Source of the DNA: a virus
Lineage: Duplodnaviria > Caudoviricetes
IMG/VR virus record: IMGVR_UViG_3300037470_000143
Location: 1 to 61,494 of that record
Reading direction: 5' to 3' (one strand)
Length of the DNA stretch: 61,494 nucleotides
The first letter of the stretch is position 1, and each line of letters begins with the position of its first letter. The notes beneath the pieces were generated by a model. It searched no databases. It was not told the origin of the DNA and saw only the letters and a list, made by a program, of their open reading frames with translations. The translations under genes were made by a program, and so were the position numbers. Below are positions 1 to 61,494 of the stretch, piece after piece.

Positions 1-520
1 CACGCCCCACCAGATCAACCCCGATGCACCGCACCCCCACGCCCCACCAGATCAACCCCGGGCCACCACCAGCACCACGCCCCCACCACCAGCACCGCAC
101 CCCGGGCCACCACCAGCACCGCACCCCGGGCCACCAGATCAGGCCCAACGGATTCGCCCCTGCCCCCTGCCCCCGGCCGCAAGCGCCACCCCATGAGCGG
201 GGCCACCCCATGAGCGGGGCCACCCACACCACCCCACACCATGAGCCCCACCGACTCCCGGGGCCTGCGTCGGCCCACCGATCCGGGCCCACGGATTCAG
301 ATCAGCACCACACCCCCGGCCCCGAGCGGCCCGGCCCCGAGCGATGCGGCCCCCACGCCCCACGGCCACCCCGGCCCAGATCAGCCCCCGCAGCACCGCA
401 CCCCCGGCCCAGATCAACACCACGGGCCGGGCCGCCGCACCCGCCGCGCATCGGCACCGCACGGCCACCCCTTGACCGGGACAACCCACGGCCGCCACCC
501 CCACGGCACCCCCTGATCGG
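1..520. repeat. C-rich terminal repeat region
   Basis: 23-bp direct repeat at 1-23/38-60; 24-bp tandem at 83-106/107-130; 17-bp tandem GCCACCCCATGAGCGGG at 185-201/202-218; recurrent CAGATCA. Confidence 0.85.
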
Positions 521-823
521 GGCCACGGGGGCACATATGGGGAAGATTCAGGGGGTTGACCTATATCTAGGGGGTTTGGGGGCCAGACCCACTGTCAACC
601 CCTCTTAACCTGTTGAAAACAAAGGATGAATTCACACAGGCGCGACTCGGGTGTCTCATGGGTTGGGCAACGCTAGGTTGCTAATGCCCCTGTAGGGGGC
701 CTTGTAGGCGTTCTGAGGGCCTATCGCACCCCCACGCCCCCGGGGCCACCCATGCCGGGCCACGATTCGCCCATGCCTGACTGAGTCGGGGGCCACCCGT
801 GGGCCTTGGATATGGGCCACCTT

Positions 824-856
824 GGGTTGACAATGTAGGCCGCTAGGTGGCACGCT
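824..856 (+). promoter_or_regulatory. Putative sigma70-type early promoter
   Basis: GGGTTGACA (TTGACA at 827-832) upstream of the first gene; -10 weak (CACGCT at 851-856). Confidence 0.5.
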
Positions 857-939
857 ACGCGTGGGTTTAGAAGCCCGGGGCCACCCGATTCGGCCCCTCA
901 TTGAACCGGCCCCCGGGGCCACAGAACAAGGAAACGACC

Positions 940-1929
940 ATGAGCTTTTTTGACACCCCCCGCACCCGCACCCTGCGCAAGTTCATTGACCATGAGGGCC
1001 CGAACGGAACCGGCCGCGTAACGGGCCTTTCCATAGAGGCAGACGGGGTTTTCATCTACACCGACTCGAGCCTCTGGTGTGACGACTCCGGGGCTGGCAC
1101 ATTCCGGGGCGATAGTGAAACCGCCGCCATTCGTCGTTTCTATGAGCGGGTGCGCGAGGCAGAGACAGAGGCCGCCGAGTCCGGCCCATGGGTGCCAGTC
1201 TGGTGCACTGGCGGAATGCTCTTAACCCTGCCTGAATTCGACGACTTCGGGGCCGCATATGAGGCATATTGTGAAAACCCGCACCAGCTGACACCCGACC
1301 AGCTGGCCGCCTCTGCCTTCCGGGGTGTCATGACGTGGGGGCAAGTCGAGTCGGGCGTGCGCACCCTGCCCCACGCTCTGCCCGCGCGACTGAATGGCGC
1401 TCAGGTTGTCCGGGCCGAGTCACATGGCAATGGCTATGCGACAATCACGGTTGAACTCGCAAACAACCCCGTGACGCCTTTCGTCGTGGCAACATGGTGG
1501 CCCGAACTCGGCACCAGCTGGCAATGGGGCCACTATTGCCGCAACGCGCGCGAGGCGGCCGAAACATTTGCCAGTGTGGCGGCCCGCAACACGGGCCGGG
1601 GCGAGATTCCCGACGTCGACGCATTCGTGAGGGGGGCCACAGTTACGGGCCCGCACCGCACGCCGCGCGACCTATCGGCGGCCGCCACCCCTGCGCACCT
1701 GTTGAATGACTATGACTCGGCCCCTGAGCCCCTGCCTCGCGCCTCTGGCACATTCCCTATGCGGGCCATGAGGGCCGCCTATCAAGCGGCCACTGAGCGG
1801 TGCGCAGACGCTATCGCCGAGTCAATGGAACTGTTTTCCGATCCGGCAGACCCGTTCGAGTCGGTGCGCGATTTCGTCGACTATCCAGGGGCCTGCGAAT
1901 TCGCACCCCTGTTGAGGGCTTACAAATGA
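940..1929 (+). CDS. Hypothetical early protein
   Basis: Long ORF; AAGGAAACGACC RBS immediately before ATG 940. Confidence 0.85.
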   Translation: MSFFDTPRTRTLRKFIDHEGPNGTGRVTGLSIEADGVFIYTDSSLWCDDSGAGTFRGDSETAAIRRFYERVREAETEAAESGPWVPVWCTGGMLLTLPEFDDFGAAYEAYCENPHQLTPDQLAASAFRGVMTWGQVESGVRTLPHALPARLNGAQVVRAESHGNGYATITVELANNPVTPFVVATWWPELGTSWQWGHYCRNAREAAETFASVAARNTGRGEIPDVDAFVRGATVTGPHRTPRDLSAAATPAHLLNDYDSAPEPLPRASGTFPMRAMRAAYQAATERCADAIAESMELFSDPADPFESVRDFVDYPGACEFAPLLRAYK

Positions 1930-2054
1930 GCGCCAACCTCGCAACCCAATATGCAGAGGCGGCCGACACTCTGGCCCGTCTGCCCGCGTATGCACTAGGC
2001 GCGGCGGCCGTGGTGGCCGTCGTTTACCTCATTCTGACTTTGAAAGGCTTTTGA
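1926..2054 (+). CDS. Small membrane peptide
   Basis: ATGA overlap with the upstream stop; hydrophobic C-terminus AAAVVAVVYLILTL. Confidence 0.6.
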   Translation: MSANLATQYAEAADTLARLPAYALGAAAVVAVVYLILTLKGF

Positions 2055-2055
2055 T

Positions 2056-2355
2056 ATGGCAACCGAAACAATCACTCTGGAAATGAACTGGCGCGCGGCC
2101 GCTAACATTATCGCGGCGGTTCTGGAAAACGGGACGCCAGAGGGGCAAGCCTCTGCGCGCGAGGAACTGGCCCGCATGGCCGACGCGGCCGACAGGGCCC
2201 GCGAACTGGCCCAGACAGTGGCCGACATTCGCGAGGAACTGAAACCCGTGGCCGAAATGAACGCGGCCGATTCTGACTATGTGTCGCGCACCGATGCACT
2301 GGAGTCGATCATGGCCGCGTTCAACCTTGCCACAGGCCGCGCAGGGGGCGAGTAG
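2056..2355 (+). CDS. Hypothetical protein
   Basis: ORF abutting the upstream gene; GAAAGG RBS-like sequence. Confidence 0.75.
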   Translation: MATETITLEMNWRAAANIIAAVLENGTPEGQASAREELARMADAADRARELAQTVADIREELKPVAEMNAADSDYVSRTDALESIMAAFNLATGRAGGE

Positions 2356-2452
2356 CGGCATTCAGAGGGGCCCAACACCCGGGCCCCTTCACCATGCCAC
2401 TACAGCATGACCACAGGCCCACAGAGGGCCAGAACCAAAGAAGGAAACGACC

Positions 2453-3973
2453 ATGACCAGAACAGTATTTGATAACGCCATGACAGCGCACGTATGGGCC
2501 AGCCAAAGCCAGCACGCGGGCCAGTCTCACAATGGCAATCTGTGGTTTGAAGGCCGCGCGATTTATTCCTACGGCACCCACTATTGCGCGGGATATGTGG
2601 CCCCCGGGGGCGTGTTTCTGTGGAATGCAGACTCGTCAACGATGACGACCACCAGCAAACATTTGCCTGCGGTGCGCCGCGCGATTCCGGGGCAGGGTTA
2701 CGGGGTGCCGGGGCTGACTGAAACCGCGCGCACCCTTGAGCACTGGGCAGGCCGGACTCGCGGACTCGCAATCATTGCAAAGCACTTGGAGTCGCATGTG
2801 GGGGCCTACTGGCCCGGGGCAGAGGCGGCCGCCGCAATTTACCGGGGCGTGGGGGCCAGTGACGCAGAGGCAGAACGCAGGGCCCGCGCAGGCGCGCAGA
2901 GGGTGGCCCGGGCCATTGCCAAAACAGAGGCAGACAAGGCCCGCGACGAACTAAACCAATACGCGGGACTCGCCCGGGGCCATTTCGCGCGCACCGACCC
3001 GGCCGATACAGCACGCATGGCCCGCGATCACTTGGCAAAGGCGGCCGACGCAAGCGCATATTGGGAAAAGGGTTATATCGAAAAGGCGCGCGAGGTGGCG
3101 CGCGAGGCGCACCGCGCGGCCAAGGCCGCCAAGGCAAAGGGGTGGACTCGTATTGCCGCGCAATGCCGCGCGCACCAGAGGGCCGCAAATGCCGAGCTGA
3201 AACGGTTCAACAAGTCGCGCAACCTGTATGCGGTGCGGGCCCGGTTGAGGGACGACATTTCGGCCATTCGTGGGGCCCCGGATCAGATCAGCCAATTCAT
3301 GAAACTGAATCCGCAGGCGAAAGAGGGGGCCACAGTCACCGACTACGCGCAAGCGGTGCGCGGGTGTGAAACAGGGGCCCGGGGGCTGTCTGAATTGTCG
3401 GCCGCGTGGCGTCGCGTCTCTGGTTCCGCCTATGCCTGCGCGGGCCTGTCTAGCGCCATGATTGCCCAGATGCGCGCGCAGGCAAGCTATGCCGCGCAGG
3501 CGTCCGAAAAGTTCCGCACCCGCGCAACCCAATTGCGCACTGAATGGCAGGCAGAGGCCCGCGCGGAATGGCTGGCAGGGGGGAAAGCAGCCCCCTATGA
3601 AATGGGCCAGCTGTGCGACGAACGCGGGGCCGCCTTGTTGCGCGCAGAGGGCGTGGAACGCGACGACTCCGGGGCAATTGTGGGTGGCACCCTGCGCACC
3701 AGTTGGGGGGCCACTGTGCCCCTGCCGCACGCAATCCGGGCCTTTCGGTTTCTGAAGTATTGCCGCGACACTGGCACCGAATGGCGCGCGAACGGCCGCA
3801 CCCTGCGCGTTGGGCATTTCAGGGTCGACCACGTCGACTCCGCAGGCAATTTCGTGGCGGGGTGCCATAAGATCAGCTGGGCCGAATGCGCGCGGCTGGC
3901 AGGGGCCTTGGGGCTGGCCGAACTTGCCGGGGCCGATACCACGGAGTCCACTGAATCGCGCGGGGTGGCGTGA
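2453..3973 (+). CDS. Large Ala/Arg-rich hypothetical early protein (506 aa)
   Basis: AAGGAAACGACC RBS; long uninterrupted ORF; no recognised function. Confidence 0.85.
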   Translation: MTRTVFDNAMTAHVWASQSQHAGQSHNGNLWFEGRAIYSYGTHYCAGYVAPGGVFLWNADSSTMTTTSKHLPAVRRAIPGQGYGVPGLTETARTLEHWAGRTRGLAIIAKHLESHVGAYWPGAEAAAAIYRGVGASDAEAERRARAGAQRVARAIAKTEADKARDELNQYAGLARGHFARTDPADTARMARDHLAKAADASAYWEKGYIEKAREVAREAHRAAKAAKAKGWTRIAAQCRAHQRAANAELKRFNKSRNLYAVRARLRDDISAIRGAPDQISQFMKLNPQAKEGATVTDYAQAVRGCETGARGLSELSAAWRRVSGSAYACAGLSSAMIAQMRAQASYAAQASEKFRTRATQLRTEWQAEARAEWLAGGKAAPYEMGQLCDERGAALLRAEGVERDDSGAIVGGTLRTSWGATVPLPHAIRAFRFLKYCRDTGTEWRANGRTLRVGHFRVDHVDSAGNFVAGCHKISWAECARLAGALGLAELAGADTTESTESRGVA

Positions 3974-4164
3974 TATGGTCGGGTGGCACCGCATAACAAA
4001 AGCCGAATGGCGCGCGGCCGGGGGCCTGCGCAATTCTGACCTGTGCCGCGTTCAACGGGGCCCGCGTTGGGTCTACTATAAACGCGCCTAGCGCCATTGC
4101 GCGAGGGGCCCCGCGTGGGCCCCTCTACCATGTCGCGAGGACATGACCACGAAAGGAAACGACC

Positions 4165-5091
4165 ATGAAAATTCAACCTGACTCCGAACTGGCCCGGGCC
4201 TATCGCGCAACGCGACGCTACCACAGTGAATCCGGGGCCCCGGGCCCGCACCGCAGGCCCGCGCATCTTGCCTTGAAAGAGGCCCGACTCCGCTTGGCAC
4301 GGGTGGCCGAATTGGTGGCCGCATATGAGGCGGCCGAGACCCGCCGCGAGTCGGCCGACGCGGCGGCCGCCATGGCCCCGGGGGCCATGAGCTGGGCCGA
4401 GCACTTGCAAAGCTTGACCACGGCCGCGCACAAGGCCCGCACGGCCAAGGTTGACGCCATGGCCCGCGCGGGCCAGTTTCACCACGGGCCCGAAGGGTGG
4501 CGCATCTGGCCCCCCGCACCGTGCGACGACGACGGGACGGCATTTTATCTAACACGCACTGATGGATATGGCGCGGTACGCGATGTGGTCGACGCGGACT
4601 CAATCATGCCGCGCGCAGGCCGGTACTATGACAACCCGCATGGCGAGTCTTGGCGCGATGGGTCCGGGCTCATGTGGGGAGTCGTCGCACGCCTTTCGCA
4701 CGGCCGGGCCTTGGCGGGGTGGCAGCATGGCGGCACCGATGGGGGCCCAACTCTCTCTGCCAAGATATTCTCTGGCCCTGATGCGGCAGAGGATGCGGCC
4801 TATTATGCAGACGGCATGGCCGAACGCGCGGCCGAACGTGAACGGGAGTACCAAGAAGCATGGCGGGCAGGCGATGACTGGGCAGAGGCCGGGAATCGTT
4901 TGTTAGAATTGCGCACAGAGATTCGCGCGTGGATAGCGGAAATGCGGCCCGCGCAGGGGCTGGCCCGCACCGCACTGTGCGAGGGGCTGAAGGCCCGACT
5001 AGAAGAAAGGCGCGAACTGATGGAAAAGCGCGAGGAACTGGCCCACGAATTCGACCATTGCGAGGGCTGGCCCGACGGGGTGGCGGGTTGA
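4165..5091 (+). CDS. Hypothetical early protein (308 aa)
   Basis: AAGGAAACGACC RBS; helical/coiled-coil-like C-terminus. Confidence 0.85.
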   Translation: MKIQPDSELARAYRATRRYHSESGAPGPHRRPAHLALKEARLRLARVAELVAAYEAAETRRESADAAAAMAPGAMSWAEHLQSLTTAAHKARTAKVDAMARAGQFHHGPEGWRIWPPAPCDDDGTAFYLTRTDGYGAVRDVVDADSIMPRAGRYYDNPHGESWRDGSGLMWGVVARLSHGRALAGWQHGGTDGGPTLSAKIFSGPDAAEDAAYYADGMAERAAEREREYQEAWRAGDDWAEAGNRLLELRTEIRAWIAEMRPAQGLARTALCEGLKARLEERRELMEKREELAHEFDHCEGWPDGVAG

Positions 5092-5219
5092 CTCCGGCCG
5101 CGCTATTGGGGCGCATCCTGCTAATTATCCTCTGGTGCGGTGCGATAGTCGGGGCGTTGGTCGACTCGTGGTATTGGGTGGCATTGGCGGCCATGCTGAC
5201 ACCCGCGCTAATGCCCTAG
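5088..5219 (+). CDS. Small membrane peptide
   Basis: TTG start overlapping the upstream TGA; two hydrophobic stretches (ILLIILWCGAIVGALV, WYWVALAAML). Confidence 0.5.
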   Translation: MTPAALLGRILLIILWCGAIVGALVDSWYWVALAAMLTPALMP

Positions 5220-5257
5220 CACCCGCCACCCTGCCCCCGGGCCCCTAGCGGCCCCTG

Positions 5258-5290
5258 AAGGCCCCTAGCTGTGCAGCTAGGGGCCTTTCC
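5258..5290 (+). terminator. Hairpin/terminator closing the first early cluster
   Basis: Perfect 13-bp stem AAGGCCCCTAGCT-gtgc-AGCTAGGGGCCTT with a short T tract. Confidence 0.65.
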
Positions 5291-5292
5291 TA

Positions 5293-5409
5293 TGCCCGGC
5301 CGCCTCTGCCCCTGCCCGGCCGCCTCTGCCCCTGCCCGGCCGCCTCTGCCCCTGCCCGGCCGCCTCGGCCCCTGCCCGGCCGCCTCGGCCCCTGCCCGGC
5401 CGCCTCGGC
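5293..5409. repeat. 20-bp tandem repeat, about 5.9 copies
   Basis: TGCCCGGCCGCCTC(T/G)GCCCC; three T-variant then three G-variant units, the last truncated. Confidence 0.95.
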
Positions 5410-5811
5410 AATCCCGACTCTTTCAATCCGGTTTCTCGAAAGTAGGTCAGCCCCCCTGACCCTTATTAGGTCAGCATAAGTTACCTATTTTTTCCGGTCC
5501 GATTGGTCTGGACGAACGCCCCCCAAGACGTATTGTTCTCAGTATGCAACCCCGTGGCCCCCCTAGACAAAACTTCGCTCGTCGCTACTTTGGCGACTCA
5601 GCCCGACGCAAAATTCGGCGCTACTTTGACGACCTAGCCCGTTACAAAAATCCGCCCATTGCCGGGCACGAACCGAGGGGACAAATTGTTCGATGACACG
5701 AAATGTGCTATGTGCCCGAAAGCCGCTCGGAACACTTCGCCCGCTACGCGCGTTTCACTTAGGACAACCCGGGAGGCGGATTGTTTCTTTAGCCGATCTC
5801 CCGGGGGAGAA

Positions 5812-6264
5812 ATGGCAACACCGATGAACAACTTCCTGATACAATCAGCGGCTCTAGGAGTGATCGCCTTAGTGGCCATGTACCCGTCACCGGAACGGCT
5901 GCGGGACGCTATCAAATTCGACAATCGGCAGACCAGCTTGGTCGCGTCGGATGAGAAATCCCTCATCGTGGACACCCCAGCCCACGACGAACCCACGCTC
6001 GTTGACGCCCCCTTCCCCTTGGCATGTGCTACTCAGGACATCCAGTCCTCAGACCTGTCGGGGTGCGCCTCGCAGCTCGCCGCCTTCATCTACGGTGGTC
6101 CCTCATTCCAGACCAGCGTGGTATCCCACGGCCCGGACTACGAGGTCGCAAACCCCGAGGTCGAGCAGGCCAGACGGGCTCTGATCGAGATTTGCAGGGT
6201 CCAGTGGTCTAACCAAAAGGTGATCGACCCGGCTGCGGACGAGGTCTGCAACAGCCTGTTCTAA
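5812..6264 (+). CDS. Hypothetical exported or membrane-anchored protein
   Basis: GGGGGAGA RBS before ATG 5812; N-terminal hydrophobic segment; four Cys. Confidence 0.65.
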   Translation: MATPMNNFLIQSAALGVIALVAMYPSPERLRDAIKFDNRQTSLVASDEKSLIVDTPAHDEPTLVDAPFPLACATQDIQSSDLSGCASQLAAFIYGGPSFQTSVVSHGPDYEVANPEVEQARRALIEICRVQWSNQKVIDPAADEVCNSLF

Positions 6265-6370
6265 GGATGTTGCGACCCCGGGAGAGATGCAGTAACGTCC
6301 GCCCTGTCAGGAGAGACGCGATGATACTCGTCGCGGAGACCCGGGTTCGATTGGTCAGGCAGCAGTAGCC

Positions 6371-6440
6371 AAACGAATCCGGGTCCTTCTTTGAAACGAA
6401 TCCCAAAAAACGAATCTGAAGCGACGGTTTCAAACGAATC
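6371..6440. repeat. Four AAACGAATC direct repeats
   Basis: Copies at 6371, 6394, 6408 and 6432, each containing GAATC. Confidence 0.9.
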
Positions 6441-6483
6441 CGAGCGACAGGTTGCGAGCGATTTCCCCTGTCAGGCCGCAAGC

Positions 6484-6515
6484 GGGTTGAAAGGGGACCC
6501 GTGGTAGCCTATGTT
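6484..6515 (+). promoter_or_regulatory. Putative sigma70-type promoter
   Basis: TTGAAA (6487-6492), 17 bp, TATGTT (6510-6515); same GGGTTGA...GTAGCCTA frame as 12167-12198. Confidence 0.65.
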
Positions 6516-6561
6516 TGGGGCCGAGGCTGATTCCGCCTCACCCTGACAAGAGGAAACGACC

Positions 6562-6774
6562 ATGGGAACCAACTGGCATCGGATCGGAGTGATTGGCACC
6601 AAAGGGAAGGGCCGCCTCTACGTCTCCGGAACCGAAGACGAGATCGAGCTCACCGGCCGTGTGGACGCCCTGCACTGGAACAAGCGCGAGGCGACGATAC
6701 TGACCAAAGCATTCAACGAAGAGTTCGAACGGCTGGGGCGCGAAGAGCGTTTTCAGGCCGAGAAAGCTCACTAG
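6562..6774 (+). CDS. Hypothetical protein
   Basis: GAGGAAACGACC RBS. Confidence 0.75.
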   Translation: MGTNWHRIGVIGTKGKGRLYVSGTEDEIELTGRVDALHWNKREATILTKAFNEEFERLGREERFQAEKAH

Positions 6775-6780
6775 GGAGAA

Positions 6781-7143
6781 ATGACCATGGCCAATTTCGC
6801 AGACAAGGCGAGCGCCGCCCGCCGTGCTCGTGAGAAGCGCGAACAAGCCGTGCTCGAAGAGAAGGCGTTGGCCGACGGCCAACTCTGGACCGTAATGATC
6901 GCCTACAAGTACGACCGTGCTTTCGCGGTGGTCTGGTCCGGTCGAATCGACGAGGGCACCGTTGAAGCGTTCGAGAGCCAGCACACTGACGCCTTTATGG
7001 TGCTTGAACCGAAGGTGATCCTCGGCACCAAGCTGCATGTTCGCCAGCAGGTTTGCCAGCTGGCAAATTCCGACGAGATCACGATCAGGGTGATCGGAGC
7101 CCCTAAACACGAGCCGATATCGCCCGGCATCCTGCAACTCTGA
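6781..7143 (+). CDS. Hypothetical protein
   Basis: GGGAGA RBS; operon context. Confidence 0.75.
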   Translation: MTMANFADKASAARRAREKREQAVLEEKALADGQLWTVMIAYKYDRAFAVVWSGRIDEGTVEAFESQHTDAFMVLEPKVILGTKLHVRQQVCQLANSDEITIRVIGAPKHEPISPGILQL

Positions 7144-7197
7144 ACGAATCCATCCCGGGGGTTCGCCCCCGGCCCCAACCACAGAACAGGAGCGACC

Positions 7198-7749
7198 ATG
7201 CCCCGTGTCGTCAAGAGAAAAGCTCGCAAAGACTACCCCGCTCAGGGGATCAAGAAGGGCGACGAATACTACTACACCAAGCTGAAGCTGCAACGCGGCG
7301 GCATGGTTAAACGGTCTCTGACCCCCTTCAAGCAGAGCCAGCTGACGAACAGCCCGTTCAAGTCTGGCTTCCTCGCCGCCGGGGAGGTCTGGGAGGCAAG
7401 CGGCAAGGACGCGGAAGCGATCCGGTCCGCTGCCGAGGCCATCGGCGAGCTGGGCGACGAGGCCCGGTCGAACTTCGAGAACATGCCCGAGGGACTTCAG
7501 CAGGGCGACACGGGCCAGCAGATCGAAAACCGGGCTTCCGAATGCGAGCGCATCAAGGACGAGCTGGAAAGCCTCGCCGATGAGATGGACGCCCTTGAAG
7601 AGCCCATCGAACCTCTGGGAGACCTCGAAAATGAAGAGGAAAACGACGAGGCTTCGGTGGAATACGAGGAAACCCAGCAGGAGTATGAAGACGAGATCGA
7701 ACGCATTAAGGATGAGGTCGACTCTCTTCTGGGGGATATGCCGGAATGA
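7198..7749 (+). CDS. Hypothetical protein with basic N-terminus and very acidic C-terminus
   Basis: CAGGAG RBS; K/R-rich start and E/D-rich last ~70 aa. Confidence 0.85.
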   Translation: MPRVVKRKARKDYPAQGIKKGDEYYYTKLKLQRGGMVKRSLTPFKQSQLTNSPFKSGFLAAGEVWEASGKDAEAIRSAAEAIGELGDEARSNFENMPEGLQQGDTGQQIENRASECERIKDELESLADEMDALEEPIEPLGDLENEEENDEASVEYEETQQEYEDEIERIKDEVDSLLGDMPE

Positions 7750-7880
7750 CCCCCGTCATCACCTTCTCTGAACTCATTGGCGTGATCGCGTGGGCGACCA
7801 TCGCCTTGTGGATTCTCGTAGGACTCGCGGTCCAGTATATTCGGGCGAAACGTCGCCACAAAGGGGAGAACCAGAAATGA
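7746..7880 (+). CDS. Small single-TM membrane protein (not in the ORF track)
   Basis: Translated by hand: MTPVITFSELIGVIAWATIALWILVGLAVQYIRAKRRHKGENQK; overlaps both neighbours by 4 nt. Confidence 0.65.
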   Translation: MTPVITFSELIGVIAWATIALWILVGLAVQYIRAKRRHKGENQK

Positions 7881-8416
7881 CGCAGCAGGCTGAAAAACTA
7901 GTGAAAGCACATATCGTCAACTTGAAGAACTTCACCCCGGAGGACGTCGACCTCGAACTGGTCGAGGCCAAGCTGTGGAACATCCGCAGGTTCAATGGTC
8001 ATCCAGAGGCGCTGATGGTTCGCCAGCACACCCATCTGGTGGAGGAACTGGCCGCGCACGATGGAGCCACCCCCGAGGTCGTCGAGTGGTGCCGCCACCA
8101 CGACGACCATGAGGGCATCATTGGCGATGTGATCGGCCCGGTCGAAACGATCATCCGGGAACACACTCCCGTCCTCGACTACCTGAAGAACCATCTCGAC
8201 GTCTGCATCTGCGGCGCGCGCGGGATCAACTACCCGAGCGTGGTCACCAAGAAGGCCACCCATTTCTACGACAAGCTTGCCGAGAGTTTGGAGTGGCAGT
8301 TCGGGCTGGGCTACGACGACGCTGGGTTTCACCCCGACTGGCCCAGCTGGATCGCCAGCAACCGCCATTACGCCAGAGATTTGTTCGAGAGAGCGCGAGA
8401 CCGGGCCCGCCCCTGA
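7877..8416 (+). CDS. HD-domain phosphohydrolase (YfbR-like 5'-deoxynucleotidase family)
   Basis: RFNGH...VRQH...HHDDHEGIIGD motif pattern. Confidence 0.7.
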   Translation: MTQQAEKLVKAHIVNLKNFTPEDVDLELVEAKLWNIRRFNGHPEALMVRQHTHLVEELAAHDGATPEVVEWCRHHDDHEGIIGDVIGPVETIIREHTPVLDYLKNHLDVCICGARGINYPSVVTKKATHFYDKLAESLEWQFGLGYDDAGFHPDWPSWIASNRHYARDLFERARDRARP

Positions 8417-8634
8417 TGTTCTACCGATGCTCGATCCATTGCACCGATTGCGGTAAGATCGTCGCATCGGTTTTGACACAGGGCCGAAACATCCCACGAC
8501 GCCAGCTCTGGCGTGCGGCCCGGGAGAAAGGGGCCGTGACCGATCAGGCCGGGCGGTGGTATTGCGGACCCCGTTGCAAGACCGCTTTCCGGATGACCCA
8601 CAATACCAGCCACAAGGACACGCCATGCCTGTGA
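8416..8634 (+). CDS. Small Cys-rich putative Zn-binding protein
   Basis: CTDC and CGPRC pairs; TGATG coupling. Confidence 0.65.
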   Translation: MFYRCSIHCTDCGKIVASVLTQGRNIPRRQLWRAAREKGAVTDQAGRWYCGPRCKTAFRMTHNTSHKDTPCL

Positions 8635-8873
8635 AGCCCCCCAACCGCGTCGTCTTCCTCGATTTCGCTGAGATCGAAGCTCGCCTGTTGGCTGACATGA
8701 GCCAAGCCCTTGGTGTGCCCTCCGATCAGATGGGCAAGGAAGCCCATGACGCTCGGCAGCGCGGAAAAATCGCTCGGCATGTCCTCAACTCCAAGGTGGG
8801 CACGATCACGGGCCGGTTCACCCGAGAGAGCCCGCCCTTCCAAGAACTCGTCCCGGACAAGACCAAGGATTGA
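8625..8873 (+). CDS. 82-aa protein composed of family-A DNA polymerase-like motifs
   Basis: AAGGA RBS; LDFAEIEARLLA (motif A-like) and GTITGRFTRESPPFQEL (TGR...PNLQN-like). Confidence 0.6.
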   Translation: MPVKPPNRVVFLDFAEIEARLLADMSQALGVPSDQMGKEAHDARQRGKIARHVLNSKVGTITGRFTRESPPFQELVPDKTKD

Positions 8874-8930
8874 CCAAACCACAACATCCGGGGCAATGTT
8901 CCCCGATCAAATCAACATATGGGAATCACC

Positions 8931-11729
8931 ATGAAAGACCTCCTGACGCATTTTCACGCTCCGATCTCCGCTGAAATCTGGCAGAACAAGTACCGTTTCG
9001 TCGACAAGTTCACGAACGAAATCTTCGACGAAACCGTTGAGGATACTTGGCGGCGCGTTGCGTCGGCACTGGCCGAACCCGAAGAGAGCAACGGGCCACT
9101 GAAAGCTGGCTCGATGAGTTCCCCGGAATACTGGACGCAGGAGTTCTACGATGCGCTCTCAGATTTCAAGTTTCTCCCGGCTGGGCGTATCCTTGCGGGG
9201 GCTGGCACCGCGCGCCGTGTGACCCTGTTCAACTGCTATGTCATGGGCACGATTCCCGATAGCATGGATGGCATCTTTTCCAGCCTCCGGGAAGCGGCGC
9301 TGACGATGCAGCAGGGGGGAGGGATCGGGTACGACTTCTCGACGATCCGCCCGAAGAACGCGCAAGTGAAGCAGGTCGCTGCCGACGCCTCCGGCCCGCT
9401 GTCCTTCATGGATGTGTGGGACGCCATGTGCAGGACGGTTATGTCGGCCGGGTCGCGGCGCGGCGCGATGATGGCGACCATGCGCTGCGACCACCCTGAC
9501 ATCGAAGCCTTCATCGGGGCGAAGGCCGATCCGAACCGTCTGCGGATGTTCAACATGTCTGTTCTGGTGACGGACGCCTTCATGGCCGCCGTCAAGAACC
9601 GGAAGAACTGGGACCTCACCTTTGGCGGGAAGGTTTACAAGACGGTCTGGGCCCCGAACCTGTGGCGAACGATCATGGAATCGACCTACGCCCACGCGGA
9701 GCCGGGCGTGATTTTCATCGACCGGATCAATCAGGAAAACAACCTGAAATACATGGAGACGATCTCGGCCACGAACCCATGTGGAGAGCAGCCGCTGCCG
9801 CCCTATGGGGCATGCCTGCTGGGCTCCATCAACCTCGCCCGCCTCGTCAAGAACCCCTACCAAACCTCGTCTGGGGTAGACATAGCTGAGTTGAGGAAAC
9901 TCGTCTCTGTTGCGATCCGGATGATGGACAACGTGAACGACGTATCGCTCTTCCCTCTGGAAGAGCAGCTGGCCGAAGCCAAGGCCAAGCGCCGCGTTGG
10001 TCTGGGCGTAACGGGCCTAGCGGACGCCCTACTGATGTGTGGCCTGCGCTACGGGTCGGACGAGGCCGCTGAACGTGCCGAGACGTGGATGAGGATGATC
10101 GCACTGGCGGCCTATGAAGCCAGCATAGACCTCGCCCGGGAGAAGGGGCCTTTCCCGGCTCTGGACCGTGCCCAGTACCTGAACAGCGGCCAATTCGCCG
10201 ATCTTAAACTGCCCGGAACCATGAAGCAGGACATCATGAAGTATGGTATCCGGAACGCTCTCCTGCTGTCCATCGCCCCGACCGGGACGATCTCGCTCTA
10301 CGCAGGGAACGTCAGCTCGGGGATCGAGCCCATCTTCGCCCCAAGCTTCACTCGGAAGACCCTTCAAGACGACGGGTCGAAGAAAGAGCAGCTCGTGGTC
10401 GACTATGCGGTCTCGGTCTGGGAAGACATGAATCGGGGCATGGTCAAAGACAACCGAGAACTGACCGGAGAGCCCACGCAGGCCCTGCCCCCGGCCTATG
10501 TCGACGCTCAGAGCCTGACCCCGGCCGAGCATGTGAAGATGCAGGCCGCCGTCCAGAAGTGGGTCGACACGTCGATCTCGAAGACCATCAACGTGCCGGA
10601 GGACATCTCGTTCGAGGACTTCAAGGCGGTCTACGAGATGGCCTTCGACAACGGCCTGAAGGGCTGCACCACCTACCGGCCTAACGAGGTCACGGGGTCT
10701 GTCATTTCGGTCGAGAAACCCAAAGGTGAATCCGAAACCACGGTGAAGTCGACACCCCACAACAACGATCTACTGAAGGCAGAAGCCAATCTGCTGATGG
10801 ATGAAGCTCGACGCTACGCCGAGACCGAGGACCACAGGAAAGAGCTGAGGAAAAAACTGACCGAACTGGGGGTATCGAAGGTCAAGGACCTGACGGGACC
10901 GCTCCATGTGGAAAAAGCACACAAGCTCTACAATTGGCTGGTCGAGCAGCAGGAGCCCAATGGTGAATCCGAAACCACGTCAAGGGGGCCAATGCTCGTC
11001 GTGGAGACAAACCCGTCCAATGATAAGTCTTGGGTCGAGAACATCTTCCGGGACGAACCAGAGGGAGACCCCTACAAGCAGTTCGCAGAAGACCTAGCGA
11101 AAGCCGAAAATGCCCCACCGGGCGGAAACGTAGTTGTCGACGAGAAGCCGCAGGAGCGCGGGTTTGTTCTCGACGGGTCGACCTACAAGATCAAGCTCGG
11201 CGACTCGGCGGCCGTCTACGTGACGATCACCGACGTGGAGACCGAGGAAGGGATGCGGCCGTTCGAAGTCTTCATCGCCACCAAAGACCCGGCGCACCAG
11301 CAGTGGACGACAGCCCTCACCCTGATGATTTCGGCCGTGTTCCGCAGGCCCCACAATAGCCGCTTCGTCGTCGAAGAGCTGAAGAGCGTCTTCGACCCGA
11401 AAGGCGGAGGCTTCTGGCATGGCAAATACTGGAACTCGACCGTGGCCGCCATCGGCCGGGTGATCGAGGTTCACATGGAGCGCATCGGCTACATCAACCG
11501 TCCGGAAGTCCCGTGGGAGCTGGTAGAAAAAGGTCGTTTGACACACGACCACCCCAATCCGCAGAGCTTTCCCCGGGATCGAGCCGAGGATTTCGTATTT
11601 GCCTCGACGCGCGGAGATGCCAAGATCGAGGTCGCGAAGAGGACGTGCCCAAAGTGCTATTCGACAAACCTGCGGCACGAGAGCGGGTGTCTGACCTGCA
11701 ACGACTGCGGCCACAGCAAGTGCGGCTGA
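8931..11729 (+). CDS. nrdJ: Class II (adenosylcobalamin-dependent) ribonucleotide reductase with C-terminal TSCPD/Zn-ribbon domain
   Basis: TLFNCYV, GGGIGYDFS, ATNPCGEQPLPPYGACLLGS, SIAPTGTIS, GLKGCTTYR and terminal CPKC..CLTCNDCGHSKCG; no nrdB nearby; start could be 8919. Confidence 0.93.
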   Translation: MKDLLTHFHAPISAEIWQNKYRFVDKFTNEIFDETVEDTWRRVASALAEPEESNGPLKAGSMSSPEYWTQEFYDALSDFKFLPAGRILAGAGTARRVTLFNCYVMGTIPDSMDGIFSSLREAALTMQQGGGIGYDFSTIRPKNAQVKQVAADASGPLSFMDVWDAMCRTVMSAGSRRGAMMATMRCDHPDIEAFIGAKADPNRLRMFNMSVLVTDAFMAAVKNRKNWDLTFGGKVYKTVWAPNLWRTIMESTYAHAEPGVIFIDRINQENNLKYMETISATNPCGEQPLPPYGACLLGSINLARLVKNPYQTSSGVDIAELRKLVSVAIRMMDNVNDVSLFPLEEQLAEAKAKRRVGLGVTGLADALLMCGLRYGSDEAAERAETWMRMIALAAYEASIDLAREKGPFPALDRAQYLNSGQFADLKLPGTMKQDIMKYGIRNALLLSIAPTGTISLYAGNVSSGIEPIFAPSFTRKTLQDDGSKKEQLVVDYAVSVWEDMNRGMVKDNRELTGEPTQALPPAYVDAQSLTPAEHVKMQAAVQKWVDTSISKTINVPEDISFEDFKAVYEMAFDNGLKGCTTYRPNEVTGSVISVEKPKGESETTVKSTPHNNDLLKAEANLLMDEARRYAETEDHRKELRKKLTELGVSKVKDLTGPLHVEKAHKLYNWLVEQQEPNGESETTSRGPMLVVETNPSNDKSWVENIFRDEPEGDPYKQFAEDLAKAENAPPGGNVVVDEKPQERGFVLDGSTYKIKLGDSAAVYVTITDVETEEGMRPFEVFIATKDPAHQQWTTALTLMISAVFRRPHNSRFVVEELKSVFDPKGGGFWHGKYWNSTVAAIGRVIEVHMERIGYINRPEVPWELVEKGRLTHDHPNPQSFPRDRAEDFVFASTRGDAKIEVAKRTCPKCYSTNLRHESGCLTCNDCGHSKCG

Positions 11730-11805
11730 ACTTGCCGGTTTTCTGAACCGGGAGCGATTAACCTAGCGAGGGCATGGTGCCCCCACAAAACAAAGGAGAG
11801 ACGAC

Positions 11806-12015
11806 ATGACGACACGAGTTCTGGTAGACGCCCACGCGGGTTGGCCGGTGAAGGTCGAGGCTATCGACAAGGTCTATGACCGCGCGACAAGCGAGTATAC
11901 TGGTGAAACCCAGACGACAGAGACGACCGTGGTCCGGCCGAACACCGAGCAGGAGTTCTACGTCCACGATAGCAGGCAGCTGCTCATCACCGAGATGGCA
12001 CCGACCGAGGGCTAA
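11806..12015 (+). CDS. Hypothetical protein
   Basis: AAAGGAGAG RBS. Confidence 0.75.
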   Translation: MTTRVLVDAHAGWPVKVEAIDKVYDRATSEYTGETQTTETTVVRPNTEQEFYVHDSRQLLITEMAPTEG

Positions 12016-12045
12016 AACTTCGAGCCCTAAACTCCACCAAAAATT

Positions 12046-12079
12046 GGGGCCCGGGATTTCGATTCCCGAGCCCCTTTTT
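12046..12079 (+). terminator. Rho-independent terminator
   Basis: GGGGCCCGGGAT-ttcg-ATTCCCGAGCCCC stem followed by TTTTT. Confidence 0.75.
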
Positions 12080-12166
12080 CCGTGGTGGTTGGGTGTTTTG
12101 CCGTTGGGGGCGGCGTGTCCCACCATACGACCCCCAGATTCTTTTTTCAACTTTCTCGTTTGAGGG

Positions 12167-12198
12167 GGGTTGATTACCAACCCGGAGTAGCCTAAGTC
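12167..12198 (+). promoter_or_regulatory. Putative sigma70-type promoter
   Basis: TTGATT (12170-12175), 17 bp, TAAGTC (12193-12198); matches the 6484 promoter frame. Confidence 0.6.
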
Positions 12199-12256
12199 GT
12201 GGGCAGGGCGAAGTGTGCCCTTATTTTGCAGAACCCCTCGAAAGGACTCAAGCAAC

Positions 12257-13396
12257 ATGGCTACCTTGATGCAATGCAGCGAACAGTGGATGAAGCGCCC
12301 GGCAGACGAGCGTTTTCTCTCCCTCGACGAAATGGCCGACAAGAAGCAGGCAATCCGCGATGCCTCGGCCGCGAGCGTCGTCCCGAACCGTGCTCTGAGG
12401 TTCACGACTCACCCCGGCAACCCCGAACGTGGCCTGACCATCGAAGGCTCGAACGGCTACTACGACCCGACCCACTACAGCTTCGGTCAGATCGCAGGGC
12501 TGGCCGGTGCACCTGCCTCCTACCTCCGCAAGCTGCATCCGCAGCTCGTCGCAGACAACCTGAACTACTCGATGTCATTCAACCGTGACATCGAAGAAGT
12601 TGGCGTCCTACGGACCAAGGTCACGCCGGATGTGGTGGCGGACCACGGGGGCGGCGACTTCTACGAGCACGTCGAGCTGCGCGCCGCGACCGGTCCGAAT
12701 TACGGCCGCGTCTGGGACGTCGACATCATCAACATGCTTCGCTCGCGCTTCGGCGACGGCCGCACAGGCGACTTCCGGGTCCCCGGTGAGTTCGGCCGGG
12801 ACGTCCCGATCACCCGGGACAACACGACCCTCTACGCCTCCGACCGTGACATGTTCGTCTTCCTCGCTGACGAGAACAACCGGGTCGATGTCGCCAACCG
12901 CCGCGATGGCAAGAGCGGGTCGCTCGCCCGGGGCTTCTTCGTCTGGAACTCCGAGGTCGGCAGCTCGTCGCTCGGTGCTGCGTTTTTCCTCTTCGACTTC
13001 GCCTGCTCGAACCGGATCGTCTGGGGTGCGCAGGACTTCAAAGAGATTCGCCTGCGCCACACCAGCGGCGCGCCGGATCGTTGGATGGAAGGCGTCGTGC
13101 CGGTCCTGAAGGAATACGCCAACAGTGCGGCCGCACCCATCGAACAGACCATCGCCATCGCGCAGCAGAAGCGCGTTGACGACAATCTGGCGGAGTTCTT
13201 CAAGAAGCGCCAGTTCACCCAGTCCGAGCGCCGGGTCGCCGAGGAAGCGCATCTGCGCGAAGAGGGTCGCCCCATCGAGACCCTGTGGGATGCCGTGACC
13301 GGCGTTACCGCCGCCGCCAAGTCCATCCGCAATCAGGATGACCGGGTGTCGCTGGAACGCAAGGGCGGGGCTCTGCTCGACCTCGTCGACTTCTAA
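12257..13396 (+). CDS. DUF932-family protein
   Basis: QWMKRPADERFLSL start; LYASDRDMFVFL, RGFFVWNSEVG and CSNRIVWG motifs recognised from the family. Confidence 0.75.
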   Translation: MATLMQCSEQWMKRPADERFLSLDEMADKKQAIRDASAASVVPNRALRFTTHPGNPERGLTIEGSNGYYDPTHYSFGQIAGLAGAPASYLRKLHPQLVADNLNYSMSFNRDIEEVGVLRTKVTPDVVADHGGGDFYEHVELRAATGPNYGRVWDVDIINMLRSRFGDGRTGDFRVPGEFGRDVPITRDNTTLYASDRDMFVFLADENNRVDVANRRDGKSGSLARGFFVWNSEVGSSSLGAAFFLFDFACSNRIVWGAQDFKEIRLRHTSGAPDRWMEGVVPVLKEYANSAAAPIEQTIAIAQQKRVDDNLAEFFKKRQFTQSERRVAEEAHLREEGRPIETLWDAVTGVTAAAKSIRNQDDRVSLERKGGALLDLVDF

Positions 13397-13440
13397 CGGA
13401 AAGGGCGCGGGAGTTTCTTGGTCGTTTCGACCGCGCCTTT

Positions 13441-13483
13441 ACGTCCCCCGGGAGATCACCGACCCATCTCCCGGGGGCGTTTT
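13441..13483 (+). terminator. Terminator-like hairpin
   Basis: CCCCCGGGAGAT...ATCTCCCGGGGG followed by CGTTTT; a second stem lies at 13400-13440. Confidence 0.6.
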
Positions 13484-13609
13484 GGAGATAACTCATGCCC
13501 GATTGGCTTGTAGACCTGCTCTCGATCCTTGGGATCGTTTCTATATTTGGACTCGCTGGCTGGGCCCTGCTTAACGACGAAGACGACGTGCCATAGGGGG
13601 AACAGGGCA

Positions 13610-14512
13610 GTGTTTGAACAGTTCGTAGAGAAGAAATTCCGGCAGGATTCGATGGACCTCATCGGGACGGCCAACGACGTCCTCGCCGAGTATGCCGCCG
13701 ACGACTTCACACTGACGCTCCGCCAGCTCTATTACCAGTTCGTCGCCCGGGGCCTTCTCGGCAACACGGACCGGAACTACAAGCGGCTGGGCGGGGTTAT
13801 TACTGACGCCCGCATGGCCGGTCTCATCGACTGGGACGCCATCGAAGACCGGGGTCGCAACCTCGGGAAGTGGCTTATCCAGCCGAACATCAGAGCGATC
13901 CTGAAGTCCCTCCCAAAGAAGCTGGCACAGGACATGTGGGCGGAACAGGAGCACTACGTCGAGGTCTGGGTCGAGAAGGACGCCCTGTCATCTATCGTCG
14001 AGCGCGCCTGTGGCGACCGCAGAGTTCCCTTCCTCGCCTGCAAGGGCTACCTGTCCGCGTCCGAGGCATACCGGGCCGCCAAGCGGTTCGAGGGAGCCCA
14101 ACGCAACGGGAAGCAGGCTCACATCATCCACCTCGGCGACCATGATCCATCTGGCCTCGACATGACCCGGGATAACCGGGAGCGCGTGTCGATGATGGCG
14201 TGGGACGAGGTATACGTCCAAAGGATCGCGCTGAACCGGGATCAGATCGACCAGTATGCCCCGCCGCCGAACCCGGCCAAGGTAACGGACTCCCGGGCCG
14301 CCGATTACATCGCCCGGCATGGACGCACCAGCTGGGAGCTGGATGCCCTCGAACCCCGGGTCCTCGTCGACCTTATCCACGAGGCCATCGAGCCTCTGGT
14401 CGACGAGGACCAATGGCAGGCCGACCTTGACATCGAGCGCGAGAAAGAGGCCCTGCTACGTGGCGTTCACGAGAACTGGGATGATCTTGAGCAGATCATC
14501 CGAGAGAGCTAG
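13610..14512 (+). CDS. TOPRIM protein of the topoisomerase VI-A/Spo11/JetD-like class
   Basis: LTLRQLYYQ helix, EVWVEKDAL, HLGDHDPSG (DxD) and WELDAL; GTG start inferred. Confidence 0.75.
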   Translation: MFEQFVEKKFRQDSMDLIGTANDVLAEYAADDFTLTLRQLYYQFVARGLLGNTDRNYKRLGGVITDARMAGLIDWDAIEDRGRNLGKWLIQPNIRAILKSLPKKLAQDMWAEQEHYVEVWVEKDALSSIVERACGDRRVPFLACKGYLSASEAYRAAKRFEGAQRNGKQAHIIHLGDHDPSGLDMTRDNRERVSMMAWDEVYVQRIALNRDQIDQYAPPPNPAKVTDSRAADYIARHGRTSWELDALEPRVLVDLIHEAIEPLVDEDQWQADLDIEREKEALLRGVHENWDDLEQIIRES

Positions 14513-14521
14513 GGACAGTAA

Positions 14522-14875
14522 ATGCACACGTCAGGCACCATCTACCCCGACGGGCGCGTCCAGTACCATGGCTATGAGCGCATGGATTCCCGGGTGCTGT
14601 TCATCGACGACGAGTCCATCGTGATCCATCACCCGGGGGGCCGTTACTGGGACAACGGAGGGGGGCACTATGTCAGCGCCCGCATCGAGGTTTGGCCGCT
14701 CGCCGAACTTCGCCCGGCCAACGAAGAGGGACACTGGCTGTTTCAGCTCGACAGGGGCCGGGGAGCCACCTTCCATCCCGTTCCGAAACAGGCCACGGCC
14801 AACGCAATGTGGACGCTCCGAGAGCGGGGAGACGAGATCATGAAGCGTATGAAAGCACAGAAAGAGGAATCCTGA
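14522..14875 (+). CDS. Hypothetical protein
   Basis: ORF in a tight operon. Confidence 0.75.
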   Translation: MHTSGTIYPDGRVQYHGYERMDSRVLFIDDESIVIHHPGGRYWDNGGGHYVSARIEVWPLAELRPANEEGHWLFQLDRGRGATFHPVPKQATANAMWTLRERGDEIMKRMKAQKEES

Positions 14876-14876
14876 T

Positions 14877-15272
14877 ATGGACTTACGCCAACACCTGCTT
14901 CGCCAGATGGCCTTCAGCCGGGGCACCTTCGGACCGGGAGACCGGCAGCGCGGGGTCATCGACCATTGCCGCGAAGAGCTGGACGAGATCGAAGCCGAAC
15001 TGGAAAAAGGCGCGGCCGAGGCCGGGTCTGCTGAGTTCGACGATGCTGCCACCGAATGGGTCGACATGATCCTGCTCAGTCTCGACGGGTGTTGGCGGGC
15101 TTTGCAAGCAGCGGCCCCGAAGATGCCTCCGGATCGTGTCGCGGACGAGGTCGTCTACCGCATCAAGACGAAGCAAAGCAAAAACGAGATGCGCGATTGG
15201 CCTGACTGGCGCAAAGCGAACCCTGATAAGGCCATCAACCACACCCGGAGTGGCCAAGGGGGGCGGAAATAG
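14877..15272 (+). CDS. DUF550 dATP/dGTP pyrophosphohydrolase-like protein
   Basis: FSRGTFGPG, DHCREELDEIE, EWVDMILLSLDG and KNEMRDWPDW motifs. Confidence 0.8.
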   Translation: MDLRQHLLRQMAFSRGTFGPGDRQRGVIDHCREELDEIEAELEKGAAEAGSAEFDDAATEWVDMILLSLDGCWRALQAAAPKMPPDRVADEVVYRIKTKQSKNEMRDWPDWRKANPDKAINHTRSGQGGRK

Positions 15273-15479
15273 ATGGATGCCGTCCTCGCGGATACCCTGA
15301 TCTTCTTCCTCGGGCTCTTGGTCGGCGGATCGCTCGTTGCGCTCGTCGCGCTGAAGGCTATCGGGGTGGTGATTAGCGATACCGCCCGGATTTTCGTGGG
15401 GGCTATCGTCGAAAAAGGCTATTTTCTCCACGACGGGGTTCGTTATACGGTCAAACCCCACAACCAAGAAGGAACCTGA
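15273..15479 (+). CDS. Small membrane protein
   Basis: Hydrophobic N-terminal helix; operon context. Confidence 0.7.
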   Translation: MDAVLADTLIFFLGLLVGGSLVALVALKAIGVVISDTARIFVGAIVEKGYFLHDGVRYTVKPHNQEGT

Positions 15480-15481
15480 CA

Positions 15482-15706
15482 ATGTCGATGAAGAAGATCA
15501 TGCTGACCGGGGCGTCCATGCTGGGGGTGGGATCGTTTATGGCCTCGCCGGAACAGGAGAAGAGGGAACGCCAGCAGCTGACCACCAACGCCTCACGTCA
15601 TCCGGAGAAGGCCAAGGCCGACTCCCGGCAGGTCCGTCGCCAGAAGGAACGGTTGGCAAAGAAGACGTCGCTTGTCGACAAACGTCATCGGGGAAGAGAA
15701 GTATGA
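15482..15706 (+). CDS. Small basic hypothetical protein
   Basis: AAGGA RBS; operon context. Confidence 0.65.
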   Translation: MSMKKIMLTGASMLGVGSFMASPEQEKRERQQLTTNASRHPEKAKADSRQVRRQKERLAKKTSLVDKRHRGREV

Positions 15707-15978
15707 ACAACCCGCCCCCGGTGCCTTTTTCTTTTAAGGTCACTGGCCGCCCGATCACCCCCGATTTGAGAGAAGTCTTCGGTGCCTTCGGTAACGTCAC
15801 GGGAATCCGGGTGGACGGTTCTCACATCGACGTCCAATACGAGGACGGGCTGGTGGTGACATTTGCCCCCATTTTCCACCCCTTGAAGCAGGATCGAGGA
15901 TTGGGCGCGGCGCGCGCGTCGGTGCAGCCCCGGGCTGTCTCCCCCGCTACGCCACCACCATCTAAACCGAAGAGGTAG
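15703..15978 (+). CDS. Hypothetical protein
   Basis: ATGA overlap. Confidence 0.65.
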   Translation: MNNPPPVPFSFKVTGRPITPDLREVFGAFGNVTGIRVDGSHIDVQYEDGLVVTFAPIFHPLKQDRGLGAARASVQPRAVSPATPPPSKPKR

Positions 15979-15983
15979 ACCGA

Positions 15984-16979
15984 ATGAACGACATCACCAA
16001 AAACCAGAGATGGGACCATCTGGATCGTCCCAGCGTCGAAGCTCTCGACGCCATCCTCGGGGCCCCTACACATGTCCTCGACCACGGCTTTGTCCGGGTC
16101 ATCGACTACATGGGCGACGAGGCCGCCATCGTGCAGGCCGCCCGGGTCAGCTACGGCGCAGGGACCAAGACCAAGTCCGACGACCGGGGGCTCATCCGCT
16201 ACCTGATGCGGCACCACCACACCACCCCGTTCGAGATGTGCGAGATCAAGCTGCACATGAAGCTGCCGATCTTCGTTGCCCGGCAGTGGATCAGGCACCG
16301 GACCGCCAGTGTCAACGAACACTCGGCCCGCTACTCGATCCTCGCGAACGAGTTCTTCGTTCCGGACCCAATGGAACTTCAGCGCCAATCCCTGACGAAC
16401 AAGCAGGGCCGCGATGGGATGTTTTCTGAAGAGGTCTCGTCGGCGATGTCCGAGACGATCCGGCACCATTCTGCGGGCTCCTACCAGCTCTACGAAGAGC
16501 TTCTGCACGGGTGGCCTTGGTTCAACGAGGACGGGGATCGCTATGTCATTCCAGACAACCCCTTCGTCCCGGACCGGGTCGAACAGCGCGAGCCGCACGA
16601 GGCCGGGCATGGCATGGCGCGCGAGCTGGCCCGGATGGTGCTGCCGGTGAACGCTTACACTGAGTGGTACTGGAAGGTTGACCTGCACAACCTGCTGCAC
16701 CTGCTCCGGCTCCGTTGCGATTCCCATGCACAGACTGAAATCCGAGCTTACGCGGACGTGATCGCGCTCGTCGTGCAGGAGTGGCTTCCGAACGTCTGGG
16801 ATGCCTTCGAGGAATACCAGACAAAAGCCTTGACGTTCTCCGCCTCCGAAGCGGAGATCGTCAAGCTCGTGCTGGCGAGGAACCCCGGCGCAGTCCGCAA
16901 GATGGTCCATGACAACGGGCTCTCTGCCGGGGAACGCCGCGAATTTTTCACGAAACTGGGAGTGAGAGATGCTGACTAA
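15984..16979 (+). CDS. thyX: Flavin-dependent thymidylate synthase
   Basis: AARVSY, HTTPFE, RQWIRHRTASVNEHSARY, ELARMVLP and HAQTEIR. Confidence 0.96.
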   Translation: MNDITKNQRWDHLDRPSVEALDAILGAPTHVLDHGFVRVIDYMGDEAAIVQAARVSYGAGTKTKSDDRGLIRYLMRHHHTTPFEMCEIKLHMKLPIFVARQWIRHRTASVNEHSARYSILANEFFVPDPMELQRQSLTNKQGRDGMFSEEVSSAMSETIRHHSAGSYQLYEELLHGWPWFNEDGDRYVIPDNPFVPDRVEQREPHEAGHGMARELARMVLPVNAYTEWYWKVDLHNLLHLLRLRCDSHAQTEIRAYADVIALVVQEWLPNVWDAFEEYQTKALTFSASEAEIVKLVLARNPGAVRKMVHDNGLSAGERREFFTKLGVRDAD

Positions 16980-17370
16980 CCCGAACATGAACCGCCGAGA
17001 GCGCCGCCGCGCCGAGGCACTGGAACGGCTACGAGCAGCCCGGGCCGCAGATATTCCCCCCGCTCGAACGGACGGCCGTCCACAGTATTACGACGTTCCG
17101 ATGGACTCCGAGGTCCAGTGCTACTTCTGCGTCAAGACCGGGATCAGCGCGGTCCACCGCGTCGGGCGCGTCGTGCAGAACGACCCGGCCAACCCCCCTG
17201 ACGGGCAACCCAAGGGCTCGATGTTCACCATCTGCACCTACCACCTCCCCGACGACGCCGTGATCTACAACCCCCGCACCAACCTGTGCCGGAACAAGAC
17301 GGGTGACCATACGTGGGAGGAAGGCCCACGGCAGGAGATCATCGACGATCTGAGGACCCCGTATGAGTGA
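16969..17370 (+). CDS. Hypothetical Cys/His-containing protein
   Basis: NRRERR start; CYFC and CTYH. Confidence 0.7.
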   Translation: MLTNPNMNRRERRRAEALERLRAARAADIPPARTDGRPQYYDVPMDSEVQCYFCVKTGISAVHRVGRVVQNDPANPPDGQPKGSMFTICTYHLPDDAVIYNPRTNLCRNKTGDHTWEEGPRQEIIDDLRTPYE

Positions 17371-17518
17371 GGGGGAAGAGGCAGTACGAAAGGCGTTCTT
17401 CCGGGAGACCGGCAAGACGCCAGAGCAAGAAGACCTAGATTCCGTCATGGCTCTGGTGGTCGTTGTAGCCCTTTGGGTTATGGCCGCAGTAGGGGGCTTG
17501 ATAGTCTACTTATGGTAG
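17363..17518 (+). CDS. Small C-terminally anchored membrane peptide (not in the ORF track)
   Basis: Translated by hand, 51 aa, ending VMALVVVVALWVMAAVGGLIVYLW; fills the gap in the operon. Confidence 0.6.
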   Translation: MSEGEEAVRKAFFRETGKTPEQEDLDSVMALVVVVALWVMAAVGGLIVYLW

Positions 17519-17546
17519 ACTATATCTGTAGACCGGAGGAATCAGT

Positions 17547-17957
17547 ATGAACGACGCGATGAAGGTGCAGGTGGGCGGGACCCACTACAAGGGGATGGCT
17601 ATTGAGCCGTTCGAGTTCGGCCACGCCAACGACTACGACGCCGAGTGCTTCTCGGTTATGAAGTATGTCTCCCGGCACCGCTCCAAAGGGGGTGCCGAGG
17701 ACCTGAAGAAAGCCCTCCATATCGTCGATATTCGGCTCTCTCAGATCGAAAAATGGGGCGAACCTATGCTCGCTTGCGATACGATCCCGGTCGAGACATT
17801 CGTCACCGAGAACAGCATCGGTATGAGGGAAGCGTCGATCCTCCGGAAGCTGCATGCGTGGGCGCTTAACCCTGACGCCTACCCCCCGGCTCATGCCGAG
17901 CCCATCAAGGCCGAACTGGCCTTCCTGATCGAAACATACGAAAGGTGCTATCTCTGA
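17547..17957 (+). CDS. DUF3310 (SaV-like) protein
   Basis: QVGGTHY...KYVSRHRSKGGAEDLKKALH; GGAGG RBS. Confidence 0.8.
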   Translation: MNDAMKVQVGGTHYKGMAIEPFEFGHANDYDAECFSVMKYVSRHRSKGGAEDLKKALHIVDIRLSQIEKWGEPMLACDTIPVETFVTENSIGMREASILRKLHAWALNPDAYPPAHAEPIKAELAFLIETYERCYL

Positions 17958-18628
17958 TGACTCTCCCCGACTTCAAGGGGCAATTTATGCCCACCATCAT
18001 CCCGGCTTCGCCCGGAACTTACATCATCGAGATCGGCGAGAGTGGGGCGGTTCTGCGAACTCCACTGGTCGCTTGGGCTCCGGATGCCGATAACCCATAC
18101 AAGGCACCACACCCGATCACCGTAGACGGTTTGTCACGACTGGTCTCCGGCCGAGCCGTGTTGTTCCCTTGCGGCATGGTTCACAGCCGCGACCATGCCA
18201 TCTGCTTCACCGGCGAGGATGAGTGGCTTGTGGTGGCTGAGAAGGGCCCCCGGACGGCCGAGCCCCCCGAACGCCCGACCGAACCTGCGAAATCGGTCAA
18301 GACCTCGAAACCCGCTGCGAAGTCGGACACGACGGAACTGAAGATCGAGTGGATCACCAAGCCGTTCAAGACGAACTCGTTCTACCGCTACACCGATGGC
18401 GAGATCGACTTCATCTTCCAGATCGAGGGTGGCGTGAACCCCCCGAAGCAGAAGGCCCCGATCACCAAGATCAAGCGCGACGAGTTCGTGACGTTGAAGA
18501 AGACTGTGGACGTCGCCGAGGTCGACGAGCTGCTTGAAGGTCGCGCTCCGGGGATCGACGATGTCGGATCGTTTGCGGACGACGTCGACTCCATGCTCGG
18601 GGATGACGAAGACGACGACCTGATCTGA
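17957..18628 (+). CDS. Hypothetical protein with acidic DDDLI tail
   Basis: ORF; start at 17957 or 17987. Confidence 0.8.
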   Translation: MTLPDFKGQFMPTIIPASPGTYIIEIGESGAVLRTPLVAWAPDADNPYKAPHPITVDGLSRLVSGRAVLFPCGMVHSRDHAICFTGEDEWLVVAEKGPRTAEPPERPTEPAKSVKTSKPAAKSDTTELKIEWITKPFKTNSFYRYTDGEIDFIFQIEGGVNPPKQKAPITKIKRDEFVTLKKTVDVAEVDELLEGRAPGIDDVGSFADDVDSMLGDDEDDDLI

Positions 18629-18840
18629 TGGACAGGTTCTCTACTTACGGCGGGTCTGCTGATTGGGAAACCGAAGTTGACTACGACCCCGGTGGGGCAG
18701 AGTGGCTGGAACACACGGCCATAGGTAGCAACTATCAGTGCCAAGTCGACATGGCCCGCCCGAGCCATTATCGCCACCGAAAAAGGGAGTTTGGGTCTCC
18801 GTGGACCAAGGGACTCCCTCCTGACGAGGACCTGACCTGA
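18628..18840 (+). CDS. Hypothetical protein
   Basis: TGATG coupling at both ends. Confidence 0.6.
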   Translation: MDRFSTYGGSADWETEVDYDPGGAEWLEHTAIGSNYQCQVDMARPSHYRHRKREFGSPWTKGLPPDEDLT

Positions 18841-19094
18841 TGGATACATTCCCCAACCCCGAAACCCACCTCGACGCAGACGGAAACGTAGCCCCGCTCC
18901 CCCTGATCGGACGGAAGTTCCGCCACACCCGGCGACAGAAGGTCTACGAGGTCATTGGCTATGCGTGGATCGGGGACACCGACCAATGGGGCGTTCTGCA
19001 TTCCTGCGAGGGTGACCCGATCTACTGCCGGTCCGTGTTGAACTTCATTGGCACCTTCGACGACGGTCGGCCCCGGTTCCGGGAAATCAAGTGA
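18840..19094 (+). CDS. DUF1653-like small protein
   Basis: GRKFRH...YEVIG...YCRSV.NF...GRPRF pattern. Confidence 0.65.
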   Translation: MDTFPNPETHLDADGNVAPLPLIGRKFRHTRRQKVYEVIGYAWIGDTDQWGVLHSCEGDPIYCRSVLNFIGTFDDGRPRFREIK

Positions 19095-19276
19095 TGTCCA
19101 CCTTGGAGCCCACGGAAGAGGACATCAAACGTATCGAAGTTGAGGGCCTGCACACCAGCGATGTCGAGTTGGTCATGTGCATGCTCTTGGTGAACATCAG
19201 GGACTCCCTCTACCGTATCGAGACGGATATGATCGAACGACACCGCCAGCAGAGGGAGAGTTCCAACCGTGCCTGA
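19094..19276 (+). CDS. Hypothetical protein
   Basis: Coupled small ORF. Confidence 0.55.
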   Translation: MSTLEPTEEDIKRIEVEGLHTSDVELVMCMLLVNIRDSLYRIETDMIERHRQQRESSNRA

Positions 19277-19598
19277 CGACGCCACATACCGGGTGACCGC
19301 CCAAGAGCTTCGTGCATTCATTGAACGGGCGGAACGCCTCGAAGCCGAGAAGGCCGAGATCGCCGAGCTGTTGAAAGAGGTCTTCGCTGAGGCTAAGGCC
19401 CGGGGATACGATGTGAAGATACTGAAGAAGGTCATGGCCCTTCGGAAACGCGATCCGAACGACATCGCCGAGGAAGAGGCCGTGCTGGATATGTATCGAG
19501 AGGCGCTAGGGCTGGATGTGGGGACCTCGCTCCGTGATCTGTTGCCGCAGGACGGGGGTGGAGATGCCGAGGAAGAAGACTTCGACGATCTCATTTAA
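19269..19598 (+). CDS. gapR: GapR-like nucleoid-associated protein (DUF2312/UPF0335)
   Basis: ELRAFIERAERLEAEK...KEVFAEAKARGYDVKILKKVMALRKRD...LDMYREALG. Confidence 0.9.
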   Translation: MPDDATYRVTAQELRAFIERAERLEAEKAEIAELLKEVFAEAKARGYDVKILKKVMALRKRDPNDIAEEEAVLDMYREALGLDVGTSLRDLLPQDGGGDAEEEDFDDLI

Positions 19599-19857
19599 CC
19601 GAGAGGTCAGAGACCGCATCCGCCTGTCGGTCGCGGCCTACGCCTACGAGGTCGAAGCCGACCCGATCATGTCGGATGCGGAGTTCGACCAGCTGGCGGG
19701 GACGATCCAGCCGAGAGAGCTGACGGGGTCCCCAATCCTCGATCTGTTCTTCCTCGAATCCTTCGAGCCGCACACCGGGAGCTGGATACACGAGCACCCT
19801 GACCTGCCCGGGATCGCCCGGCTCTACGAAACGCACTACAAGGACCGTCTGATATGA
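19564..19857 (+). CDS. Stand-alone NAD-dependent DNA ligase subdomain Ia-like protein
   Basis: AAYAYEVEADPIMSDAEFDQL resembles LigA YY..D.P.I.DAEYD.L; no KxDG adenylation domain; start inferred. Confidence 0.65.
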   Translation: MPRKKTSTISFNREVRDRIRLSVAAYAYEVEADPIMSDAEFDQLAGTIQPRELTGSPILDLFFLESFEPHTGSWIHEHPDLPGIARLYETHYKDRLI

Positions 19858-20156
19858 GCCAACACTTCAACCGTCTCACCCCCGCAGAAGCCGAACGCCT
19901 CGCCATGCTGGCTGAAGAAGCGGGGGAAGTTGTTCAGGCCGTCACAAAAATTCTGAGGCACGGGTACGAGAGCTATCACCCTACCGACCCCGGCATGAAC
20001 AATCGGTCTATTCTCCGAGCGGAGATAGCGGACCTCCGGGCCGTTTGGGAACTCATGTTCGAGGCCGGGGATGTCGAAAAACTTCACTCCCTCATGATAG
20101 ATACAGCAAAATCTCGGAAACTTCGGTTCTCGCACCACCAAGGGGCCGAGGAATGA
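19854..20156 (+). CDS. MazG-like nucleotide pyrophosphohydrolase
   Basis: LAEEAGEVVQAVTKILRHG...EIADL (ExxE...ExxD). Confidence 0.75.
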   Translation: MSQHFNRLTPAEAERLAMLAEEAGEVVQAVTKILRHGYESYHPTDPGMNNRSILRAEIADLRAVWELMFEAGDVEKLHSLMIDTAKSRKLRFSHHQGAEE

Positions 20157-20344
20157 CCGAGCAAGATGTTAGAGGAAACCTTATGGCGCTTCTAGGCGCG
20201 ATAGATACCGACGACACAGACACCGCCGCAGAGGCAGCCATGGCCCTGTTGGAAGGGTTCCTTTTGACGCAAGTCCGGATCGTGGAAGCCCTCGAAGACA
20301 TCCGCATGTGGGGTGTAGGCCAATCTGTCCCCCCGGAGGACTAA
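20153..20344 (+). CDS. Hypothetical protein
   Basis: ATGA overlap. Confidence 0.6.
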   Translation: MTEQDVRGNLMALLGAIDTDDTDTAAEAAMALLEGFLLTQVRIVEALEDIRMWGVGQSVPPED

Positions 20345-20346
20345 AA

Positions 20347-20592
20347 ATGGGTGAGAGTTGGACACCGTGGAAACACTGCTCGGACGGTCTGCCGGAACCG
20401 GGGGACTACGTCAGGCTGAAGTGTCCCTGTCTGGGCTTCTATCGAGAGGGGGTCTACCTCGGGACGTTCCCAGACGGTAGAGTGAAGATCGCACCGAAAA
20501 AAGAGGGCACAGCAGTATACTGCTATTGGAGCCGCCGGAACATCGGGGACCTGTCCGAGATCGAGCGTGAGCATGAAGAGGAACGGGTATGA
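20347..20592 (+). CDS. Hypothetical protein (DUF551-like start)
   Basis: GGAGG RBS; WKHCSDGLPE. Confidence 0.6.
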   Translation: MGESWTPWKHCSDGLPEPGDYVRLKCPCLGFYREGVYLGTFPDGRVKIAPKKEGTAVYCYWSRRNIGDLSEIEREHEEERV

Positions 20593-20912
20593 AGGTGTCT
20601 GAAATCGCCGAGAAGAATGGGTTGGATGAAAAATCCCTTCGTAATTTCACCCAGAGATTTCCTGTTGAGCCTTCCGGGAATCTGGGCCGAGCCGACACTT
20701 ACGCCGAACCGGAAGCGAGGCTGATCGCGATGGCTTACCGATTGAGCAGGTCCCTCGGGCGAAGAGACGTTTGCGCTTTCATGGGCCACATGAGGGGGAA
20801 AACAGAATGGCTATACTTCCAGCATTTCGAGTGGACCACCCCGGGGGGACTCACGGTCGTTATCCCGGTTGAACTTTGGACCGAGGGGCTTTTTAAAGGG
20901 GATAGCGAATGA
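20589..20912 (+). CDS. Putative HTH DNA-binding protein
   Basis: MKVSEIAEKNGLDEKSLRNF, a MerR/excisionase-like start. Confidence 0.55.
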   Translation: MKVSEIAEKNGLDEKSLRNFTQRFPVEPSGNLGRADTYAEPEARLIAMAYRLSRSLGRRDVCAFMGHMRGKTEWLYFQHFEWTTPGGLTVVIPVELWTEGLFKGDSE

Positions 20913-21193
20913 CCGATTGCCAAGCTGTCAGACAGCAGGATGAAATGTTCTGCGCGAAGTGCAACCTTCGTTGGGACGCCGCATACGAATCGGAATGCCG
21001 GGGGCCTGAACCAGACCCAGAGGAAGCCACGGTTCTCCGGATCGCTAAGGCCATCAACGGCCCGCACCACGACAGGTTCATCGGGCACGAGATGATGATG
21101 AGGCTGCGCGATCACAAGTGGAACCAGCTCACGGAACAAGGGAAGGCCGAGGCGCTGGCCGGTGCCCGGGCCGCCTATCAGGAGATGAAGTGA
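20909..21193 (+). CDS. Hypothetical protein
   Basis: CQA...DEMFCAKCNLRWD Cys cluster; ATGA overlap. Confidence 0.7.
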   Translation: MTDCQAVRQQDEMFCAKCNLRWDAAYESECRGPEPDPEEATVLRIAKAINGPHHDRFIGHEMMMRLRDHKWNQLTEQGKAEALAGARAAYQEMK

Positions 21194-21946
21194 ATGACTG
21201 AACCGACCTGCTCGTTCTGCGGCCTCGTCGACAAAAGCCGCTGCCGCTCCGCCGAGCAGGCTGAGGACTGTCCCCACGCCCCGGTCGAGGGCAAGGGCCC
21301 CGTTGTGCGCTCAGGCCCGCTACGGGGGCTCAGGAGGGGGCACTACGGTGCGATCTACGCCGACGTCCCGTGGACCTTCCTCACGCGCTCCGAGAAAGGC
21401 CGTGGCCGGTCTCCTGACCAGCACTACGACGTAATGACGCTCGACGAGATCAAGGCGCTCCCGGTCGCGGAGCTGGCCGCCCCGGACTGCGCGCTGTTCT
21501 TCTGGGTGATCGACACGCATCTGGCCATGGCGCTCGATGTGATCGAGGCATGGGGCTTCACCTATAAGACGCGGGCCTTCTGCTGGGCCAAGCTCAATAC
21601 GAAGTTCTACTCCTACGAACCGACCCGGCAGCGGGCGGACAGCGACAGCGCGTGGAAGATGGGGAACGGTTTCTGGACCCGGGCCAACCCCGAGGACTGC
21701 TGGTTGGCCACGAGAGGCGCACCCAAGCGCCAGAGCGCCGCCGTGCGCCGTCTGATAGTCTCCCCCGTGCGGGAGCATAGCCGCAAGCCAGACGAGGCCA
21801 AGAACCGCATCGAGCAATTGGTGCCGGGGCCCTACGTTGAGCTGTTCTCTCGGTCGAACAGAAAAGGCTGGGATGCCATGGGTAACGAGCGCGGCAAATT
21901 CGATCCGCCTCCGGAGCTGGACGACGAAGCGATGGCCCTACTTTAG
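21194..21946 (+). CDS. MT-A70-family adenine methyltransferase
   Basis: IYADVPW (DPPW-like), LFFW, WGFTY, REHSRKP, ELFSR and GWDAMGNE. Confidence 0.9.
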   Translation: MTEPTCSFCGLVDKSRCRSAEQAEDCPHAPVEGKGPVVRSGPLRGLRRGHYGAIYADVPWTFLTRSEKGRGRSPDQHYDVMTLDEIKALPVAELAAPDCALFFWVIDTHLAMALDVIEAWGFTYKTRAFCWAKLNTKFYSYEPTRQRADSDSAWKMGNGFWTRANPEDCWLATRGAPKRQSAAVRRLIVSPVREHSRKPDEAKNRIEQLVPGPYVELFSRSNRKGWDAMGNERGKFDPPPELDDEAMALL

Positions 21947-22453
21947 CGGGTGGACCGTGAAGACGTTCGACAGGACCTTGTATCGCTTCACAGGGTCGAA
22001 CTCAGGGGATCGCATATCCCACGTAGCCACCAACCGGTAGGTCCCCGGCGGCACCACACACGGACGACCGATAAACCAGCTCCACGTTACGCTCGCCGGG
22101 TCTAGAGAATCATCCGGGTTGTAGAAATCCAGACCGGAGCCCACGCAGGAGGCAAGAAACCTCTCCCGATCTAGGCTCCCGTCGCGCCGCTCGACCTCGA
22201 CCGCCTTGAATCCCTGAAACGGGGTCTTGATCTCCCTGTCGTAGACGACGAGGGGGTCGTCCCCAACCTCGTGGTCCGGAACGAACAGCTCGGAGACCTC
22301 AAACCACTCTGTCGGAGGGATCGAATCGAATCGGTCTTGCTTCCCCTGCTCGATCCTGCTGGTCACTACGAAGACCACGAGGACAGCCAGAAGAAGCTCC
22401 CCGGTCCGGATTGACGTCCAGATGAACGACGATTTGTAGGACCTCTTGGTCAC
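21938..22453 (-). CDS. Hypothetical membrane-anchored protein, last gene of the late arm
   Basis: N-terminal TM LLLAVLVVFVV; coupled to the upstream gene. Confidence 0.75.
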   Translation of the reverse strand: MTKRSYKSSFIWTSIRTGELLLAVLVVFVVTSRIEQGKQDRFDSIPPTEWFEVSELFVPDHEVGDDPLVVYDREIKTPFQGFKAVEVERRDGSLDRERFLASCVGSGLDFYNPDDSLDPASVTWSWFIGRPCVVPPGTYRLVATWDMRSPEFDPVKRYKVLSNVFTVHPLK

Positions 22454-22743
22454 TGTCCCGCCCTTGCTGCGTTACGGATGAAATCTACGACGAAGTTCGC
22501 GCCGCCAGTCGCCCACCAGAAGGCGATCCCCCCTGCGACGAGGATGAGGATGTTACGCATGGACTGGATGACGGAGATGGCTGATTCCCATCGGCCATAG
22601 AAGGTGATCGCCCTGATGGCGACCTCTGATTCCTTGGGGTTCAGGGCGATGAGATGCCCCGTCTCTATCATGCGTCGAAGATGTGCGAGCGTCATCTGCT
22701 CCGTATCTTCGAGCTTCGAGGTATCGCCTTGCCCGAGAAACAC
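22450..22743 (-). CDS. Small membrane protein, holin/antiholin candidate
   Basis: TM ILILVAGGIAFWW; next to the spanins. Confidence 0.5.
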   Translation of the reverse strand: MFLGQGDTSKLEDTEQMTLAHLRRMIETGHLIALNPKESEVAIRAITFYGRWESAISVIQSMRNILILVAGGIAFWWATGGANFVVDFIRNAARAGQ

Positions 22744-22815
22744 TCTTTTGCCTCACCCAGTTCATCTGCTGGTAGAGTAAGCATAGTCGCTAGGGGGGTG
22801 TCACGCAATCAGCGA

Positions 22816-23070
22816 TCACAGCGTTTCGGTCTTCGGTCCGACGCAATGGCCCCTGTTCCGACACAGGTCTATAAACAAAGTTCGGTGGACCCCGACTTCG
22901 AGCCGGGTCTGCTTCGTGTCGGACGTGCTGGCCGTGGGGAGGGTCCGAGCGAGCTGAGCAAAGACCTCTCGCTCAGTCTTCTCTAAGGCCACCTGTGGCT
23001 CTGAGCAGTTCGTCAACATCAGGATTGTCGCCAATGCGGCGAAGGGTGTCTTCAGCGATACGACGGACAT
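22816..23070 (-). CDS. o-spanin (Rz1-like lipoprotein)
   Basis: Signal peptide with lipobox-like LTNC; overlaps the Rz-like gene in another frame. Confidence 0.7.
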   Translation of the reverse strand: MSVVSLKTPFAALATILMLTNCSEPQVALEKTEREVFAQLARTLPTASTSDTKQTRLEVGVHRTLFIDLCRNRGHCVGPKTETL

Positions 23071-23227
23071 CTTTGGCTCCCTCCATGTCTTGCTTCACAA
23101 AGTCGGCCGTGGTCGCTCTGACCCCAGCGTGATACCTCTCGTTCCCGAACCACCACAGGCCCGCCAGAGCGGCCGCCAAAAGGCCAAGGACGACCAAGGT
23201 CCGGGTGCTGAGCAGGCTTCCGATCAT
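22973..23227 (-). CDS. i-spanin (Rz-like)
   Basis: N-terminal TM followed by a periplasmic helix; directly after the endolysin. Confidence 0.7.
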   Translation of the reverse strand: MIGSLLSTRTLVVLGLLAAALAGLWWFGNERYHAGVRATTADFVKQDMEGAKDVRRIAEDTLRRIGDNPDVDELLRATGGLRED

Positions 23228-24213
23228 CGCTTCAGGTTCGCACCGTCGCGCGCGTCGTCAACACGGATGCTCCGGATCGAGTCCATGATCTTGCCACCGT
23301 AGAAGTAGCTGACCACACCGACCGCCCCAACGAGCAGGACGATCCAGTTGTCTAGCAGCGCCTGCTGGATCGCTGGGAGCGTGTCTGTGGCCTTCTGGGC
23401 TGCTTCCTTGGCGGTATCCAGCACGGAGCCGGTCGCGACAGCCACAGCGCCAAGCTTAGCCACTCTCTCGCCCCTGTCGGCCGTCTCTATGGTGCGCGAC
23501 CGGCGATCACGCAGATCGGATTCCGTGACGATCCGATCTGAACGAACAGGAGCGTCCATCAGGGCCCTCCATGTCATAGGCCCAACCACACCGTCGGTGG
23601 AGAGTCCTGCGTGATCTTGGAACGCCATCACGGCCGCCTTGGTGAGTGGACCGAAAGCCCCATCTAAAGCGCCGGAGAAGAACTTCTGTCGCTGCATCAA
23701 CGACTGGGCGTCGAGGACGAAGGCCCCCTTGTCGCCCTCTCTCAGTACCGGACGGCCGGTCTTCTGGTCCGGCTGTCCGCCATATCGACGAATACCGAGA
23801 AGTTTGCTGGTGGGGTATCTCTGATCGGATACCCTGTTGCCTTGGTTCCCACCACGGAGGATCATGTAGCCCCCTTCAAACCCGGCGAGGAAGGCGACGT
23901 GCCCCTGCCAGCCCTTGGGATCGCCCCGGGACAGGATAACGACGTCCCCGGGCTCGGCATCCTTCAGGCTGACGTGGGAGCCCCAGTCCAGATAGGACCG
24001 GGCGTTGAGCTTGCCTGTCCCTGACACACCGGCCTCGGCGAGAACGGCACCGACAAAGGCGGCGCACCACGGGGTTTCATCGTCCTTGACCCAGTCGTGA
24101 CCGGAAGTCTCGAAGAACCCGACCACGGTCGGGTTGTGCTTCGCCCCGGGCCACTCTTCGAGCCCGAGGTAGTTTCCGGCGATCTCAAGAAAGGCTGTGT
24201 TGTGGCCCGCCAT
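23224..24213 (-). CDS. Endolysin: TIGR02594/NlpC-P60-like peptidase plus peptidoglycan-binding domain and C-terminal TM
   Basis: DETPWCAAFV, GHVAF, GGNQ; DGAFGPLT...FQ...DGVVGPMT. Confidence 0.85.
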   Translation of the reverse strand: MAGHNTAFLEIAGNYLGLEEWPGAKHNPTVVGFFETSGHDWVKDDETPWCAAFVGAVLAEAGVSGTGKLNARSYLDWGSHVSLKDAEPGDVVILSRGDPKGWQGHVAFLAGFEGGYMILRGGNQGNRVSDQRYPTSKLLGIRRYGGQPDQKTGRPVLREGDKGAFVLDAQSLMQRQKFFSGALDGAFGPLTKAAVMAFQDHAGLSTDGVVGPMTWRALMDAPVRSDRIVTESDLRDRRSRTIETADRGERVAKLGAVAVATGSVLDTAKEAAQKATDTLPAIQQALLDNWIVLLVGAVGVVSYFYGGKIMDSIRSIRVDDARDGANLKR

Positions 24214-24278
24214 GTCTGCTGTCTCCCCGTGATGTTGCGCAACCGTAGCGCCCCCATCGTAACCTGTCTAGCACGAGG

Positions 24279-24494
24279 TCAAGCAGCGATAACCATCACA
24301 GCCCGTCGAGAGCCACCACCGGTTGCGGCCAGCTCTATGACGCAACAGACCTCGACCTGTGAAACGACTGATTCATCTGCCGCCCCCGACCCGTAAACAA
24401 CCGCAGCTGTTTCTATCTGAGAAACGACAGCCTCGTCTGCCGCCCCCGACCCATAAACAACCGCAGCTGTTTCTATCTGGGAAACATCGGTCAT
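24279..24494 (-). CDS. Small repeat-containing tail-associated protein
   Basis: VSQIETAAVVYGSGAADE twice; coupled to the upstream gene. Confidence 0.65.
   Translation of the reverse strand: MTDVSQIETAAVVYGSGAADEAVVSQIETAAVVYGSGAADESVVSQVEVCCVIELAATGGGSRRAVMVIAA
24361..24485. repeat. 60-bp tandem duplication
   Basis: 24361-24420 and 24421-24480 are nearly identical. Confidence 0.9.
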
Positions 24495-25498
24495 GTCCGG
24501 GCCCGCACTCCGGCCTCAATCGCATTGAAACCGCTTTCGGTCCACGCTGCTGCTGTGTCTGGGTCCGTTTCCCATACGTTGGATATGGGACTGAAACCAG
24601 CCTCTAGAGCGATGTCCCCGGAGAAGTAATTCGTCGTGCCGGACCGAACTGCGAGCTGGGCATTCAGGAGCGATCCGGAATTCGACAGAGCCCGGGCGTT
24701 CAGAACCACCGCTACCGGGGCGGCCCCGGTAGGTGCATCGGCCACGGTGCCGAGGAACAACTGGTCATTGGCGGTGGCCGCAAGGTAGTCCGCGTCGTCG
24801 GCAACACCTGCTTCATCCACGTCGGTATAGGCACCTGAATCGAAGGTGTTCGTGGTCCCCGCCCCCGTCGGGACGGACGGTTTGCAGCGAAGGTTGCGCG
24901 AGTCAGTCGTCGAAACAATAATCTGCGAAACGTCCAGATCATAGGAAATATTGGAAAGCGTACTCGGGCACCACAGTCGAATTCTGTCGATGGTGGTGGA
25001 AGAAGCCTTGATGGTGTCCCCAGAGAAGCTGGATACAAGCGAACCGTCTATGTAGATGTCGAAAGCACCTTCCGTATTATCCAGTTTCAACCGGATGTCG
25101 AGACGCGTTAGTGCCAGAACAGCTATGGTGACCCCTGTATACTGTGCAAAATCCCAAGTAGGACTTCCAGCGTCGGAAGTTGCGAGATAGACCCGCATTT
25201 CCCCGTTCACCATTTGGAGGCGAACAACGACGTTGTCGCCGGAATAAAAATCGACCCAGCCTCCGTCCGTGTTGGAGATGGTGGCCGACGGGTGATAGTA
25301 TTCAAAGTGGAACCAGAGTTCTGACTGCGCGGCAAAAACTGGTGTGTCCAGTCGTCCCCGGCTACCGTCGCTCCCGCTGGATGTAAGCCGAAGAGCGGCA
25401 CTGACATAGTCGCTATCGAACCGGCCCGCAGTGGCTTGGTCCGCAACGTTGGCGAAAGAGAATCCGGCAGTAGAGTTTCCCGCAAAAAGGATGGTCAT
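24491..25498 (-). CDS. Putative tail fibre/receptor-binding protein
   Basis: Beta-rich, lectin-like sequence; DPDTAAAWT end; tail context. Confidence 0.6.
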   Translation of the reverse strand: MTILFAGNSTAGFSFANVADQATAGRFDSDYVSAALRLTSSGSDGSRGRLDTPVFAAQSELWFHFEYYHPSATISNTDGGWVDFYSGDNVVVRLQMVNGEMRVYLATSDAGSPTWDFAQYTGVTIAVLALTRLDIRLKLDNTEGAFDIYIDGSLVSSFSGDTIKASSTTIDRIRLWCPSTLSNISYDLDVSQIIVSTTDSRNLRCKPSVPTGAGTTNTFDSGAYTDVDEAGVADDADYLAATANDQLFLGTVADAPTGAAPVAVVLNARALSNSGSLLNAQLAVRSGTTNYFSGDIALEAGFSPISNVWETDPDTAAAWTESGFNAIEAGVRART

Positions 25499-25501
25499 CG
25501 G

Positions 25502-26167
25502 TTATTCCTTCAAGATTGCTTTCAGGGAGATGGCGACACTTTCAAGAGTCCCATCGGCTGTCGCGGGTGCCACCAAGGTCAGGGAATCGCCGACGGCAAA
25601 GTCTGCGTCTGATGCTTGGGTAAACGTCCCTGTTGCCGCCGCAGCGAACTCACAGGTAGCGAACTCCACGCCGTTCTTCTGTAAGCTGAGGCTGACCGTT
25701 CCCGTGGACGCCGTCTCCGCATCTGCCTGCGCGCCGGGGGCGGACGCCGGGAGGGTGAACGGTCGCACCGCCATAAATTTCCCGACCAGCTCCGCATCGG
25801 TCATCACACCCGCTGCAAAAAAGCCGATGTCGTAGATCATGTAGGCTTCGATCCAGTTCGTACCCATGAAAGTGACGAAGCGGTCCTCGTCAACCACATA
25901 TGCCGTGTAGCCCTCGACCGGCGTGATGTTGACCCACGCCCCGTTGTCCCGGATGGCGATGTCCTCAGCGTCTACATCCCCTGTTGGGACGATGTAAATG
26001 TCCCCGTCTGAAGGAACCCCCGGAAGCGAGGTCGTGCGAGAGATCACTCGACACTGGACCAACCCCGACAAGGTCTGAAGGTTGGTGTCCATCCCGGACT
26101 TGTAGCCGGAACCGAGGTCCCAAAAAGCGGTCAGCCCGATACCGGGGACTGTGCGTTCTCCTGCCAT
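25502..26167 (-). CDS. DUF2793-domain tail protein
   Basis: PSDGDIYIV...IAIRDNGAW...PVEG..AYVVDE. Confidence 0.8.
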   Translation of the reverse strand: MAGERTVPGIGLTAFWDLGSGYKSGMDTNLQTLSGLVQCRVISRTTSLPGVPSDGDIYIVPTGDVDAEDIAIRDNGAWVNITPVEGYTAYVVDEDRFVTFMGTNWIEAYMIYDIGFFAAGVMTDAELVGKFMAVRPFTLPASAPGAQADAETASTGTVSLSLQKNGVEFATCEFAAAATGTFTQASDADFAVGDSLTLVAPATADGTLESVAISLKAILKE

Positions 26168-26170
26168 GGT

Positions 26171-26287
26171 CTAGCTCCCGTTTCCGTAGTCGTTGCCGTA
26201 GCTCTCGCCGTATCCGAATATCACTTCCAGACTGGCAGCGTAAGACATTTGCGCCATCATCAATATGAGGGTGTTGAGGTTCATCAT
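26171..26287 (-). CDS. 38-aa peptide ending in GYGESYGNDYG (not in the ORF track)
   Basis: Translated by hand: MMNLNTLILMMAQMSYAASLEVIFGYGESYGNDYGNGS; coupled on both sides. Confidence 0.6.
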   Translation of the reverse strand: MMNLNTLILMMAQMSYAASLEVIFGYGESYGNDYGNGS

Positions 26288-26565
26288 GCTGCACCCGAGG
26301 TCAGCACAGTGACGGTCTCGACCTGACCGATCGCTCGGCCCCAGACCTCGTCGACGCCACTCTCTAACCCTGTCAAGGGGAGCGTGGTCAGCATCTTCCC
26401 GTCGATCACGATACCAATCTCGCTCTCCGCGCCGGGATCATCGGCCGCGACCGCCACCCTGACGTAGCCTTGCCCGCCCATCTGGACGATGCAGCCAGTG
26501 ACATTCTCTGCGAGCAAGACCCACCCGGTCGTGACGCAATCCTTGGTGCTGGTTGTTCCTGACAT
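26284..26565 (-). CDS. Small beta-rich virion-associated protein
   Basis: GGAG RBS; tail operon. Confidence 0.7.
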   Translation of the reverse strand: MSGTTSTKDCVTTGWVLLAENVTGCIVQMGGQGYVRVAVAADDPGAESEIGIVIDGKMLTTLPLTGLESGVDEVWGRAIGQVETVTVLTSGAA

Positions 26566-26568
26566 GCT

Positions 26569-28824
26569 TTAAGCTCCTGTGCCGTAGCTCTCACCGTAGC
26601 CTACCCCATAGCCCCCGTCGACAAGAGTCAGCTGACGTTCGTAATATTGTAGCGATTCGAGTCCATCCCGCTCCGCCAGAACCTGAATTTTCACTTCGCC
26701 GTCCCCGTCGGTCGTGGGCCCCGACATCGGGACGTCGTAGCTCGTCCCCGTCAGCCCGGTATATTCCACGATCAGGTTCCCGTCGAGGTCAACGAACCGA
26801 ATGGTCGTCGTCTGTCCGTCCTCGGGTGTGACTGTTGCCTCATCCCAGTAGAGCGCAACCGTATCTTCGAGGGTCCTGTTTCGGTTCGCCCAAGTGACAG
26901 TGAACTCGGTAAAACCCGTCAAGTCGAAAGTGCCCCATCCACCATCAGCTTCGACCTTCACGTTCGCCGGGCGGAAGGGCAGGTGCGGGCGTTCCGAGAC
27001 GGAGTAAACCAGCTCGGTCGCATCGACCACGTCCAACACGCCGCTGATGGTCTTTGGCCGCAGCCAGTAGCTGACGTCGGCCCCCGCTGCGCGGAGGTTA
27101 GGGTCGGTGGACGCCGTCGAGGACGGCCGCAGATACCACAGCTCCGTGCCTGTGGACCAGTCGCGAGGAACTGTGTCGTAGATGCCCCGCTTGACCGTCC
27201 AAGCCCCAGCCCCGTAGCTCTTCAGCATGATGATCTCGTTGACGGAATCATCGGTCGAGTCGCCAAGGTAGAAGAGCTGCCCTGACGCCAGATCGGGCAT
27301 GGCCCCCACCATCGAGAACATGTCCGCATCTGCGATAGTGGACTCCGCTTCCGCAACGAGATCGGCAGACAACGCCCCGAAGGGTGTTTCGAGCATCCCG
27401 GCGTAGCTCTCTGTCACCGTGTCGCCCGCCGTGTTCACCCGCTCGGTGGTGAGCGTGAAGCTCTCCGTCGCGCTGTCGTCGTTCTGTCCGAGCAACACGA
27501 CGCGGGCGTCCGAGTATGTGGTCGTGGCCCCGAAAGCGGACAGGAAGGGGTAAGGAACCGTGATCGCACTCTGCTGATCGAAGGGTTCAGGAGCTGACAC
27601 CGGCACGGTCCAACTCGTAGTGGGAGGTGTCTCGAACTCCCCTTTGTCGAGCGACCAGATATCTTCTGTCACCGACAGAATCATCTTGCCGGAACCCTTC
27701 TTACCCTTGTCGATGTCGAGGACACGAACCGCCATGCTGGCGATCCCTTCTTCCGGCCAGACCAGCTCGACGACCTCCCCGGGAACGACCGGGCCTTGCG
27801 ACCTGTCCGTGATGATTTTGCAGCTGAACAGGGGGTAGCTCGCCTCGCGGATATCACGCTCTCCGAGGGTCCACGCATGGTCGGCTTTGCGGACCCCGTA
27901 GTAGTTCCGGCTGTCAGATTTGATCTGGCCGCTTTGGGCTGAGATGTTGGCAAGGTCCTGAAGAGTGACCGTGGCCTCTTCCTCGTTCTCCGGGTTGGTG
28001 TAGGTGATGACGATCTCGTTGATCGTGTCTTCGAGCGCCCGACGTTGCATGTCTTCGAGCGTGCAGTTGTCAGGATCGAAGGTCTTGGCCGAAGTCAGGT
28101 CGTAGTCATCCCGGAACAACTTGATCTCGATAAGGCCGGTCGTTGGATCAGTGTAGACCGCCGCTTGGATGTGGTCGAGGATTTCGGCGACGAACGCTTC
28201 GATCTCCCCCGGGCGCGTCCACATCATCGAGAGGCCGATCCCCTCATTGTAGATCGTCTCGGCTGCTGCCAGCCAGCTCGCCAGATTGAAGGCTGCGACA
28301 GGCCAACCCAGCCCCCAATCGGAGTTGGTGTAGACCTCGAAGACCATATGAACAGCGTTGCTGCCCCCATCCATACTGGCGTGGGCGTCGTTCAAGTTTG
28401 CGTGCTTGGAAATACGAGTGACCTTGACGTCAAGCGGCGAGATGAAGGGGTTGTTCTGCGCAACCATGAACCCCCGGCCGTTGGGGCCGTCGTGAAACCA
28501 AAGCGAGGCGATCCCCCGGTAGCCCGGGGCTGTGGCGCTGGTGAGTCCCAAGTACCCGGCAAGCTTGTCTGTAAGAACCTGCGCGGCCCCTCCGAGTAGG
28601 ACGTGGACTTTCCCGATCACACCACCTTCCGCATCATTCCCACCGAATAGCTCCGGAAGGTCGATGCTCAGTTCGCCATTCGAGTCGAGGGTGCCTGACC
28701 ACGCCACGTCCTCGCCTTTGAACCTGATCTCGTCGATGCTGTCGACCGGCCCCCAGCAGATGCCCCAGTGCATGTCGATGTGGTAGTCGATTACACGACG
28801 TTTGGCCCCACCTTTGCTACCCAT
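26569..28824 (-). CDS. Tail tip/central tail protein (lambda J/GTA megatron-like)
   Basis: GICWGPVD, PGYRG, putative phage-tail domain and VKRGIYDT. Confidence 0.85.
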   Translation of the reverse strand: MGSKGGAKRRVIDYHIDMHWGICWGPVDSIDEIRFKGEDVAWSGTLDSNGELSIDLPELFGGNDAEGGVIGKVHVLLGGAAQVLTDKLAGYLGLTSATAPGYRGIASLWFHDGPNGRGFMVAQNNPFISPLDVKVTRISKHANLNDAHASMDGGSNAVHMVFEVYTNSDWGLGWPVAAFNLASWLAAAETIYNEGIGLSMMWTRPGEIEAFVAEILDHIQAAVYTDPTTGLIEIKLFRDDYDLTSAKTFDPDNCTLEDMQRRALEDTINEIVITYTNPENEEEATVTLQDLANISAQSGQIKSDSRNYYGVRKADHAWTLGERDIREASYPLFSCKIITDRSQGPVVPGEVVELVWPEEGIASMAVRVLDIDKGKKGSGKMILSVTEDIWSLDKGEFETPPTTSWTVPVSAPEPFDQQSAITVPYPFLSAFGATTTYSDARVVLLGQNDDSATESFTLTTERVNTAGDTVTESYAGMLETPFGALSADLVAEAESTIADADMFSMVGAMPDLASGQLFYLGDSTDDSVNEIIMLKSYGAGAWTVKRGIYDTVPRDWSTGTELWYLRPSSTASTDPNLRAAGADVSYWLRPKTISGVLDVVDATELVYSVSERPHLPFRPANVKVEADGGWGTFDLTGFTEFTVTWANRNRTLEDTVALYWDEATVTPEDGQTTTIRFVDLDGNLIVEYTGLTGTSYDVPMSGPTTDGDGEVKIQVLAERDGLESLQYYERQLTLVDGGYGVGYGESYGTGA

Positions 28825-29054
28825 TATTCACCCTCGCGCGCAACGCGATCTCTCGCCGCCCTTGCAATCCGGTTACCGAGGGCATCGTTCAGGTCTTCCA
28901 CCGCCCCTACAGTATACTCCCCTGCGAGCATCTTCTTCACGGTCATGCCACGATGCTTCCCCCAGTTTGACATGCCCGCACCGCAAAAGCCGGAGACCCT
29001 AGCGTCGTTGGCCGTGATGACGATATCCCGGCCGGGGTCCCTCTCGCCGCTCAT
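28824..29054 (-). CDS. Small tail assembly protein
   Basis: GFCGAG...W motif; conserved Chi-like position. Confidence 0.75.
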   Translation of the reverse strand: MSGERDPGRDIVITANDARVSGFCGAGMSNWGKHRGMTVKKMLAGEYTVGAVEDLNDALGNRIARAARDRVAREGE

Positions 29055-29299
29055 TTCTTGCCTTCCTCATCGTCGACTTCGTAGATGCGCTTGCTGATAT
29101 TCCCATACCACAACAGGTTGAGACCTTTCACCCTGATTGTTCCAAAAACCACGGGGACCGGGCGGCCCGCCTCGGCTGTTGGCCCTTCAAGGTCCTGAAC
29201 CTCCGGGGGCTTCGGCTGCTTCGGCTTGGGCATGATGAGGTAAGCGACGATGGAGATCGCGAGACCGATAAGCAACTGGGCTAGCCACGGCAGGGGCAT
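29051..29299 (-). CDS. Small tail assembly protein
   Basis: PTAEAGRPVPVVFGT...NLLWYG. Confidence 0.85.
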   Translation of the reverse strand: MPLPWLAQLLIGLAISIVAYLIMPKPKQPKPPEVQDLEGPTAEAGRPVPVVFGTIRVKGLNLLWYGNISKRIYEVDDEEGKK

Positions 29300-29302
29300 G
29301 GT

Positions 29303-30193
29303 CTAGTCTCCTGTGAAGACCATCGAGAGGAAGTCAGACGGGTCGGGCCCCTCCGGGTCCTTCAGATATGGGTTAGTGTTGATCGGGTTTTTCAGGGGAA
29401 TCCAAGGCTGGCCCCCGTAGTTGTTGATATTGTTGTGGATGTCTGTGCAGTCATCCATCTTCCGGTTGCACCCGATCACCACGCGCATCGAGTGTCCCAC
29501 CGACAAGTCGAGAGCAGGCCCAGACAGGGTGAGAGTGTTCCCGGACAGGCGCAAAATCGTCCGCCGGTAAGTGTTTGCCCCGACAACCCATTCGAGCCAT
29601 CCGCCACGGAATTTGGACGTCGTGTAGGCCCCCTCCCAGCCGCTGGCAAGGGTTACCTTGTTGGACGCCGGGAACGCCGCAGCCGTGGTCGTTACGGCGG
29701 TCTCCGAGGCTTTGCAGTGAGACCCGTAAAGAACATGTGGACAACCTATCTGGTAGTGCCTCCGGAGACCGGCTTGGTTGGCCGCTGTCCACAGGGGACG
29801 GCAAAGGACTTCAGCCTGCCCATCTGACTTGGTCAAGACGTTGATGACCTTGCCGTGGAAAACCGCGTTGAAATCGGCCGTGCCGTCCTCGTGGTGGCCG
29901 GAAGAGATCACCACCGATATTGGTTGATCGGGTGGGTAAATCTGGAACATGTCCAAGAACTCTTCCTTGCCTGACATCATGATCTTGATGTCCTGCCGTT
30001 CGGTCCTTCCCCCGCTGGTAGAAATCGAATCCCTGCTGATCGGGCGCGCCCGGTAGGTCTTTCCGCCCAAGGTGAACCCACGTTCCGCATCCGTATAGCC
30101 GTAATACTCGGTCGCCCCCAGCCCGTAGGTGAACAGATAAGTCTCGACAGGGGAGCCGCTGTATCGGCCCTGCTCGTAGGTCTCGAAGGTCAT
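29303..30193 (-). CDS. DUF2163/BR0599-family tail tip (hub) protein
   Basis: CPHVLYG..C, GCNR...C...NN..NYGG.PWIP..NP. Confidence 0.88.
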   Translation of the reverse strand: MTFETYEQGRYSGSPVETYLFTYGLGATEYYGYTDAERGFTLGGKTYRARPISRDSISTSGGRTERQDIKIMMSGKEEFLDMFQIYPPDQPISVVISSGHHEDGTADFNAVFHGKVINVLTKSDGQAEVLCRPLWTAANQAGLRRHYQIGCPHVLYGSHCKASETAVTTTAAAFPASNKVTLASGWEGAYTTSKFRGGWLEWVVGANTYRRTILRLSGNTLTLSGPALDLSVGHSMRVVIGCNRKMDDCTDIHNNINNYGGQPWIPLKNPINTNPYLKDPEGPDPSDFLSMVFTGD

Positions 30194-31893
30194 AGCGCCT
30201 CCTGCGTGCGGACCGAAAATTGGGTGTCGGCCACCTGATCGGATTGCCAGTCTATCCTGAGCGTATCAGAGGCGAACCGGACGCGCATCAACCAAGATAT
30301 TTTCACAATGTCGGAGACCGGAACGTCCTCGGCCCACGCGACATCGACGTCGATCACGGAGTCCGTTCCGAAAGCATCGGTAGTGGTCGAGATCGACACG
30401 ACATTTCGGAGAAGGTAACTCCCATCGGCCAGCCATACGATCAAGGCTGCGTTGGTGGCCTGACCAGCCCAGTCGGTTGCAAAGTCTACGCCCTCAATCC
30501 GGATGACCGTGGCGCTCTCGTCGAGCTGGTAACCGGGGACAATGTCGCGGCCGAAGGTTGGCATCCAGAACTCACCGCGCTGCCCCTTCTGGCGGTAGAA
30601 CAGATCGACGACGTCTTGAACCTTGTCATAACGGAGCCCACTGTAGACGACCCTCATCACGTATTCGGCGAAGTCCTGAGCCTCGTAGAAATCGACTTGC
30701 CCCCAACCCATGTCGACCTCGTCGAGCGGCATATCCCAAGTCTCTTCGATCCCGTCGCGCCAGTTCGGACCGGTCATGAAGACCTCCAAGCTGTCGTGAA
30801 AGAGTGTCGCCGCCGGGGGCGTGTAGACCGCGTCAATCCCGGGCACAACGTCGTAGGATACAGGCATCTCGCCGATGTCGGCCGTGGCCCGTTCCATCTT
30901 CTGGCCGTCCCGTATCCTGCCGGTCATCATCAGCGTGACAGAGGCACCGACGGGGATTTCCTCAGTGACAGCGGACCCTAAAACAATGGTCGTGGGCGTA
31001 GTCGAGTCGACCGATCCTATGATGTTCCCGGAAAGGTCGGGGTGGGAGATCATGACCGACGCTCCGTCCACGGCCCAGTTGGGCACTGGATCAACGGTGA
31101 GGATCGACCCTGACACAGCCGTCGCAGCCGTCGTGAAGGTCTTCCACGGCCACATAGGCATCAGCACCGGACGCCTCCGCCAGCGCGTCAGACGGCCCTC
31201 TGCGGCGCGTCTGGTATCTGCCCACGTCGAGAGCGTATAGGACATCACCCTGCGGGGCTCTTGCCGCAGAGCGCGGCGCTGTTCCCGACCAGAGCGGGAG
31301 CGGTGAACGATCTCTGTCTTGAACTCAATGGTCTCTACCACGTTGTCGCGCCAGTTGGGGCCTCGCTCGACCACCACTGCCCGGTCCCCGATGAAAACGA
31401 CCTCGTAGGTAGAACCGAGATCGAAGTCAAAATCAGTAGCAACGGAGAAGGACGGGGGCCCCTCCGCTTGCGCGGTAAACAACAGCCCGATCTCTTGCAG
31501 GGGCTTGAATGTAAGCGGGAGCGAGCTACCTCCGTAAACGACCCCGATGAAGCTGTCGATGGTGATCGCATTCAGGTCCTGAGCCACCAGATGGGCGTTC
31601 CAGACAGCCAGCGTTCGCGGCGTGTCGTTGGAGATCGCTCCGAAAGTCAGGGGGGAAGGAAGGAAGTGGACGCGGTTGTAGAAATCGTCGACATAGGTGA
31701 CAGACTTGTATCCCCCCAAGGTCCGCGCAGGCATCGCCACACTGTCTTCTTCGGTGTGTGATCCGGAGATTCCTTGTGGCCCATCAAAAAGCTGCTGAAA
31801 CCCTGCCGGGTCTGTCCTGTTGATCCCTACGGTGGAGTCTTCCGAGTTGTTGGAAAACGCCAGCGCGAGGGATTTCAGACCCGCGAAAGCCAT
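30190..31893 (-). CDS. Distal tail-like structural protein
   Basis: GREQRRALRQEPRR, two PNWRD repeats and VRFASD. Confidence 0.75.
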   Translation of the reverse strand: MAFAGLKSLALAFSNNSEDSTVGINRTDPAGFQQLFDGPQGISGSHTEEDSVAMPARTLGGYKSVTYVDDFYNRVHFLPSPLTFGAISNDTPRTLAVWNAHLVAQDLNAITIDSFIGVVYGGSSLPLTFKPLQEIGLLFTAQAEGPPSFSVATDFDFDLGSTYEVVFIGDRAVVVERGPNWRDNVVETIEFKTEIVHRSRSGREQRRALRQEPRRVMSYTLSTWADTRRAAEGRLTRWRRRPVLMPMWPWKTFTTAATAVSGSILTVDPVPNWAVDGASVMISHPDLSGNIIGSVDSTTPTTIVLGSAVTEEIPVGASVTLMMTGRIRDGQKMERATADIGEMPVSYDVVPGIDAVYTPPAATLFHDSLEVFMTGPNWRDGIEETWDMPLDEVDMGWGQVDFYEAQDFAEYVMRVVYSGLRYDKVQDVVDLFYRQKGQRGEFWMPTFGRDIVPGYQLDESATVIRIEGVDFATDWAGQATNAALIVWLADGSYLLRNVVSISTTTDAFGTDSVIDVDVAWAEDVPVSDIVKISWLMRVRFASDTLRIDWQSDQVADTQFSVRTQEAL

Positions 31894-31896
31894 GGT

Positions 31897-32874
31897 TTAC
31901 CCATCCTTGTGGTAGGCGAGCCCGTAATAGCCAGACAGCTCGTTGGGGAAGTACGCCGTGCCCGGCCAATCGACGAAAGCATCTGAGCGTTTCGAGAACT
32001 CGGGAAACGCTTTCCAATCGTCAGAACTGATGGAAAACTCCTGCTCCGGGTCGACGTTCTCCATGTCGATCAGACGCGCCCCGGAAACATGTCCCAGAGG
32101 CCGAATACGGTAGTTCTCTCCGTCATCCCCATCGGAGCAGTAGAGGTTTACTGGAACCATCAGCTGGCCGGAAGCGTAGTCCGCATGAGCCCTGTAAACG
32201 CGACCATCGTTGATATCGTCGTTGTTCCCGCCGAATGCCTCGGACCCAGTGAGGTTTTCGAGTGCGGCGGAGCTGATACTCGGGGATCGAAACGAACGCC
32301 ATGTGGTGGCGTTGTCGGCATGGCTGATCTTCACGCCGCCTGCGTATGTCGCTCCATCCTCGTGATTGTTATTGGCCCCAAACAGATACTTGTTCTTCTG
32401 GCCGTAAGGGTAGATGTCCCCGGGAGAGGACCCTTGCAGAGAGAAGTTGTTGATCGAGATCACGTCACCGTCAGTGTAGTTTCCGGCCGGAACCATCGTC
32501 CCGATGTAGATATGTCGGTAGCTGTTATAACCAAAGCCCACCACAACGGCGATATAAGGTTCGCTGTCAGGCGCAGCGTAGGGGCTGTTGTTCCCGAACA
32601 GATGGCACTGGACAGGGTTCACAATGACCGGAGAGCCGGGATAGGTCCCGTCCAGATACGGAGACCGGGCTCGCGCTTCGATACCCCCTGCCGGTGACGC
32701 CGTGATCGTATCAGAAGAAGCTGTGAGTGTCGTCACCAGCCCCGTAGATGGGTTCTCTACCGTCCCGCTCGACCCCGATCCGCCCGTGGTGGTCCACCCG
32801 CGAGCTGCTGCGAAAGTGATGATCTCGTCGACCACATCCTGCCAGCTGGTCACCGCTTGAAGGCTATATGTCAT
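31897..32874 (-). CDS. Virion structural (tail) protein
   Basis: Position after the tape measure gene; composition. Confidence 0.7.
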   Translation of the reverse strand: MTYSLQAVTSWQDVVDEIITFAAARGWTTTGGSGSSGTVENPSTGLVTTLTASSDTITASPAGGIEARARSPYLDGTYPGSPVIVNPVQCHLFGNNSPYAAPDSEPYIAVVVGFGYNSYRHIYIGTMVPAGNYTDGDVISINNFSLQGSSPGDIYPYGQKNKYLFGANNNHEDGATYAGGVKISHADNATTWRSFRSPSISSAALENLTGSEAFGGNNDDINDGRVYRAHADYASGQLMVPVNLYCSDGDDGENYRIRPLGHVSGARLIDMENVDPEQEFSISSDDWKAFPEFSKRSDAFVDWPGTAYFPNELSGYYGLAYHKDG

Positions 32875-33863
32875 CAGCTCAGCTCCACACAGAAGTAATC
32901 GTCGAAAGCCGTCCGAAAAGCGTTCTGAACGACGAGATGGTCAACACTATCGACCGTAATCTTGTCCTCGGCCCCAATACCCACGCCTTGGCACCGAAAG
33001 ACCCCATCGAGAACCCCGTAAGTCTGATTTCCAGAATCGATTCGGTGAAGCGTGACAGGATGGATCATCTTGTCACCACCATAGCAATCCATCTGGTTTT
33101 TGTGCGTGGGGGAAGGTGGAAATACGCCAGTAGTATCCCCACCCTCTGTATACCTGTTGCCCCTTGTAACAAAAGGCCCGACCGTCCCATCGCTGAACTC
33201 ATTGGAATTGGACAGTTCAAGCCAATCGCCACTGGGGGAGAGAACGTGAGCGGAGCTGTTATACAGGTAGCCAGAGAACGTGTTGAAAGAGGGCCATGGA
33301 AAAAGGCTGTGCCCGGTAACGTCGTCGCGCCAACTCTTGGGAGACGACGAGTGTGTCTGCTCCGGACCTGCGGAGCCACCGATAAACATCGGATACGGAT
33401 ATTCCGAGGGAGTGCCAAAGGGAAGGAACCAGCCTGCGTATAGAGCTTCAAAAATGGTGCTGATCTTGGTAACGACAATGAAGTGCCGACCACTGGCTAT
33501 AAACCAATAGGTCATTGACCCTGAGTCCGCGAAGCTGCGGACAGGTTGGGGGCTCACGTTGACATGATCGCCCATCTCTTCTCCGCCATCTTGGTATCCG
33601 GTCATGCCCGACACTTCAATGGCATAGCTATCCGCACCCACGTCGCGGACCAGCCTGAGTCCGATGTAAATCTCGTCTGTTCCTGCCAGTCCCGGGCCTT
33701 GCAAAACGATCCCAGCTTCATCGCCATCATCGTGATCCCAGACTTCGGTCCACTCTTCCCCGGCCGAGACCAGATCAGTATCCGTCGTCAGGAATGTGAT
33801 GAGCTTCGCATAGAGGTCCTGATCGTCCGTTGCTGTCCCTGTGACCCATTTTGTTGTTGGCAT
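32874..33863 (-). CDS. Virion structural (tail) protein
   Basis: EYPYPMFIGG and GVLDGVF; position after the tape measure gene. Confidence 0.75.
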   Translation of the reverse strand: MPTTKWVTGTATDDQDLYAKLITFLTTDTDLVSAGEEWTEVWDHDDGDEAGIVLQGPGLAGTDEIYIGLRLVRDVGADSYAIEVSGMTGYQDGGEEMGDHVNVSPQPVRSFADSGSMTYWFIASGRHFIVVTKISTIFEALYAGWFLPFGTPSEYPYPMFIGGSAGPEQTHSSSPKSWRDDVTGHSLFPWPSFNTFSGYLYNSSAHVLSPSGDWLELSNSNEFSDGTVGPFVTRGNRYTEGGDTTGVFPPSPTHKNQMDCYGGDKMIHPVTLHRIDSGNQTYGVLDGVFRCQGVGIGAEDKITVDSVDHLVVQNAFRTAFDDYFCVELS

Positions 33864-33865
33864 TC

Positions 33866-36800
33866 CTACGCTCCCATTGCCGCCCGGAATTTCCCGGGGT
33901 TCGCCGAGATGAAGTTAAAGAGGACCTTCTCTCCGACGGGTGTGTCCAGCGCCGCTTGCAAGAAGCCGGGCGCGTCGAAAGTGTTGATGTTCCGGACATT
34001 GACAGCAGGTGCGCCAGAGCCGCCCGAGAGACCGCCGTTGAGCATGTGGCGCGGGTCGTCCCTTGTCAACATTTCCTCCCCCTCTTTCGCGACGATGGGG
34101 ACTTCCCCCGGCCGCAGACCGACGACCCCTCCGACGTGGTATCGCATCGCGCTGGCGAAGATCGCTGGATTCACTTGCCTGCTGCTGTTGCCTGAACCAA
34201 CCCGGGAAGACCCGACCATACCTCCTGTGTGGCCGACACCAATCAGGCTCCCGAAACTGGTCCCCCCGAAAGCGGCTTGCAAGGCGTTCAGAATCGCTTG
34301 CTGAATAATCATCTGGGCGATCTGAAGCAAGAAGTCAGCGGCGAATTGAAGGAAGGCATCCCGGGCCGTGTCGAAGACGTTCGCCCCCTCTGCCACCTTG
34401 CGCGCAAACGAGTCGAAGGCACTCGCCAACCCTGTGACAAACAGGTCGCCGACGCGCGACCAGTCGAGGTAAACCTTCTGCGCGCCAGCGGCCAAGTTCC
34501 CCGCCTTCAGGGCGGCCGTGTCGAGCTTGATGAGGGCGTTCTCCGCGTCCGCGCCGCCGATGGCCTCCCACATGGCCCGCGCGTTGGCAATGGCCTCTTC
34601 TAACTCGGTATTTACGTTCGCGAGTTTCTGGCGCAGCTCTTCCTGCGTCCCTGTGTCGCCATCCCGCTTCGCAATTGCCAGCTGGTCGTAGAGCGCCTTC
34701 TGCTGCGCCAACAGGGCGTTGACCCGAGCTGAAGCGTCTCGGGCAGCAGCAGAAGCGTCCTTGTCGGCATCCTTGGCGCGGTTCTGTGCAAGTTCGAGGT
34801 CGAACAAGGCCCCAGTCTGTTCCCTGATCTTGGCGATATTCTCTTCAGAGATTCCCGGGTCGTCCTTACGCGCGTCCCGGATTGCCTCTTCGATGGCGGC
34901 CTCGCGGGCCTTGCCATCCAGAATCATCTGCTGCTGGCTGATCTCGAATTCGTTGTCAGCGATCCGGTCAGACGTAGCCTCGGCCCGGTCGCGCTCGGTC
35001 TCGACCATGTCTTCAAGGATATCCAGCTCGGTCGAGCTGATGCCGACCTTCCGCTGTGCCCACGCGAGGATTTCTTCGCGGGTCTTGCCGTCGAGGATAC
35101 CTTGGTTTGCCGCGATCTGGTCGGACCCCAGAACGTCGTTCGCCTTAGTGCCGGGGGCAGACCGAAGAAGTGCTGTCGCGCCACCGGGGCCGAGGAAATG
35201 CGCCAGATACAGGTTCGCATCGGTGAGCTGAACGCCCATCCTTTGGAGAATTTTGGCGTTCTCCCGGAGATAGAGACCGACCATGTCGCGCGATATGGCC
35301 GCATCTTCTCGGAGCGCTAGAATCATAGCGTCGGTCATCCCGGCAGCGCGATCCGGGAAATGCTTCTTGAACAATTCCAGCCACGTCCGCGTAACGAACT
35401 GGCCAAGTCCAGTAGCCGAGCTTTCCGGGTTTCGGGCGGACGGGTTACCGCCACTCTCGACACCGATGATCCGGTCTACGAGGGTGTTGTCGAGCGCAAA
35501 GTCCAGCGCCCCAGACATGAGGTTCTTGAACCTCTCGGCGAACGCGTTCAGGACGCCCTGCTCTGCCGCAATCCGTTGAATGGTCTCTGGTAGGGATCGG
35601 GCTGCTTTGAGGGCGTCCTGATAGGCTGTCGCGACATCCTCGGCGGCCTGCGCGACTTCGTCCATACCATCCTTGGACTTTGGCAGGGAATCTTCGAGAG
35701 CGTCCATGGCCGAGCCGAGCTTGTCCATGGCCTCCTGCATCTTGTCGGCCGTGTCTGGGTCCATCGCCCCGACCAAGGCTTCGACAGCGTCTTGGGCATC
35801 CTCTGCGTTGTCGCCCAGCACCTGAACTGCCAGACTCGCTTCGTCGAAAGCTGTTTCCAGCTCCCGGGCTCCATCGGCGCTATCTTGGAGGTCCGCGACG
35901 AAATTGATGTCCAGATCGGGGTCCGCAATTGCCAGAGCTTCGAGAGCGTCCTTGTATTCTTGGACCTTGATCTCACCGTTCTGGAATCGCCTCGCCAACT
36001 TCCGCAGCGACTCCTGCGTTTCCTCGGACCCGCCAATCAGAGGTTCATACGCATCGCCCAACGCACGCACGAAAGCCGTGGCATCGACGCGTGCCCTGTT
36101 CAGCTCTGTCCTGATGTTCGCTAGGCTGACCTGTGCTTGCTGCCTCGTTACGCCTTCGATGGTGTCGGCCCAGTCCTCGGACGCCCCTCCCGCAGCTTCG
36201 TAGGCGTTCTTGACGTCGTCGACGATCTTGCGGTGGGTGTTCAGGGCTACTGTGGCCCTGTCGGCATCGGTAGACCATGCGGCAAGGGCCGCCGATACCG
36301 CGATGAATGCCAGCCCGACCCCTGTCGATCCGACGAGCCCCCGCATCGCACGGGTGAGCCCCCGGATCGCGTAGCCGGTGCGCGTGATGGATACGCCCAT
36401 GGCGGCAGCCCGGGCCTGAACCACGCCGAAGCTGTTGCCCGTCAGGAGGGCGGCCTTCGTAGCCTTGTTGAAGGTTTTCCCCAGAAAGAGAACGATAGGC
36501 ACCAGCTTGTAGGCGAGCAAGCTGACCAGCAGGGTTACGACGACCTCGAAGTTGGACGCGAGGAACCCGAGGAAATCCAGAAGACCCCCCAGCGCCTTCG
36601 AGGCCCTACGAGTGAACGCCTCGAAATCGGCAGACTTCAGGACCTCGGTCAGCGTGTTGGCGAACCCGGTGAGCGCAGCTATAAATCCACCCTCACCGAA
36701 CTGAGCCGCAGCTTGGAAGGCTGCGTTTTCGAGACGGCCCAGCGCGACTGTGATCCCCAGCAAAGCAGATTCGAGGCCCCCGCCAAACCGCTTGGATACC

Positions 36801-38854
36801 TCGTCAGCGAACCCGACCAGAGCCTCTTCCGTGACCTGACCCTGCTCCATCATCTTGATGAGTTCGGCCGTGGTCACTCCAAGGCCGTCGGCCATGATCT
36901 GAATCGCACCGGGAAGCCTATCTCCGAGCTGTTGGCGCAGCTCTTCCATTTGGACCGCGCCCTTACTAACTATCTGAGTCAAAGCGACAAAAACGCCCTG
37001 AAGCTCTTCTGTGGAGGACCTGTTGACCCTCGCGGCCTCAGCGATTTGGAGGAAGATTTTCTTCGCCCGGGCACCTTCGATAGACGTGTTCTTGGTGGCG
37101 ATGCTGAACTTCGAGTATTCAGTCGCGAGGTTACCAATGCTCACACCTAGCCGGTCGGAGGTCCGACGAATGAAATCGAACTCGGCGGCGACCCGGGAGC
37201 TGTCGTTGTTGAACGCCACGTTCAGGCGAGCCTGAGCAGCTTCGAGCTTTTGTGTTGCATCCACGGTCGTCCGGAGGGCCGTAATCGCCCCGTAGAGGCC
37301 GCCGTAGGCTGCCACCAACGACAGAACCTCACCCCGGATACGCTGAAGCAGGGACAGTGATCGTCGACTGTCCCCGTAGAAGCGCCGGTAAGCGTCCGCT
37401 AGGCGGCCCGTGGAGACCGCTGCACGCTCGCTGGCCCGTCCCAACCTCTCCTGCCCGCTGACGAGTTTTGTTGACCCTGTGGCGGCTATGTTGACCGACG
37501 AGGCCAGAGCTTGGACAGAGGCGCTGGACTTCCGGGTCGAAGCGTCGGCGCGGTTCATTGCCCCGATCTGTCTGTCGATGATCGCGAGGAAGGCAGCCTG
37601 CGCCGTCCGCAGGCCCTCGTAACTCCTGTCCGTGTTCCTGAGCGTCTGGGACATCCCCTGAAGCGCAATGCGCTGCTCGCCCAGCTGCGTTTTCAACCGG
37701 GTCGATTCACCAGCAGCCTTCTGGAACTCCTGCACCATATCGCGGGTGGGCTTGGTGGTCTGTGCGAGCGCCTTGCCGAGAGCCGTCGCACGGGCCCGAG
37801 CCTGATCGTAGGCTTGGCTGGTTTCCAACACGACGCGCTTCTGGTCGTGGGCGGCAGCCACCAACGACAGGAACCCCCGCTTGGCCAACCGGTCGAGATC
37901 GGCTGTCGCTTGTGCCGTCGAGACCGACATCTTGTCGAGCCCCGCGCGTCCGTCTTCCAGCTCTTTTCCGAGGCGACTGAGCTGTCCGGTGGTCCTGTTC
38001 AGGTTTGACGACAACCGAGCCTGCTGCTGGCCCACGGCCTGCGTCTGCGCCTTGATGCGGTTGTAGCTCTCCGCCATATTGGCGAGGATCGATTCCTGCT
38101 TCGACAGGTTCTGCCCTGCCCGGGAAGCTTGGCCCCCGAACAAAGTAATTGCCGCCCCGGCGGCGTTGATTTTTGACCCGATCTGGCCGAACTCGGACCG
38201 GAGTTTGGACAGTCGTGACCCTGTGGTGGTCATGCTGCGCTCGGCCGAAGCCAGACGGTCACGCAAAGCTGCTGTCGGCTTTGCTGTTCCCGCTACTTGC
38301 GCAGACAGGTCATTGAACCGCCGGGACGCTTTCTCGGCCGCCAGAGATGCCTTCTCGATCAGACCGGGCAACTTCTGCTGGCGACGTTGGAGTTTGTCCT
38401 GTGCGGATACGGCCTGCTCGTAGGCCCTCGTCAGTTCCTTCTGGTCCGCTTTGGCCTTTGCCACGACCGCCTTCTGCCGTTCCTGCGCGGCGAGGTTGCG
38501 TTCCAGTTTTCCCGTGTATTTCTCAAGCGATTGGTTGGTGGCCTTCAGCTGCTTGTCATACTGCGCGACCTCGCGCTGTGTCTCGGCGAACTTCGCCTCG
38601 ACTTGCCCCAGCTTTTCGGCAACCTTGGTCAACTCTCCGGCCAACTTCTGCCCGGAGTTAAACCCCTTCAGCGCGCCGTCGAGCTTGCCGATGGCCGCCC
38701 CGAGTTGTGTCAGGGTGGTTTCGGTCTTGTCGGCCCGGCTATCGAGATTCCTCTGGGCCTCAACGAACTTGTTGAGGGCCTTGGTAATCGAGTCGACAAC
38801 GGACGCCGCCTGATCTTTAGCTTTGATTACCAGATCGACGTCACGCCGAGCCAT
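33866..38854 (-). CDS. Tape measure protein with a lytic transglycosylase-like domain
   Basis: 1662 aa, helical; QIVSKGAVQMEELRQQLGDRLPGA tape-measure motif; IIGVESGG..ATGLGQF..LYLAHFLG. Confidence 0.93.
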   Translation of the reverse strand: MARRDVDLVIKAKDQAASVVDSITKALNKFVEAQRNLDSRADKTETTLTQLGAAIGKLDGALKGFNSGQKLAGELTKVAEKLGQVEAKFAETQREVAQYDKQLKATNQSLEKYTGKLERNLAAQERQKAVVAKAKADQKELTRAYEQAVSAQDKLQRRQQKLPGLIEKASLAAEKASRRFNDLSAQVAGTAKPTAALRDRLASAERSMTTTGSRLSKLRSEFGQIGSKINAAGAAITLFGGQASRAGQNLSKQESILANMAESYNRIKAQTQAVGQQQARLSSNLNRTTGQLSRLGKELEDGRAGLDKMSVSTAQATADLDRLAKRGFLSLVAAAHDQKRVVLETSQAYDQARARATALGKALAQTTKPTRDMVQEFQKAAGESTRLKTQLGEQRIALQGMSQTLRNTDRSYEGLRTAQAAFLAIIDRQIGAMNRADASTRKSSASVQALASSVNIAATGSTKLVSGQERLGRASERAAVSTGRLADAYRRFYGDSRRSLSLLQRIRGEVLSLVAAYGGLYGAITALRTTVDATQKLEAAQARLNVAFNNDSSRVAAEFDFIRRTSDRLGVSIGNLATEYSKFSIATKNTSIEGARAKKIFLQIAEAARVNRSSTEELQGVFVALTQIVSKGAVQMEELRQQLGDRLPGAIQIMADGLGVTTAELIKMMEQGQVTEEALVGFADEVSKRFGGGLESALLGITVALGRLENAAFQAAAQFGEGGFIAALTGFANTLTEVLKSADFEAFTRRASKALGGLLDFLGFLASNFEVVVTLLVSLLAYKLVPIVLFLGKTFNKATKAALLTGNSFGVVQARAAAMGVSITRTGYAIRGLTRAMRGLVGSTGVGLAFIAVSAALAAWSTDADRATVALNTHRKIVDDVKNAYEAAGGASEDWADTIEGVTRQQAQVSLANIRTELNRARVDATAFVRALGDAYEPLIGGSEETQESLRKLARRFQNGEIKVQEYKDALEALAIADPDLDINFVADLQDSADGARELETAFDEASLAVQVLGDNAEDAQDAVEALVGAMDPDTADKMQEAMDKLGSAMDALEDSLPKSKDGMDEVAQAAEDVATAYQDALKAARSLPETIQRIAAEQGVLNAFAERFKNLMSGALDFALDNTLVDRIIGVESGGNPSARNPESSATGLGQFVTRTWLELFKKHFPDRAAGMTDAMILALREDAAISRDMVGLYLRENAKILQRMGVQLTDANLYLAHFLGPGGATALLRSAPGTKANDVLGSDQIAANQGILDGKTREEILAWAQRKVGISSTELDILEDMVETERDRAEATSDRIADNEFEISQQQMILDGKAREAAIEEAIRDARKDDPGISEENIAKIREQTGALFDLELAQNRAKDADKDASAAARDASARVNALLAQQKALYDQLAIAKRDGDTGTQEELRQKLANVNTELEEAIANARAMWEAIGGADAENALIKLDTAALKAGNLAAGAQKVYLDWSRVGDLFVTGLASAFDSFARKVAEGANVFDTARDAFLQFAADFLLQIAQMIIQQAILNALQAAFGGTSFGSLIGVGHTGGMVGSSRVGSGNSSRQVNPAIFASAMRYHVGGVVGLRPGEVPIVAKEGEEMLTRDDPRHMLNGGLSGGSGAPAVNVRNINTFDAPGFLQAALDTPVGEKVLFNFISANPGKFRAAMGA

Positions 38855-38859
38855 TCAAC

Positions 38860-39312
38860 CTACCCTCTCGATGCCTCCGAGCCCCGCACACCCGGCGGGA
38901 GCTTCACCGTGCCCAGCGTCTTCTTCTCCGTCGGACCGTCCTTCTGCGCCTCTGTAAGCTCTGAAGAACCTTTCCCGAAGAGGAAAGCAAATGGGTTTGT
39001 CTCGACACTAAGCTTTTTGACGAGCTTTGAAAACTGGTTACGCGACCCCTTCACGATCATCCCGGCAACAGCTTGTCGGATCAGCTCCGCCTCCATCACC
39101 ATCCGGTTGTTCGTTCTCTCCTGTACGAACTGGGCCTCATCCATAACGAGGCCCAGTGGGTAATGGTAGGCTTCAACGTGCCCCTCCGACAAGCAGAGGT
39201 TTACTGAACGGCGGATGCCCCAATACCATTCGGCGAAGGAGGCGTTTGTATCTCCATCAGGGCCCCAGATACCTCCGCCATCATGCCTGTCAGGGTGCCC
39301 ATCAGCTTTTTT
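38860..39312 (-). CDS. Tail assembly chaperone frameshift extension (gpT-like part of gpGT)
   Basis: The -1 frame is open from the A AAA AAG site (39312-39306) to the stop at 38860. Confidence 0.75.
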   Translation of the reverse strand, partial: KKADGHPDRHDGGGIWGPDGDTNASFAEWYWGIRRSVNLCLSEGHVEAYHYPLGLVMDEAQFVQERTNNRMVMEAELIRQAVAGMIVKGSRNQFSKLVKKLSVETNPFAFLFGKGSSELTEAQKDGPTEKKTLGTVKLPPGVRGSEASRG

Positions 39313-39671
39313 ATCTCGCCCTCCTGCGAGAAGGTGAGGCCGAAGATCGCTTCGATGACCTCGATCTGCTTGTGGAAGGGGATGCGTTTCAGGAGATCGA
39401 CGGTTTCCTGATCGTAGCTGTCTGCGGCAAGCGCCATGGCGGCCGCGACCATGTCCGGGAACTCCGTTGCCATAGTGCCGATCAGGGTCCGGACGTCGGC
39501 GACGTCGAGAGACTTCATCTTCTGCACCTTGGCGAAAGCCATACTGGCCTGCGGGCCGTAAACATTGACGATGGTCATGAGGTCCGACAGGCTGATGCCC
39601 CGGACCGATATCTCCCCGTCCTTGCCGACCGAGATCGTGCGTTCCGGGATGGTGATATTCTTGAGGCCCAT
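39201..39671 (-). CDS. Tail assembly chaperone (gpG-like)
   Basis: Between the major tail and tape measure genes; VRGISLSD motif. Confidence 0.85.
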   Translation of the reverse strand: MGLKNITIPERTISVGKDGEISVRGISLSDLMTIVNVYGPQASMAFAKVQKMKSLDVADVRTLIGTMATEFPDMVAAAMALAADSYDQETVDLLKRIPFHKQIEVIEAIFGLTFSQEGEIKKLMGTLTGMMAEVSGALMEIQTPPSPNGIGASAVQ

Positions 39672-39723
39672 ATCCTATTCCTTCAGGGTTGGCCCGGGAG
39701 ACTACCCCCGGGCCGGTCTGGGA

Positions 39724-40515
39724 TCAGCTGAAGACGGGATCGCCATCGCGATAGATCGCTTCGGCACTCGTCAGCTTCAGGACTTCGAGAGACATCGGGA
39801 TTTGCTGCCACTCGTCGCCCTTCAGCGCGTAGTCCCCATTCGGGGAAATCTTCACGTAAGGGAAGTAGAAGGTGCAATCCTCGCCCTTCGGGTTCACCGT
39901 CCGGTAGATCATCGCACCTTCCACCGGGTCGGAGCCGGAGATCACGCGGGAGCGCGTGTTGGCTGCGAGGTCGTAGGTGACCGTGACGTCGTCGTCTGCG
40001 GCCACGGTGCCACCCGACAGGAAGGTAATCATCCCGTTGGCGTAGTCGATAGTGTAGTCGGTGTCCTCAACCAGAGTCGCACCACCGTCGATCTCGACGG
40101 TGTTGGTGCCGCCCTCGTCAAGACCGAAGACACCAGCGGGGTTGCCGGTGGTCGCGCCGATCATGTAGGCGCGGTCCAGCTCGACGCCCGCGATCTCGAA
40201 GGTGTTGCCAGTGGAAGCAGACGTGGTCTCCGTCGATGCCGTGCCGAAGAAGAACAGAGCCACGTTTTCGGGGTCGACGTTGTCGGTAACGAGCGAACCG
40301 GTCCGGTTCACTTCGAGCGGCACGCTGTCATCCTTCTCGCGGATGCCTGCGTCGGAGTTGTAGTGATCGAGCGTTTCCGACTCGATGGTGAGGTTCACTT
40401 CCGGCGTGTTGCCGATGTAGCGAAAGCCCCCGGGAACGTAGCCGGAAGCGAAACGGGCAAACCAGATTTCACCCCGCCCGAGGGTATAGTTGTTGCTGTG
40501 AGTGCTCGGTGCCAT
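39724..40515 (-). CDS. Major tail tube protein
   Basis: NYTLGRG..F...RYIGNTPE; AGAAAGGA RBS. Confidence 0.85.
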   Translation of the reverse strand: MAPSTHSNNYTLGRGEIWFARFASGYVPGGFRYIGNTPEVNLTIESETLDHYNSDAGIREKDDSVPLEVNRTGSLVTDNVDPENVALFFFGTASTETTSASTGNTFEIAGVELDRAYMIGATTGNPAGVFGLDEGGTNTVEIDGGATLVEDTDYTIDYANGMITFLSGGTVAADDDVTVTYDLAANTRSRVISGSDPVEGAMIYRTVNPKGEDCTFYFPYVKISPNGDYALKGDEWQQIPMSLEVLKLTSAEAIYRDGDPVFS

Positions 40516-40533
40516 GACGGTTTCCTTTCTCGT

Positions 40534-41082
40534 CTATGTTGCTGCCTGATATGGGTCTTCGAGGTCTTCGGCTAACTCTAGCTCGAACGTGAGCCAGAAG
40601 TAAGCCTTTGCGGAAACCTCGTCGGGGGGCCGCACAACCCCGGGTCCGATCTTGACGTCGGTGATCGTCTTCCCGAGGCCAAGAACCCCGGCCGAGGCCC
40701 CCTGTGCGGGCCCCCAGTTTAGCCTCTTCCGCTCTTTCACCAGCCTTTTCTTGACGTCGGCCAGCATAACGTGGGCGGGGTCGGTCGGGTTATCCCTGTC
40801 GTCCACCGCAAAACCTTGGATCATCAGCTCCCACCCGCCGGAGCTGTAGGTGGAATCCCCGGGAGGGGGGCGCTGGTCAATGGGGATCGGAACCTCCAAG
40901 ATCGACAGCATGGGTAACGGGTCGGAGGTCCCGTAGATCGCCCGACCTCGAAAGACCTTGTTGGCATCCGTGCCCTCCGCGCCGGAGAAGTCCGAGACGT
41001 AGCCATTCCCGGGGGTGATCTCCCGCAGGGCCTCACTCAGTCGCTTGTGTATTTCAAGCCGGATGGGGTTAAGCAGGGTCAT
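40534..41082 (-). CDS. Tail terminator-like protein
   Basis: ITPGNGY..D, VFRGR..YG; synteny. Confidence 0.75.
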   Translation of the reverse strand: MTLLNPIRLEIHKRLSEALREITPGNGYVSDFSGAEGTDANKVFRGRAIYGTSDPLPMLSILEVPIPIDQRPPPGDSTYSSGGWELMIQGFAVDDRDNPTDPAHVMLADVKKRLVKERKRLNWGPAQGASAGVLGLGKTITDVKIGPGVVRPPDEVSAKAYFWLTFELELAEDLEDPYQAAT

Positions 41083-41696
41083 CAGATATCCAACAGCCTC
41101 AGAAATTCAGCACTCAGGTCCCGTTCTATCTCGGGGACCATGTCGTTCGCAACGCCGGAACCGCTGTTGGACCGAAAAACCTGATCGACGCTGGGGCCAT
41201 AGAGCAGGTAGAGCCCTGACGATATACGTCGGGCAGAGACCTTGTTCTGAAGCTGCTCTCCCGGCCGGAGCCGGATCGCGAGACCGAGGTTGTAGACCGT
41301 GTCGGTCAGCTGGTTACCCTGTGGGAGCCGGATCAGGAAGGCCCGCTTCATATAACGGCTCTTGCCCGGGGCGACCTGAACGTAAACGCCGGGCTTCCCA
41401 ACCTTACTCGGGTTCTGGACGAAGCGGGCGAGGGAGGTAGCGCGACCGCGCGCGGTGATGCGAGCTTCCAGATCGCCCCTCTGGGCCTTCTTCGAGACGT
41501 GGAGACGCTTCTGACCCGGCGCAACGTAGCTCGCGGGGAGGTTGACCTGATCGCGGATGAGCCTCGCCGCCCGGGATCGCTTGTCCCTCGCGATCTTGTT
41601 GATCGCCCGCGTGGCGGCATGCCGGATGTCTTTCTTCAGGTTGGCGAAGTCCTGAAGGTCGCTCAGGCCCTCGGCGAATACCGCAAAGTCTGACAT
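41082..41696 (-). CDS. Tail completion protein (lambda gpZ-like)
   Basis: RAINK, basic composition and LLYGPSVDQVF; ATG 41696. Confidence 0.75.
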   Translation of the reverse strand: MSDFAVFAEGLSDLQDFANLKKDIRHAATRAINKIARDKRSRAARLIRDQVNLPASYVAPGQKRLHVSKKAQRGDLEARITARGRATSLARFVQNPSKVGKPGVYVQVAPGKSRYMKRAFLIRLPQGNQLTDTVYNLGLAIRLRPGEQLQNKVSARRISSGLYLLYGPSVDQVFRSNSGSGVANDMVPEIERDLSAEFLRLLDI

Positions 41697-41697
41697 G

Positions 41698-42114
41698 TCA
41701 CGGCACCGTGGTCCCGTCCGGGAGCAGCTTCCCGGACAGCTCTTCAAGTGATAGGGGCGTCACTTCGCAGGTGGTCGTAAGACCATCTGGGGGGCGCACC
41801 ATGTCGATGAAGTAGCCGACGATGTCTCCGACGTAGTTTAGCATGACCACCATCGAACCTCGGCCGATGTCGCGACCATCCAGTTCGGAGGTCTGGAATA
41901 TCATGCGGGTCGGTCGCTCGGCTGTCTCCGCGTAGCTGAGATTGGTCCCTGCGAGATCGCCGACGTTCTCAGCTTTGTCGTGGACGCGCACGGTGACTGT
42001 GTCGTCACCTACGGTGGGGGTGGCCGACGCCGTTTCATAGAAGATGCCCGGCAGAGAGAAGGTGTCATGCACCGTCTGCCGGGCTGCCTTCTTGGCGTCG
42101 GCCCAAGCAGTCAT
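41698..42114 (-). CDS. Head-tail joining protein
   Basis: KKAARQTVHDTF start; synteny. Confidence 0.7.
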   Translation of the reverse strand: MTAWADAKKAARQTVHDTFSLPGIFYETASATPTVGDDTVTVRVHDKAENVGDLAGTNLSYAETAERPTRMIFQTSELDGRDIGRGSMVVMLNYVGDIVGYFIDMVRPPDGLTTTCEVTPLSLEELSGKLLPDGTTVP

Positions 42115-42557
42115 CAGACCAGATCGTCCTCGGATTGGACCGAGGCCCAGATTTCATCGCGCTCAGCCGCCGAGACCTTGCCAGTCCCTTCGGGGAGGTC
42201 CGCGTTGATCGCCGCCACATCCGGGACGCCAGCGGCGGTCATGTCGGAGTCACCGAGACCACGCATGATCTCTTTGATCTTAGCGACACGGTCGTCACCT
42301 GCGAGACCAGTGGGGGCCTTGGGGGCCTTGGGGGCCTTGGGGGCCTTGGGGGCCTTGGGGGCCTTTTCCTCGGCCTTCTCCGGGGCAGGAGCAGGGGTCT
42401 CTTCTACGCCACCGCCAACCGATTTGGCTGCGCCGAGAGCGACCAGACGGGCCCCTTCCTTCTCTTCGATCTGGAAGTGGTATCCGGGTTCGACGTAGGT
42501 CGGCGGCTTCGGCTTCATGAGGATGCGATGGATCGCAACGTAGTTTTTCTTCGCCAT
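42114..42557 (-). CDS. Head-associated protein with a (KAP)6 linker
   Basis: GGAGA RBS before ATG 42557; directly after the major capsid gene. Confidence 0.75.
   Translation of the reverse strand: MAKKNYVAIHRILMKPKPPTYVEPGYHFQIEEKEGARLVALGAAKSVGGGVEETPAPAPEKAEEKAPKAPKAPKAPKAPKAPTGLAGDDRVAKIKEIMRGLGDSDMTAAGVPDVAAINADLPEGTGKVSAAERDEIWASVQSEDDLV
42312..42365. repeat. 9-bp in-frame tandem repeat, six copies
   Basis: GGGGGCCTT units encoding KAP on the - strand. Confidence 0.9.
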
Positions 42558-42655
42558 GAGGGTTCTCCTATAGGCAGGGTCAATGAGGTCTCGGGTCGGA
42601 GACCGGGCTAAACCTCGGGAGGAATCAGGCGGCCCGGTCTCCGGTTTGTCGAGGC

Positions 42656-43726
42656 TTACGGTGCCGCGACGACGGTCGCCTTCAGCGAGCCGTTGGGCGA
42701 CATCGGCACCATCAGGGGGGCCGACTGCGTCATGACGAACGTGACCGACGGGTCTTGATCGTTCCACATCTTCGGGAACATCGAGAGCGGCTGGAAGTTC
42801 GCCTCGGTGTCCTGAATCGCGCCAAAGCAGCGAACACCGTTGATACCCGGCCCGGTCAGGACGATGTCCTGCGGAGACATGAACTCGGTGACGGTCCCGT
42901 CCGCCAGCTCGTAGTAGTCGCTGTAGACATATACCTCCATGGTGCCGCTGATCTTGCCGACGTATTCAACGTCGAGACCTTCCAGCACCCCGAGGTTCAG
43001 GTTCATGCCATTGTTCTGGGCGCGGTAGTCCGCGTTCAGAAGTTCCTTCAGCTCCGTGTCGGTCCGCATCACATCCCAGACATCAGTGCCTACGGTGATG
43101 CGATTCGGAGCGCCACCGTGCTTCGCCCGACGCATCAGCTTCTTCCAGTCTTCCAGCAGGCCGATGATCGACACGCCAGAATCACCCCAGAAGTTCGACG
43201 AGGTCAGGGTAATCGTATGACCTGCCGCACGCTGGAAGTCGACGACCGTGCGGGGGTAGCGGTCATCTTCCAGAGTTACGGACCCGTCTTGGATCGCCTC
43301 TGAAGCCAGCCACTCCCAGCGGCGCTCGATAGCCCGGCGGTGCTGTCGCAGAATGTCCGCGACGATAGCCATGTAGCGCATCTGCGGCGACATGGCCGGT
43401 GCGTCCGGAGCCAGCTCGCCATAGCCCGCCACACGGCGAATGACGCGCGTGGCAGTCACCGGGTCCTTGGGCTTGACGTATGCGGGCTTGACCCGGTTCA
43501 CCTGCTCGGCGGCCGAGTAGATCGGCACACCTTGCGCGGTGGGGACCACCAGCGGCGCGATCTTGCGGTTTTCTTGGATGCGGCCGAAATCGACAAATTC
43601 GTCGTCGAACTGCACTTCGCTGCCGAAGAAGCTCAGCCAGTAATTCGACGGCGGCTCCATCATGTCACGATCCCGGATGACGCCGAGCAGCGTCGAGGTA
43701 TCGTAGAGGGTTGCTCCGATGCTCAT
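42656..43726 (-). CDS. Major capsid protein (lambda gpE-like)
   Basis: IAPLVVP..QG, KPAYVKPK, VDFQR and MTQSAPLMVP. Confidence 0.92.
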   Translation of the reverse strand: MSIGATLYDTSTLLGVIRDRDMMEPPSNYWLSFFGSEVQFDDEFVDFGRIQENRKIAPLVVPTAQGVPIYSAAEQVNRVKPAYVKPKDPVTATRVIRRVAGYGELAPDAPAMSPQMRYMAIVADILRQHRRAIERRWEWLASEAIQDGSVTLEDDRYPRTVVDFQRAAGHTITLTSSNFWGDSGVSIIGLLEDWKKLMRRAKHGGAPNRITVGTDVWDVMRTDTELKELLNADYRAQNNGMNLNLGVLEGLDVEYVGKISGTMEVYVYSDYYELADGTVTEFMSPQDIVLTGPGINGVRCFGAIQDTEANFQPLSMFPKMWNDQDPSVTFVMTQSAPLMVPMSPNGSLKATVVAAP

Positions 43727-43803
43727 GGAAGGATTCCTTTCTAGTTTATCCCTACCTCAATTGGCCCAACCCACAGGGTGCGGGTTGGGCTTGCGAACCG
43801 GCC

Positions 43804-44619
43804 TTAGTAGATCGCGTCCGCGTTATGCTCAGGCTTGCTGACGAAGATCGTCGGAGAGAACGAACCGAGGAACGCGCCCTTCTTCTTCTCGTCATTGTCG
43901 TAGGAATCATCGAACGTCAGTGCGTCCATGTTCCAGTGGCCGCTCCGGTAAACCGGCACGGTCGCGGACTGCCCGTTGGTCATTACCATCGGCTGGGCGA
44001 GGATACCAAACGCGCGCTTGCTGCCACCGGCCGCGCCACCACCAAGAACATCGGAACTCGGATCGAACGTGGTGTTGGCTGCATCGACGTCAGCGAACTC
44101 GATGGCATTGCCTGCCAGACCGGGTTCATCCGCGACGACCGTGACAACCCCAGCATCGGCAGATGCAGTCACATGCGGGTTCGCCGTGGTGCCTTCGGAC
44201 ACCCCATCCCCAACGACGCCGTTGATCGCGTCGGCGAGGTTCGCTGCGGTTGTGGCGACGGTGTCACTGCGGACGACCTCGTAGGGAACGGTCGGTCCGG
44301 AGGACAGAGCCGTGACGAACAGGTATTCGATGCCACCAATGGACAGCGACTCGCCGTCGGCCGGGCCGGTCGAAGCGAAGGTGATCGTGCCGGAAGCATA
44401 ACCTGCCTCACTTCCTGCCACCGCCATGGCGATAACTCCGTTGATGATCGAAACGACGGAGTAGAGGGGGAAGGTGATGTTCGCCTCTGCGGTCACCGGC
44501 TCATGGGTGACAGAGGCTTCCCCGTCGCCAAAGCGGGGTTCAGGCGGGCCGCCGAAGGTCTCTGATTTAAAGGCAGCAACGCCCGGTTCGCCCGGGCCGA
44601 TGTTGGTATCTACAGTCAT
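43804..44619 (-). CDS. Head decoration protein with an inserted domain
   Basis: Between the protease and MCP genes; GILA..VYRSGHWNMDAL gpD-like C-terminus. Confidence 0.7.
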   Translation of the reverse strand: MTVDTNIGPGEPGVAAFKSETFGGPPEPRFGDGEASVTHEPVTAEANITFPLYSVVSIINGVIAMAVAGSEAGYASGTITFASTGPADGESLSIGGIEYLFVTALSSGPTVPYEVVRSDTVATTAANLADAINGVVGDGVSEGTTANPHVTASADAGVVTVVADEPGLAGNAIEFADVDAANTTFDPSSDVLGGGAAGGSKRAFGILAQPMVMTNGQSATVPVYRSGHWNMDALTFDDSYDNDEKKKGAFLGSFSPTIFVSKPEHNADAIY

Positions 44620-44662
44620 GTTGGTTCTCCTGCATTATTTTTCGGGGGTGGGACGGGCGGCC

Positions 44663-46039
44663 TTAGTGGGACGCCTGCTTCCGGGGTTTACCAGTCATGG
44701 CAGCGAGCGCGCCCAGCATCTGCTCGCTGGTCGCGGCTTCTTCGGAACTGCCCTCGGGTTGCGCGCCGACATCCGGGTTGCCACTGCCCTCCATGGCTTG
44801 ATTGAAGCCTGTCGGTTGCGCGCCCGAGGCGGGCGGGGTCTGGCCTTGCGGCTCGCTGGGGGTTTCCTCGGCCTTCTCTTCGGGAAGGGTGGCGAGAAAC
44901 GCCGTAGCCTGCTCAACCGAGAGATCGGTTTTCAGGGCCGCGCCAAGGGCTGCCCGGGGACGGGCCTTGCCTTCGTCACTGTCGAGGATCGCGTTGATGC
45001 GGGTCCTCTCCGCAGCAGCGCCTTCCGCCTGACCAGCTGCTGTGGCGGTTTCAACCGCCGCGTCCATCTGTTCCTGCGTGATCTGGGTCTGGCCGTCACC
45101 GTTGGCGGCCGGAGGGGTGTTGGTGGGCTTCGTAGCCATGAATTCACTCTCCTGTGCGTCGGCCTCTTCTGCGAAGACAGCCATCTCTTCCTCAAGGGCC
45201 CCGATACGGTCGGCAAAGCCAACCTCAATCGCATCGGAGCTATCATATGTCAGCGCCTCGGTGTCCCGAACCTCCGACTCTTCCATATCGCGGTTTGTTG
45301 CCACCAGAGCGACGAACTCCCCGTAGATACGGTCGACTCTTGTCTGGATACGCGCTTTTGCGCCGTCCGACAACTTCTCGTATTGATTCCCTTCAACCTT
45401 GTGCTTCCCAGCATAGATGAAGGTGACCTTGATGCCCCATTCTTTCAGCATCTCCGACATCTCGACGTGGGCCACGACAACCCCCACAGAGCCGACGCCC
45501 CCTGAGCGCGTCATGATGATTTGGGAGGCGGCCGACGAGATCGAGTAGGCAGCAGAGTAGGCGTGGTCGGCCGCGAATGCCCTGATGGGCTTCTCCCCAC
45601 GGCGGGCCGTGACTTTCTCGACAAGCTCGAAATTGCCCGCAACCTCGCCGCCGGGGCTGTCGACGACAAACGCAATGGCCTTGACCTGTGGGTCTTCCAT
45701 GCCGCGATTGAACGCCTTCTCGATGTACGTGTAGCCGGTTGCCCGGCGACCGAACTGAAAGCTGAAATGGTGGAGCAAAACCCCGAACACCGGGATTTGT
45801 AGCACACCGTTCTGGACGTTATAGGGACGGAAAGCCGATACCCATGGGTCATCCTCATCCCAGAAATCGTCGTCATCCTGCATCTGGGTCTTGGAGGCAT
45901 CGTAGCACTCCATGAACTCGTCGTTCGCAGCCAACTCTTGGAGGTAGGCGGAGAACATTGTCTCCGCCCCCTGCGCCAACAGGAGGGGCTGATCGGTGAT
46001 TGCTGAGATCAGGCTATTCTGTGTCTTCGGACCCGGCAT
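44663..46039 (-). CDS. S49-family prohead protease/scaffold
   Basis: VDSPGGEVAG, AYSAAYSI, GSVGVV and AGKHKVEGN; low-complexity C-terminus. Confidence 0.92.
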   Translation of the reverse strand: MPGPKTQNSLISAITDQPLLLAQGAETMFSAYLQELAANDEFMECYDASKTQMQDDDDFWDEDDPWVSAFRPYNVQNGVLQIPVFGVLLHHFSFQFGRRATGYTYIEKAFNRGMEDPQVKAIAFVVDSPGGEVAGNFELVEKVTARRGEKPIRAFAADHAYSAAYSISSAASQIIMTRSGGVGSVGVVVAHVEMSEMLKEWGIKVTFIYAGKHKVEGNQYEKLSDGAKARIQTRVDRIYGEFVALVATNRDMEESEVRDTEALTYDSSDAIEVGFADRIGALEEEMAVFAEEADAQESEFMATKPTNTPPAANGDGQTQITQEQMDAAVETATAAGQAEGAAAERTRINAILDSDEGKARPRAALGAALKTDLSVEQATAFLATLPEEKAEETPSEPQGQTPPASGAQPTGFNQAMEGSGNPDVGAQPEGSSEEAATSEQMLGALAAMTGKPRKQASH

Positions 46040-47702
46040 TCTTCTCGCCCTCCTGCTCATCTTCTCTCGGCGAGCCGGAGGCGGCGTTCACGCTGTTGTC
46101 CTCCAACAGCACGATGTTCCGATCTTCCATCTCTTTCTGCTCGCGTTCTTTTTGGGCGAAAACCTTGCGCCAGTCTTTCCCCAGCTTAGCCAGCTCGTCC
46201 TCGTGAGTCGACAGACCATATTTGATCCTGAGAACGGCCGCCTGCGTTTCCTTCAGCTCGTCAATCTGCCCGCGCGATGCGCCGATCCAGTCAGCTTTGG
46301 AGAGCGCGTCGAACATCATGTTCTGGTGGCCGTTGGTGTAGAGGATCGCGGCTTCGGACGCCCTGAAGGTTTCCAGCCGGTCGTTGTTGATCGCCTCTTC
46401 GAGCCACAACCTAAAGACCGTGTTAGCCATCTCGTCGGCCACGGTCTTCTTCCGGCTCTGCATGAAGCGCCACGTCTGAAGCATGGCTGCCCGGGCCGAG
46501 CTGTAGGTCGTCTTGGTGAAGTCCCTCGACAGTTCTTCGTAGCTGACATTCAGGGACGCAGCGACGTACCTGAGTAGGCTCTGCTCGAAGTCCTGTCCAA
46601 CGCCCCCGGGTGTCCCTGCGGGGGTCATGTTCAGTTTCGTGCCGGGAAACAGGTGCGGAACCTTGACGCCGTCGATCCGCATGTTCTTCGCACTGCCAAC
46701 ATACTCGTTGACCGCCGACAGGTAAGCCGAAGCATACTGCTGAACCGCGTCGGAGATGTTCCCCCCGCCCATCTGCTGATAGACGACATCGCTTGGCAGC
46801 TCGCTTTCGATGGAGGCCGCGTAGGTCGCATTCACCACCGCGTTCTGAAGGGTCACGTCGCGAAACTTCCGGATGATCGCCATCTCCCTGAGACCGGCGG
46901 TGATGTCGGAAACAGCTCGGGTCTGGTCGACCCTCATCTGCTCACGGATATGGATCACCTGCTTGCGACCCCAAGGCTTGTTGAACCCGACCTGCTTGAA
47001 GTCATTCATCGGAACCGCGAACACACCAAAGTCGGTCGGATGCCGGGTCCGGATGTAGGCAGACACAGGTGCGCCGTAGGCGTCATGCCGGATGCCGCCA
47101 CGGACGCGAGGATCGTTGGCAAACTCCCACGGAGTCTGAAGCCTGTCCGCGTCTACCATCTGGATCGCAGTCGCATACTCGCGTCGGTTCTGGCTCAGCC
47201 ACTCGGCCGTGGCCAGCACTTCGCCGCCGAAGGTGTAGACCCCGACGCAGAGCCGGATCATGGCGGTCAGGTCGTTCTGTCGGGCCGCGTCCACCCACTT
47301 GTGGGGGCTCTCGGCCCAGAGCATGAACTTCTCTTCGACCTCCTGCTGGAACTTCTCGGCCCATTCGTCACTCCGGCCGAGAACATTGTTCATCGGCTTC
47401 GAATTAAGCAGATACATGTGGCCGACGACGCTGTCTTTGTGCAGCGTTCCGCCTCCCGCGATGTATGCGTCGTTCCGGGACAGATCACGCGCACGAGCGT
47501 CAAGAATACGCTTCTCCGGAATCATGTCCTTGTCGGCAGATTGGAGCGGCGGGCTCCACGTTGTCATGCTCTTCTCGAACACGGCCGCACCGTCGTAGGC
47601 CCCCGTGAAGGCCATCTCGCGATACTGGGGACCAACAAGCTCGCTGATAGAATCCGCGAGGTCCATCTGCTCCGGGGTCACGATCTGGGGCATGGTCGTC
47701 AT
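46014..47702 (-). CDS. Portal protein, lambda family
   Basis: ARARDLSRND, QTRAVS, SYEELSRD...YSSARA and IDELKE. Confidence 0.93.
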   Translation of the reverse strand: MTTMPQIVTPEQMDLADSISELVGPQYREMAFTGAYDGAAVFEKSMTTWSPPLQSADKDMIPEKRILDARARDLSRNDAYIAGGGTLHKDSVVGHMYLLNSKPMNNVLGRSDEWAEKFQQEVEEKFMLWAESPHKWVDAARQNDLTAMIRLCVGVYTFGGEVLATAEWLSQNRREYATAIQMVDADRLQTPWEFANDPRVRGGIRHDAYGAPVSAYIRTRHPTDFGVFAVPMNDFKQVGFNKPWGRKQVIHIREQMRVDQTRAVSDITAGLREMAIIRKFRDVTLQNAVVNATYAASIESELPSDVVYQQMGGGNISDAVQQYASAYLSAVNEYVGSAKNMRIDGVKVPHLFPGTKLNMTPAGTPGGVGQDFEQSLLRYVAASLNVSYEELSRDFTKTTYSSARAAMLQTWRFMQSRKKTVADEMANTVFRLWLEEAINNDRLETFRASEAAILYTNGHQNMMFDALSKADWIGASRGQIDELKETQAAVLRIKYGLSTHEDELAKLGKDWRKVFAQKEREQKEMEDRNIVLLEDNSVNAASGSPREDEQEGEKNAGSEDTE

Positions 47703-47703
47703 G

Positions 47704-47949
47704 TCACATCATCCATGGTTTCAGTGGCCCACAGACCGTTTTCTTGCCCAAGGCAATCTTCAGCTCTTCGATGTAAGCTCGGAGACGTTGTGCGTTCCCT
47801 GCGGTGAACTCGACGCGCTCCCCGTTACTCTCGACCACCACGCGAGCGTGGCCCCCGATCAAAAGCTTGTGGAGCGCAGATTCGGCTTCGGCGAGGTTCG
47901 CGGTGTAGGTGGCGGTCTCTTCTGCTGTCAGGGTCGATGTCGCCATCAA
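47704..47949 (-). CDS. Head completion protein (gpW-like)
   Basis: AESALHKLLIG...GERVEFT...LRAYIEEL. Confidence 0.85.
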   Translation of the reverse strand: MMATSTLTAEETATYTANLAEAESALHKLLIGGHARVVVESNGERVEFTAGNAQRLRAYIEELKIALGKKTVCGPLKPWMM

Positions 47950-47956
47950 TGCTGCC

Positions 47957-50086
47957 TCATGCTAAATCTGCGGCGAGGTCTGAGAGCGACCTTTTTCCTG
48001 CCTCCGCTGTGAAAGGTTTATCGGATATTTTTGGATCGAAAACAAGATCGTTCCTGTCCCACTGGTCCGCCCAGCCGGGGGGGTCCTCAAAATTGATGTG
48101 TTCCAAGCCAATGCTCGGTGTCAGCGTCCCTGCAATACAGTAGGCCAGAAGGTCCCAGCTTTCATTCCGGAAGTTATTGGGATTTTCCCAGATGTTCTTC
48201 ACGGGATTCTTAACCTCTACCGTCAGCTCAATGAAGAAATTGTCATCCAACCAGTCGGGGAATTCGATCTGTCCACCGGGGTCGGTCCGGTTAAGCATGT
48301 TGTCGAGCGTGTCCTTAATGAGATTTGTGTTCATGAACAGCACGGGGATTTCCCCACGGGCTCCGGCGGTCCGGTCTTTCCGTTGACTGTCGGGGAAACC
48401 GAGCTTCACCCGGGGGTGTTCCTTTGTCGACGCCCCTTTCAGCAGGGTGAACTTCCCTGCCAGACCCGGCTGCCACTCGTATTCGCCTTCTTCCGCGCCT
48501 TCGTCCTGTTCCTCGGGATCGCCCCAACGCAACCAGCGATAGAAGTTATAAGCGTTGGCCGTCACGCCCGCCCGGCCCCCAGAGTCCGCAAAGGTATGCT
48601 TGACGGCCATCTGACGTCCAGAGCCATCCCCCAGATCGTAGGTCTTCACGATGACCTCTTCAACTAGTAGCTTCCAGTCCTCGGCATACGCCCCGGGGTT
48701 GACCCATGACATGCCGCCCGCGACCTTGTCCTCCCTCTTCGACTTCTGGATATCGAAACGGTCGATCACGACGATATCCCGAGTGCGCGTGATCCCGTGG
48801 ACCTGCACGACGAAACGGTGCTTTTGGATATCCACCGTGGCGATCAGGAACCTGACGTTCGACGGAACGGTCTTGTGGCCCCGATTCTTGGCCCTCGCCT
48901 TCAGCGCCTCCGGCACCCGATCCGACGACAGGCCCTTCGGGACGTATGCTTCGCCCTGATCGGTGTTGACGGTGGCCTTCAGTGACTCTTCGTTCTTCGT
49001 TCGGTCATATTCCCTGAGCGCTGACAGGTAGTTGAATACCAAAGTCTTCCAGTCAGAGAAAGCAGCCGCCACCCCTTTGATCCAGAAACTGGCTATGGAC
49101 GAGCGCGGTGGGGACCCGTGGATATTGCCGTCTTTGTCGATGGTGCAGTAGTCCGGAACCCACATGCCTGTCTGGTTGAGCATGTGCTTGCCCGGGCGGC
49201 CATCTCTTGGATCGTGGTTGTATTGCGCAGCACAATGGGGGCATTCGAGGTAGACACTCTCGGCCGCTTCCATGAGGTCTTCGCTCTCTGTCCAGCGGAG
49301 CAGATCGAACGCAGGCTCGAACCAGTCGTAGCAGTCGACACACTGCCAATACCAGCGCCTTCGGTCGCCTTGGTTGTAGATCGCGAGGATGCCCTGAGTC
49401 GGGGGTGCCTCATGCCGGGACCCCCTCACCCACTTCGGATTGTCGACGGTGAAGCCGGGGCTGCTCTCGGCCGCGCACATGCCGTTTGATCGGAAGGTGG
49501 TAGCCCGTTTCCGTGACAGGAAGAATGGCGATCCCTCGCCGTCCACGTCCTGTTGCATCCGGTCATAATCCGTCAGCCATAGGCGCGGAATCGGCTTGCC
49601 TGAAAGTTCGTTGATTGTCGGCCAGCTGAGGGTCAACAGCATTCCGGATCGGTAAGTCTTGTCGAACGTGTTGTTGGCCTGCTTGGTGTTCAGCAGGCGC
49701 TCCCCGATCCGGGGGCTGTGCCGGTGAAGCCTGTCGATCCGGCGCATCGAGAAGTCGCGGGCCGTGGTCTGCGAGGTCTGGATCAACATCATGTCAGCCG
49801 GATCACAAATCGCGCTGTATCCCAGCCAGTTCGGGAACATGTCGGTTTTGCCACACTGAGCGGGGCCGGCGAAGACCATCCCAGTGAACCGCCAACTGGT
49901 CAGGACGTTCATCGGTTCGACCAGATAGGGCGTGGTCGAGTTCTTCCACGGGCCGACGTACGCCCCGGGGTTGTTGATGTAGCGGTATTCCTCGGCCGCC
50001 TCCGAGACCGTCATACGCTTGGCAGGACGGATGGCCTCGGCCGCGTCGGCGATCATGGCCTCTAAAGAGCCGAAAGGCATCGACAT
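47957..50086 (-). CDS. terL: Terminase large subunit (GpA family)
   Basis: GPW.NSTTPYL.EPM, AQCGKT, GDRRRWYWQC, TVDIQ and NESWDL. Confidence 0.93.
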   Translation of the reverse strand: MSMPFGSLEAMIADAAEAIRPAKRMTVSEAAEEYRYINNPGAYVGPWKNSTTPYLVEPMNVLTSWRFTGMVFAGPAQCGKTDMFPNWLGYSAICDPADMMLIQTSQTTARDFSMRRIDRLHRHSPRIGERLLNTKQANNTFDKTYRSGMLLTLSWPTINELSGKPIPRLWLTDYDRMQQDVDGEGSPFFLSRKRATTFRSNGMCAAESSPGFTVDNPKWVRGSRHEAPPTQGILAIYNQGDRRRWYWQCVDCYDWFEPAFDLLRWTESEDLMEAAESVYLECPHCAAQYNHDPRDGRPGKHMLNQTGMWVPDYCTIDKDGNIHGSPPRSSIASFWIKGVAAAFSDWKTLVFNYLSALREYDRTKNEESLKATVNTDQGEAYVPKGLSSDRVPEALKARAKNRGHKTVPSNVRFLIATVDIQKHRFVVQVHGITRTRDIVVIDRFDIQKSKREDKVAGGMSWVNPGAYAEDWKLLVEEVIVKTYDLGDGSGRQMAVKHTFADSGGRAGVTANAYNFYRWLRWGDPEEQDEGAEEGEYEWQPGLAGKFTLLKGASTKEHPRVKLGFPDSQRKDRTAGARGEIPVLFMNTNLIKDTLDNMLNRTDPGGQIEFPDWLDDNFFIELTVEVKNPVKNIWENPNNFRNESWDLLAYCIAGTLTPSIGLEHINFEDPPGWADQWDRNDLVFDPKISDKPFTAEAGKRSLSDLAADLA

Positions 50087-50799
50087 TACAGCAGCTCCAT
50101 CGCTTCGTCGTCCAGCTCATCTGGGTCCTCGTCTGGGTCCTCGTCGGCCAACAGTGGGATGCGCATGTTATCGGGGATTTCGTCGATCTGAGAGCCTGTG
50201 GAATTTTCCTTGGCCTGCCTGACCATAGCGTCGAACAGCTCCTGCTGCATCCCGTCGACCATCTCCTGAAGCAGCTCGCGCTGCTCATCGCTGAGCCCGG
50301 TCAGACGCTCGATGGTTTCCGGCCATAGCTGCATGGTGAACTTGAGGTTCTGGAAAGTCCGTGACAGGACTTCCCAGACCTTCTCGGTTCGCCAGAGGTC
50401 CCCGGCGTTTTCCTCGAACTTCTGTTTCTTCAGCAGGGCGTCCCAGTAGGCCGTCGAGATCGCCGGTGGCAGGTCCTCGCGCTTCAGGCGGGAGATCAGC
50501 ATCTTGGCGTCGATCTCGGTCTCGACGAGGAACTTGGCGGCCGTCGCGAGGTCGTAGAGATGCTGCACCTGTGTCGTGCCCCGGCGGCGCGATTCGTGGA
50601 TAGGGCAGTTCACCAATCGCCTCTTCACGGCCGCGTTGTCCATCCGGAAGACCTGCGCAAGAAAACTGACCGTAACGCCCTGTAGCGCACTGTCCGCGAG
50701 CCCGTTCATCGAAAGCTGGGTGGAGGACCCCTCGCGTTTCTCGCGGACGTGGGCTGCTAACCTATCCCCCGGACCTAGTTCTCGCTCCTGCTTCGTCAT
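50086..50799 (-). CDS. terS: Terminase small subunit (DUF1441-like)
   Basis: Directly upstream of terL; N-terminal wHTH; AYWDA...FEENAGDLWRT. Confidence 0.8.
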   Translation of the reverse strand: MTKQERELGPGDRLAAHVREKREGSSTQLSMNGLADSALQGVTVSFLAQVFRMDNAAVKRRLVNCPIHESRRRGTTQVQHLYDLATAAKFLVETEIDAKMLISRLKREDLPPAISTAYWDALLKKQKFEENAGDLWRTEKVWEVLSRTFQNLKFTMQLWPETIERLTGLSDEQRELLQEMVDGMQQELFDAMVRQAKENSTGSQIDEIPDNMRIPLLADEDPDEDPDELDDEAMELL

Positions 50800-52334
50800 G
50801 CTGCCATCTTCTCCAAACGGACCCTGACGGTATCCGTGATGCTGTCCTGTGTCGCCCCCTTGGTTTGCAGAGCGCGGAGAACGTCAAAGTCCGCCGTCCC
50901 TTGCGCCAAAATCCGGTAGAGAAAGACCCTGCTCTCGGTCTGCCCCGGCCGCCACAGGCGCTTGATGAACTGAAGGTATAGTTCGAGGCTCCATGTGAGA
51001 CCATACCAGACCGCGATGTTGCTTCCCTTCTGGAAGTTAAGCCCGTGGCCCGCACTGGCTGGGTGCATCAACATCATCGGGATACGCCCGGCGTTCCAGT
51101 GCCTCTTGTCGTTCTCCCCCTCTCCGAAGACCCGCGCCTGCGGGAACCGCTTCAATATCGCATCCTTGTCGAACTTGAAGGAATAGGCAACCAGCAGTGG
51201 CTTGCCTCCTGATTCTTCCACGATGGATTCCAGAGCATCAAGCTTCTTGGTATGGACCGGGTGATCGACCCCGTCCTCTCCGTAGAGGCTCCCGTTGGCG
51301 TATTGCAGGAGCTTGCCGACGAGAACGCCGCCGTTGACGGCCTCGATCCATTCAGGGTCTCCCCAGCGGCCCATGACCTCTAATGCGCTCTCGCGTTCCA
51401 GTTCGCGATACTGAGACCGCTCTCGGGGGTTGAGCGTCACTTTGCGGTCAACGTGAATCAGCGGTGGGAGGTCAAGATAATCCTCGGATCGGAGGCTATA
51501 GAAGACCCCTTTCAGCGCCCGGGTTATGTCTTCCAATGCGCCCTCTCTGGGCTCGACCTTGTTGGTGTACTTGTCCTCGATAAACCAGCGCCGCTTGTAA
51601 GCTGTCATCGAATTGCCCAGACGCTTCCCTCGGTCGATAGCGTAGACCGGACCATAAAGGTCGATCAGCCCGTTCGGGGCCGGGGTGCCGCTCAGCTCGA
51701 CGAGCTTCTTAGTCTTGAACCTGACCGCATCAAGAACACCCAGCTCCGACAGACGAGGCTTTGATTCTGTGCCGTCCTTGCGCTGGTTCTTCCGCGTTCT
51801 GGTCATGCCCCTCTTCAACCGGGACGCCTCGTCATAGACGATGAAATCGAAGCACCACCGCTTCAGGCCGAGCTTGCGCAGAAGCCACCGCAGGTTCTCC
51901 CGGTTGACGATGGTCAGGTCTCCGGGGCCGAGCTTCAGCGCAGCGATCCTCTCGGGCTCTGTGCCGGTCACAACGCGGTAACGGAGGTCCCGGGCGAAAG
52001 CCCACTTGGCGATTTCTTCCGTCCAAGTCTCTTCCGCGACGTAGAGCGGAGCGACGATGAGGCCGTGCTTCACCCTTCCTTCTCTCAGGAGGCGAACAAA
52101 GGCGTGAAGAACCGACCCGGTTTTGCCAAGGCCCATATCAGCCCCGAGATACACCCCGGCTTCTTCGAGGACTTCGTCGATATCTAGATGGACCCCCGAG
52201 CCGCAGATCAGGTCGGACATCCAGTTCTGGTAGCGCCGCATGTCCTCTTCAAAGAGCATGTCGTCGGGGGGACCCCAAATCAGCTCTTCGGCTTCGAGGT
52301 CATTCAGATGTTTCGGAAGGACGAGCTTAGCCAT
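50796..52334 (-). CDS. SNF2-family helicase
   Basis: DMGLGKT, DEAS, LSGTPAPNG, SAGHGLNFQ and RLWRPGQ. Confidence 0.92.
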   Translation of the reverse strand: MAKLVLPKHLNDLEAEELIWGPPDDMLFEEDMRRYQNWMSDLICGSGVHLDIDEVLEEAGVYLGADMGLGKTGSVLHAFVRLLREGRVKHGLIVAPLYVAEETWTEEIAKWAFARDLRYRVVTGTEPERIAALKLGPGDLTIVNRENLRWLLRKLGLKRWCFDFIVYDEASRLKRGMTRTRKNQRKDGTESKPRLSELGVLDAVRFKTKKLVELSGTPAPNGLIDLYGPVYAIDRGKRLGNSMTAYKRRWFIEDKYTNKVEPREGALEDITRALKGVFYSLRSEDYLDLPPLIHVDRKVTLNPRERSQYRELERESALEVMGRWGDPEWIEAVNGGVLVGKLLQYANGSLYGEDGVDHPVHTKKLDALESIVEESGGKPLLVAYSFKFDKDAILKRFPQARVFGEGENDKRHWNAGRIPMMLMHPASAGHGLNFQKGSNIAVWYGLTWSLELYLQFIKRLWRPGQTESRVFLYRILAQGTADFDVLRALQTKGATQDSITDTVRVRLEKMAA

Positions 52335-52602
52335 GTATCAGCCACAGAACGCGCATCGCGTCTTCGACGCTGTCGCAAACATGTACCTCCATACCTGCGT
52401 CTCTCATCCGCTGGTGTTCCCTGATTTGTAGCCGTGTCGCGGTCTCACCCTCATCTTTGAACTCGATCCACACAGTGCCCCGATCAGACCGTGAAAAAAC
52501 ACGGTCAGGCGCGCTTCTCCGGCCCAGCCAAGAGACTTTGCGAACAAAATATCCAGCGGCCTCTGCCCGGGTCACAACAGGGTTTTCTATCGCGCTTTCC
52601 AC
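52327..52602 (-). CDS. VRR-NUC nuclease
   Basis: ESAIE...APDR...WIEFK...Q. Confidence 0.88.
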   Translation of the reverse strand: MESAIENPVVTRAEAAGYFVRKVSWLGRRSAPDRVFSRSDRGTVWIEFKDEGETATRLQIREHQRMRDAGMEVHVCDSVEDAMRVLWLIHG

Positions 52603-52605
52603 AGA

Positions 52606-54771
52606 CTAGTCCTTTTTGAATACCTTCGACGTAAAGCCTGCTGATCCCAGAGGCAGACCGGTGGCCCAGTCTGGCGATTCTTCCATGCAGGCGTTCATGA
52701 TTTCAAGAGCCTCGCTGGCTTGATCTTCGCGCACGAGGGCAAGGTTCTGGTCGTGGACGTGAAGCCGGATGTCGAGCTTGTGTTTCCAGCGAGCAAGGCG
52801 CATCCCGTGAACCAGAAGATCACGGGCGATGGCTTGGTCCGCGTTCTCCGTGATCTTCCCCGGGTGGGTCGACATCCGGACCCATTGCTTCTTGTCGTCA
52901 ACCCCCTCGTAGGTCAGGGAATCCTTGAAGGCTGGCTTACCATCGTCGGTGGTCCACGGCATCTTCACCGGCTGGATGCGGGGCTTGAAGTAGTGCAGGT
53001 AACGTCCGCTAGGGAGCTTCATACGAAGAAACTCGCCGCCGACCCTCATCACTTGGCCGTCGATAGTGATGTCTTTCGAGCCGTTGACCATGTCAAACAT
53101 GACATGGCCGCAGCTGGTGGCCCGACGTTCCTTGACGCAGGTTACAGCGGCTCGCTCGATGGCATACCAGTAGTTCTTGACCTCTTTGAACTCGCGTCGG
53201 AAGGTCTTCACCGAGAGGTCCGATTGCTCTGGGGTGAAGTGCCTGACCCCCATGTTCCACGCATAGCCGAGAAGGCCCGTCGCCTCGATCTCACCGGTCT
53301 GTCGATTCTCATACTTCTTGCCCGGTCCTAGCATGTAGCCGCACCCGAGAACGCCCGGCTTGGCGATGGTGCGCTTGGCGCTGTTACCCAGCTGGTATTC
53401 ATCCCAGAGATCGTCGTAGGGCTCGTCGTAGAGGTAGGTGGCAAAGTCGATATAGGGGTCACGGCCCAACTCGAAGACCCGCAGGATTTTGGGGCAGTTC
53501 GAAAGCCACCCAAGGACGCGGTTCTCGATGGCGTTCAGGTCGGCATCGACGAACAGGTAGCCCTCCGGAGCCTGTGCTGCCGGGCGGATGCAACTCGCCA
53601 GAAGATCGAAGGTGTTGTCGTAGATCAGCTCGATCCCTTCAAGGTCCAGCCGAGCGATGTTGGCCGCGTGTATTTCGATCTCTTTCTCGAACCTCTTCTC
53701 GGGCCGGGGCAGGTTCTGTGGCTGAAAGGTCCTCCCGGCCCAACGTCCGGTGCGCGAGGCTCCCATAAATTGGAGAACATTCCTCAGGTTTCCGTCGGGA
53801 CTGGTCGCTTTTTGTAAGGCGGCGAATTTCTTGATGCTGGTGCGGCTCAGTTCCAGCCGCAACGAGAGGACGTCCTTCAGGTCATTATTCGAGCGATAGA
53901 ACTCCCAGAAGTCCGTGTCCCAGTGATCCGGACAATCGTTGAAATAGTCAAACGCTTGCCGGATGTGGCCCTTCTTGCAGTCCTCGAACATATACCCGTT
54001 GGTGTTCAACCACGGCAAAAGCTGCTGGGTGGACATAGGGTTGGCAAGACCCGTCAATTCCTTCAAATCCCTGACGCCGTTGGCGAAAGCCTCGTCATAT
54101 ATACGGACCGCGTTATTCACCATGCCCATGTTGATCGGGAGACCAGCCTGATTGATCTGCTGATCCAGTATCCAATTTTCCCATTCCCACTGGGGGAGAT
54201 CGTGAGAAATCAGTATTTCCCTGATCTGGCTTTCGGCTTCAACGTCGTCTCGATTATACAGGAGATACCCCTGCCAATCGGCCATATCCTGCCACCAGTA
54301 GGTGCGTTCCCTCTCGCCGTAGTTGGCCTTCTTACGACTGGTCTTCATCATCGAAAATTTGCGCATAAGGCGCTTGCCGTCGGGGTTTTTGCACAGTTGG
54401 GTCGGGAGCCCGACAGCTGGACCAGCCTTTTCCAGCTGCCCGGGAAAGCCGCAATAGTGACCGAGGACCATCGTGTCGCGCCACTGACGTAGGTCGACCT
54501 TCTTCTTCCACACGTTCTTGGTGATGGTCATCTCGAAGGCCGCGTTCCAAGCCCACTTCTCGACCTCCGGGTCGACCATGGCCTCGGCCAATTCCGCCGG
54601 ACATTCCTCACCCTCGGCCGGGACCCATTGCTTCTTAGGGCCCATGTTGATCCGGTAGGCGCACATCAGAATCTCTGTCGACGGGTGGATCGAGTAATTG
54701 TGCGATCCGACGTCAGACAGGTCGGCCTCCGAGAAAGTCTCGTAGTCCAGATTCATAATGTCCTTGGGCAT
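52606..54771 (-). CDS. Family A DNA polymerase with 3'-5' exonuclease
   Basis: LDYETFS, RTGRWAG, DLNAIENR, RTIAKPGVLGCGY, ENADQAIARD and HVHDQ. Confidence 0.93.
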   Translation of the reverse strand: MPKDIMNLDYETFSEADLSDVGSHNYSIHPSTEILMCAYRINMGPKKQWVPAEGEECPAELAEAMVDPEVEKWAWNAAFEMTITKNVWKKKVDLRQWRDTMVLGHYCGFPGQLEKAGPAVGLPTQLCKNPDGKRLMRKFSMMKTSRKKANYGERERTYWWQDMADWQGYLLYNRDDVEAESQIREILISHDLPQWEWENWILDQQINQAGLPINMGMVNNAVRIYDEAFANGVRDLKELTGLANPMSTQQLLPWLNTNGYMFEDCKKGHIRQAFDYFNDCPDHWDTDFWEFYRSNNDLKDVLSLRLELSRTSIKKFAALQKATSPDGNLRNVLQFMGASRTGRWAGRTFQPQNLPRPEKRFEKEIEIHAANIARLDLEGIELIYDNTFDLLASCIRPAAQAPEGYLFVDADLNAIENRVLGWLSNCPKILRVFELGRDPYIDFATYLYDEPYDDLWDEYQLGNSAKRTIAKPGVLGCGYMLGPGKKYENRQTGEIEATGLLGYAWNMGVRHFTPEQSDLSVKTFRREFKEVKNYWYAIERAAVTCVKERRATSCGHVMFDMVNGSKDITIDGQVMRVGGEFLRMKLPSGRYLHYFKPRIQPVKMPWTTDDGKPAFKDSLTYEGVDDKKQWVRMSTHPGKITENADQAIARDLLVHGMRLARWKHKLDIRLHVHDQNLALVREDQASEALEIMNACMEESPDWATGLPLGSAGFTSKVFKKD

Positions 54772-55046
54772 CAGCGGTAGACCCTCACGCGCTCTTCTGC
54801 GTCGAAGGTAGCGCAGCGGCCGCTGGCCTGCGTGACGGTCACAAGGCCGTCTGACCGGGCCCAGCCGACGACCTCCGCGCGGCCCCAGTCATAGGGCCAC
54901 TCTATCACGTCGCTTGGATTGAGGTTTTTGGCCTTGATGGCCACGGCCCGGAGGCGAACCTCCGCATTTACACGAGTCTCTGTTTCAAGAGCGGATATAG
55001 CCGCCTGAAGATTGGATATACCTAGTCGGACTGCTTCGATAGACAT
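54771..55046 (-). CDS. Hypothetical protein
   Basis: GAGG RBS; TGATG coupling to the polymerase gene. Confidence 0.65.
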   Translation of the reverse strand: MSIEAVRLGISNLQAAISALETETRVNAEVRLRAVAIKAKNLNPSDVIEWPYDWGRAEVVGWARSDGLVTVTQASGRCATFDAEERVRVYR

Positions 55047-55105
55047 GACTGCCTCTTGGTCAGGAGAGGGAAGTGGGGCCCAGTTTCCCGGGCCCCAGAC
55101 GAAAA

Positions 55106-55759
55106 TCAGATCAGGCTGTCGTCGCCGCCGTAGTCGTCGTCCATCTCGCCCTCGTAGCTGACATCATCGTCGTCGAGATAGTCCTCGGCCTTAACCGGGG
55201 CCGCGCCGCTGAACGCTTCGCCATCCCGGCGGAATTGGACAACATCGAACGCGCAGTTGATGCGCTTTCCGTGCTTGTTGTCCTGCGCCCAAACCCGAGC
55301 GACGACATTGACATATGCCCCAGAATACGGGGCCCCCTTCTGACCCGGGTGAGCCTCGATCCACTTTCCGTCGTCATCCTTCCTGTTGGTCAGGACCTGC
55401 GGGGGTCGATCCTCTGGCGAATTGCAGGACAGAAAATATTGGCCCTTGTACTCGGGGCGCTTGTCGCTGTCGACGTGGTCCGCGTTGTCCCCGTCGCGCA
55501 GACAGACCTTGTGCGACGGGATTTTTGGCCATTTCTCCGGATCGCTTCCCCACTTTTCGCGCTTCGCTGCATTACTGGCGCGCTTCAAGGCCGCGAGGTT
55601 TTTCTTGGTGTCCTCGGTTCCTTTCTCCATGAGAAAGTTTCCGTTGTAAGTGAGACGCAAGGTCCCGTCGTCGTTCTTCTGCTCCTGCGGTTTGAAGGCA
55701 TGGAGGAAAGAAGCTCGGACATTTCTAATCGTCACGCGCTGTTCGTCAGATTCAGCCAT
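55106..55759 (-). CDS. Phage ssDNA-binding protein (DUF2815)
   Basis: NVRASFLH.F.P, CLRDGD, YSGAYVN and VQFRRDGEAF; acidic tail. Confidence 0.88.
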   Translation of the reverse strand: MAESDEQRVTIRNVRASFLHAFKPQEQKNDDGTLRLTYNGNFLMEKGTEDTKKNLAALKRASNAAKREKWGSDPEKWPKIPSHKVCLRDGDNADHVDSDKRPEYKGQYFLSCNSPEDRPPQVLTNRKDDDGKWIEAHPGQKGAPYSGAYVNVVARVWAQDNKHGKRINCAFDVVQFRRDGEAFSGAAPVKAEDYLDDDDVSYEGEMDDDYGGDDSLI

Positions 55760-55774
55760 CTTCAGGTTCTCCTA

Positions 55775-57037
55775 TTAGATCAGGCTCTCGGGTTCATCAG
55801 GTTCATCCCAAGCTTCGTCCAGCATATCCGCCGCCGATTTCAGGGCGGGCTTGGGGTCGTCTTCGGGAACCAGTGCCGGGGACGGTTCGGCTTGTGTCAC
55901 GAGCCGGGCGAACCTTTGGCGGTACTCTGTTTTCCCGATTTCGTCCTCGACCATGGCCGGGGACAAAAGGGTTTTCTTGTAAGCGTCATCCGCGCCGAGC
56001 TGGTCGATCACGATCTTCTCGGCCTTGGCTTCATCCTTCCACTTGCGACGGCCAGCCCGGCCTGCCACGCGCTTCATGCCGGGCACCGGACGGCCCTTGG
56101 TCGCATCGTCCATTGCTTCTTCGTAGAGCTGTGTCAAAAAGCCCGTGATGAGTTTCGTATTCAGAACAATCAGCGAACGCTGTTCGGGCGTCAAGGCCCT
56201 TCTGTCGATCAAATCCAAGCTGTCGTGAGCTTCGACCCGTGCCCCCGCGTCTTCCTCGTCCAGCTCGTCTCCAAGCATCGCCACAATGGCGTCAGCGCGA
56301 GCCTTGCATACGTTATGGGCGGCTGCCGCGCAAAACTGACATTGCTTCGTCCCGGGGCTGTAAGGGGCCTCCGGATCGCGTGTCAGGTTGGCGTCCTTCC
56401 TCAGTTGTCGTCCTTCGCTCAGCAGCGTCGACAGCTGGACCTCCCAGACGCCCCCGCCGCCGGGAGCTCGGGGCTGCTCGATGATGATCTCCACCGTGAT
56501 ATCGCTCGACCCAACACCAGCTTTCTCGAACATCTCACGGGCGAACGTGTTCCAGACGCCCAGAGTATAGCAAATGCCCTGATCGTTCCACTTCGGGAGA
56601 ATTGGAACGCCCGCGCCCCACTTCCAGTCAAAGACCGTCAGGCGCTTGCGCTCAACGTCGATGACGAAGGAATCACTGGTGCCCCCCTCCCCTTCCCCCA
56701 ACCACGGGGAAAGGTCGACCCATTCCTCGACCATCATCACCGCGCCGGGGTAGTTCGAGATCGACCACATCAGGTCGAGCCCGGGAAGCATCTTGTCACA
56801 CATCTCCTGAGTGAACTCGCGCGTCTCCCCATCTTCACAGGGGAGACGAGCCCCGACCATCCCCCACGGCTCCACACCAAACTCCAAGGCCAAAGCCGCG
56901 AAGTGGTGGAAAACCGTGCCTTGGTGGGCTTCTTCACCCGCCGTATCAGGCAGACCGTCACATTCGCGAATCGCCGCCGGGCAAGCCCGCCAACGATGCG
57001 CGGATGAGGGTGATCTGGGGGAATGGTAACCGGGCAT
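55775..57037 (-). CDS. DUF2800 PD-(D/E)xK (Cas4-like) exonuclease
   Basis: HSPRSPSSAHRWRACP, GTSD, DWKWGAG, Q..CY.LG and QCQFC. Confidence 0.88.
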   Translation of the reverse strand: MPGYHSPRSPSSAHRWRACPAAIRECDGLPDTAGEEAHQGTVFHHFAALALEFGVEPWGMVGARLPCEDGETREFTQEMCDKMLPGLDLMWSISNYPGAVMMVEEWVDLSPWLGEGEGGTSDSFVIDVERKRLTVFDWKWGAGVPILPKWNDQGICYTLGVWNTFAREMFEKAGVGSSDITVEIIIEQPRAPGGGGVWEVQLSTLLSEGRQLRKDANLTRDPEAPYSPGTKQCQFCAAAAHNVCKARADAIVAMLGDELDEEDAGARVEAHDSLDLIDRRALTPEQRSLIVLNTKLITGFLTQLYEEAMDDATKGRPVPGMKRVAGRAGRRKWKDEAKAEKIVIDQLGADDAYKKTLLSPAMVEDEIGKTEYRQRFARLVTQAEPSPALVPEDDPKPALKSAADMLDEAWDEPDEPESLI

Positions 57038-57057
57038 CGGTCAGGAGAACCGCACGA

Positions 57058-57399
57058 TCACATCAGATCGTCGTCGTCACCGAAGGGGTCGTCCCCGGCC
57101 TCGAACTGGTCGAGGAAGGCCAGCGCCTCATCATACTGGTTCTCGTCGATCTCACTGATCTTCTTGACGCCGAAGTGCTTGATGACCTTCCGGACGTTCG
57201 CCTTGGCGTCGTCACCTTCGGCGGCCATATAGGCCCCGTAGCGTTTGGCCATCTGATCGAGCGTGGTGGCTTTCTTGCCGCCGGAGCTGCCCTTGGTAGT
57301 GCCGCCGGAGCTGGTTTTGCCCCCGCCGCCCGCCTTCAGGGCGGCTGTATTTTCCTTCATTGCTTCGGTGAGTGCTTTGATCTCGGCTTCGAGAGACAT
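57058..57399 (-). CDS. Small replication-module protein
   Basis: MSLEAEIKALT...FGVKKISEIDENQY; AAGGA RBS. Confidence 0.8.
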   Translation of the reverse strand: MSLEAEIKALTEAMKENTAALKAGGGGKTSSGGTTKGSSGGKKATTLDQMAKRYGAYMAAEGDDAKANVRKVIKHFGVKKISEIDENQYDEALAFLDQFEAGDDPFGDDDDLM

Positions 57400-57512
57400 C
57401 GCGAATTCCTTTCCGTTGGGTTTGTCGCTCGGACTTCATTGCATCGCCTTGGGGGGTTGTCAACCAGATGTTGTTCATTTAAGGCTTGGAAAAGTCACTT
57501 GGAGTTTCACCA

Positions 57513-57764
57513 ATGCCCCTTTTCCACGAGCCAGAGGATGCTCCTGACAAGTTGACAAAGCTGATGCTCACCGCTGTTCCCGAGAACGAGCGGGGCTATA
57601 AAACGCTGACCCATCTCGCCGACCTGATAGGTGTATCGAAATGGGGCCTGAGAAAATGGATCAACGCACAGAAAATCCCCCCTGACAGGGTCGTGGCCAT
57701 TGTGCGAATCAGCGAAGGTCGTGTTGCAGCCGAAGATTTTAATGAGTTCGTTTACAAGGACTGA
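57513..57764 (+). CDS. Cro-like HTH regulator
   Basis: LADLIGVSKWGLRKW HTH; divergent from the replication operon. Confidence 0.75.
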   Translation: MPLFHEPEDAPDKLTKLMLTAVPENERGYKTLTHLADLIGVSKWGLRKWINAQKIPPDRVVAIVRISEGRVAAEDFNEFVYKD

Positions 57765-57849
57765 CCTGTCCGACTAGGATGAAAACTTATCCTCTCTCCT
57801 GACAACGAAGAGGGGTCCGACAAAAAACTACGTGGGGCGGGGAACCTTC

Positions 57850-60660
57850 ATGCCGGAATTAGCAGTTCTTCCGACGTCTATTCTACCTACAACAACAGTC
57901 CGTTACGCGGAAGGCGGCAGCGAAAACCTCGCCGAATCGACCAACAAGGAAACGAGCTTCCGGCAGCTCGGCCTCTCCCTCTCCAAGCCTCTCGTTACGC
58001 GGGAGAAATTCGCCCAGTTCAAGAGCGCAGGGGACCCTGAACAGCACCGTCTGAAGAGAATCGCCGGGTGGATCATCCGCGCCCCGATCACCGGGGGGAA
58101 GCGCAAGAAAGATTCGGTCGAGCACGGCCGCCTCATCACCCTCGACATCGACAATGCGACCCCGGCCTTCATGGAACAACTGCTGGCGGGGGACGTCCTC
58201 CCAGAGTGGACCCTGTTCGCCCACACCACGCGCAGCCACACCCCGGAGAATCCCCGGGTCCGGATAGTCCTGCTGGCCCACAAGCCCATCCAACCGGATG
58301 ACTACCAGCGGGTCTCACGCATCCTCTCCCAGAAGATCGACCCCGACATGTCGATTGTCGACAAGGTCTCTTCCCGGGTCGCCCAGCTGATGTATCGCCC
58401 CAGCTGCTCCGCCGACATGGAGAGGCACTTCCGCTACTACGAGCAGCTGGGTAGCGAGGTTGACTGGGAAGAGCTGATCGACCAGTGGGAGGCCAAAACC
58501 GGGGCCGACTCACGCGACATCACCAAGCTCCCCCGGTTCAAGGACGAATCGGAGCTGCGCGAGGTCGCCGACAAGGTCGAGGACCCGCTGCTGAAGAAAG
58601 GCCCGGTCGGGTACTTCTGCCGGGCCTATTTGATCTCGGAACTGGTCGAGGGGAAGGACGGAGAGCCGCCGATCCTCGAAGGCGTCTACGAGGTTAGCGA
58701 GTGGGACCAGAATGGCACCCCGAAGCGCCTGACCTACCTGCTGGGCCACAGCCAGAACGGGGTGGTCCTCTACAACAACGACACGCTCTGCTACAGCCAC
58801 CACGGCTCCGACCCGGCCGCTGACCGGACCCTGAACGCCTTCGACCTCGTCCGCATCCACCGCTTCGGTGAAGCCGACGACGACATGAACCAGCCGCCGA
58901 ACGCCCGCAAGAGCTACAAGGACATGGTCGCCTTCGCCAAGGACCAGCCCGCCTACAAGCGCCAGCAGGGCCTCGACCGCTACGACATGGCCGCGATGCT
59001 CGACGATGTCGAGGACGACGGCTGGGTCGAGGAAGAGACCGCAGAGGACCTGCTGGGCTTCGACCACATGATGGCTGACGAGCGCCAGAAGGCGCACGAC
59101 GAGGACAATGCCGAGATCGACGACCTGTTGGGGGTGCCAACCGGAAGTGTGGTCCCCGAGATATCCAACCCCTACCAGCGCCTGCGGGCAGAGAAGCCGC
59201 CGAAGGACTGGATCGCGACCGAGCTGGAACTGGGGGCCAATGGTGAGATCAAACCGACCCTGACCAACATGGCGATCATCATCGGCAACGATTCCCGGCT
59301 CTGGCGCAAAATCGCCTTCAACGCCTTCTCGAACCAAGTCATGCTGCTGGGCGACATCAAAACCCGAAACAGCCGAGTCCCCACCGTCTCCGTCCAGAAC
59401 CACGACACAGGCGACAACTGGTCAGACATCAACGACATTGTCATCCGGGCGATCATAGAAGGCCCCGCCGGGCCCGGGCTGCCGGGCTACGGGACGGCCG
59501 TGACGGACCGCAACCTCGTCGGGGGCGTGAAGCTCGCCGCCCGGCGCAACAGCTTCCATCCGATCCGCGATCAGATCGCCCGATGGCGTAAGGTCGAATG
59601 GGATGGGGTCGACAGGGTCGGAACCTTCCTACAGCGCCATCTGGGGGCCGAACAGAACGCCTACACGGCCATGACCATGCGGATGATGCTGATCGCCTCC
59701 ATCGCCCGCGTAGAGACGCCCGGGTGCAAATTCGACTACGCCCTGATCCTCGAAGGTCTGACCGGCATCGGTAAATCGACCCTCATCAAGATTCTCTATG
59801 GCGAAGAGTTCTTCGGCGAGCTGGACGCAGACCTCGCGGACCGGCAGGCCGTGGCGGAGCAGATCGCGGGCAAGTGGGCCCTCGAACTGCCGGAGCTGGG
59901 GTCCCTGTCGAAGTCGGACTACAACCACGCTAAGATATTTATGCGCCGCCAGTTCGACGACGTGCGGCTCGCCTACGACCGCTCGGTCTCGGTGCTGCCC
60001 CGGCAATGCGTCGTCTGGGGCACGACCAACGAGAAAGTCTACCTGAAGGACCCTTATGGCAACCGGAGCTACTGGGTGGTGAAGTGCGAGGCCGAGAACA
60101 TCGACTTCGCGGCGGTCCTGCGCGAGCGCGAGCAGCTGTGGGCTCAGGCCGTCGTCGAGCATGACCGGATGCGGGCCCAGTATCCCAACACCGACATGCC
60201 CCTGACCCTGACCGGAGAAGCTCTGGTGATCGCCCGCGAGCAGCAGGAGAGCGTCCGGATCAAGGAAGCGTGGGAAGACTGGGTCGACCAGCTGATCGAG
60301 TGGTTCGAGCAACCAGTCCACAAAGGCTACCTCCTAGCCGAGATGGGTATCCCTAACGATGATCTCGACGACATGAACGACGAGAAGGTCCAGATGATCG
60401 CGTTCACTCAGGATATGGCCAAGGAAGCTCTTGGGTTCCGGCGCGGCGCGCTGACCAGCCTCGACAACATGCACTGGTCGAAACTGAAGCACCGGCTCGA
60501 AGAGATGGGCTTCATCAGCCACAAGTGCCGGATCGCCGGATCGCCGCCGAAGAACTATCTTATTTCTCCGGACGCGATCACAGACGATCTCCGTCGCGGC
60601 TATACCCAAACGGTAGGGGCGGAGCCCACCCGAGACTCAGAAGATGAAGACCTGATCTGA
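57850..60660 (+). CDS. Primase/helicase with a VirE (virulence-associated E) domain
   Basis: LDID, HTTRSH..PRVR, PGCKFDY, GLTGIGKST, PRQCVVWGTTN and GNRSYW. Confidence 0.9.
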   Translation: MPELAVLPTSILPTTTVRYAEGGSENLAESTNKETSFRQLGLSLSKPLVTREKFAQFKSAGDPEQHRLKRIAGWIIRAPITGGKRKKDSVEHGRLITLDIDNATPAFMEQLLAGDVLPEWTLFAHTTRSHTPENPRVRIVLLAHKPIQPDDYQRVSRILSQKIDPDMSIVDKVSSRVAQLMYRPSCSADMERHFRYYEQLGSEVDWEELIDQWEAKTGADSRDITKLPRFKDESELREVADKVEDPLLKKGPVGYFCRAYLISELVEGKDGEPPILEGVYEVSEWDQNGTPKRLTYLLGHSQNGVVLYNNDTLCYSHHGSDPAADRTLNAFDLVRIHRFGEADDDMNQPPNARKSYKDMVAFAKDQPAYKRQQGLDRYDMAAMLDDVEDDGWVEEETAEDLLGFDHMMADERQKAHDEDNAEIDDLLGVPTGSVVPEISNPYQRLRAEKPPKDWIATELELGANGEIKPTLTNMAIIIGNDSRLWRKIAFNAFSNQVMLLGDIKTRNSRVPTVSVQNHDTGDNWSDINDIVIRAIIEGPAGPGLPGYGTAVTDRNLVGGVKLAARRNSFHPIRDQIARWRKVEWDGVDRVGTFLQRHLGAEQNAYTAMTMRMMLIASIARVETPGCKFDYALILEGLTGIGKSTLIKILYGEEFFGELDADLADRQAVAEQIAGKWALELPELGSLSKSDYNHAKIFMRRQFDDVRLAYDRSVSVLPRQCVVWGTTNEKVYLKDPYGNRSYWVVKCEAENIDFAAVLREREQLWAQAVVEHDRMRAQYPNTDMPLTLTGEALVIAREQQESVRIKEAWEDWVDQLIEWFEQPVHKGYLLAEMGIPNDDLDDMNDEKVQMIAFTQDMAKEALGFRRGALTSLDNMHWSKLKHRLEEMGFISHKCRIAGSPPKNYLISPDAITDDLRRGYTQTVGAEPTRDSEDEDLI

Positions 60661-60836
60661 TGGTGATCGTCTGGAAACCCGCTGTCCCGGTTTACGAGGG
60701 TCAAGACGAAGACGGCACCCGTGGTCTCGTCACCATGCCCGACCCCGCTTTCATCATCGTGGGGAACACCCCCCTGTCGAAAGCATTAGAGTTTTGGGCG
60801 CAGGTAAAGGCGCTCTCTGGTTCAGCCACACTATGA
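60660..60836 (+). CDS. Small hypothetical protein (not in the ORF track)
   Basis: TGATG-coupled to the primase gene; 58 aa translated by hand. Confidence 0.45.
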   Translation: MVIVWKPAVPVYEGQDEDGTRGLVTMPDPAFIIVGNTPLSKALEFWAQVKALSGSATL

Positions 60837-60940
60837 GACTGCTCGTCTGGGGTGGCCCGTGGGCGCTCCCGGGGCGTCCCCGTGGACGAAATTCCAGAAT
60901 TACCCTGATCCACTAACTCGCCTTTAAGGAGAGCCCCCTG

Positions 60941-61310
60941 TGTGGGGGACCTCATTTCCCCCGTGTGGGGGACCGGGGGGTGTTCCAGACCGTTCCGGGG
61001 TGTTCCAAAGGGGGGTAACGGGAATTTCCCTTTAGAATCAACAGGTGTTCCGGGTGTTCCGGGCGTTCCGGGCATTTTGACCCCTAGAGGCACAGGAGAG
61101 CGCCAGAACCCCAAAACAGCTTGCACTAATCGAACCGTAGCACGGTTTCACCCCCCAGAATCGTCCTCTGCTGAAATGTCTCCTCCAAACACCTTTTTCT
61201 CTGGAACACTGGAACACCCCCTATTAACCTGTTGGTATAATTAGGAGAATGCCGTTCCAGACCCTTTGGAACACCCCGGAACACCCCGGAACACCTTAAT
61301 TACACTTATA
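60941..61310. repeat. Iteron-like repeats, candidate replication origin
   Basis: GTGTTCC cluster (60980-61070) facing a GGAACAC cluster (61203-61295), with AT-richer patches. Confidence 0.6.
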
Positions 61311-61416
61311 GGTTGTGGCTGTGGGGGATTTCGGGGATTTTGTGCTGTGGGGGACCCTCTGTGGGGGAATATAGGTCTGTGTTGCTGACCTTTACCGAAA
61401 ACTCTGAGGAACCGGG

Positions 61417-61428
61417 GCTCAGCGCACC
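61417..61428 (-). other. Candidate cosN (12-nt cohesive end GGTGCGCTGAGC)
   Basis: Matches at 11/12 the phage Chi cohesive end as recalled (GGTGCGCAGAGC), in non-coding DNA beyond the primase gene. Confidence 0.65.
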
Positions 61429-61494
61429 CCCCCGGGCGACCAACTACCCTCAGAGGGACCCAAGCGACCCCTCCCCCACGCCACCCCCGCGCCA

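What the first reader, a model, noticed from the sequence alone, without database searches (positions are those of the whole stretch)
541..5420. Predicted first-ejected DNA is rich in CcrM GANTC sites and poor in GATC
Seen (hand counts): about 40 GANTC and about 6 GATC in 541-5420, versus about 7 GANTC and about 19 GATC in nrdJ (8919-11729). That is roughly 3-fold enrichment and 5-fold depletion per kb. GAAG/CTTC also look scarce, and the signature ends near the 5293 tandem repeat. Established: GANTC is the alphaproteobacterial CcrM m6A site; lambda-like phages eject the last-packaged end first; T5 first-step DNA avoids restriction sites. Inference: given the cos position, this is the leading end. 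It may carry host methyl marks from the previous host for self-mimicry or early transcription while avoiding restriction targets. This would be an epigenetically primed entry segment.
Basis: partly seen in the sequence, partly recalled or inferred. Interest (0 to 1): 0.85.

Follow-up and report, generated by a model that had tools for sequence, protein, structure and literature searches.

The report
CcrM-site island in phage early operon
The first operon at one end of this Chi-like phage genome is packed with the DNA-methylation site GANTC and stripped of some other short words, a pattern shared by many related phages, which suggests that methyl marks help this stretch of DNA when the phage infects a cell.

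Summary
The hand counts are exact: 541-5420 holds 40 GANTC, 6 GATC and 13 GAAG/CTTC.

The GANTC excess survives every control:
- Dinucleotide shuffles give 10.9.
- Synonymous-codon permutation gives 32 observed against 20.1, with 0 of 2000 permutations reaching 32.
- Codon-order permutation gives 9.7.

GAAG/CTTC avoidance also survives these controls. GATC depletion is mostly compositional.

The region is one early operon beside a genome end that matches phage Chi's cos end by synteny. The same GANTC island recurs in the terminal early blocks of S-ESS1, Ruegeria phage DSS3-P1, Erythrobacter phage R16L and 12 of 20 GANTC-tolerant IMG/VR relatives. The site positions turn over between relatives, there is no flanking preference, and the gene content can differ.

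Relatives that avoid GANTC genome-wide encode the same dipeptides so that no GANTC arises. Each lineage also avoids its own set of words on both strands. In Chi and Utah the terminal block is enriched in GATC instead.

Best reading: selection acts on the DNA itself in an early, probably first-entering segment, for density of CcrM-type methyl sites and against restriction targets. Methylation, entry order and the benefit were not tested.

The parts
1..540 (+). C-rich, repeat-filled non-coding leader at the left end of the record (GC above 0.75); holds 3 GANTC
   Evidence: Tandem and direct repeats. The only ORFs are Pro/His/Arg-rich and have no coding-type GC pattern. The record ends are colinear with both ends of S-ESS1 and with Chi's cos-bounded map: TerL lies 11.3-11.4 kb from the far end in all three.
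541..939 (+). Leader and probable promoter region of the early operon, with 5 GANTC (545, 644, 764, 783, 887)
   Evidence: Sequence, sites. 4 of the 5 sites fit YGAKTCK on one strand. The E. coli-type consensus scan found no promoter here, so the promoter is inferred.
940..1929 (+). Early gene 1 (329 aa), function unknown; 9 GANTC
   Evidence: ORF with the shared ribosome-site/start block (family D4). No Pfam, PHROG or NCBIfam hit. Weak DNA matches to Phaeobacter, Ruegeria, Rhizobium and Stenotrophomonas phages.
2056..2355 (+). Early gene 2 (99 aa), function unknown; 2 GANTC
   Evidence: Weak match to phrog_22670.
2453..3973 (+). Early gene 3 (506 aa): conserved N- and C-terminal domains joined by a long helical middle; phrog_7247; 12 GANTC
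   Evidence: AlphaFold2 model with mean pLDDT 83.7. No PDB fold match. BFVD matches are only uncharacterised phage proteins, including one from phiCbK. The C-terminal domain lies inside the terminal repeats of phiCbK-type phages.
4165..5091 (+). Early gene 4 (308 aa), phrog_8188, function unknown; 9 GANTC
5257..5288 (+). Strong hairpin followed by a short T-rich stretch: terminator-like end of the early operon
   Evidence: -38 kcal/mol for 5236-5300, z -3.2, 0 of 200 shuffles fold as well. Sequence.
5293..5406 (.). 20-bp tandem repeat x5.7 at the inner edge of the island
   Evidence: Unrelated GC-rich tandem arrays sit at the same place in S-ESS1, L007 and L008.
5579..5649 (.). 36-bp direct repeat x2, conserved in S-ESS1 and L007
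6372..6444 (+). Four AAACGAATC repeats (each holds a GANTC), upstream of a promoter-like site at 6487-6515 and of the next gene at 6562
   Evidence: The same repeats, with spacing 23 and 14, occur in S-ESS1, and two copies occur in L007.
21194..21933 (+). Phage MT-A70 family N6-adenine methyltransferase, a possible writer of the marks; specificity unknown
   Evidence: Pfam PF05063, E 6e-22. Homologues in 4 of 31 relatives' records. No PF01555 (CcrM-type) gene in the window or in any of the 31 relatives.

Best explanation
Window 541-5290 is the terminal early operon of a Chi-like (Casjensviridae) cos phage. It consists of a leader, four genes of unknown function on the + strand, a hairpin and repeat arrays.

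Its DNA, not only its proteins, is under selection. Selection favours many copies of GANTC, the target of CcrM-type adenine methyltransferases. It also disfavours a lineage-specific set of short words on both strands (here GAAG/CTTC, CGCC/GGCG, GGAC and others).

Most likely working (inferred): this is the stretch of the genome that meets the host first and unprotected, like the T5 first-step-transfer DNA or the T7-type leading region. On this reading it is kept free of restriction targets. It also carries a high density of m6A marks, written in the previous cycle by host CcrM or by the phage's own methyltransferase. The marks would favour immediate expression or survival of the incoming, fully methylated genome and would be lost on replicated copies.

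Shown here: the selection, its conservation, its position at a genome end, and its independence of gene content.
Inferred: methylation, entry order, and the benefit.
For: 1. The signal passes all nulls.

2. An unbiased test of 272 words (136 strand-symmetric 4-mers plus 136 XYNZW words) ranks GANTC as follows under synonymous and codon-order permutation:
- window: 3rd and 2nd
- S-ESS1: 2nd and 1st
- Erythrobacter phage R16L: 1st and 1st
- Ruegeria phage DSS3-P1, genes 01-12: 1st and 1st, 52 vs 26.2 and 13.0
Controls show nothing: nrdJ, DSS3-P1 genes 26-36 (14 vs 14.7), and five other gene blocks of the window, including the right-end ORF (GANTC z -1.5 to +1.0).

3. Of 32 IMG/VR loci holding a homologue of gene 3, 20 have a background of at least 1.5 GANTC/kb. 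In 12 of those 20 the gene's neighbourhood is at least 2-fold enriched. The two copies of a phiCbK-like terminal repeat show 3.7 vs 0.4-0.5 per kb.

4. The motif is exactly GANTC. All four central bases occur and the flanks are near background in 639 sites from 12 islands. Spacing has no period.

5. Site positions turn over: window and S-ESS1 share 3 alignment columns out of 12 and 17 sites.

6. Selection reaches the protein.
- The island has 22 Asp/Glu-Ser pairs, of which 21 are written GAN-TCN.
- Gene 3 has 6 such pairs against 2.7 expected, all written GAN-TCN.
- Its orthologues in GANTC-rich phages have such pairs at 1.3-3.4 times expectation, mostly written GAN-TCN.
- Orthologues in four GANTC-avoiding phages write all of theirs with AGY (2 of 2, 2 of 2, 1 of 1, 1 of 1).

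7. DSS3-P1's island has no homologue of the four window proteins.

8. Terminus.
- The window is colinear end to end with S-ESS1.
- TerL lies 11.3-11.4 kb from the far end, as in Chi and Utah, whose ends are cohesive.
- The gene-3 homologue lies within 6 kb of a contig end in 13 of 24 contigs of at least 40 kb (binomial p about 4e-4).
- It does so in 9 of the 11 contigs classed linear and at least 90% complete.

9. Avoided words are depleted in both orientations and differ between lineages. GGNCC is 3 vs 33.5 in S-ESS1. GGCC is 7 vs 44.7 and ACCG/CGGT 1 vs 29.3 in R16L. GGCC is enriched in the window, 104 vs 61.

10. Parallel with another housekeeping methyltransferase. In Chi and Utah (Dam hosts) the terminal block is enriched in GATC, not GANTC. 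Chi has 46 vs 27.5 (rank 4 of 272) and Utah 47 vs 28.5 (rank 3). Chi's control block has 47 vs 51.5.

11. Literature, passages read.
- GANTC is under-represented in alphaproteobacterial genomes (PMC8919816).
- Phages of these hosts often carry GANTC-specific methyltransferases (PMC5537653, PMC7139368).
- Restriction sites matter only in the first-entering DNA of T5-like phages (PMC10644984) and of Autographiviridae (PMC12455610, abstract only).
Against: - No methylation data and no entry-order data exist for this phage.
- The host is unknown, and the nearest named relative is deposited with a Synechococcus host.
- The window has no terminal repeat and no recognisable T5 pre-early genes.
- The orientation of the block differs between relatives. 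It points inward in the window, S-ESS1, L007 and L008. It points toward the end in DSS3-P1, Chi, R16L and seven IMG/VR contigs. A model in which transcription pulls the DNA in therefore cannot be general.
- The island is not universal. 8 of the 20 GANTC-tolerant loci are below 2-fold. Loktanella phage pCB2051-A has only a 1.5-kb cluster at its record ends. Four of the five MAG loci show little or nothing.
- The Dam parallel holds in one lineage only. Stilesk gives z 1.3 and AVP3 z 2.1.
- Most GANTC-island relatives lack an MT-A70 or CcrM-type gene, so the writer is unclear.
- The GcrA-preferred context is not enriched.
- More sites confer no obvious benefit under a pure 'look like self' model.
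Confidence: 0.45

Rival explanations
1. The GANTC array is a landing pad for a protein that reads GANTC, methylated or not. Candidates are GcrA-RNA polymerase, CcrM itself or a phage early protein. Binding along the entering DNA would pull it in or shield it (a ratchet or coat), rather than regulate transcription.
For: Density matters, not position: sites turn over, spacing has no period, and sites sit in gene bodies as well as in the leader. The island is at a genome end in both gene orientations. 4 of the 5 leader sites fit the GcrA-preferred YGAKTCK.
Against: YGAKTCK is not enriched among island sites (153 of 698 vs 218 of 676 outside). In Caulobacter most of the 4542 GANTC sites bind little GcrA (PMC4647560, passages read). 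The window has no GcrA-like gene. No DNA-binding fold was found in the one early protein that was modelled.
Confidence: 0.15
2. The sites gate a late or replicative step at the genome end. On this reading, cos cleavage, packaging or initiation of replication would need, or be blocked by, GANTC methylation. This resembles phage P1, whose pac site is cut only when its clustered Dam sites are methylated (recalled from memory, not read here).
For: The island abuts the genome end. Primase and helicase genes lie just across the joined ends. GANTC clusters near chromosomal origins in four alphaproteobacterial orders (PMC9836097, passage read). Phage GANTC methyltransferase genes sit beside replication genes (PMC5537653, passage read). 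pCB2051-A has a tight cluster right at its record ends.
Against: The sites are spread evenly over 5 kb of one operon rather than focused at the end. The enrichment stops at the operon's terminator, not at a fixed distance from the end. In contigs assembled as circles the island still coincides with the gene block.
Confidence: 0.12
3. The island enters unmethylated and soaks up host CcrM or the phage methyltransferase (a sponge). This would upset the host cell cycle or delay methylation elsewhere.
For: The density of exact CcrM sites is high and has no flank preference. CcrM is scarce for most of the cell cycle (PMC9516812, passage read).
Against: About 40-80 sites are few beside thousands of chromosomal sites (4542 in Caulobacter, PMC4647560). 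This model gives no reason for the sites to sit in the early operon.
Confidence: 0.05
4. There is no selection on GANTC. The excess would be a by-product of unusual protein composition, codon usage or higher G+C, or of a recently imported module that keeps its donor's composition.
For: The island has higher G+C (0.653 vs 0.605) and Ala/Arg/Gly-rich proteins. Many words differ from the rest of the genome. The gene-3 family is shared among unrelated phages. The GATC depletion is indeed mostly compositional.
Against: GANTC exceeds all four null models. It ranks first to third of 272 words in four phages. It recurs where sequences are only 30-40% identical and sites are not conserved, and where the genes are different. 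The same protein family is coded to avoid GANTC in phages that avoid it. No donor with genome-wide GANTC richness was seen among the records examined.
Confidence: 0.04

Closest known systems
First-step-transfer (pre-early) region of phage T5 and relatives
   Same: A block of early genes of mostly unknown function sits at a genome end. Restriction counts only when the recognition site lies in this block (PMC10644984, passages read). Repeats lie at its inner edge. The size is similar: 5.4 of 61.5 kb (8.8%) here against 7.9% in T5 (bioRxiv 10.1101/866236, abstract in the search listing). Homologues of gene 3 lie inside the 10-kb terminal repeats of phiCbK-type phages.
   Different: The window has no terminal direct repeat. 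No A1, A2 or dmp-type proteins were recognised. Two-step entry is not shown. In what I read, enrichment of a methylation site is not a described T5 feature.
Leading (first-injected) region of Autographiviridae
   Same: The position of restriction-modification motifs in the first-injected DNA decides sensitivity, and this shapes that region (PMC12455610, abstract read).
   Different: Those are podoviruses whose entry is driven by transcription. Only motif loss is reported there, not gain of a methyltransferase site.
GcrA/CcrM methylation-dependent promoters of Caulobacter
   Same: Methylated GANTC near promoters boosts sigma-70 transcription through GcrA (PMC4647560). 4 of the 5 sites in the window's leader fit YGAKTCK.
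   Different: Most island sites are inside genes and do not prefer that context. GcrA dependence of this operon is untested.
Clusters of orphan-methyltransferase sites at functional DNA (GATC at oriC and the P1 pac site; GANTC near alphaproteobacterial origins)
   Same: There is local over-representation of a housekeeping adenine-methyltransferase site against a genome-wide deficit (PMC9836097 and PMC8919816, passages read). The oriC and P1 pac examples are recalled from memory.
   Different: Those clusters span tens to hundreds of bases at one cis-acting site. Here about 40 sites are spread over a 5-kb coding operon.
Restriction-site avoidance in phage genomes
   Same: Short words are depleted on both strands in a lineage-specific way. 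GTAC is avoided across the whole window. Whole-genome GANTC avoidance occurs in RDJL3, Leszy and several IMG/VR relatives and in pelagiphage clades (PMC9516812).
   Different: Here most of the avoidance is confined to one operon, and it comes with positive selection for another word.

Membership tests
Casjensviridae (Chi-like siphoviruses) | Large terminase and gene order like phage Chi | tested here: met
   TerL is 67.8% identical to S-ESS1 (classified in Casjensviridae) and 47% to Chi over the full length. The window is colinear end to end with S-ESS1. TerL lies 11.3-11.4 kb from one end, as in Chi.
Casjensviridae (Chi-like siphoviruses) | Cohesive (cos) genome ends | not testable with these tools
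   Inferred only, from synteny with Chi and Utah (the Utah record notes cohesive ends) and from the shared ends of independent linear records.
T5-type first-step-transfer region | Lies at the genome end that enters first | tested here: inconclusive
   The position at a genome end is supported. Which end enters first cannot be read from sequence. The other end shows no word signature.
T5-type first-step-transfer region | Contained in a long terminal direct repeat | tested here: not met
   IMG/VR classes the record as linear with no end repeats. The first and last 120 bases differ. phiCbK-type relatives do carry the homologous gene in a terminal repeat.
T5-type first-step-transfer region | Entry pauses at an injection stop signal; pre-early proteins A1 and A2 are needed to resume | not testable with these tools
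   Tandem repeats sit at the inner edge here and in three relatives, which is only suggestive. No family hit was found for the four proteins.
T5-type first-step-transfer region | Locally free of host restriction sites | tested here: met
   GAAG 6 vs 21.6 and CTTC 2 vs 10.3, with 0 of 2000 permutations as low for either word. Depletion holds on both strands and is confined to the first 6 kb. That these words are restriction targets is inferred.
CcrM methylation targets | Sequence GANTC with a free central base | tested here: met
   Central bases in the window island are C 18, G 12, T 7, A 4. Flanks are near background in 639 pooled sites.
CcrM methylation targets | N6-methyladenine present at the sites | not testable with these tools
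   No methylome data. The phage's own MT-A70 enzyme has unknown specificity.
GcrA-activated promoters | Promoter-proximal site in the context YGAKTCK | tested here: inconclusive
   4 of the 5 leader sites fit the context, but the promoter is not mapped. Island sites overall fit it in 153 of 698 cases against 218 of 676 outside.
P1 pac-type methylation-gated packaging site | Tight cluster of methyltransferase sites at the cleavage site | tested here: not met
   There are 3 sites in the first 540 nt, while about 40 are spread over 5 kb of coding DNA. The P1 feature itself is recalled from memory.

The most novel reading that the evidence does not exclude
Phages of bacteria that keep a housekeeping orphan adenine methyltransferase (CcrM in Alphaproteobacteria, Dam in enterics) load the first-entering early operon with that enzyme's target sites. 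The m6A inherited from the previous cycle would then act as an epigenetic ignition key. It would mark the single incoming genome as fully methylated, switch on or protect immediate-early expression, and be erased by replication, so that early genes shut off by themselves on progeny DNA.
Probability: 0.25. Interest if true: 0.85.

Novelty: new variant of a known kind. Interest (0 to 1): 0.72.

Why it matters
Restriction-site loss in first-entering phage DNA is known. A conserved gain of the host-type methylation site in the same place appears not to be described. I found no description in the searches made: searches gave listings, and I read passages of nine papers.

If the sites are methylated and useful, this would give CcrM-type methylation a direct role in phage infection. 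It would also explain why so many phages of Alphaproteobacteria carry GANTC methyltransferases.

It would offer a sequence signature for finding early or leading regions and genome ends in uncultured phages.

It is directly testable in cultured systems: Ruegeria phage DSS3-P1, Erythrobacter phage R16L, and Chi with Dam.

Tried and rejected
Function of the early proteins.
- Pfam, PHROGs and NCBIfam gave no informative family.
- A profile search of PDB sequences gave only coiled-coil noise.
- The ESM Atlas gave only unnamed viral clusters and a weak DUF8033 lead.
- The AlphaFold2 model of gene 3 had no PDB fold match. Its BFVD matches are only uncharacterised phage proteins.

Writer of the marks.
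- No CcrM-type (PF01555) or GcrA (PF07750) gene is present.
- The homologues of the MT-A70 gene are mostly in phages of Gammaproteobacteria and do not reveal its specificity.
- Presence of MT-A70 or PF01555 does not track the island across the 31 relatives' records: 4 of 31 and 0 of 31.

Extended motif or periodic spacing around GANTC: none found.
GcrA context: not enriched.

GATC avoidance implemented through context-specific Ile codons: rejected. ATC is lowered whether or not a G precedes it.

Close relatives by single-protein search of viral contigs: none; the alignment query worked. Megablast of the region against phages: no match.

General rule 'host orphan methyltransferase site is enriched': it holds for Chi and Utah but not for Stilesk or AVP3, so I keep it only as a lead.

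Not used: reads and sequencing runs, the search for homologous proteins, the search of protein representatives, complex prediction.

Full report
THE OBSERVATION

- 541-5420: 40 GANTC, 6 GATC, 10 GAAG, 3 CTTC.
- nrdJ (8919-11729): 7 GANTC, 19 GATC, 34 GAAG, 16 CTTC.
- Whole record: 189 GANTC and 425 GATC.

In 2-kb windows, GANTC is 13-17 in the first five windows and 3-10 everywhere else. GAAG+CTTC is 4-8 there and 17-43 elsewhere. The signature starts in the first few hundred bases and ends at about 5.6 kb.

IS IT MORE THAN COMPOSITION?

Four null models were run.
- Dinucleotide-preserving shuffles: 10.9+-2.9 GANTC against 40 observed, 0 of 1000 reach 40.
- Synonymous-codon permutation inside the four + strand genes (940-1929, 2056-2355, 2453-3973, 4165-5091). 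This keeps the protein sequences and regional codon usage. It gives 20.1+-2.5 against 32 observed, 0 of 2000 reach 32.
- Permuting codon order gives 9.7.
- Re-coding the same proteins with the codon usage of 18 genes from the rest of the genome gives 19.5, 0 of 1000 reach 32.

21 of the 32 genic sites are in frame 0 as GAN-TCN. They correspond to 21 of the 22 Asp/Glu-Ser pairs. The excess is therefore written both into codon choice and into the protein sequence.

GAAG (6 vs 21.6) and CTTC (2 vs 10.3) are avoided beyond codon usage, with 0 of 2000 permutations as low for either word.

GATC is different. It is 6 vs 6.8 under regional codon usage and 6 vs 12.6 under genome-wide usage (7 of 1000 as low). 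Its low density here is therefore mostly due to protein composition and a general shift away from ATC.

An unbiased test of 272 words puts GANTC 3rd (synonymous null) and 2nd (codon-order null) among enriched words in the island. Only GGCC and GGNCC rank above it. Five other gene blocks of the window, including the ORF at the opposite end of the genome, give GANTC z between -1.5 and +1.0.

WHAT THE REGION IS

The layout, in order:
- A C-rich, repeat-filled, non-coding stretch (1-540).
- A 400-nt leader.
- Four genes, three of which share the same ribosome-site/start block.
- A strong hairpin.
- A 20-bp x5.7 tandem repeat and a 36-bp x2 repeat.
- Four AAACGAATC repeats.
- A promoter-like site in front of the next gene.

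The island thus coincides with one transcription unit.

None of the four proteins has an informative family. The 506-aa protein (phrog_7247) folds confidently (pLDDT 83.7). It matches only uncharacterised phage proteins.

The phage is Chi-like. Its TerL is 67.8% identical to that of S-ESS1 (Casjensviridae) and 47% to that of Chi.

The window is colinear with the reverse complement of S-ESS1 from end to end. In the window, S-ESS1, Chi and Utah, TerL lies 11.3-11.4 kb from one end. Chi-type ends are cohesive according to a note in the Utah record. The window's ends are therefore very probably the physical cos ends, and the island sits at the end far from the terminase genes.

RELATIVES

S-ESS1 has 19-31 GANTC per 2 kb in its homologous terminal 6 kb and 0-11 elsewhere.

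The C-terminal domain of gene 3 occurs in 33 phage records. The hosts are almost all Alphaproteobacteria: Caulobacter 17, Brevundimonas 5, Erythrobacter 2, Rhizobium 2. In phiCbK-type phages it lies inside the 10-kb terminal repeats.

Erythrobacter phage R16L has 19, 30 and 32 GANTC per 2 kb in its first 6 kb, against 2-10 elsewhere.

An alignment-based scan of IMG/VR gave 32 loci.
- Among the 20 loci with background GANTC of at least 1.5/kb, 12 show at least 2-fold enrichment around the gene.
- Twelve loci have lower background GANTC. Nine of these nearly lack the word genome-wide and show no island.
- The two copies of a phiCbK-like repeat show 3.7 vs 0.4-0.5 per kb.
- GATC is less than half the outside density in 13 of the 32 loci.
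- The gene lies within 6 kb of a contig end in 13 of 24 contigs of at least 40 kb (p about 4e-4).
- It does so in 9 of the 11 contigs classed linear and at least 90% complete.
- In contigs assembled with terminal repeats, that is as circles, it is internal.

Ruegeria phage DSS3-P1 is a cultured Casjensviridae phage of a roseobacter.
- It has 22, 19 and 19 GANTC per 2 kb in its first 6 kb, against about 5.5 elsewhere.
- GANTC ranks first of 272 words under both nulls (52 vs 26.2 and 13.0). A control block is flat.
- Its island has no homologue of the four window proteins.

The island is therefore a property of the terminal early block, not of a gene family.

NATURE OF THE SELECTION

Pooling 639 island sites from 12 islands shows all four central bases, flanks close to background and no periodic spacing. 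The selected word is precisely the CcrM/HinfI-type word.

Positions are mostly not conserved between orthologues: 3 shared columns between window and S-ESS1 out of 12 and 17 sites. Density is what is maintained, not particular sites.

The same protein family is pushed in opposite directions. In GANTC-rich phages, Asp/Glu-Ser pairs occur at 1.3-3.4 times expectation and are mostly written GAN-TCN. In four GANTC-avoiding phages all such pairs are written with AGY.

Each lineage also avoids its own words in both orientations.
- GAAG/CTTC, CGCC and GGAC in the window.
- GGNCC (3 vs 33.5) and ACCC in S-ESS1.
- GGCC (7 vs 44.7), ACCG/CGGT (1 vs 29.3), GACC and CATC in R16L.

Strand symmetry points to recognition of double-stranded DNA, as by restriction enzymes, and not to an RNA-level effect.

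A PARALLEL OUTSIDE THE ALPHAPROTEOBACTERIA

In Chi and its close relative Utah, whose hosts have Dam, the terminal block is enriched in GATC and not in GANTC.
- Chi: 46 vs 27.5, rank 4 of 272.
- Utah: 47 vs 28.5, rank 3.
- Chi's neighbouring control block is flat at 47 vs 51.5.

The parallel does not hold for Providencia phage Stilesk (z 1.3) or Aeromonas phage AVP3 (z 2.1). Burkholderia phage AH2 shows neither word enriched. This is one lineage, so it is a lead and not a rule.

HOW IT MOST LIKELY WORKS

Known biology, from passages read:
- GANTC is under-represented in alphaproteobacterial genomes (PMC8919816), and some phage clades avoid it (PMC9516812).
- Phages of these hosts often encode GANTC-specific methyltransferases unrelated to CcrM (PMC5537653, PMC7139368).
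- In T5-like phages restriction acts only on sites in the first-step-transfer DNA (PMC10644984).
- In Autographiviridae the motif's presence in the leading region decides sensitivity (PMC12455610, abstract only).

The simplest reading of word avoidance confined to one terminal operon is that this DNA is exposed before the rest, or before protection is in place.

A phage can afford many GANTC sites only if they are reliably methylated. That fits the phage-borne methyltransferases. The window has an MT-A70 enzyme. DSS3-P1 has a gene annotated as DNA methylase, and PMC7139368 reports its methylase as related to an enzyme verified to be GANTC-specific.

I therefore favour a methyl-marked, early-exposed segment. 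What the marks do is inferred. Options are to help host RNA polymerase start on the fully methylated parental genome, to time the shut-off of early genes after replication, or to shield the DNA.

The GcrA route has limited support. 4 of the 5 leader sites fit the YGAKTCK context. The bulk of sites do not (153 of 698 vs 218 of 676 outside). Most gene-body sites bind little GcrA in Caulobacter (PMC4647560).

WHAT SPEAKS AGAINST THIS READING, AND WHAT IS OPEN
- There are no methylation or entry data.
- The host is unknown. S-ESS1 is deposited with a Synechococcus host, although the affinities of the early genes are alphaproteobacterial.
- The window has no terminal repeat.
- The orientation of the block differs between relatives.
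- The island is absent or weak in 8 of the 20 tolerant loci, in pCB2051-A apart from a 1.5-kb end cluster, and in most MAG loci.
- Most island phages lack an MT-A70 or CcrM-type gene.

NOVELTY

Local loss of restriction sites in leading DNA is known. A conserved, positively selected island of the housekeeping methyltransferase's site in the same block was not found in the searches made. One search returned 104 papers, of which 30 were listed. One search returned 8 papers. One search returned 16, of which 12 were listed. I read only listings and passages of nine papers, so this is not proof of absence.

VERDICT

The mechanism is open but directly testable in cultured phage-host pairs.

Noticed in passing
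window, whole record: GTAC is scarce across the whole genome: 26 in 61.5 kb, and 1-4 observed against 8-33 expected in every gene block under synonymous permutation. This looks like genome-wide avoidance of an RsaI-type site, unlike the island-only words.
   Followed up: partly
window 940-5091: GGCC (104 vs about 60) and GGNCC (78 vs about 44) are enriched in the island beyond codon controls. GGCC is strongly avoided in R16L's island (7 vs 44.7) and GGNCC in S-ESS1's (3 vs 33.5). Opposite signs in relatives suggest host-specific pressures, possibly another methylated word.
   Followed up: partly
window 6372-6444; L006 5936-5981; L007 6958-7003: AAACGAATC repeats, each holding a GANTC site, are conserved with the same 23- and 14-nt spacing in S-ESS1, and in two copies in L007. 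They lie just upstream of a promoter-like site (6487-6515) for the next operon. This could be a methylation-sensitive operator.
   Followed up: partly
window 924-942, 2437-2455, 4149-4167, 6546-6564: Four genes share a nearly identical ribosome-site, spacer and start block (family D4).
   Followed up: no
window 5579-5649; L006 5120-5187; L007 6153-6223: A 35-36-bp direct repeat x2 is conserved in three phages between the early operon and the next genes. It could be a pair of iterons or operators.
   Followed up: no
L045 (Roseobacter phage RDJL3, 1-50000): There are only 5 GANTC in 50 kb (0.1/kb), a near-total avoidance. Among roseophages both extremes exist, avoidance and island enrichment.
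   Followed up: no
L038 (phage Chi, 9579-59578): CCWGG (the Dcm/EcoRII site) is absent from all 50 kb examined.
   Followed up: no
L004 (Erythrobacter phage R16L, 1-6000): Word usage is extreme. ACCG/CGGT is 1 against 66 expected from the rest of the genome, and GACC/GGTC is 3 vs 51. CTAG, usually rare, is enriched at 42 vs 7.
   Followed up: partly
L001/L002 (S-ESS1): The deposited host is Synechococcus. However, gene content, relatives and the GANTC signature point to an alphaproteobacterial host or a GANTC-methylating phage enzyme. Many annotated genes in the record look split.
   Followed up: no
L044/L046 (Loktanella phage pCB2051-A record ends): There are 9 GANTC in the last 500 nt and 5 in the first 1 kb of the record, a tight cluster at the ends without a multi-kb island.
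   Followed up: partly
window 12215-13396: A DUF932 protein gene lies in the + strand middle operon, between nrdJ and other nucleotide-metabolism genes.
   Followed up: no

Follow-up and report, generated by a model that had tools for sequence, protein, structure and literature searches.

A conserved phage mini-protein predicted to derive from family A DNA polymerase motifs in permuted order

The virus genome analysed here is a complete record of 61,494 bp, which is the whole stretch of DNA under study (the window), and it contains a predicted gene, genuine and conserved by the evidence below, whose 82-aa product (P0001; Table 1) is a non-catalytic mini-protein derived from family A DNA polymerases (PolAs). 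When its proposed origin and mechanism are included, P0001 is probably a non-catalytic, rearranged fragment of the PolA active site which belongs to a sporadic set of phage proteins carrying such fragments. The original prediction of an assembly from shuffled PolA motifs is borne out by the order of the matches to the Klenow chain, by the BLASTP alignment with the PolA of Clostridium phage phiCT453A, by shuffle tests and by a profile (A4) built from related fragment proteins.

Table 1. Positions in the window of the mini-protein gene, its three PolA-like blocks and the genes discussed with it.
Feature	Position	Strand	Description	Evidence
Mini-protein gene (P0001)	8625-8873	+	82 aa plus stop	ORF and translation, codon statistics, aligned ends of the homologues P0005, P0006 and P0007
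A block, residues 5-28	8637-8708	+	strand, motif A (DFAEIEAR), then helix	PF00476, Klenow, shuffles, profile A4
B' block, residues 29-50	8709-8774	+	LGVP lead-in and first half of motif B (RQRGKIA)	BLASTP, shuffles
M2 block, residues 51-78	8775-8858	+	RHVLNSKVGTITGRFTRESPPFQELVPD; TGR...P..Q	Klenow, FA88 PolA, P0008, profile A4
Shine-Dalgarno-like AAGGA	8614-8618	+	6 nt 5' of the mini-gene ATG	sequence reading
Upstream Zn-ribbon-like small gene	8416-8634	+	homologue at the same position in S-ESS1	ORF list and sequence
nrdJ-type ribonucleotide reductase, downstream neighbour	8919-11729	+		Pfam PF02867 (2e-127), PF00317, TSCPD
Own full-length family A polymerase (P0002)	52606-54771	-	not the mini-protein source	PF00476

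The open reading frame had been described as intact, with a ribosome-binding site of its own and a location just upstream of nrdJ, and this description is upheld by the AAGGA sequence before the ATG, the codon statistics and the ends of the homologues. The GC content at the three codon positions (0.66/0.41/0.73) follows the pattern of the genome's confident genes, and the codon score (+0.22) is the highest among the six frames. The ATG is overlapped by the stop of the upstream Zn-ribbon ORF, while 45 nt separate the gene from nrdJ. A longer form of 105 aa starting from GTG at 8556 was rejected, as the starts of the homologues give it no support, and so was a -1 frameshift fusion with the Zn-ribbon ORF, as no slippery heptamer occurs in 8600-8634 and the homologues start at the aligned methionine. 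In three sediment-metagenome runs (X1-X3), whose contigs were mapped to positions 7000-12000, the mini-gene is covered exactly in X1, probably the run behind the record itself, thinly in X3 and not in X2, and no variants over 8625-8873 were found among the contigs of the three runs. Exact short contigs of the window phage thus mapped come from three separate studies.

Three consecutive blocks of P0001, designated A, B' and M2, resemble conserved regions of family A polymerases, typified by PF00476, the Klenow chain 8oo6_A and the PolAs of phiCT453A and Clostridium phage FA88. The strand and helix of motif A are common to these polymerases and P0001, and the polymerases also share with it the motif B start (LGVP...RQ+GKIA) and the block H..N...T.TGR....P..Q, which contains the M2 motif (TGR...P..Q). 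Motif A is present as DFAEIEAR at residues 13-20 with the catalytic aspartate. In a Pfam search, PF00476 was the only family with E<=1, its positions 152-172 matching residues 7-27 of P0001 (E 0.04), at a score (13.3 bits) below the gathering cut-off of the family (34.3). By BLASTP, residues 4-75 of P0001 align collinearly with residues 386-479 of the phiCT453A PolA (E 8e-7), where the alignment path passes through motif A and a 21-residue gap and then places ...GVP...RQRGKIA opposite ...KVP...RQKGKIA, the start of motif B. When PDB was searched with a two-sequence profile (E<=10), family A polymerases accounted for 49 of 56 distinct sequences, and with the homologue P0005 alone for 44 of 46 matches in the same two stretches, while P0001 alone gave chance-level matches only (Jumonji, RPF2). 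In a tblastn search of phage records, 17 of the 26 matched records fall under annotated polymerases, each with E 1-8.

The blocks were compared one by one with 8 PolAs by Smith-Waterman alignment, using 300 shuffles per comparison. For the A block, the score was reached by no more than one of 300 shuffles in 6 of the 8 polymerases; for the B' block, by none in 6 of the 8. The M2 block is significant against the Pol I-like PolA of FA88 (0/300) and not against the other seven; aligned with the true M2 motif of the FA88 PolA, it scores 58, which none of 300 shuffles reached. Reading the M2 block as a collinear continuation past motif B was rejected, as its score against the phiCT453A target (26) was equalled by 84 of 300 shuffles. 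The resemblances that had been noticed by eye, namely to motif A, to the lead-in of motif B and to the TATGRLSS..PNLQNI-type sequence (M2), are accordingly each supported, the first by PF00476, the Klenow match and the shuffles, the second by the phiCT453A alignment and the shuffles, and the third by the Klenow match and the FA88 comparison.

In real family A polymerases M2 stands before motif A. These enzymes have 600-900 aa and the order M2, A, B, whereas P0001 has 82 aa and the order A, B', M2. In the HMMER comparison with PDB chains, residues 52-78 of the mini-protein match residues 332-357 of the Klenow chain and residues 9-43 match residues 377-412, so that the order is swapped, and it is again reversed with a local HMM of 8 PolA sequences. 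Profile A4, which consists of five fragment cores in canonical order, was searched in six frames over the whole 61.5-kb genome and matched the mini-ORF only, with 8799-8867 falling on profile positions 5-27 (E 2.5e-6) and 8643-8705 on positions 37-57 (E 2.2e-4). Two segments in swapped order are likewise found by BLASTP against the longer fragment protein P0008 (E 1e-7 and 4e-4), where residues 122-142 are the counterpart of the M2 block (E 1e-7), and against an ORF of the cyanophage S-ESS1 (E 2e-4 and 3e-3). The permuted order put forward at the outset is thus recovered by the PDB chains, the local PolA HMM and the genome-wide A4 search.

P0001 contains only the first half of motif B, and a complete motif B (O-helix) was not found in it (RQRGKIA versus RQKGKIAELALGYGG). 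Motif C, which carries the second catalytic aspartate and had been reported as missing, indeed has no equivalent in P0001, which stops 4 residues past M2. Besides motif C and the second half of motif B, it lacks the other parts of the fingers, the thumb and the exonuclease domain. Without these parts P0001 cannot polymerise DNA, and it is not a member of the family A polymerases, as it fails on motif C, on the complete motif B, on the block order and on the score cut-off.

Direct homologues of P0001 are few. When 1.84 billion representatives were searched exhaustively with phmmer, two proteins had E<=0.001, the query and P0005 (66 aa, E 5e-10); a profile search of a 5.8-billion collection gave 4 proteins with E<=1 among 11 candidates, namely the query, P0005, P0006 (69 aa) and the 46-aa P0007, which is a P0006-type fragment. 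Scans of viral contigs (IMG/VR), metagenome contigs (JGI) and genomes (GTDB) turned up no close relative and no locus for P0001, P0005 or P0006. P0005 matches two families, with PF00476 at the top (E 2e-5, two stretches), and P0006 matches PF00476 only (E 0.028). The starts and ends of P0001, P0005 and P0006 align and 37 columns are invariant; P0001 and P0005 share 47% identity by BLASTP and 58% over the columns aligned by MAFFT, with one 14-residue gap. At this divergence (47-58% identity) the three homologues remain open and share their start and their C-terminal TKD, and their conservation is centred on the PolA-like blocks, which is how a gene under selection would look.

The search for homologues with the same permuted order, which had been suggested as a check, succeeded, as P0005 and P0006 also carry A before M2. 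In P0006, R replaces the G of TGR. The early description of a motif B piece holds for P0001 itself and does not extend to its 66-69-aa homologues, since P0005 and P0006 lack residues 34-47 (8724-8765; alignments A1 and A2); the job of the family therefore cannot depend on that piece.

P0001 is provisionally placed with a few PolA-fragment proteins that occur sporadically in siphophages infecting Rhodobacterales and cyanobacteria; this grouping is proposed here and is not a curated family. Dinoroseobacter phage R5C gp25 (ARB06079.1, 78 aa), Dinoroseobacter phage R26L gp115 (XBW75430.1, 217 aa), a protein of Paracoccus phage R3 (AJD83140.1, 102 aa), a 156-aa ORF of S-ESS1 and the metagenomic P0008 (268 aa) all contain, like P0001, the M2 and motif A blocks without motif C, and all, including P0001, lie amid small accessory or nucleotide-metabolism genes. 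P0008, found in a search among longer proteins, contains GTITGRFTRTYPPFHE followed by VDYSQIEARILAHM, an arrangement that runs collinear with positions 113-171 of PF00476 (E 1e-4), while P0009, from the same search, has the M2 block only. R26L gp115 shares 43% identity with P0008 (E 2e-35), and among the best 40 of the 131 records matched by its residues 55-185, 39 are polymerase genes and the other is gp115 itself. The Paracoccus phage R3 record bears the note 'DNA_pol_A_theta'.

The M2 block of R5C gp25 is close to that of R5C's own polymerase, and by tblastn its residues 3-64 are collinear with equal-length polymerase stretches without large gaps. A reading of gp25 as 'M2, motif B, motif A' was rejected, as its middle part is the normal inter-motif region in these equal-length stretches. 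In R5C (L016:3900-4000), an open frame 5' of the annotated GTG start of gp25 reads MLTRRRFLLGSAAVAAAAVAPVASRS and resembles a twin-arginine signal peptide; if this upstream start is used, the fragment protein may be exported, though the resemblance may equally be due to chance in a GC-rich frame.

The S-ESS1 ORF (L018:2312-2782; KY249644.1 ~51547-52014, minus strand) contains the M2 and motif A blocks, is unannotated in GenBank and has an ATG overlapping the stop of the preceding annotated CDS. It is located upstream of a homologue of the Zn-ribbon gene (L018:3387-3629, BLASTP E 1e-6) and of nrdJ, in a region syntenic with the window. Among cultured phages, S-ESS1 is the one most closely related to the window phage as judged from the polymerases (65% identity over 96% of the length), followed by the Ruegeria DSS3-P1-like siphophages (45%).

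In the canonical fragment proteins M2 precedes A by 36-50 residues, while P0001, P0005 and P0006 have A and then M2; similarity between P0001 and the canonical proteins is confined to the blocks, with none outside them. T-[IV]-T-G-R-F and D-[FY]-x-x-[IV]-E-x-R are conserved across eight proteins in either order, although lengths and contexts differ widely. By profile A4 and the motif table, P0001 carries both T[IV]TGRF and D[FY]..[IV]E.R without motif C, and the M2-before-A order of the set is not found in it. It is regarded as a permuted variant because the related fragment proteins keep the normal M2-to-A order. The proline of M2 is followed by Q/K/H/R-E in 7 of 9 M2-bearing proteins, or 6 of 8 if only full members are counted; the ORF of S-ESS1 and the protein of Paracoccus phage R3 depart from this, and the R5C polymerase has Q-N there.

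When IMG/VR was scanned with profile A4, 3 of 522 candidate stretches were confirmed, all of them from the cultured phages above, and a back-translated M2 pattern searched over viral contigs matched the contig of P0008 only. The clusters of the ESM Atlas nearest to P0001 (scores 0.92-0.93) comprise proteins of 73-108 aa, with PF00476 on 68%, 47% and 10% of their members, and are treated as a lead only.

The mini-gene is surrounded by early and nucleotide-metabolism genes. The gene at 7790-8416 encodes an HD-type protein similar to deoxyribonucleoside 5'-monophosphate phosphatases (phrog_318, E 1e-16), its stop overlaps the start of the Zn-ribbon gene (TGATG), and together with the mini-protein gene and nrdJ these two genes make up a single close-packed block on the + strand. 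NrdJ is long (936 aa), with the ribonucleotide reductase barrel ending at about residue 586 and TSCPD starting from residue 756; the approximately 170 residues between them are rich in E and K and have no domain match, and the C-terminus contains a zinc-ribbon-like CxxC...CxxC motif. In an IMG/VR relative (L004), different small ORFs occupy the slot between the HD-domain gene and nrdJ, and the product of L004:4623-5240, which replaces the mini-protein there, has a lipoprotein-like start followed by long acidic repeats of the DPDDEDPDDG type. The small ORFs 5' of nrdJ in RDJL3 are unrelated to the mini-protein. An accessory function would be typical of this slot, because it varies between relatives and lies amid early and nucleotide-metabolism genes.

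The phage also encodes a full-length family A polymerase (P0002), the only gene matched by PF00476 in the whole genome at E<=10 (profile positions 140-203 and 320-369), whose motif A reads DLNAIENRVLGWLS, as claimed. P0002 was rejected as the source of the mini-protein, as the best BLASTP E value between the two is 3.4 and all blocks are non-significant against it in the shuffle tests; in the whole-genome search profile A4 did not match P0002. The replication set near the polymerase (13529-14512, 55775-57037 and 57832-60660) includes a topoisomerase-like protein (phrog_6247, E 5e-101), a DUF2800 protein and a VapE-domain primase-helicase-like protein, and a GTA-like tail domain (Phage-tail_3) is encoded at 26569-28824.

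P0001 may have arisen by duplication or illegitimate recombination of a PolA-type fragment, followed by trimming to the present ends. The new joint would lie within ...RQRGKIARH..., between RQRGKIA and RH, where both parental segments would carry a G-K/R-I/V/L string. GKI occurs both in RQKGKIAEL, on the motif B side, and in TGKIHCTFNQ, which leads into M2 in the FA88 PolA, and it possibly represents microhomology at the joint. Shifted cyclically, the polymerase order M2, A, LGVP, B' becomes the order A, LGVP, B', M2 of P0001. The usual route to a circular permutation is the tandem duplication of a fragment and its subsequent trimming, which agrees with this shift. Alternatively, an illegitimate recombination might have joined motif B to the M2 lead-in. 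In the shuffle tests the A and B' blocks are most like the phiCT453A class of polymerases and the M2 block is like the Pol I class; as these are different PolA classes, a permutation of a single parent is not proven, and a chimeric origin of the mini-protein is possible.

A non-catalytic accessory protein which acts by partner binding or mimicry is the best inference for P0001. Its two conserved strands and helix would re-form a small piece of the polymerase palm, and this piece, either folded by itself or induced to fold by its partner, would bind a partner that normally meets that surface, thus mimicking the polymerase. The role of P0001 in early infection would then be counter-defence or modulation of a polymerase, not catalysis. 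This mechanism is speculative and less likely than not. The AlphaFold2 model, built from a two-sequence alignment (pLDDT 60), contains helices at residues 14-28 and 43-58 and no strands, and the ESM Atlas model has a pLDDT of 0.46, so that a palm-like fold is not borne out by these models. As described in parts of PMC11348598, escape from the defence systems Borvo and AbiQ maps to phage polymerases, and phages swap polymerase genes by illegitimate recombination; for these reasons a counter-defence role is conceivable rather than evidenced.

It is unlikely, though deserving the first consideration among the alternatives, that P0001 is a functionless relic, i.e. a leftover of polymerase rearrangement which is still open and heading to decay. 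Such a relic would suit the tiny, sporadic distribution, the low confidence of the predicted structure and the polymerase swapping noted in part of PMC11348598. The original prediction had argued that the gene is not simply decaying, and this position is strengthened by the three diverged homologues, which keep their frame, start and C-terminal TKD, and by identity centred on the two PolA-like blocks that they share; moreover, codon usage fits the genome, the gene has its own ribosome-binding site, and fragment genes recur in at least 4 cultured phages.

A decoy or inhibitor of a host defence that senses phage family A polymerases, the leading suggestion of the original prediction, is a rather improbable function of P0001; the dNTP sensor and the Pol I inhibitor that it also suggested are likewise candidate functions only. 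The gene is an accessory one in a variable slot, the most conserved PolA strings are kept, and they are kept in either order across the set, which would fit recognition of local features. To our knowledge, no sensor has been shown to read these PolA motifs, which counts against such a decoy, and P0001 would not mimic the resident enzyme because its blocks are unlike those of the phage's own polymerase. The mapping of Borvo and AbiQ escape to phage polymerases in PMC11348598 speaks in favour of a decoy. A wider form of this proposal, in which P0001 would represent an undescribed class of phage mini-proteins made from the 2-3 most conserved strings of the PolA active site, selected in any order and mimicking the palm as a decoy for Borvo/AbiQ-type sensors or as a plug of Pol I, is speculative and unlikely; if it were true, the permuted form in the window would mean that selection acts on local motifs and not on the overall topology of the chain.

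P0001 is still less expected to be a dNTP sensor or sponge, a module binding nucleotides or metals through retained active-site residues; this function appears quite improbable. The D...E.R residues of motif A and the arginine of TGR are kept by all members, the R and K of RQRGK are kept in P0001, and the neighbouring genes are related to nucleotide metabolism (the HD-type dNMP phosphatase-like gene and nrdJ). On the other hand, motif C and the remaining O-helix region are absent and the AlphaFold2 fold is of low confidence, and the idea is weakened because the piece with the arginine and lysine of motif B is absent in P0005 and P0006. Finally, a chance resemblance, in which an unrelated ORFan happens to contain polymerase-like strings, appears close to refuted, for although each single database match of P0001 is weak (Pfam E 0.04; tblastn E 1-8), three separate blocks each fall on the correct PolA motif, P0005 reaches E 2e-5 against PF00476, and the profile of independent fragments finds the mini-ORF only, genome-wide and twice (E 2.5e-6 and 2.2e-4).

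PolAs in pieces or with a small partner protein have precedents, as parts of PMC10201439 describe the T7-like split into exo and pol and the CCPol-MP pair among split or truncated PolAs. According to these parts, the pieces are whole domains that form an active enzyme, whereas P0001 is a sub-domain fragment of about 70 residues in a genome that also has a complete polymerase gene. When PolAs were reclassified in PMC10201439, all sequences of <350 aa were removed, and sub-domain PolA fragments may have gone unnoticed because surveys discard such short sequences. No description of PolA-fragment mini-proteins of this kind was found in the literature searched, and P0001 is regarded as a permuted variant within this polymerase-fragment set.

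PolA fragments persist as genes in several phages, and one lineage has rearranged the pieces and yet keeps them. R5C and R26L, which infect Dinoroseobacter shibae, and Paracoccus phage R3 have cultured hosts, so that genetics is within reach, and the cyanophage S-ESS1 may be added to them. If the proteins are inert, they would be a record of long-lived debris from the rearrangement of polymerase genes. If the fragments mimic the active-site region of the polymerase, they would represent a novel type of accessory or counter-defence factor in phages, and P0001 would also be a natural circular permutation at the sub-domain scale.

What the first reader, a model, noticed from the sequence alone, without database searches (positions are those of the whole stretch)
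21914..50118. MTase and TerS share a tail encoded by a 22-bp inverted repeat flanking the whole virion module
Seen: GAGCTGGACGACGAAGCGATGG at 21914-21935 (+) and 50097-50118 (-), giving ELDDEAMALL versus ELDDEAMELL. Everything from terL to the lysis genes (~28 kb) lies between the two copies, and the left copy is where the two transcription arms converge. Established: the lambda gpNu1 C-terminal region binds gpA. Inference A: the MTase borrowed the TerS tail to dock on the packaging motor, giving packaging-coupled methylation. Inference B: the repeat is a scar or substrate of an inversion that would keep both ORFs intact and place terL directly behind the MTase gene.
Basis: partly seen in the sequence, partly recalled or inferred. 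Interest (0 to 1): 0.8.

Follow-up and report, generated by a model that had tools for sequence, protein, structure and literature searches.

The report
Shared docking tail on methylase and TerS
A phage DNA methylase and its small terminase end in the same ten-residue peptide, one member of a phage-wide set of similar protein tails that probably plug into one unidentified partner, and the two copies are kept alike by DNA copying between the genes, not by a genome flip.

Summary
The 22-nt sequence occurs exactly twice, inverted, and is the only exact inverted 22-mer in this complete 61.5-kb Chi-like (Casjensviridae) phage genome. It encodes ELDDEAM at the C-termini of an MT-A70 methylase and a DUF1441 small terminase (TerS).

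The tail is a selected peptide. Most of the TerS and methylase relatives examined end in an acidic stretch plus L-[I/L/V].

It belongs to a wider set. By a loose rule, 10 of 73 predicted proteins here carry acidic tails with hydrophobic ends, including the SSB, primase-helicase and exonuclease. Chi (DEV) and DSS3-P1 (LLG/LLA) use other endings. This scan noted such tails on other phages before.

New here: methylase and TerS share a private variant, LD[D/A]EAxxL[L/I]. It sits on unrelated methylase bodies (AU test p = 2e-5). In this genome the two copies also match at synonymous sites (P about 0.008), which points to recent gene conversion.

Docking on TerL was not tested because the complex job never ran. 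It is weakened because TerL N-termini stay constant while TerS tails change.

No inverted isomer was seen in relatives or in the source-sample contig. The partner remains unknown.

The parts
21194..21946 (+). MT-A70 DNA methyltransferase, 250 aa; fold ends near residue 232-237, followed by a linker and the tail ELDDEAMALL
   Evidence: Pfam PF05063 E 6.6e-22, residues 52-232. phrog_359 E 6.2e-78. AF2 model has pLDDT <50 for 235-250 and a short helix at 244-249, in a low-confidence model.
21914..21935 (+). Left copy of the 22-nt inverted repeat; it codes ELDDEAM plus the first base of the next codon of the methylase tail
50097..50118 (-). Right copy of the 22-nt inverted repeat; it codes ELDDEAM plus the first base of the next codon of the TerS tail
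50086..50799 (-). Small terminase (TerS, DUF1441), 237 aa; ends with a floppy acidic linker (DEDPDEDPD) and the tail ELDDEAMELL. The GGAG inside ATG-GAG may serve as the terL ribosome-binding site.
   Evidence: Pfam PF07278 E 1.5e-10, residues 43-192. phrog_141 E 1.9e-35. AF2 has pLDDT <50 for 199-229 and a helix at 231-236, in a low-confidence model. Sequence read.
47957..50086 (-).
   Evidence: GpA_ATPase E 1.5e-65 and GpA_nuclease E 2.8e-53; phrog_15 E 2.3e-203
21938..22453 (-). Last gene of the virion/lysis arm, 171 aa, no family; its stop codon overlaps the methylase tail codons (9-nt convergent overlap). The same arrangement is seen in relative G002.
55106..55759 (-). gp2.5-like SSB/annealing protein (DUF2815 type), tail ...DDDYGGDDSLI; archetype of the tail set
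   Evidence: phrog_112 E 2.2e-39. 48 of 48 homologues end in [LMV][ILV] after an Asp/Gly-rich run.
55775..57037 (-). Exonuclease, tail ...DEPDEPESLI
   Evidence: phrog_69 E 9.7e-70; tail
57058..57399 (-). 113-aa protein of unknown function, tail ...GDDPFGDDDDLM
   Evidence: phrog_408
57832..60660 (+). Primase-helicase, 942 aa, tail ...DSEDEDLI
   Evidence: phrog_256 E 3.4e-169 and phrog_9765 E 1.6e-79
17945..18628 (+). 227-aa protein, no family, tail ...GDDEDDDLI
19269..19598 (+). 109-aa protein (phrog_4212), tail ...EEEDFDDLI
42114..42767 (-). Head-module protein just downstream of the major capsid gene, tail ...SEDDLV; a weaker member. Chi gp18 (..AEDEV) and DSS3-P1 gp55 (..GEDLLG) lie at the same position.
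52606..54771 (-). Family-A DNA polymerase, no tail (ends ..KVFKKD); candidate socket by analogy with T7 gp5, not tested
   Evidence: phrog_17 E 1.5e-98

Best explanation
The two 22-nt copies are the coding sequence of one short C-terminal docking peptide, carried by two unrelated DNA-handling proteins of a Chi-like phage. The peptide sits after a floppy linker and is an acidic stretch ending in a short amphipathic segment, ...L-D-D-E-A-M-x-L-L-COOH.

It is one variant of a phage-wide set of acidic tails with hydrophobic ends. The set is carried also by the SSB, primase-helicase, exonuclease and several small proteins, and its endings differ between phage lineages. The likely function (inferred) is to plug each carrier into a common socket on a partner that has not been identified. 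My ranking of sockets is the phage DNA polymerase or the SSB groove first, TerL less likely. Either would bring the methylase to phage DNA being made or processed, and TerS to the same place.

The methylase and TerS share a private sub-variant. The nucleotide identity in this genome comes from recent gene conversion between the two tail-coding ends. This is concerted evolution, probably through the phage's own exonuclease/annealase or template switching. It does not come from an inversion switch, and it does not mark a DNA-level site.
For: Shown:

(1) The repeat is exact, unique and far above chance.

(2) Selection acts at the protein level. 76 of 89 TerS homologues and 102 of 120 methylase homologues end in L[I/L/V] after acidic residues. 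Close relatives encode LD[D/E]EAL[A/D]LL with different synonymous codons.

(3) The tail set is real. In the window, 10 of 73 predicted proteins fit a loose tail rule, against 0.70 expected (P = 2e-9), and 6 of 73 end in LI (0 of 5000 null draws). Carriers include the gp2.5-like SSB, primase-helicase and exonuclease.

(4) Endings are lineage-specific: Chi DEV on 8 of 72 (0 of 5000), DSS3-P1 LLG on 4 plus LLA on 3, G002 DLL on 4 of 64, and G006/G007 LI on 7 each.

(5) There is a private variant. The motif [LIM]D[DAE][EDT][AET]..L[LIV] occurs 3 times in 14 predicted proteomes, always at a C-terminus: window methylase, window TerS and the G004 methylase. None of the 48 SSB homologues carries it.

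(6) A probable second genome shows TerS GLDAEAQELI and methylase ILDAEAQALI. The two were paired only by an equal longest-contig length of 61,838.

(7) Tail and body are uncoupled. Methylases with the variant are not one clade (lnL difference 193.5, p-AU 2.1e-5). In TerS the variant is mostly one clade (13 of 19 rows).

(8) The homogenisation is recent. All 6 degenerate codons are identical in the window pair (P = 0.0082 from codon usage). Orthologues in the closest relatives keep only 55-65% of such codons. Both window genes share the derived GCG-ATG where four relatives have GCT-CTG.

(9) The tail lies outside the Pfam domain limits and in low-pLDDT ends of the AF2 models.

From papers:

- Enc34 DUF2815 SSB has an acidic C-terminus that inserts into the beta-sheet groove of a neighbouring SSB in the crystal (PMC5686142, passages).
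- T7 gp2.5 uses its tail to contact polymerase and helicase (the same paper, and PMC10359462 passages).
Against: - No binding was tested: complex prediction never ran.
- The socket is unknown, so 'docking' rests on analogy and on lineage-wise co-variation.
- G004 is a counterexample to strict matching: its methylase ends ILDAEALSLL but its TerS ends DDDDEFGGLI.
- The 3300048587 methylase and TerS lie on different contigs of one sample.
- The crude enrichment test was not significant in Sano, G001, G004 or S-ESS1. The tail rule was written after seeing the tails.
- Both AF2 models are poor (mean pLDDT 57 and 53).
- The conversion argument rests on 6 degenerate codons and two shared derived bases. 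Recombination that kept an older resident methylase tail could explain part of the tree conflict.
Confidence: 0.6

Rival explanations
1. First reader's inference A. The methylase copied the TerS tail so that it docks on TerL where TerS docks, which would give packaging-coupled (or packaging-gated) methylation.
For: - The C-terminal region of TerS binds TerL in lambda and P22 (review PMC9611059, passages).
- The private LD[D/A]EAxxL[L/I] variant is shared only by TerS and the methylase, not by the SSB.
- The variant is old in the TerS clade but sits on unrelated methylase bodies, which fits TerS as the donor.
- From my own knowledge: in phage P1, Dam methylation of pac controls packaging initiation, a precedent for a link between methylation and packaging.
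Against: - In Chi, S-ESS1, G002, G005 and G010, TerS ends like that phage's SSB-type tails. A TerS tail therefore does not by itself point to TerL.
- TerL N-termini are almost identical between the window (tail ELDDEAMELL) and G004-type phages (tail DDDDEFGGLI). They are also conserved in lineages whose TerS has no hydrophobic tail.
- In G004 the methylase keeps the variant although TerS has lost it.
- Methylating DNA during fast translocation is kinetically doubtful (inference).
- Binding was not tested.
Confidence: 0.15
2. First reader's inference B. The repeat is the substrate or scar of an inversion of the 28-kb virion module. The inversion would keep both ORFs open and place terL behind the methylase gene.
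For: The geometry is right. The inverted copies lie in frame at the ends of two convergent or flanking genes, and a crossover inside the 22 nt would only swap ALL* for ELL*.
Against: - SNF2-TerS-TerL-Ad1 order and a methylase convergent with the virion arm are kept in S-ESS1, G002, G004 and G005. terS-terL adjacency also holds in Chi, DSS3-P1 and Sano.
- The only contig covering the left junction in the probable source run has the reference arrangement, with no joint or loose end at 21914-21935. Contigs cannot show rare isomers.
- None of the 73 window proteins scanned against PHROGs hit a family named invertase, recombinase or integrase; several had no hit at all.
- An inversion would separate terS from terL and detach the virion genes from their upstream operon.
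Confidence: 0.03
3. The tails are not docking plugs. They are DNA-mimicking, self-inhibiting tails of DNA-binding proteins (as proposed for T7 gp2.5 and T4 gp32), or C-terminal degradation tags. The methylase-TerS identity is then only a by-product of gene conversion.
For: - All carriers with a known function handle DNA.
- Removing the Enc34 SSB tail changed its DNA selectivity (PMC5686142, passage).
- Hydrophobic C-terminal ends resemble protease recognition tags (my own knowledge).
Against: Five to ten unrelated proteins in one phage share the same last two or three residues, and these change together between lineages: DEV, LLG, DLI. That is what one common reader predicts. It is not what each tail folding back on its own, different, DNA-binding surface predicts.
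Confidence: 0.12
4. Chance or codon bias on a generic acidic tail, or a DNA-level site (pac/cos or an operator) that happens to lie in two genes.
For: Acidic tails are common and GAC, GAG and CTG are the preferred codons.
Against: - 0 of 100 shuffles match.
- P = 0.0082 for identical codons even given the same peptide.
- The motif occurs nowhere else in 14 proteomes.
- Relatives conserve the peptide but not the nucleotides, which argues against a DNA site.
- Sano's annotated cos ends lie far from terS.
Confidence: 0.03

Closest known systems
Phage T7 acidic C-terminal tails of gp2.5 (SSB) and gp4 (primase-helicase), which contact gp5 DNA polymerase
   Same: Unrelated proteins of one phage end in alike acidic tails with a hydrophobic last residue. 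Here the gp2.5-like SSB and the primase-helicase both carry one. That the T7 tail contacts polymerase and helicase is stated in PMC5686142 and PMC10359462 (passages). The Hamdan 2005 title was seen only in a reference list.
   Different: About ten carriers here instead of two. They include a small terminase, a DNA methylase, an exonuclease and a head-module protein. Endings are L-I/L-L, not Phe. The partner here is unknown. A private sub-variant is shared by only two of the carriers.
C-terminal TerL-binding region of small terminases (lambda gpNu1, P22 gp3)
   Same: A flexible C-terminal part of TerS beyond the oligomerisation core (review PMC9611059, passages).
   Different: Here the extreme tail also occurs on non-packaging proteins. 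It switches type between close relatives without change in the TerL N-terminus, and it is absent from TerS in some related lineages.
Enterobacter phage Enc34 ORF6 (DUF2815 SSB), whose acidic C-terminus lies in the groove of a neighbouring SSB in the crystal
   Same: Same SSB family as window 55106-55759 (phrog_112; PF10991 precomputed for its homologues). It gives one experimentally seen socket for such a tail (PMC5686142).
   Different: It is a crystal contact between SSB copies. Nothing is known about tails of other proteins binding there.
Hub-and-motif systems: E. coli SSB C-terminal tip with its many client pockets, and beta-clamp-binding motifs on many clients (my own knowledge)
   Same: A short terminal peptide is used as a common currency among DNA-transaction proteins.
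   Different: The topology is like the clamp system (many tails, one presumed socket), but the motif does not match the clamp consensus. The phage encodes no recognised clamp among the 73 proteins scanned.
Invertible phage segments (Mu G, P1 C) bounded by inverted repeats (my own knowledge)
   Same: Inverted repeats in frame at gene ends, so that both orientations keep the ORFs open.
   Different: No invertase family hit, no second orientation in relatives or contigs, and a 28-kb segment that holds the whole virion module.

Membership tests
T7-type shared acidic C-terminal docking tails | Acidic stretch at the extreme C-terminus ending in a hydrophobic residue, outside the folded domain | tested here: met
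   The tails follow the Pfam domain ends (MT-A70 to residue 232 of 250; DUF1441 to 192 of 237). AF2 ends have pLDDT <50 in low-confidence models. Sequences.
T7-type shared acidic C-terminal docking tails | The same kind of tail on the SSB and on the primase-helicase of the same phage | tested here: met
   SSB ..DDSLI and primase-helicase ..EDEDLI. The same holds in S-ESS1, Chi and DSS3-P1 and in G002.
T7-type shared acidic C-terminal docking tails | The tails bind the phage DNA polymerase | not testable with these tools
   The single complex job was reserved for TerL plus methylase and never ran. A polymerase is present and tail-less.
TerS C-terminal TerL-binding element (lambda/P22 type) | Lies at the C-terminal end of TerS beyond the helical core | tested here: met
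   AF2 helices run to residue 198, then a floppy 199-229, then the tail. The DUF1441 match ends at 192.
TerS C-terminal TerL-binding element (lambda/P22 type) | Binds TerL, with the N-terminus as specificity region | not tested
There are no solved relatives of TerL or TerS.
TerS C-terminal TerL-binding element (lambda/P22 type) | The tail co-varies with the TerL N-terminus | tested here: not met
   The TerL N-terminus is almost unchanged between window and G004-type phages with different TerS tails. It is conserved where TerS lacks the tail.
Invertible segment / inversion switch | Inverted repeats flanking the segment | tested here: met
Invertible segment / inversion switch | Both orientations occur (in relatives or reads), and a recombinase is encoded | tested here: not met
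   One orientation in S-ESS1, G002, G004 and G005 and in the source-run contig. Contigs miss rare forms. No PHROG hit named invertase, recombinase or integrase among 73 proteins scanned.
Gene conversion / concerted evolution of repeats | Paralogous stretches within a genome are more alike at silent sites than orthologues between close genomes | tested here: met
   6 of 6 degenerate codons are identical within the window (P = 0.0082), against 55-65% identical codons between orthologues. Shared derived GCG-ATG.
Gene conversion / concerted evolution of repeats | The converted stretch conflicts with the phylogeny of the gene body | tested here: met
   Methylases with the variant tail are not one clade, p-AU 2.1e-5. 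The TerS of G004 is 81% identical in body but has an unrelated tail.
MT-A70 DNA methyltransferase | Match to the family profile above the curated cut-off | tested here: met
   78.7 bits against a cut-off of 23.9. The catalytic motif was not inspected.

The most novel reading that the evidence does not exclude
Within the phage-wide tail set, the methylase and TerS carry a private address, LD[D/A]EAxxL[L/I]-COOH, that the SSB-type tails lack. It is re-installed on whichever methylase gene the phage acquires and is kept identical to the TerS copy by recurrent gene conversion across 28 kb. Both proteins must take turns on one socket, on TerL or on another packaging or replication factor. DNA methylation would then be wired to the start of packaging.
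Probability: 0.2. Interest if true: 0.75.

Novelty: new variant of a known kind. Interest (0 to 1): 0.55.

Why it matters
Shared tails are known for two T7 replisome proteins. Here the same device appears on about ten proteins and reaches beyond replication to DNA modification and packaging, with lineage-specific endings.

If one socket reads them all, it is a central organiser of the infection cycle of a large phage family (Casjensviridae and relatives). It would also be a simple handle for pull-downs.

The methylase-TerS pair adds two points:
- It is a clear case of a short linear motif moving between unrelated genes and then being homogenised by gene conversion over 28 kb.
- It hints that methylation and packaging use a common address.

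It also shows that a striking inverted repeat flanking a whole module need not be an inversion switch.

Three library searches returned no paper describing such tails on terminases or methylases. Papers outside that library were not searched.

Tried and rejected
It was never accepted: queue full, and machine error. No binding result exists for any partner.

2. Reads for inversion. Only Logan contigs were on offer. Laid on 20900-22900, one 15,937-base contig of run X1 (the probable source) spans the junction in the reference arrangement. Runs X2-X4 cover only scraps. Contigs cannot show rare isomers, so this says little.

3. The metagenome scan for methylase relatives gave short contigs only, so no methylase-TerS pairs came from it.

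4. Pairing proteins by equal longest-contig length is a heuristic. I could not fetch the 61,838-base contig to check it or to read its codons.

5. The first greedy ORF caller lost real genes in this GC-rich DNA and was replaced by a codon-usage caller. Even that one failed on G001, which I left out of the synteny and tail counts.

6. The AF2 monomer models of TerS and the methylase were poor (mean pLDDT 56.8 and 53.2). I used them only for the floppy ends.

7. My TerL start finder picked the wrong frame for window, L124 and L125. For the window I used the translation instead.

8. In one search my coordinates for the G004 methylase row were wrong. The right stretch was read.

9. A DUF1441 search in the control genomes found nothing, so TerS tails of prophages without a replisome could not be compared.

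10. The careful IQ-TREE search for TerS did not finish, so the quick tree was used.

Full report
**What the window is.** The window is a whole virus record of 61,494 bases that CheckV rates 100% complete. The run that holds it fully is a sediment metagenome. Its nearest named relative is Synechococcus virus S-ESS1 (Casjensviridae): TerL DNA is 70% identical and the methylase 54% identical. More distant relatives are the Chi-like phages Chi, DSS3-P1 and Sano. The gene order is the family's usual one.
- A + arm (about 900-21946) carries nucleotide-metabolism and small genes and ends with the methylase.
- A - arm (57399 down to 21938) runs from the exonuclease, SSB, polymerase, VRR-NUC-like endonuclease and SNF2 helicase through TerS and TerL. 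It continues through head and tail genes to an endolysin-like gene and three small ORFs.

**The observation.**
- The 22-mer occurs exactly twice, inverted, at the stated coordinates, and 0 of 100 shuffles gave any match even with two mismatches allowed.
- The match extends to 32 nt at 88%, with 28,141 nt between the arms. It is the only exact inverted 22-mer pair in the window.
- It encodes ELDDEAM in both genes. The proteins end ELDDEAMALL (MT-A70 methylase, 21194-21946) and ELDDEAMELL (DUF1441 TerS, 50086-50799).
- TerL starts at the TerS stop codon (TAATG).
- The methylase stop overlaps the stop of the convergent ORF 21938-22453 by 9 nt.

**The tail is a selected peptide.**
- Of 89 TerS homologues (E <= 1e-10), 56 end in LI, 12 in LL and 8 in LV, nearly always after acidic residues.
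- Of the 120 best methylase homologues, 59 end in LI, 26 in LL and 17 in LV.
- The closest relatives in IMG/VR carry DLDDEALALL and DLDDEALDLL on the methylase and GLDEEALDLL and ELDDEALDLL on TerS. Their synonymous codons differ: GAC GAC GAA against GAT GAx GAG, and CTG CTC against TTG CTA.
- Selection therefore acts on the peptide and not on the DNA, which also argues against a pac, cos or operator site.
- The tail lies beyond the Pfam domain limits. It also falls in ends of the AF2 models with pLDDT below 50, where a short terminal helix is predicted. Both models are poor, so this is weak support.

**It belongs to a phage-wide set of tails.** Listing the C-termini of all likely genes shows the same kind of ending on these proteins:
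- the gp2.5-like SSB (..DDSLI)
- the exonuclease (..PESLI)
- the primase-helicase (..EDEDLI)
- a 113-aa protein (..DDDDLM)
- a 227-aa protein (..DDDLI)
- a 109-aa protein (..FDDLI)
- more weakly, a head-module protein (..EDDLV)

Functions come from PHROGs. Three checks support the set.
- Six of 73 predicted proteins end in LI, and no null draw out of 5000 reached that.
- Under a looser rule that I wrote after seeing the tails, 10 of 73 qualify against 0.70 expected (P = 2e-9). One of the ten (19516-19857..KDRLI) is doubtful.
- Relatives have their own endings on the same kinds of proteins.
  - Chi has DEV on 8 of 72, including primase, SSB, two exonucleases, a NinC-like protein, TerS and a head-module protein (0 of 5000).
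  - DSS3-P1 has LLG on 4 plus LLA on 3.
  - G002 has DLL on 4 of 64, and LL or LI on 10.
  - G006 (56,734 bases) and G007 (58,279 bases) have LI on 7 each.

The crude test was not significant in Sano, G001, G004 or S-ESS1. The S-ESS1 record has split genes, G004 is 64% complete, and my gene calls for G001 were poor.

I reached this picture before opening the scan's earlier notes. Those notes describe the same habit in other Chi-type phages and also leave the partner unidentified.

**What is particular to the methylase and TerS.** Two tail types occur in this clade.
- Type A is poly-acidic with F/Y/I-x-D-L-I. TerS has ..DDDFSDLI and the methylase ..EAEIEDLI.
- Type B is LD[D/A]EAxxL[L/I].

Type B is confined to these two proteins.
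- The motif occurs three times in 14 predicted proteomes, each time at a C-terminus: window methylase, window TerS and the G004 methylase.
- None of the 48 SSB homologues has it; all 48 end in [LMV][ILV] after an Asp/Gly-rich run.

Pairs on one record are as follows.

| Record | Methylase tail | TerS tail | Types |
|---|---|---|---|
| window | ELDDEAMALL | ELDDEAMELL | B/B, 9 of 10 residues identical |
| S-ESS1 | ..EAAEIEDLI | ..DDDFADLI | A/A |
| G002 | ..EEAEIDGLL | ..DDFSDLI | A/A |
| G005 | ..LAGIEDLI | ..DDYSDLI | A/A |
| G010 | ..EEAEIDDLI | ..DDDFADLI | A/A |
| G004 | ILDAEALSLL | DDDDEFGGLI | B/A |

A probable further pair shows TerS GLDAEAQELI, methylase ILDAEAQALI and SSB ..DDDDLI. 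It was matched only by an equal longest-contig length of 61,838. Against the window it has three changes that are shared by both tails, and it keeps the same E/A difference at the third-last residue.

**How the identity arose.**
- On a TerS tree built without the tails, type B is mostly one clade: 13 of 19 rows, SH-aLRT 98. A few members have reverted (quick tree).
- On methylase trees built without the tails, type B sits in two distant places. One is a clade of 10 rows, of which 6 are type B. The other is the window plus P0094, nested inside a 68-row clade of type A. An AU test rejects a single origin, with a log-likelihood difference of 193.5 and p-AU 2.1e-5. I had seen the FastTree before running the test.
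- The type B tail has therefore been put onto unrelated methylase bodies. It came either from the resident TerS or by recombination that kept an older resident methylase's end.
- In the window there was also a recent event.
  - All six degenerate codons of ELDDEA are identical. Codon usage alone gives P = 0.0082.
  - Orthologous methylase and TerS genes of the closest relatives keep only 55-65% of codons at conserved residues.
  - Both window genes share GCG-ATG where the four related sequences have GCT-CTG.
- Gene conversion over a tract of about 22 nt is the simplest account. The phage encodes an exonuclease and a gp2.5-like annealing protein that could do it. That last step is inference.

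**The inversion idea.** A crossover inside the repeat would indeed leave both ORFs open, but nothing supports it.
- S-ESS1, G002, G004 and G005 keep the order SNF2-TerS-TerL-Ad1 and a methylase convergent with the far end of the virion arm.
- Chi, DSS3-P1 and Sano keep terS next to terL.
- The one contig of the probable source run that spans the left junction has the reference order. Contigs cannot exclude rare isomers.
- No PHROG hit named invertase, recombinase or integrase was found among the 73 window proteins scanned.

**The partner.** This remains open.
- *For TerL:* TerS C-terminal regions bind TerL in lambda and P22 (PMC9611059, passages), and the private variant is shared only with TerS.
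- *Against TerL:*
  - The TerL N-terminus is nearly the same in the window and in G004-type phages, although their TerS tails are of different types.
  - It is conserved in lineages whose TerS ends in ..SQPEGDET or similar.
  - In two of those lineages (G006, G007) the tail set is present on seven proteins, including the SSB and the SNF2 helicase, but not on TerS.
- *For a replisome socket:*
  - T7 is a precedent (PMC5686142 and PMC10359462, passages).
  - In the Enc34 crystal the SSB's own tail lies in the groove of the next SSB (PMC5686142).
- The complex prediction that I prepared (TerL with the methylase) never ran.
- My odds are: polymerase about 0.3, SSB groove about 0.2, TerL about 0.15-0.2, something else about 0.3.

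**Verdict.** The reading that the two proteins share a functional tail is supported. The TerL-docking mechanism is untested and somewhat weakened. The inversion is not supported. The general habit of shared tails has been noted by this scan on other DNA. New here are the private methylase-TerS variant, its transfer between unrelated gene bodies, and the evidence that gene conversion keeps the two copies alike.

Noticed in passing
TerL homologues P0216, P0219, P0224 and others; G005:6325-9480: Many TerL relatives are about 1030-1100 aa and match the query in two stretches that break near residue 80, next to the nearly invariant K80 of alignment A3. This looks like an intein-type insertion. G005's TerL is 1051 aa.
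   Followed up: no
window 5273-5429: Six head-to-tail copies of a 20-nt unit (TGCCCGGCCGCCTCTGCCCC) lie in a stretch without a called gene, between the genes at 4165-5091 and 5659-6264. Inverted matches to them occur at 2811-2831.
   Followed up: no
window 42302-42373: A nine-base unit TGGGGGCCT is repeated about eight times inside the head-module gene 42114-42767, the gene that ends ..SEDDLV.
   Followed up: no
window 60979-61012 and 61262-61295: A 34-nt inverted repeat (88%) built from GGAACACC-like words, 249 nt apart, lies near the right end of the record. It could be a regulatory or end-related site.
   Followed up: no
window 914-943, 2427-2456, 4139-4168, 6546-6564: A conserved word (A)AGGAAACGACCATG spans the ribosome site and start codon of four + strand genes (repeat families D7 and D8).
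   Followed up: no
window 24352-24471: Two tandem 60-nt copies (87% alike) overlap the small gene called at 24279-24494.
   Followed up: no
G006:11900-13414 and G007:44632-46146: In these two relatives the SNF2-type helicase just upstream of terS carries the acidic ..LEDLI tail, while TerS does not. This is the reverse of the window.
   Followed up: partly
L030, L032, L034, L036, L037, L040, L043: A more distant group of MT-A70 methylases shares a different conserved C-terminal extension (..IPDFLRIGHPACSWRSPLE), with no acidic hydrophobic tail.
   Followed up: no
L001 (S-ESS1 record), e.g. 484-3325, 6638-8753, 22687-27025: In the public S-ESS1 record the helicase/primase, polymerase and tape-measure genes are split into overlapping pieces. 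This looks like frameshift errors and lowers tail counts for that genome.
   Followed up: no
window 50119-50146 (- strand): Just upstream of the TerS tail the linker is a direct repeat, GACGAGGACCCAGA twice (DEDPDEDPD). It is absent from relatives L124 and L125.
   Followed up: no
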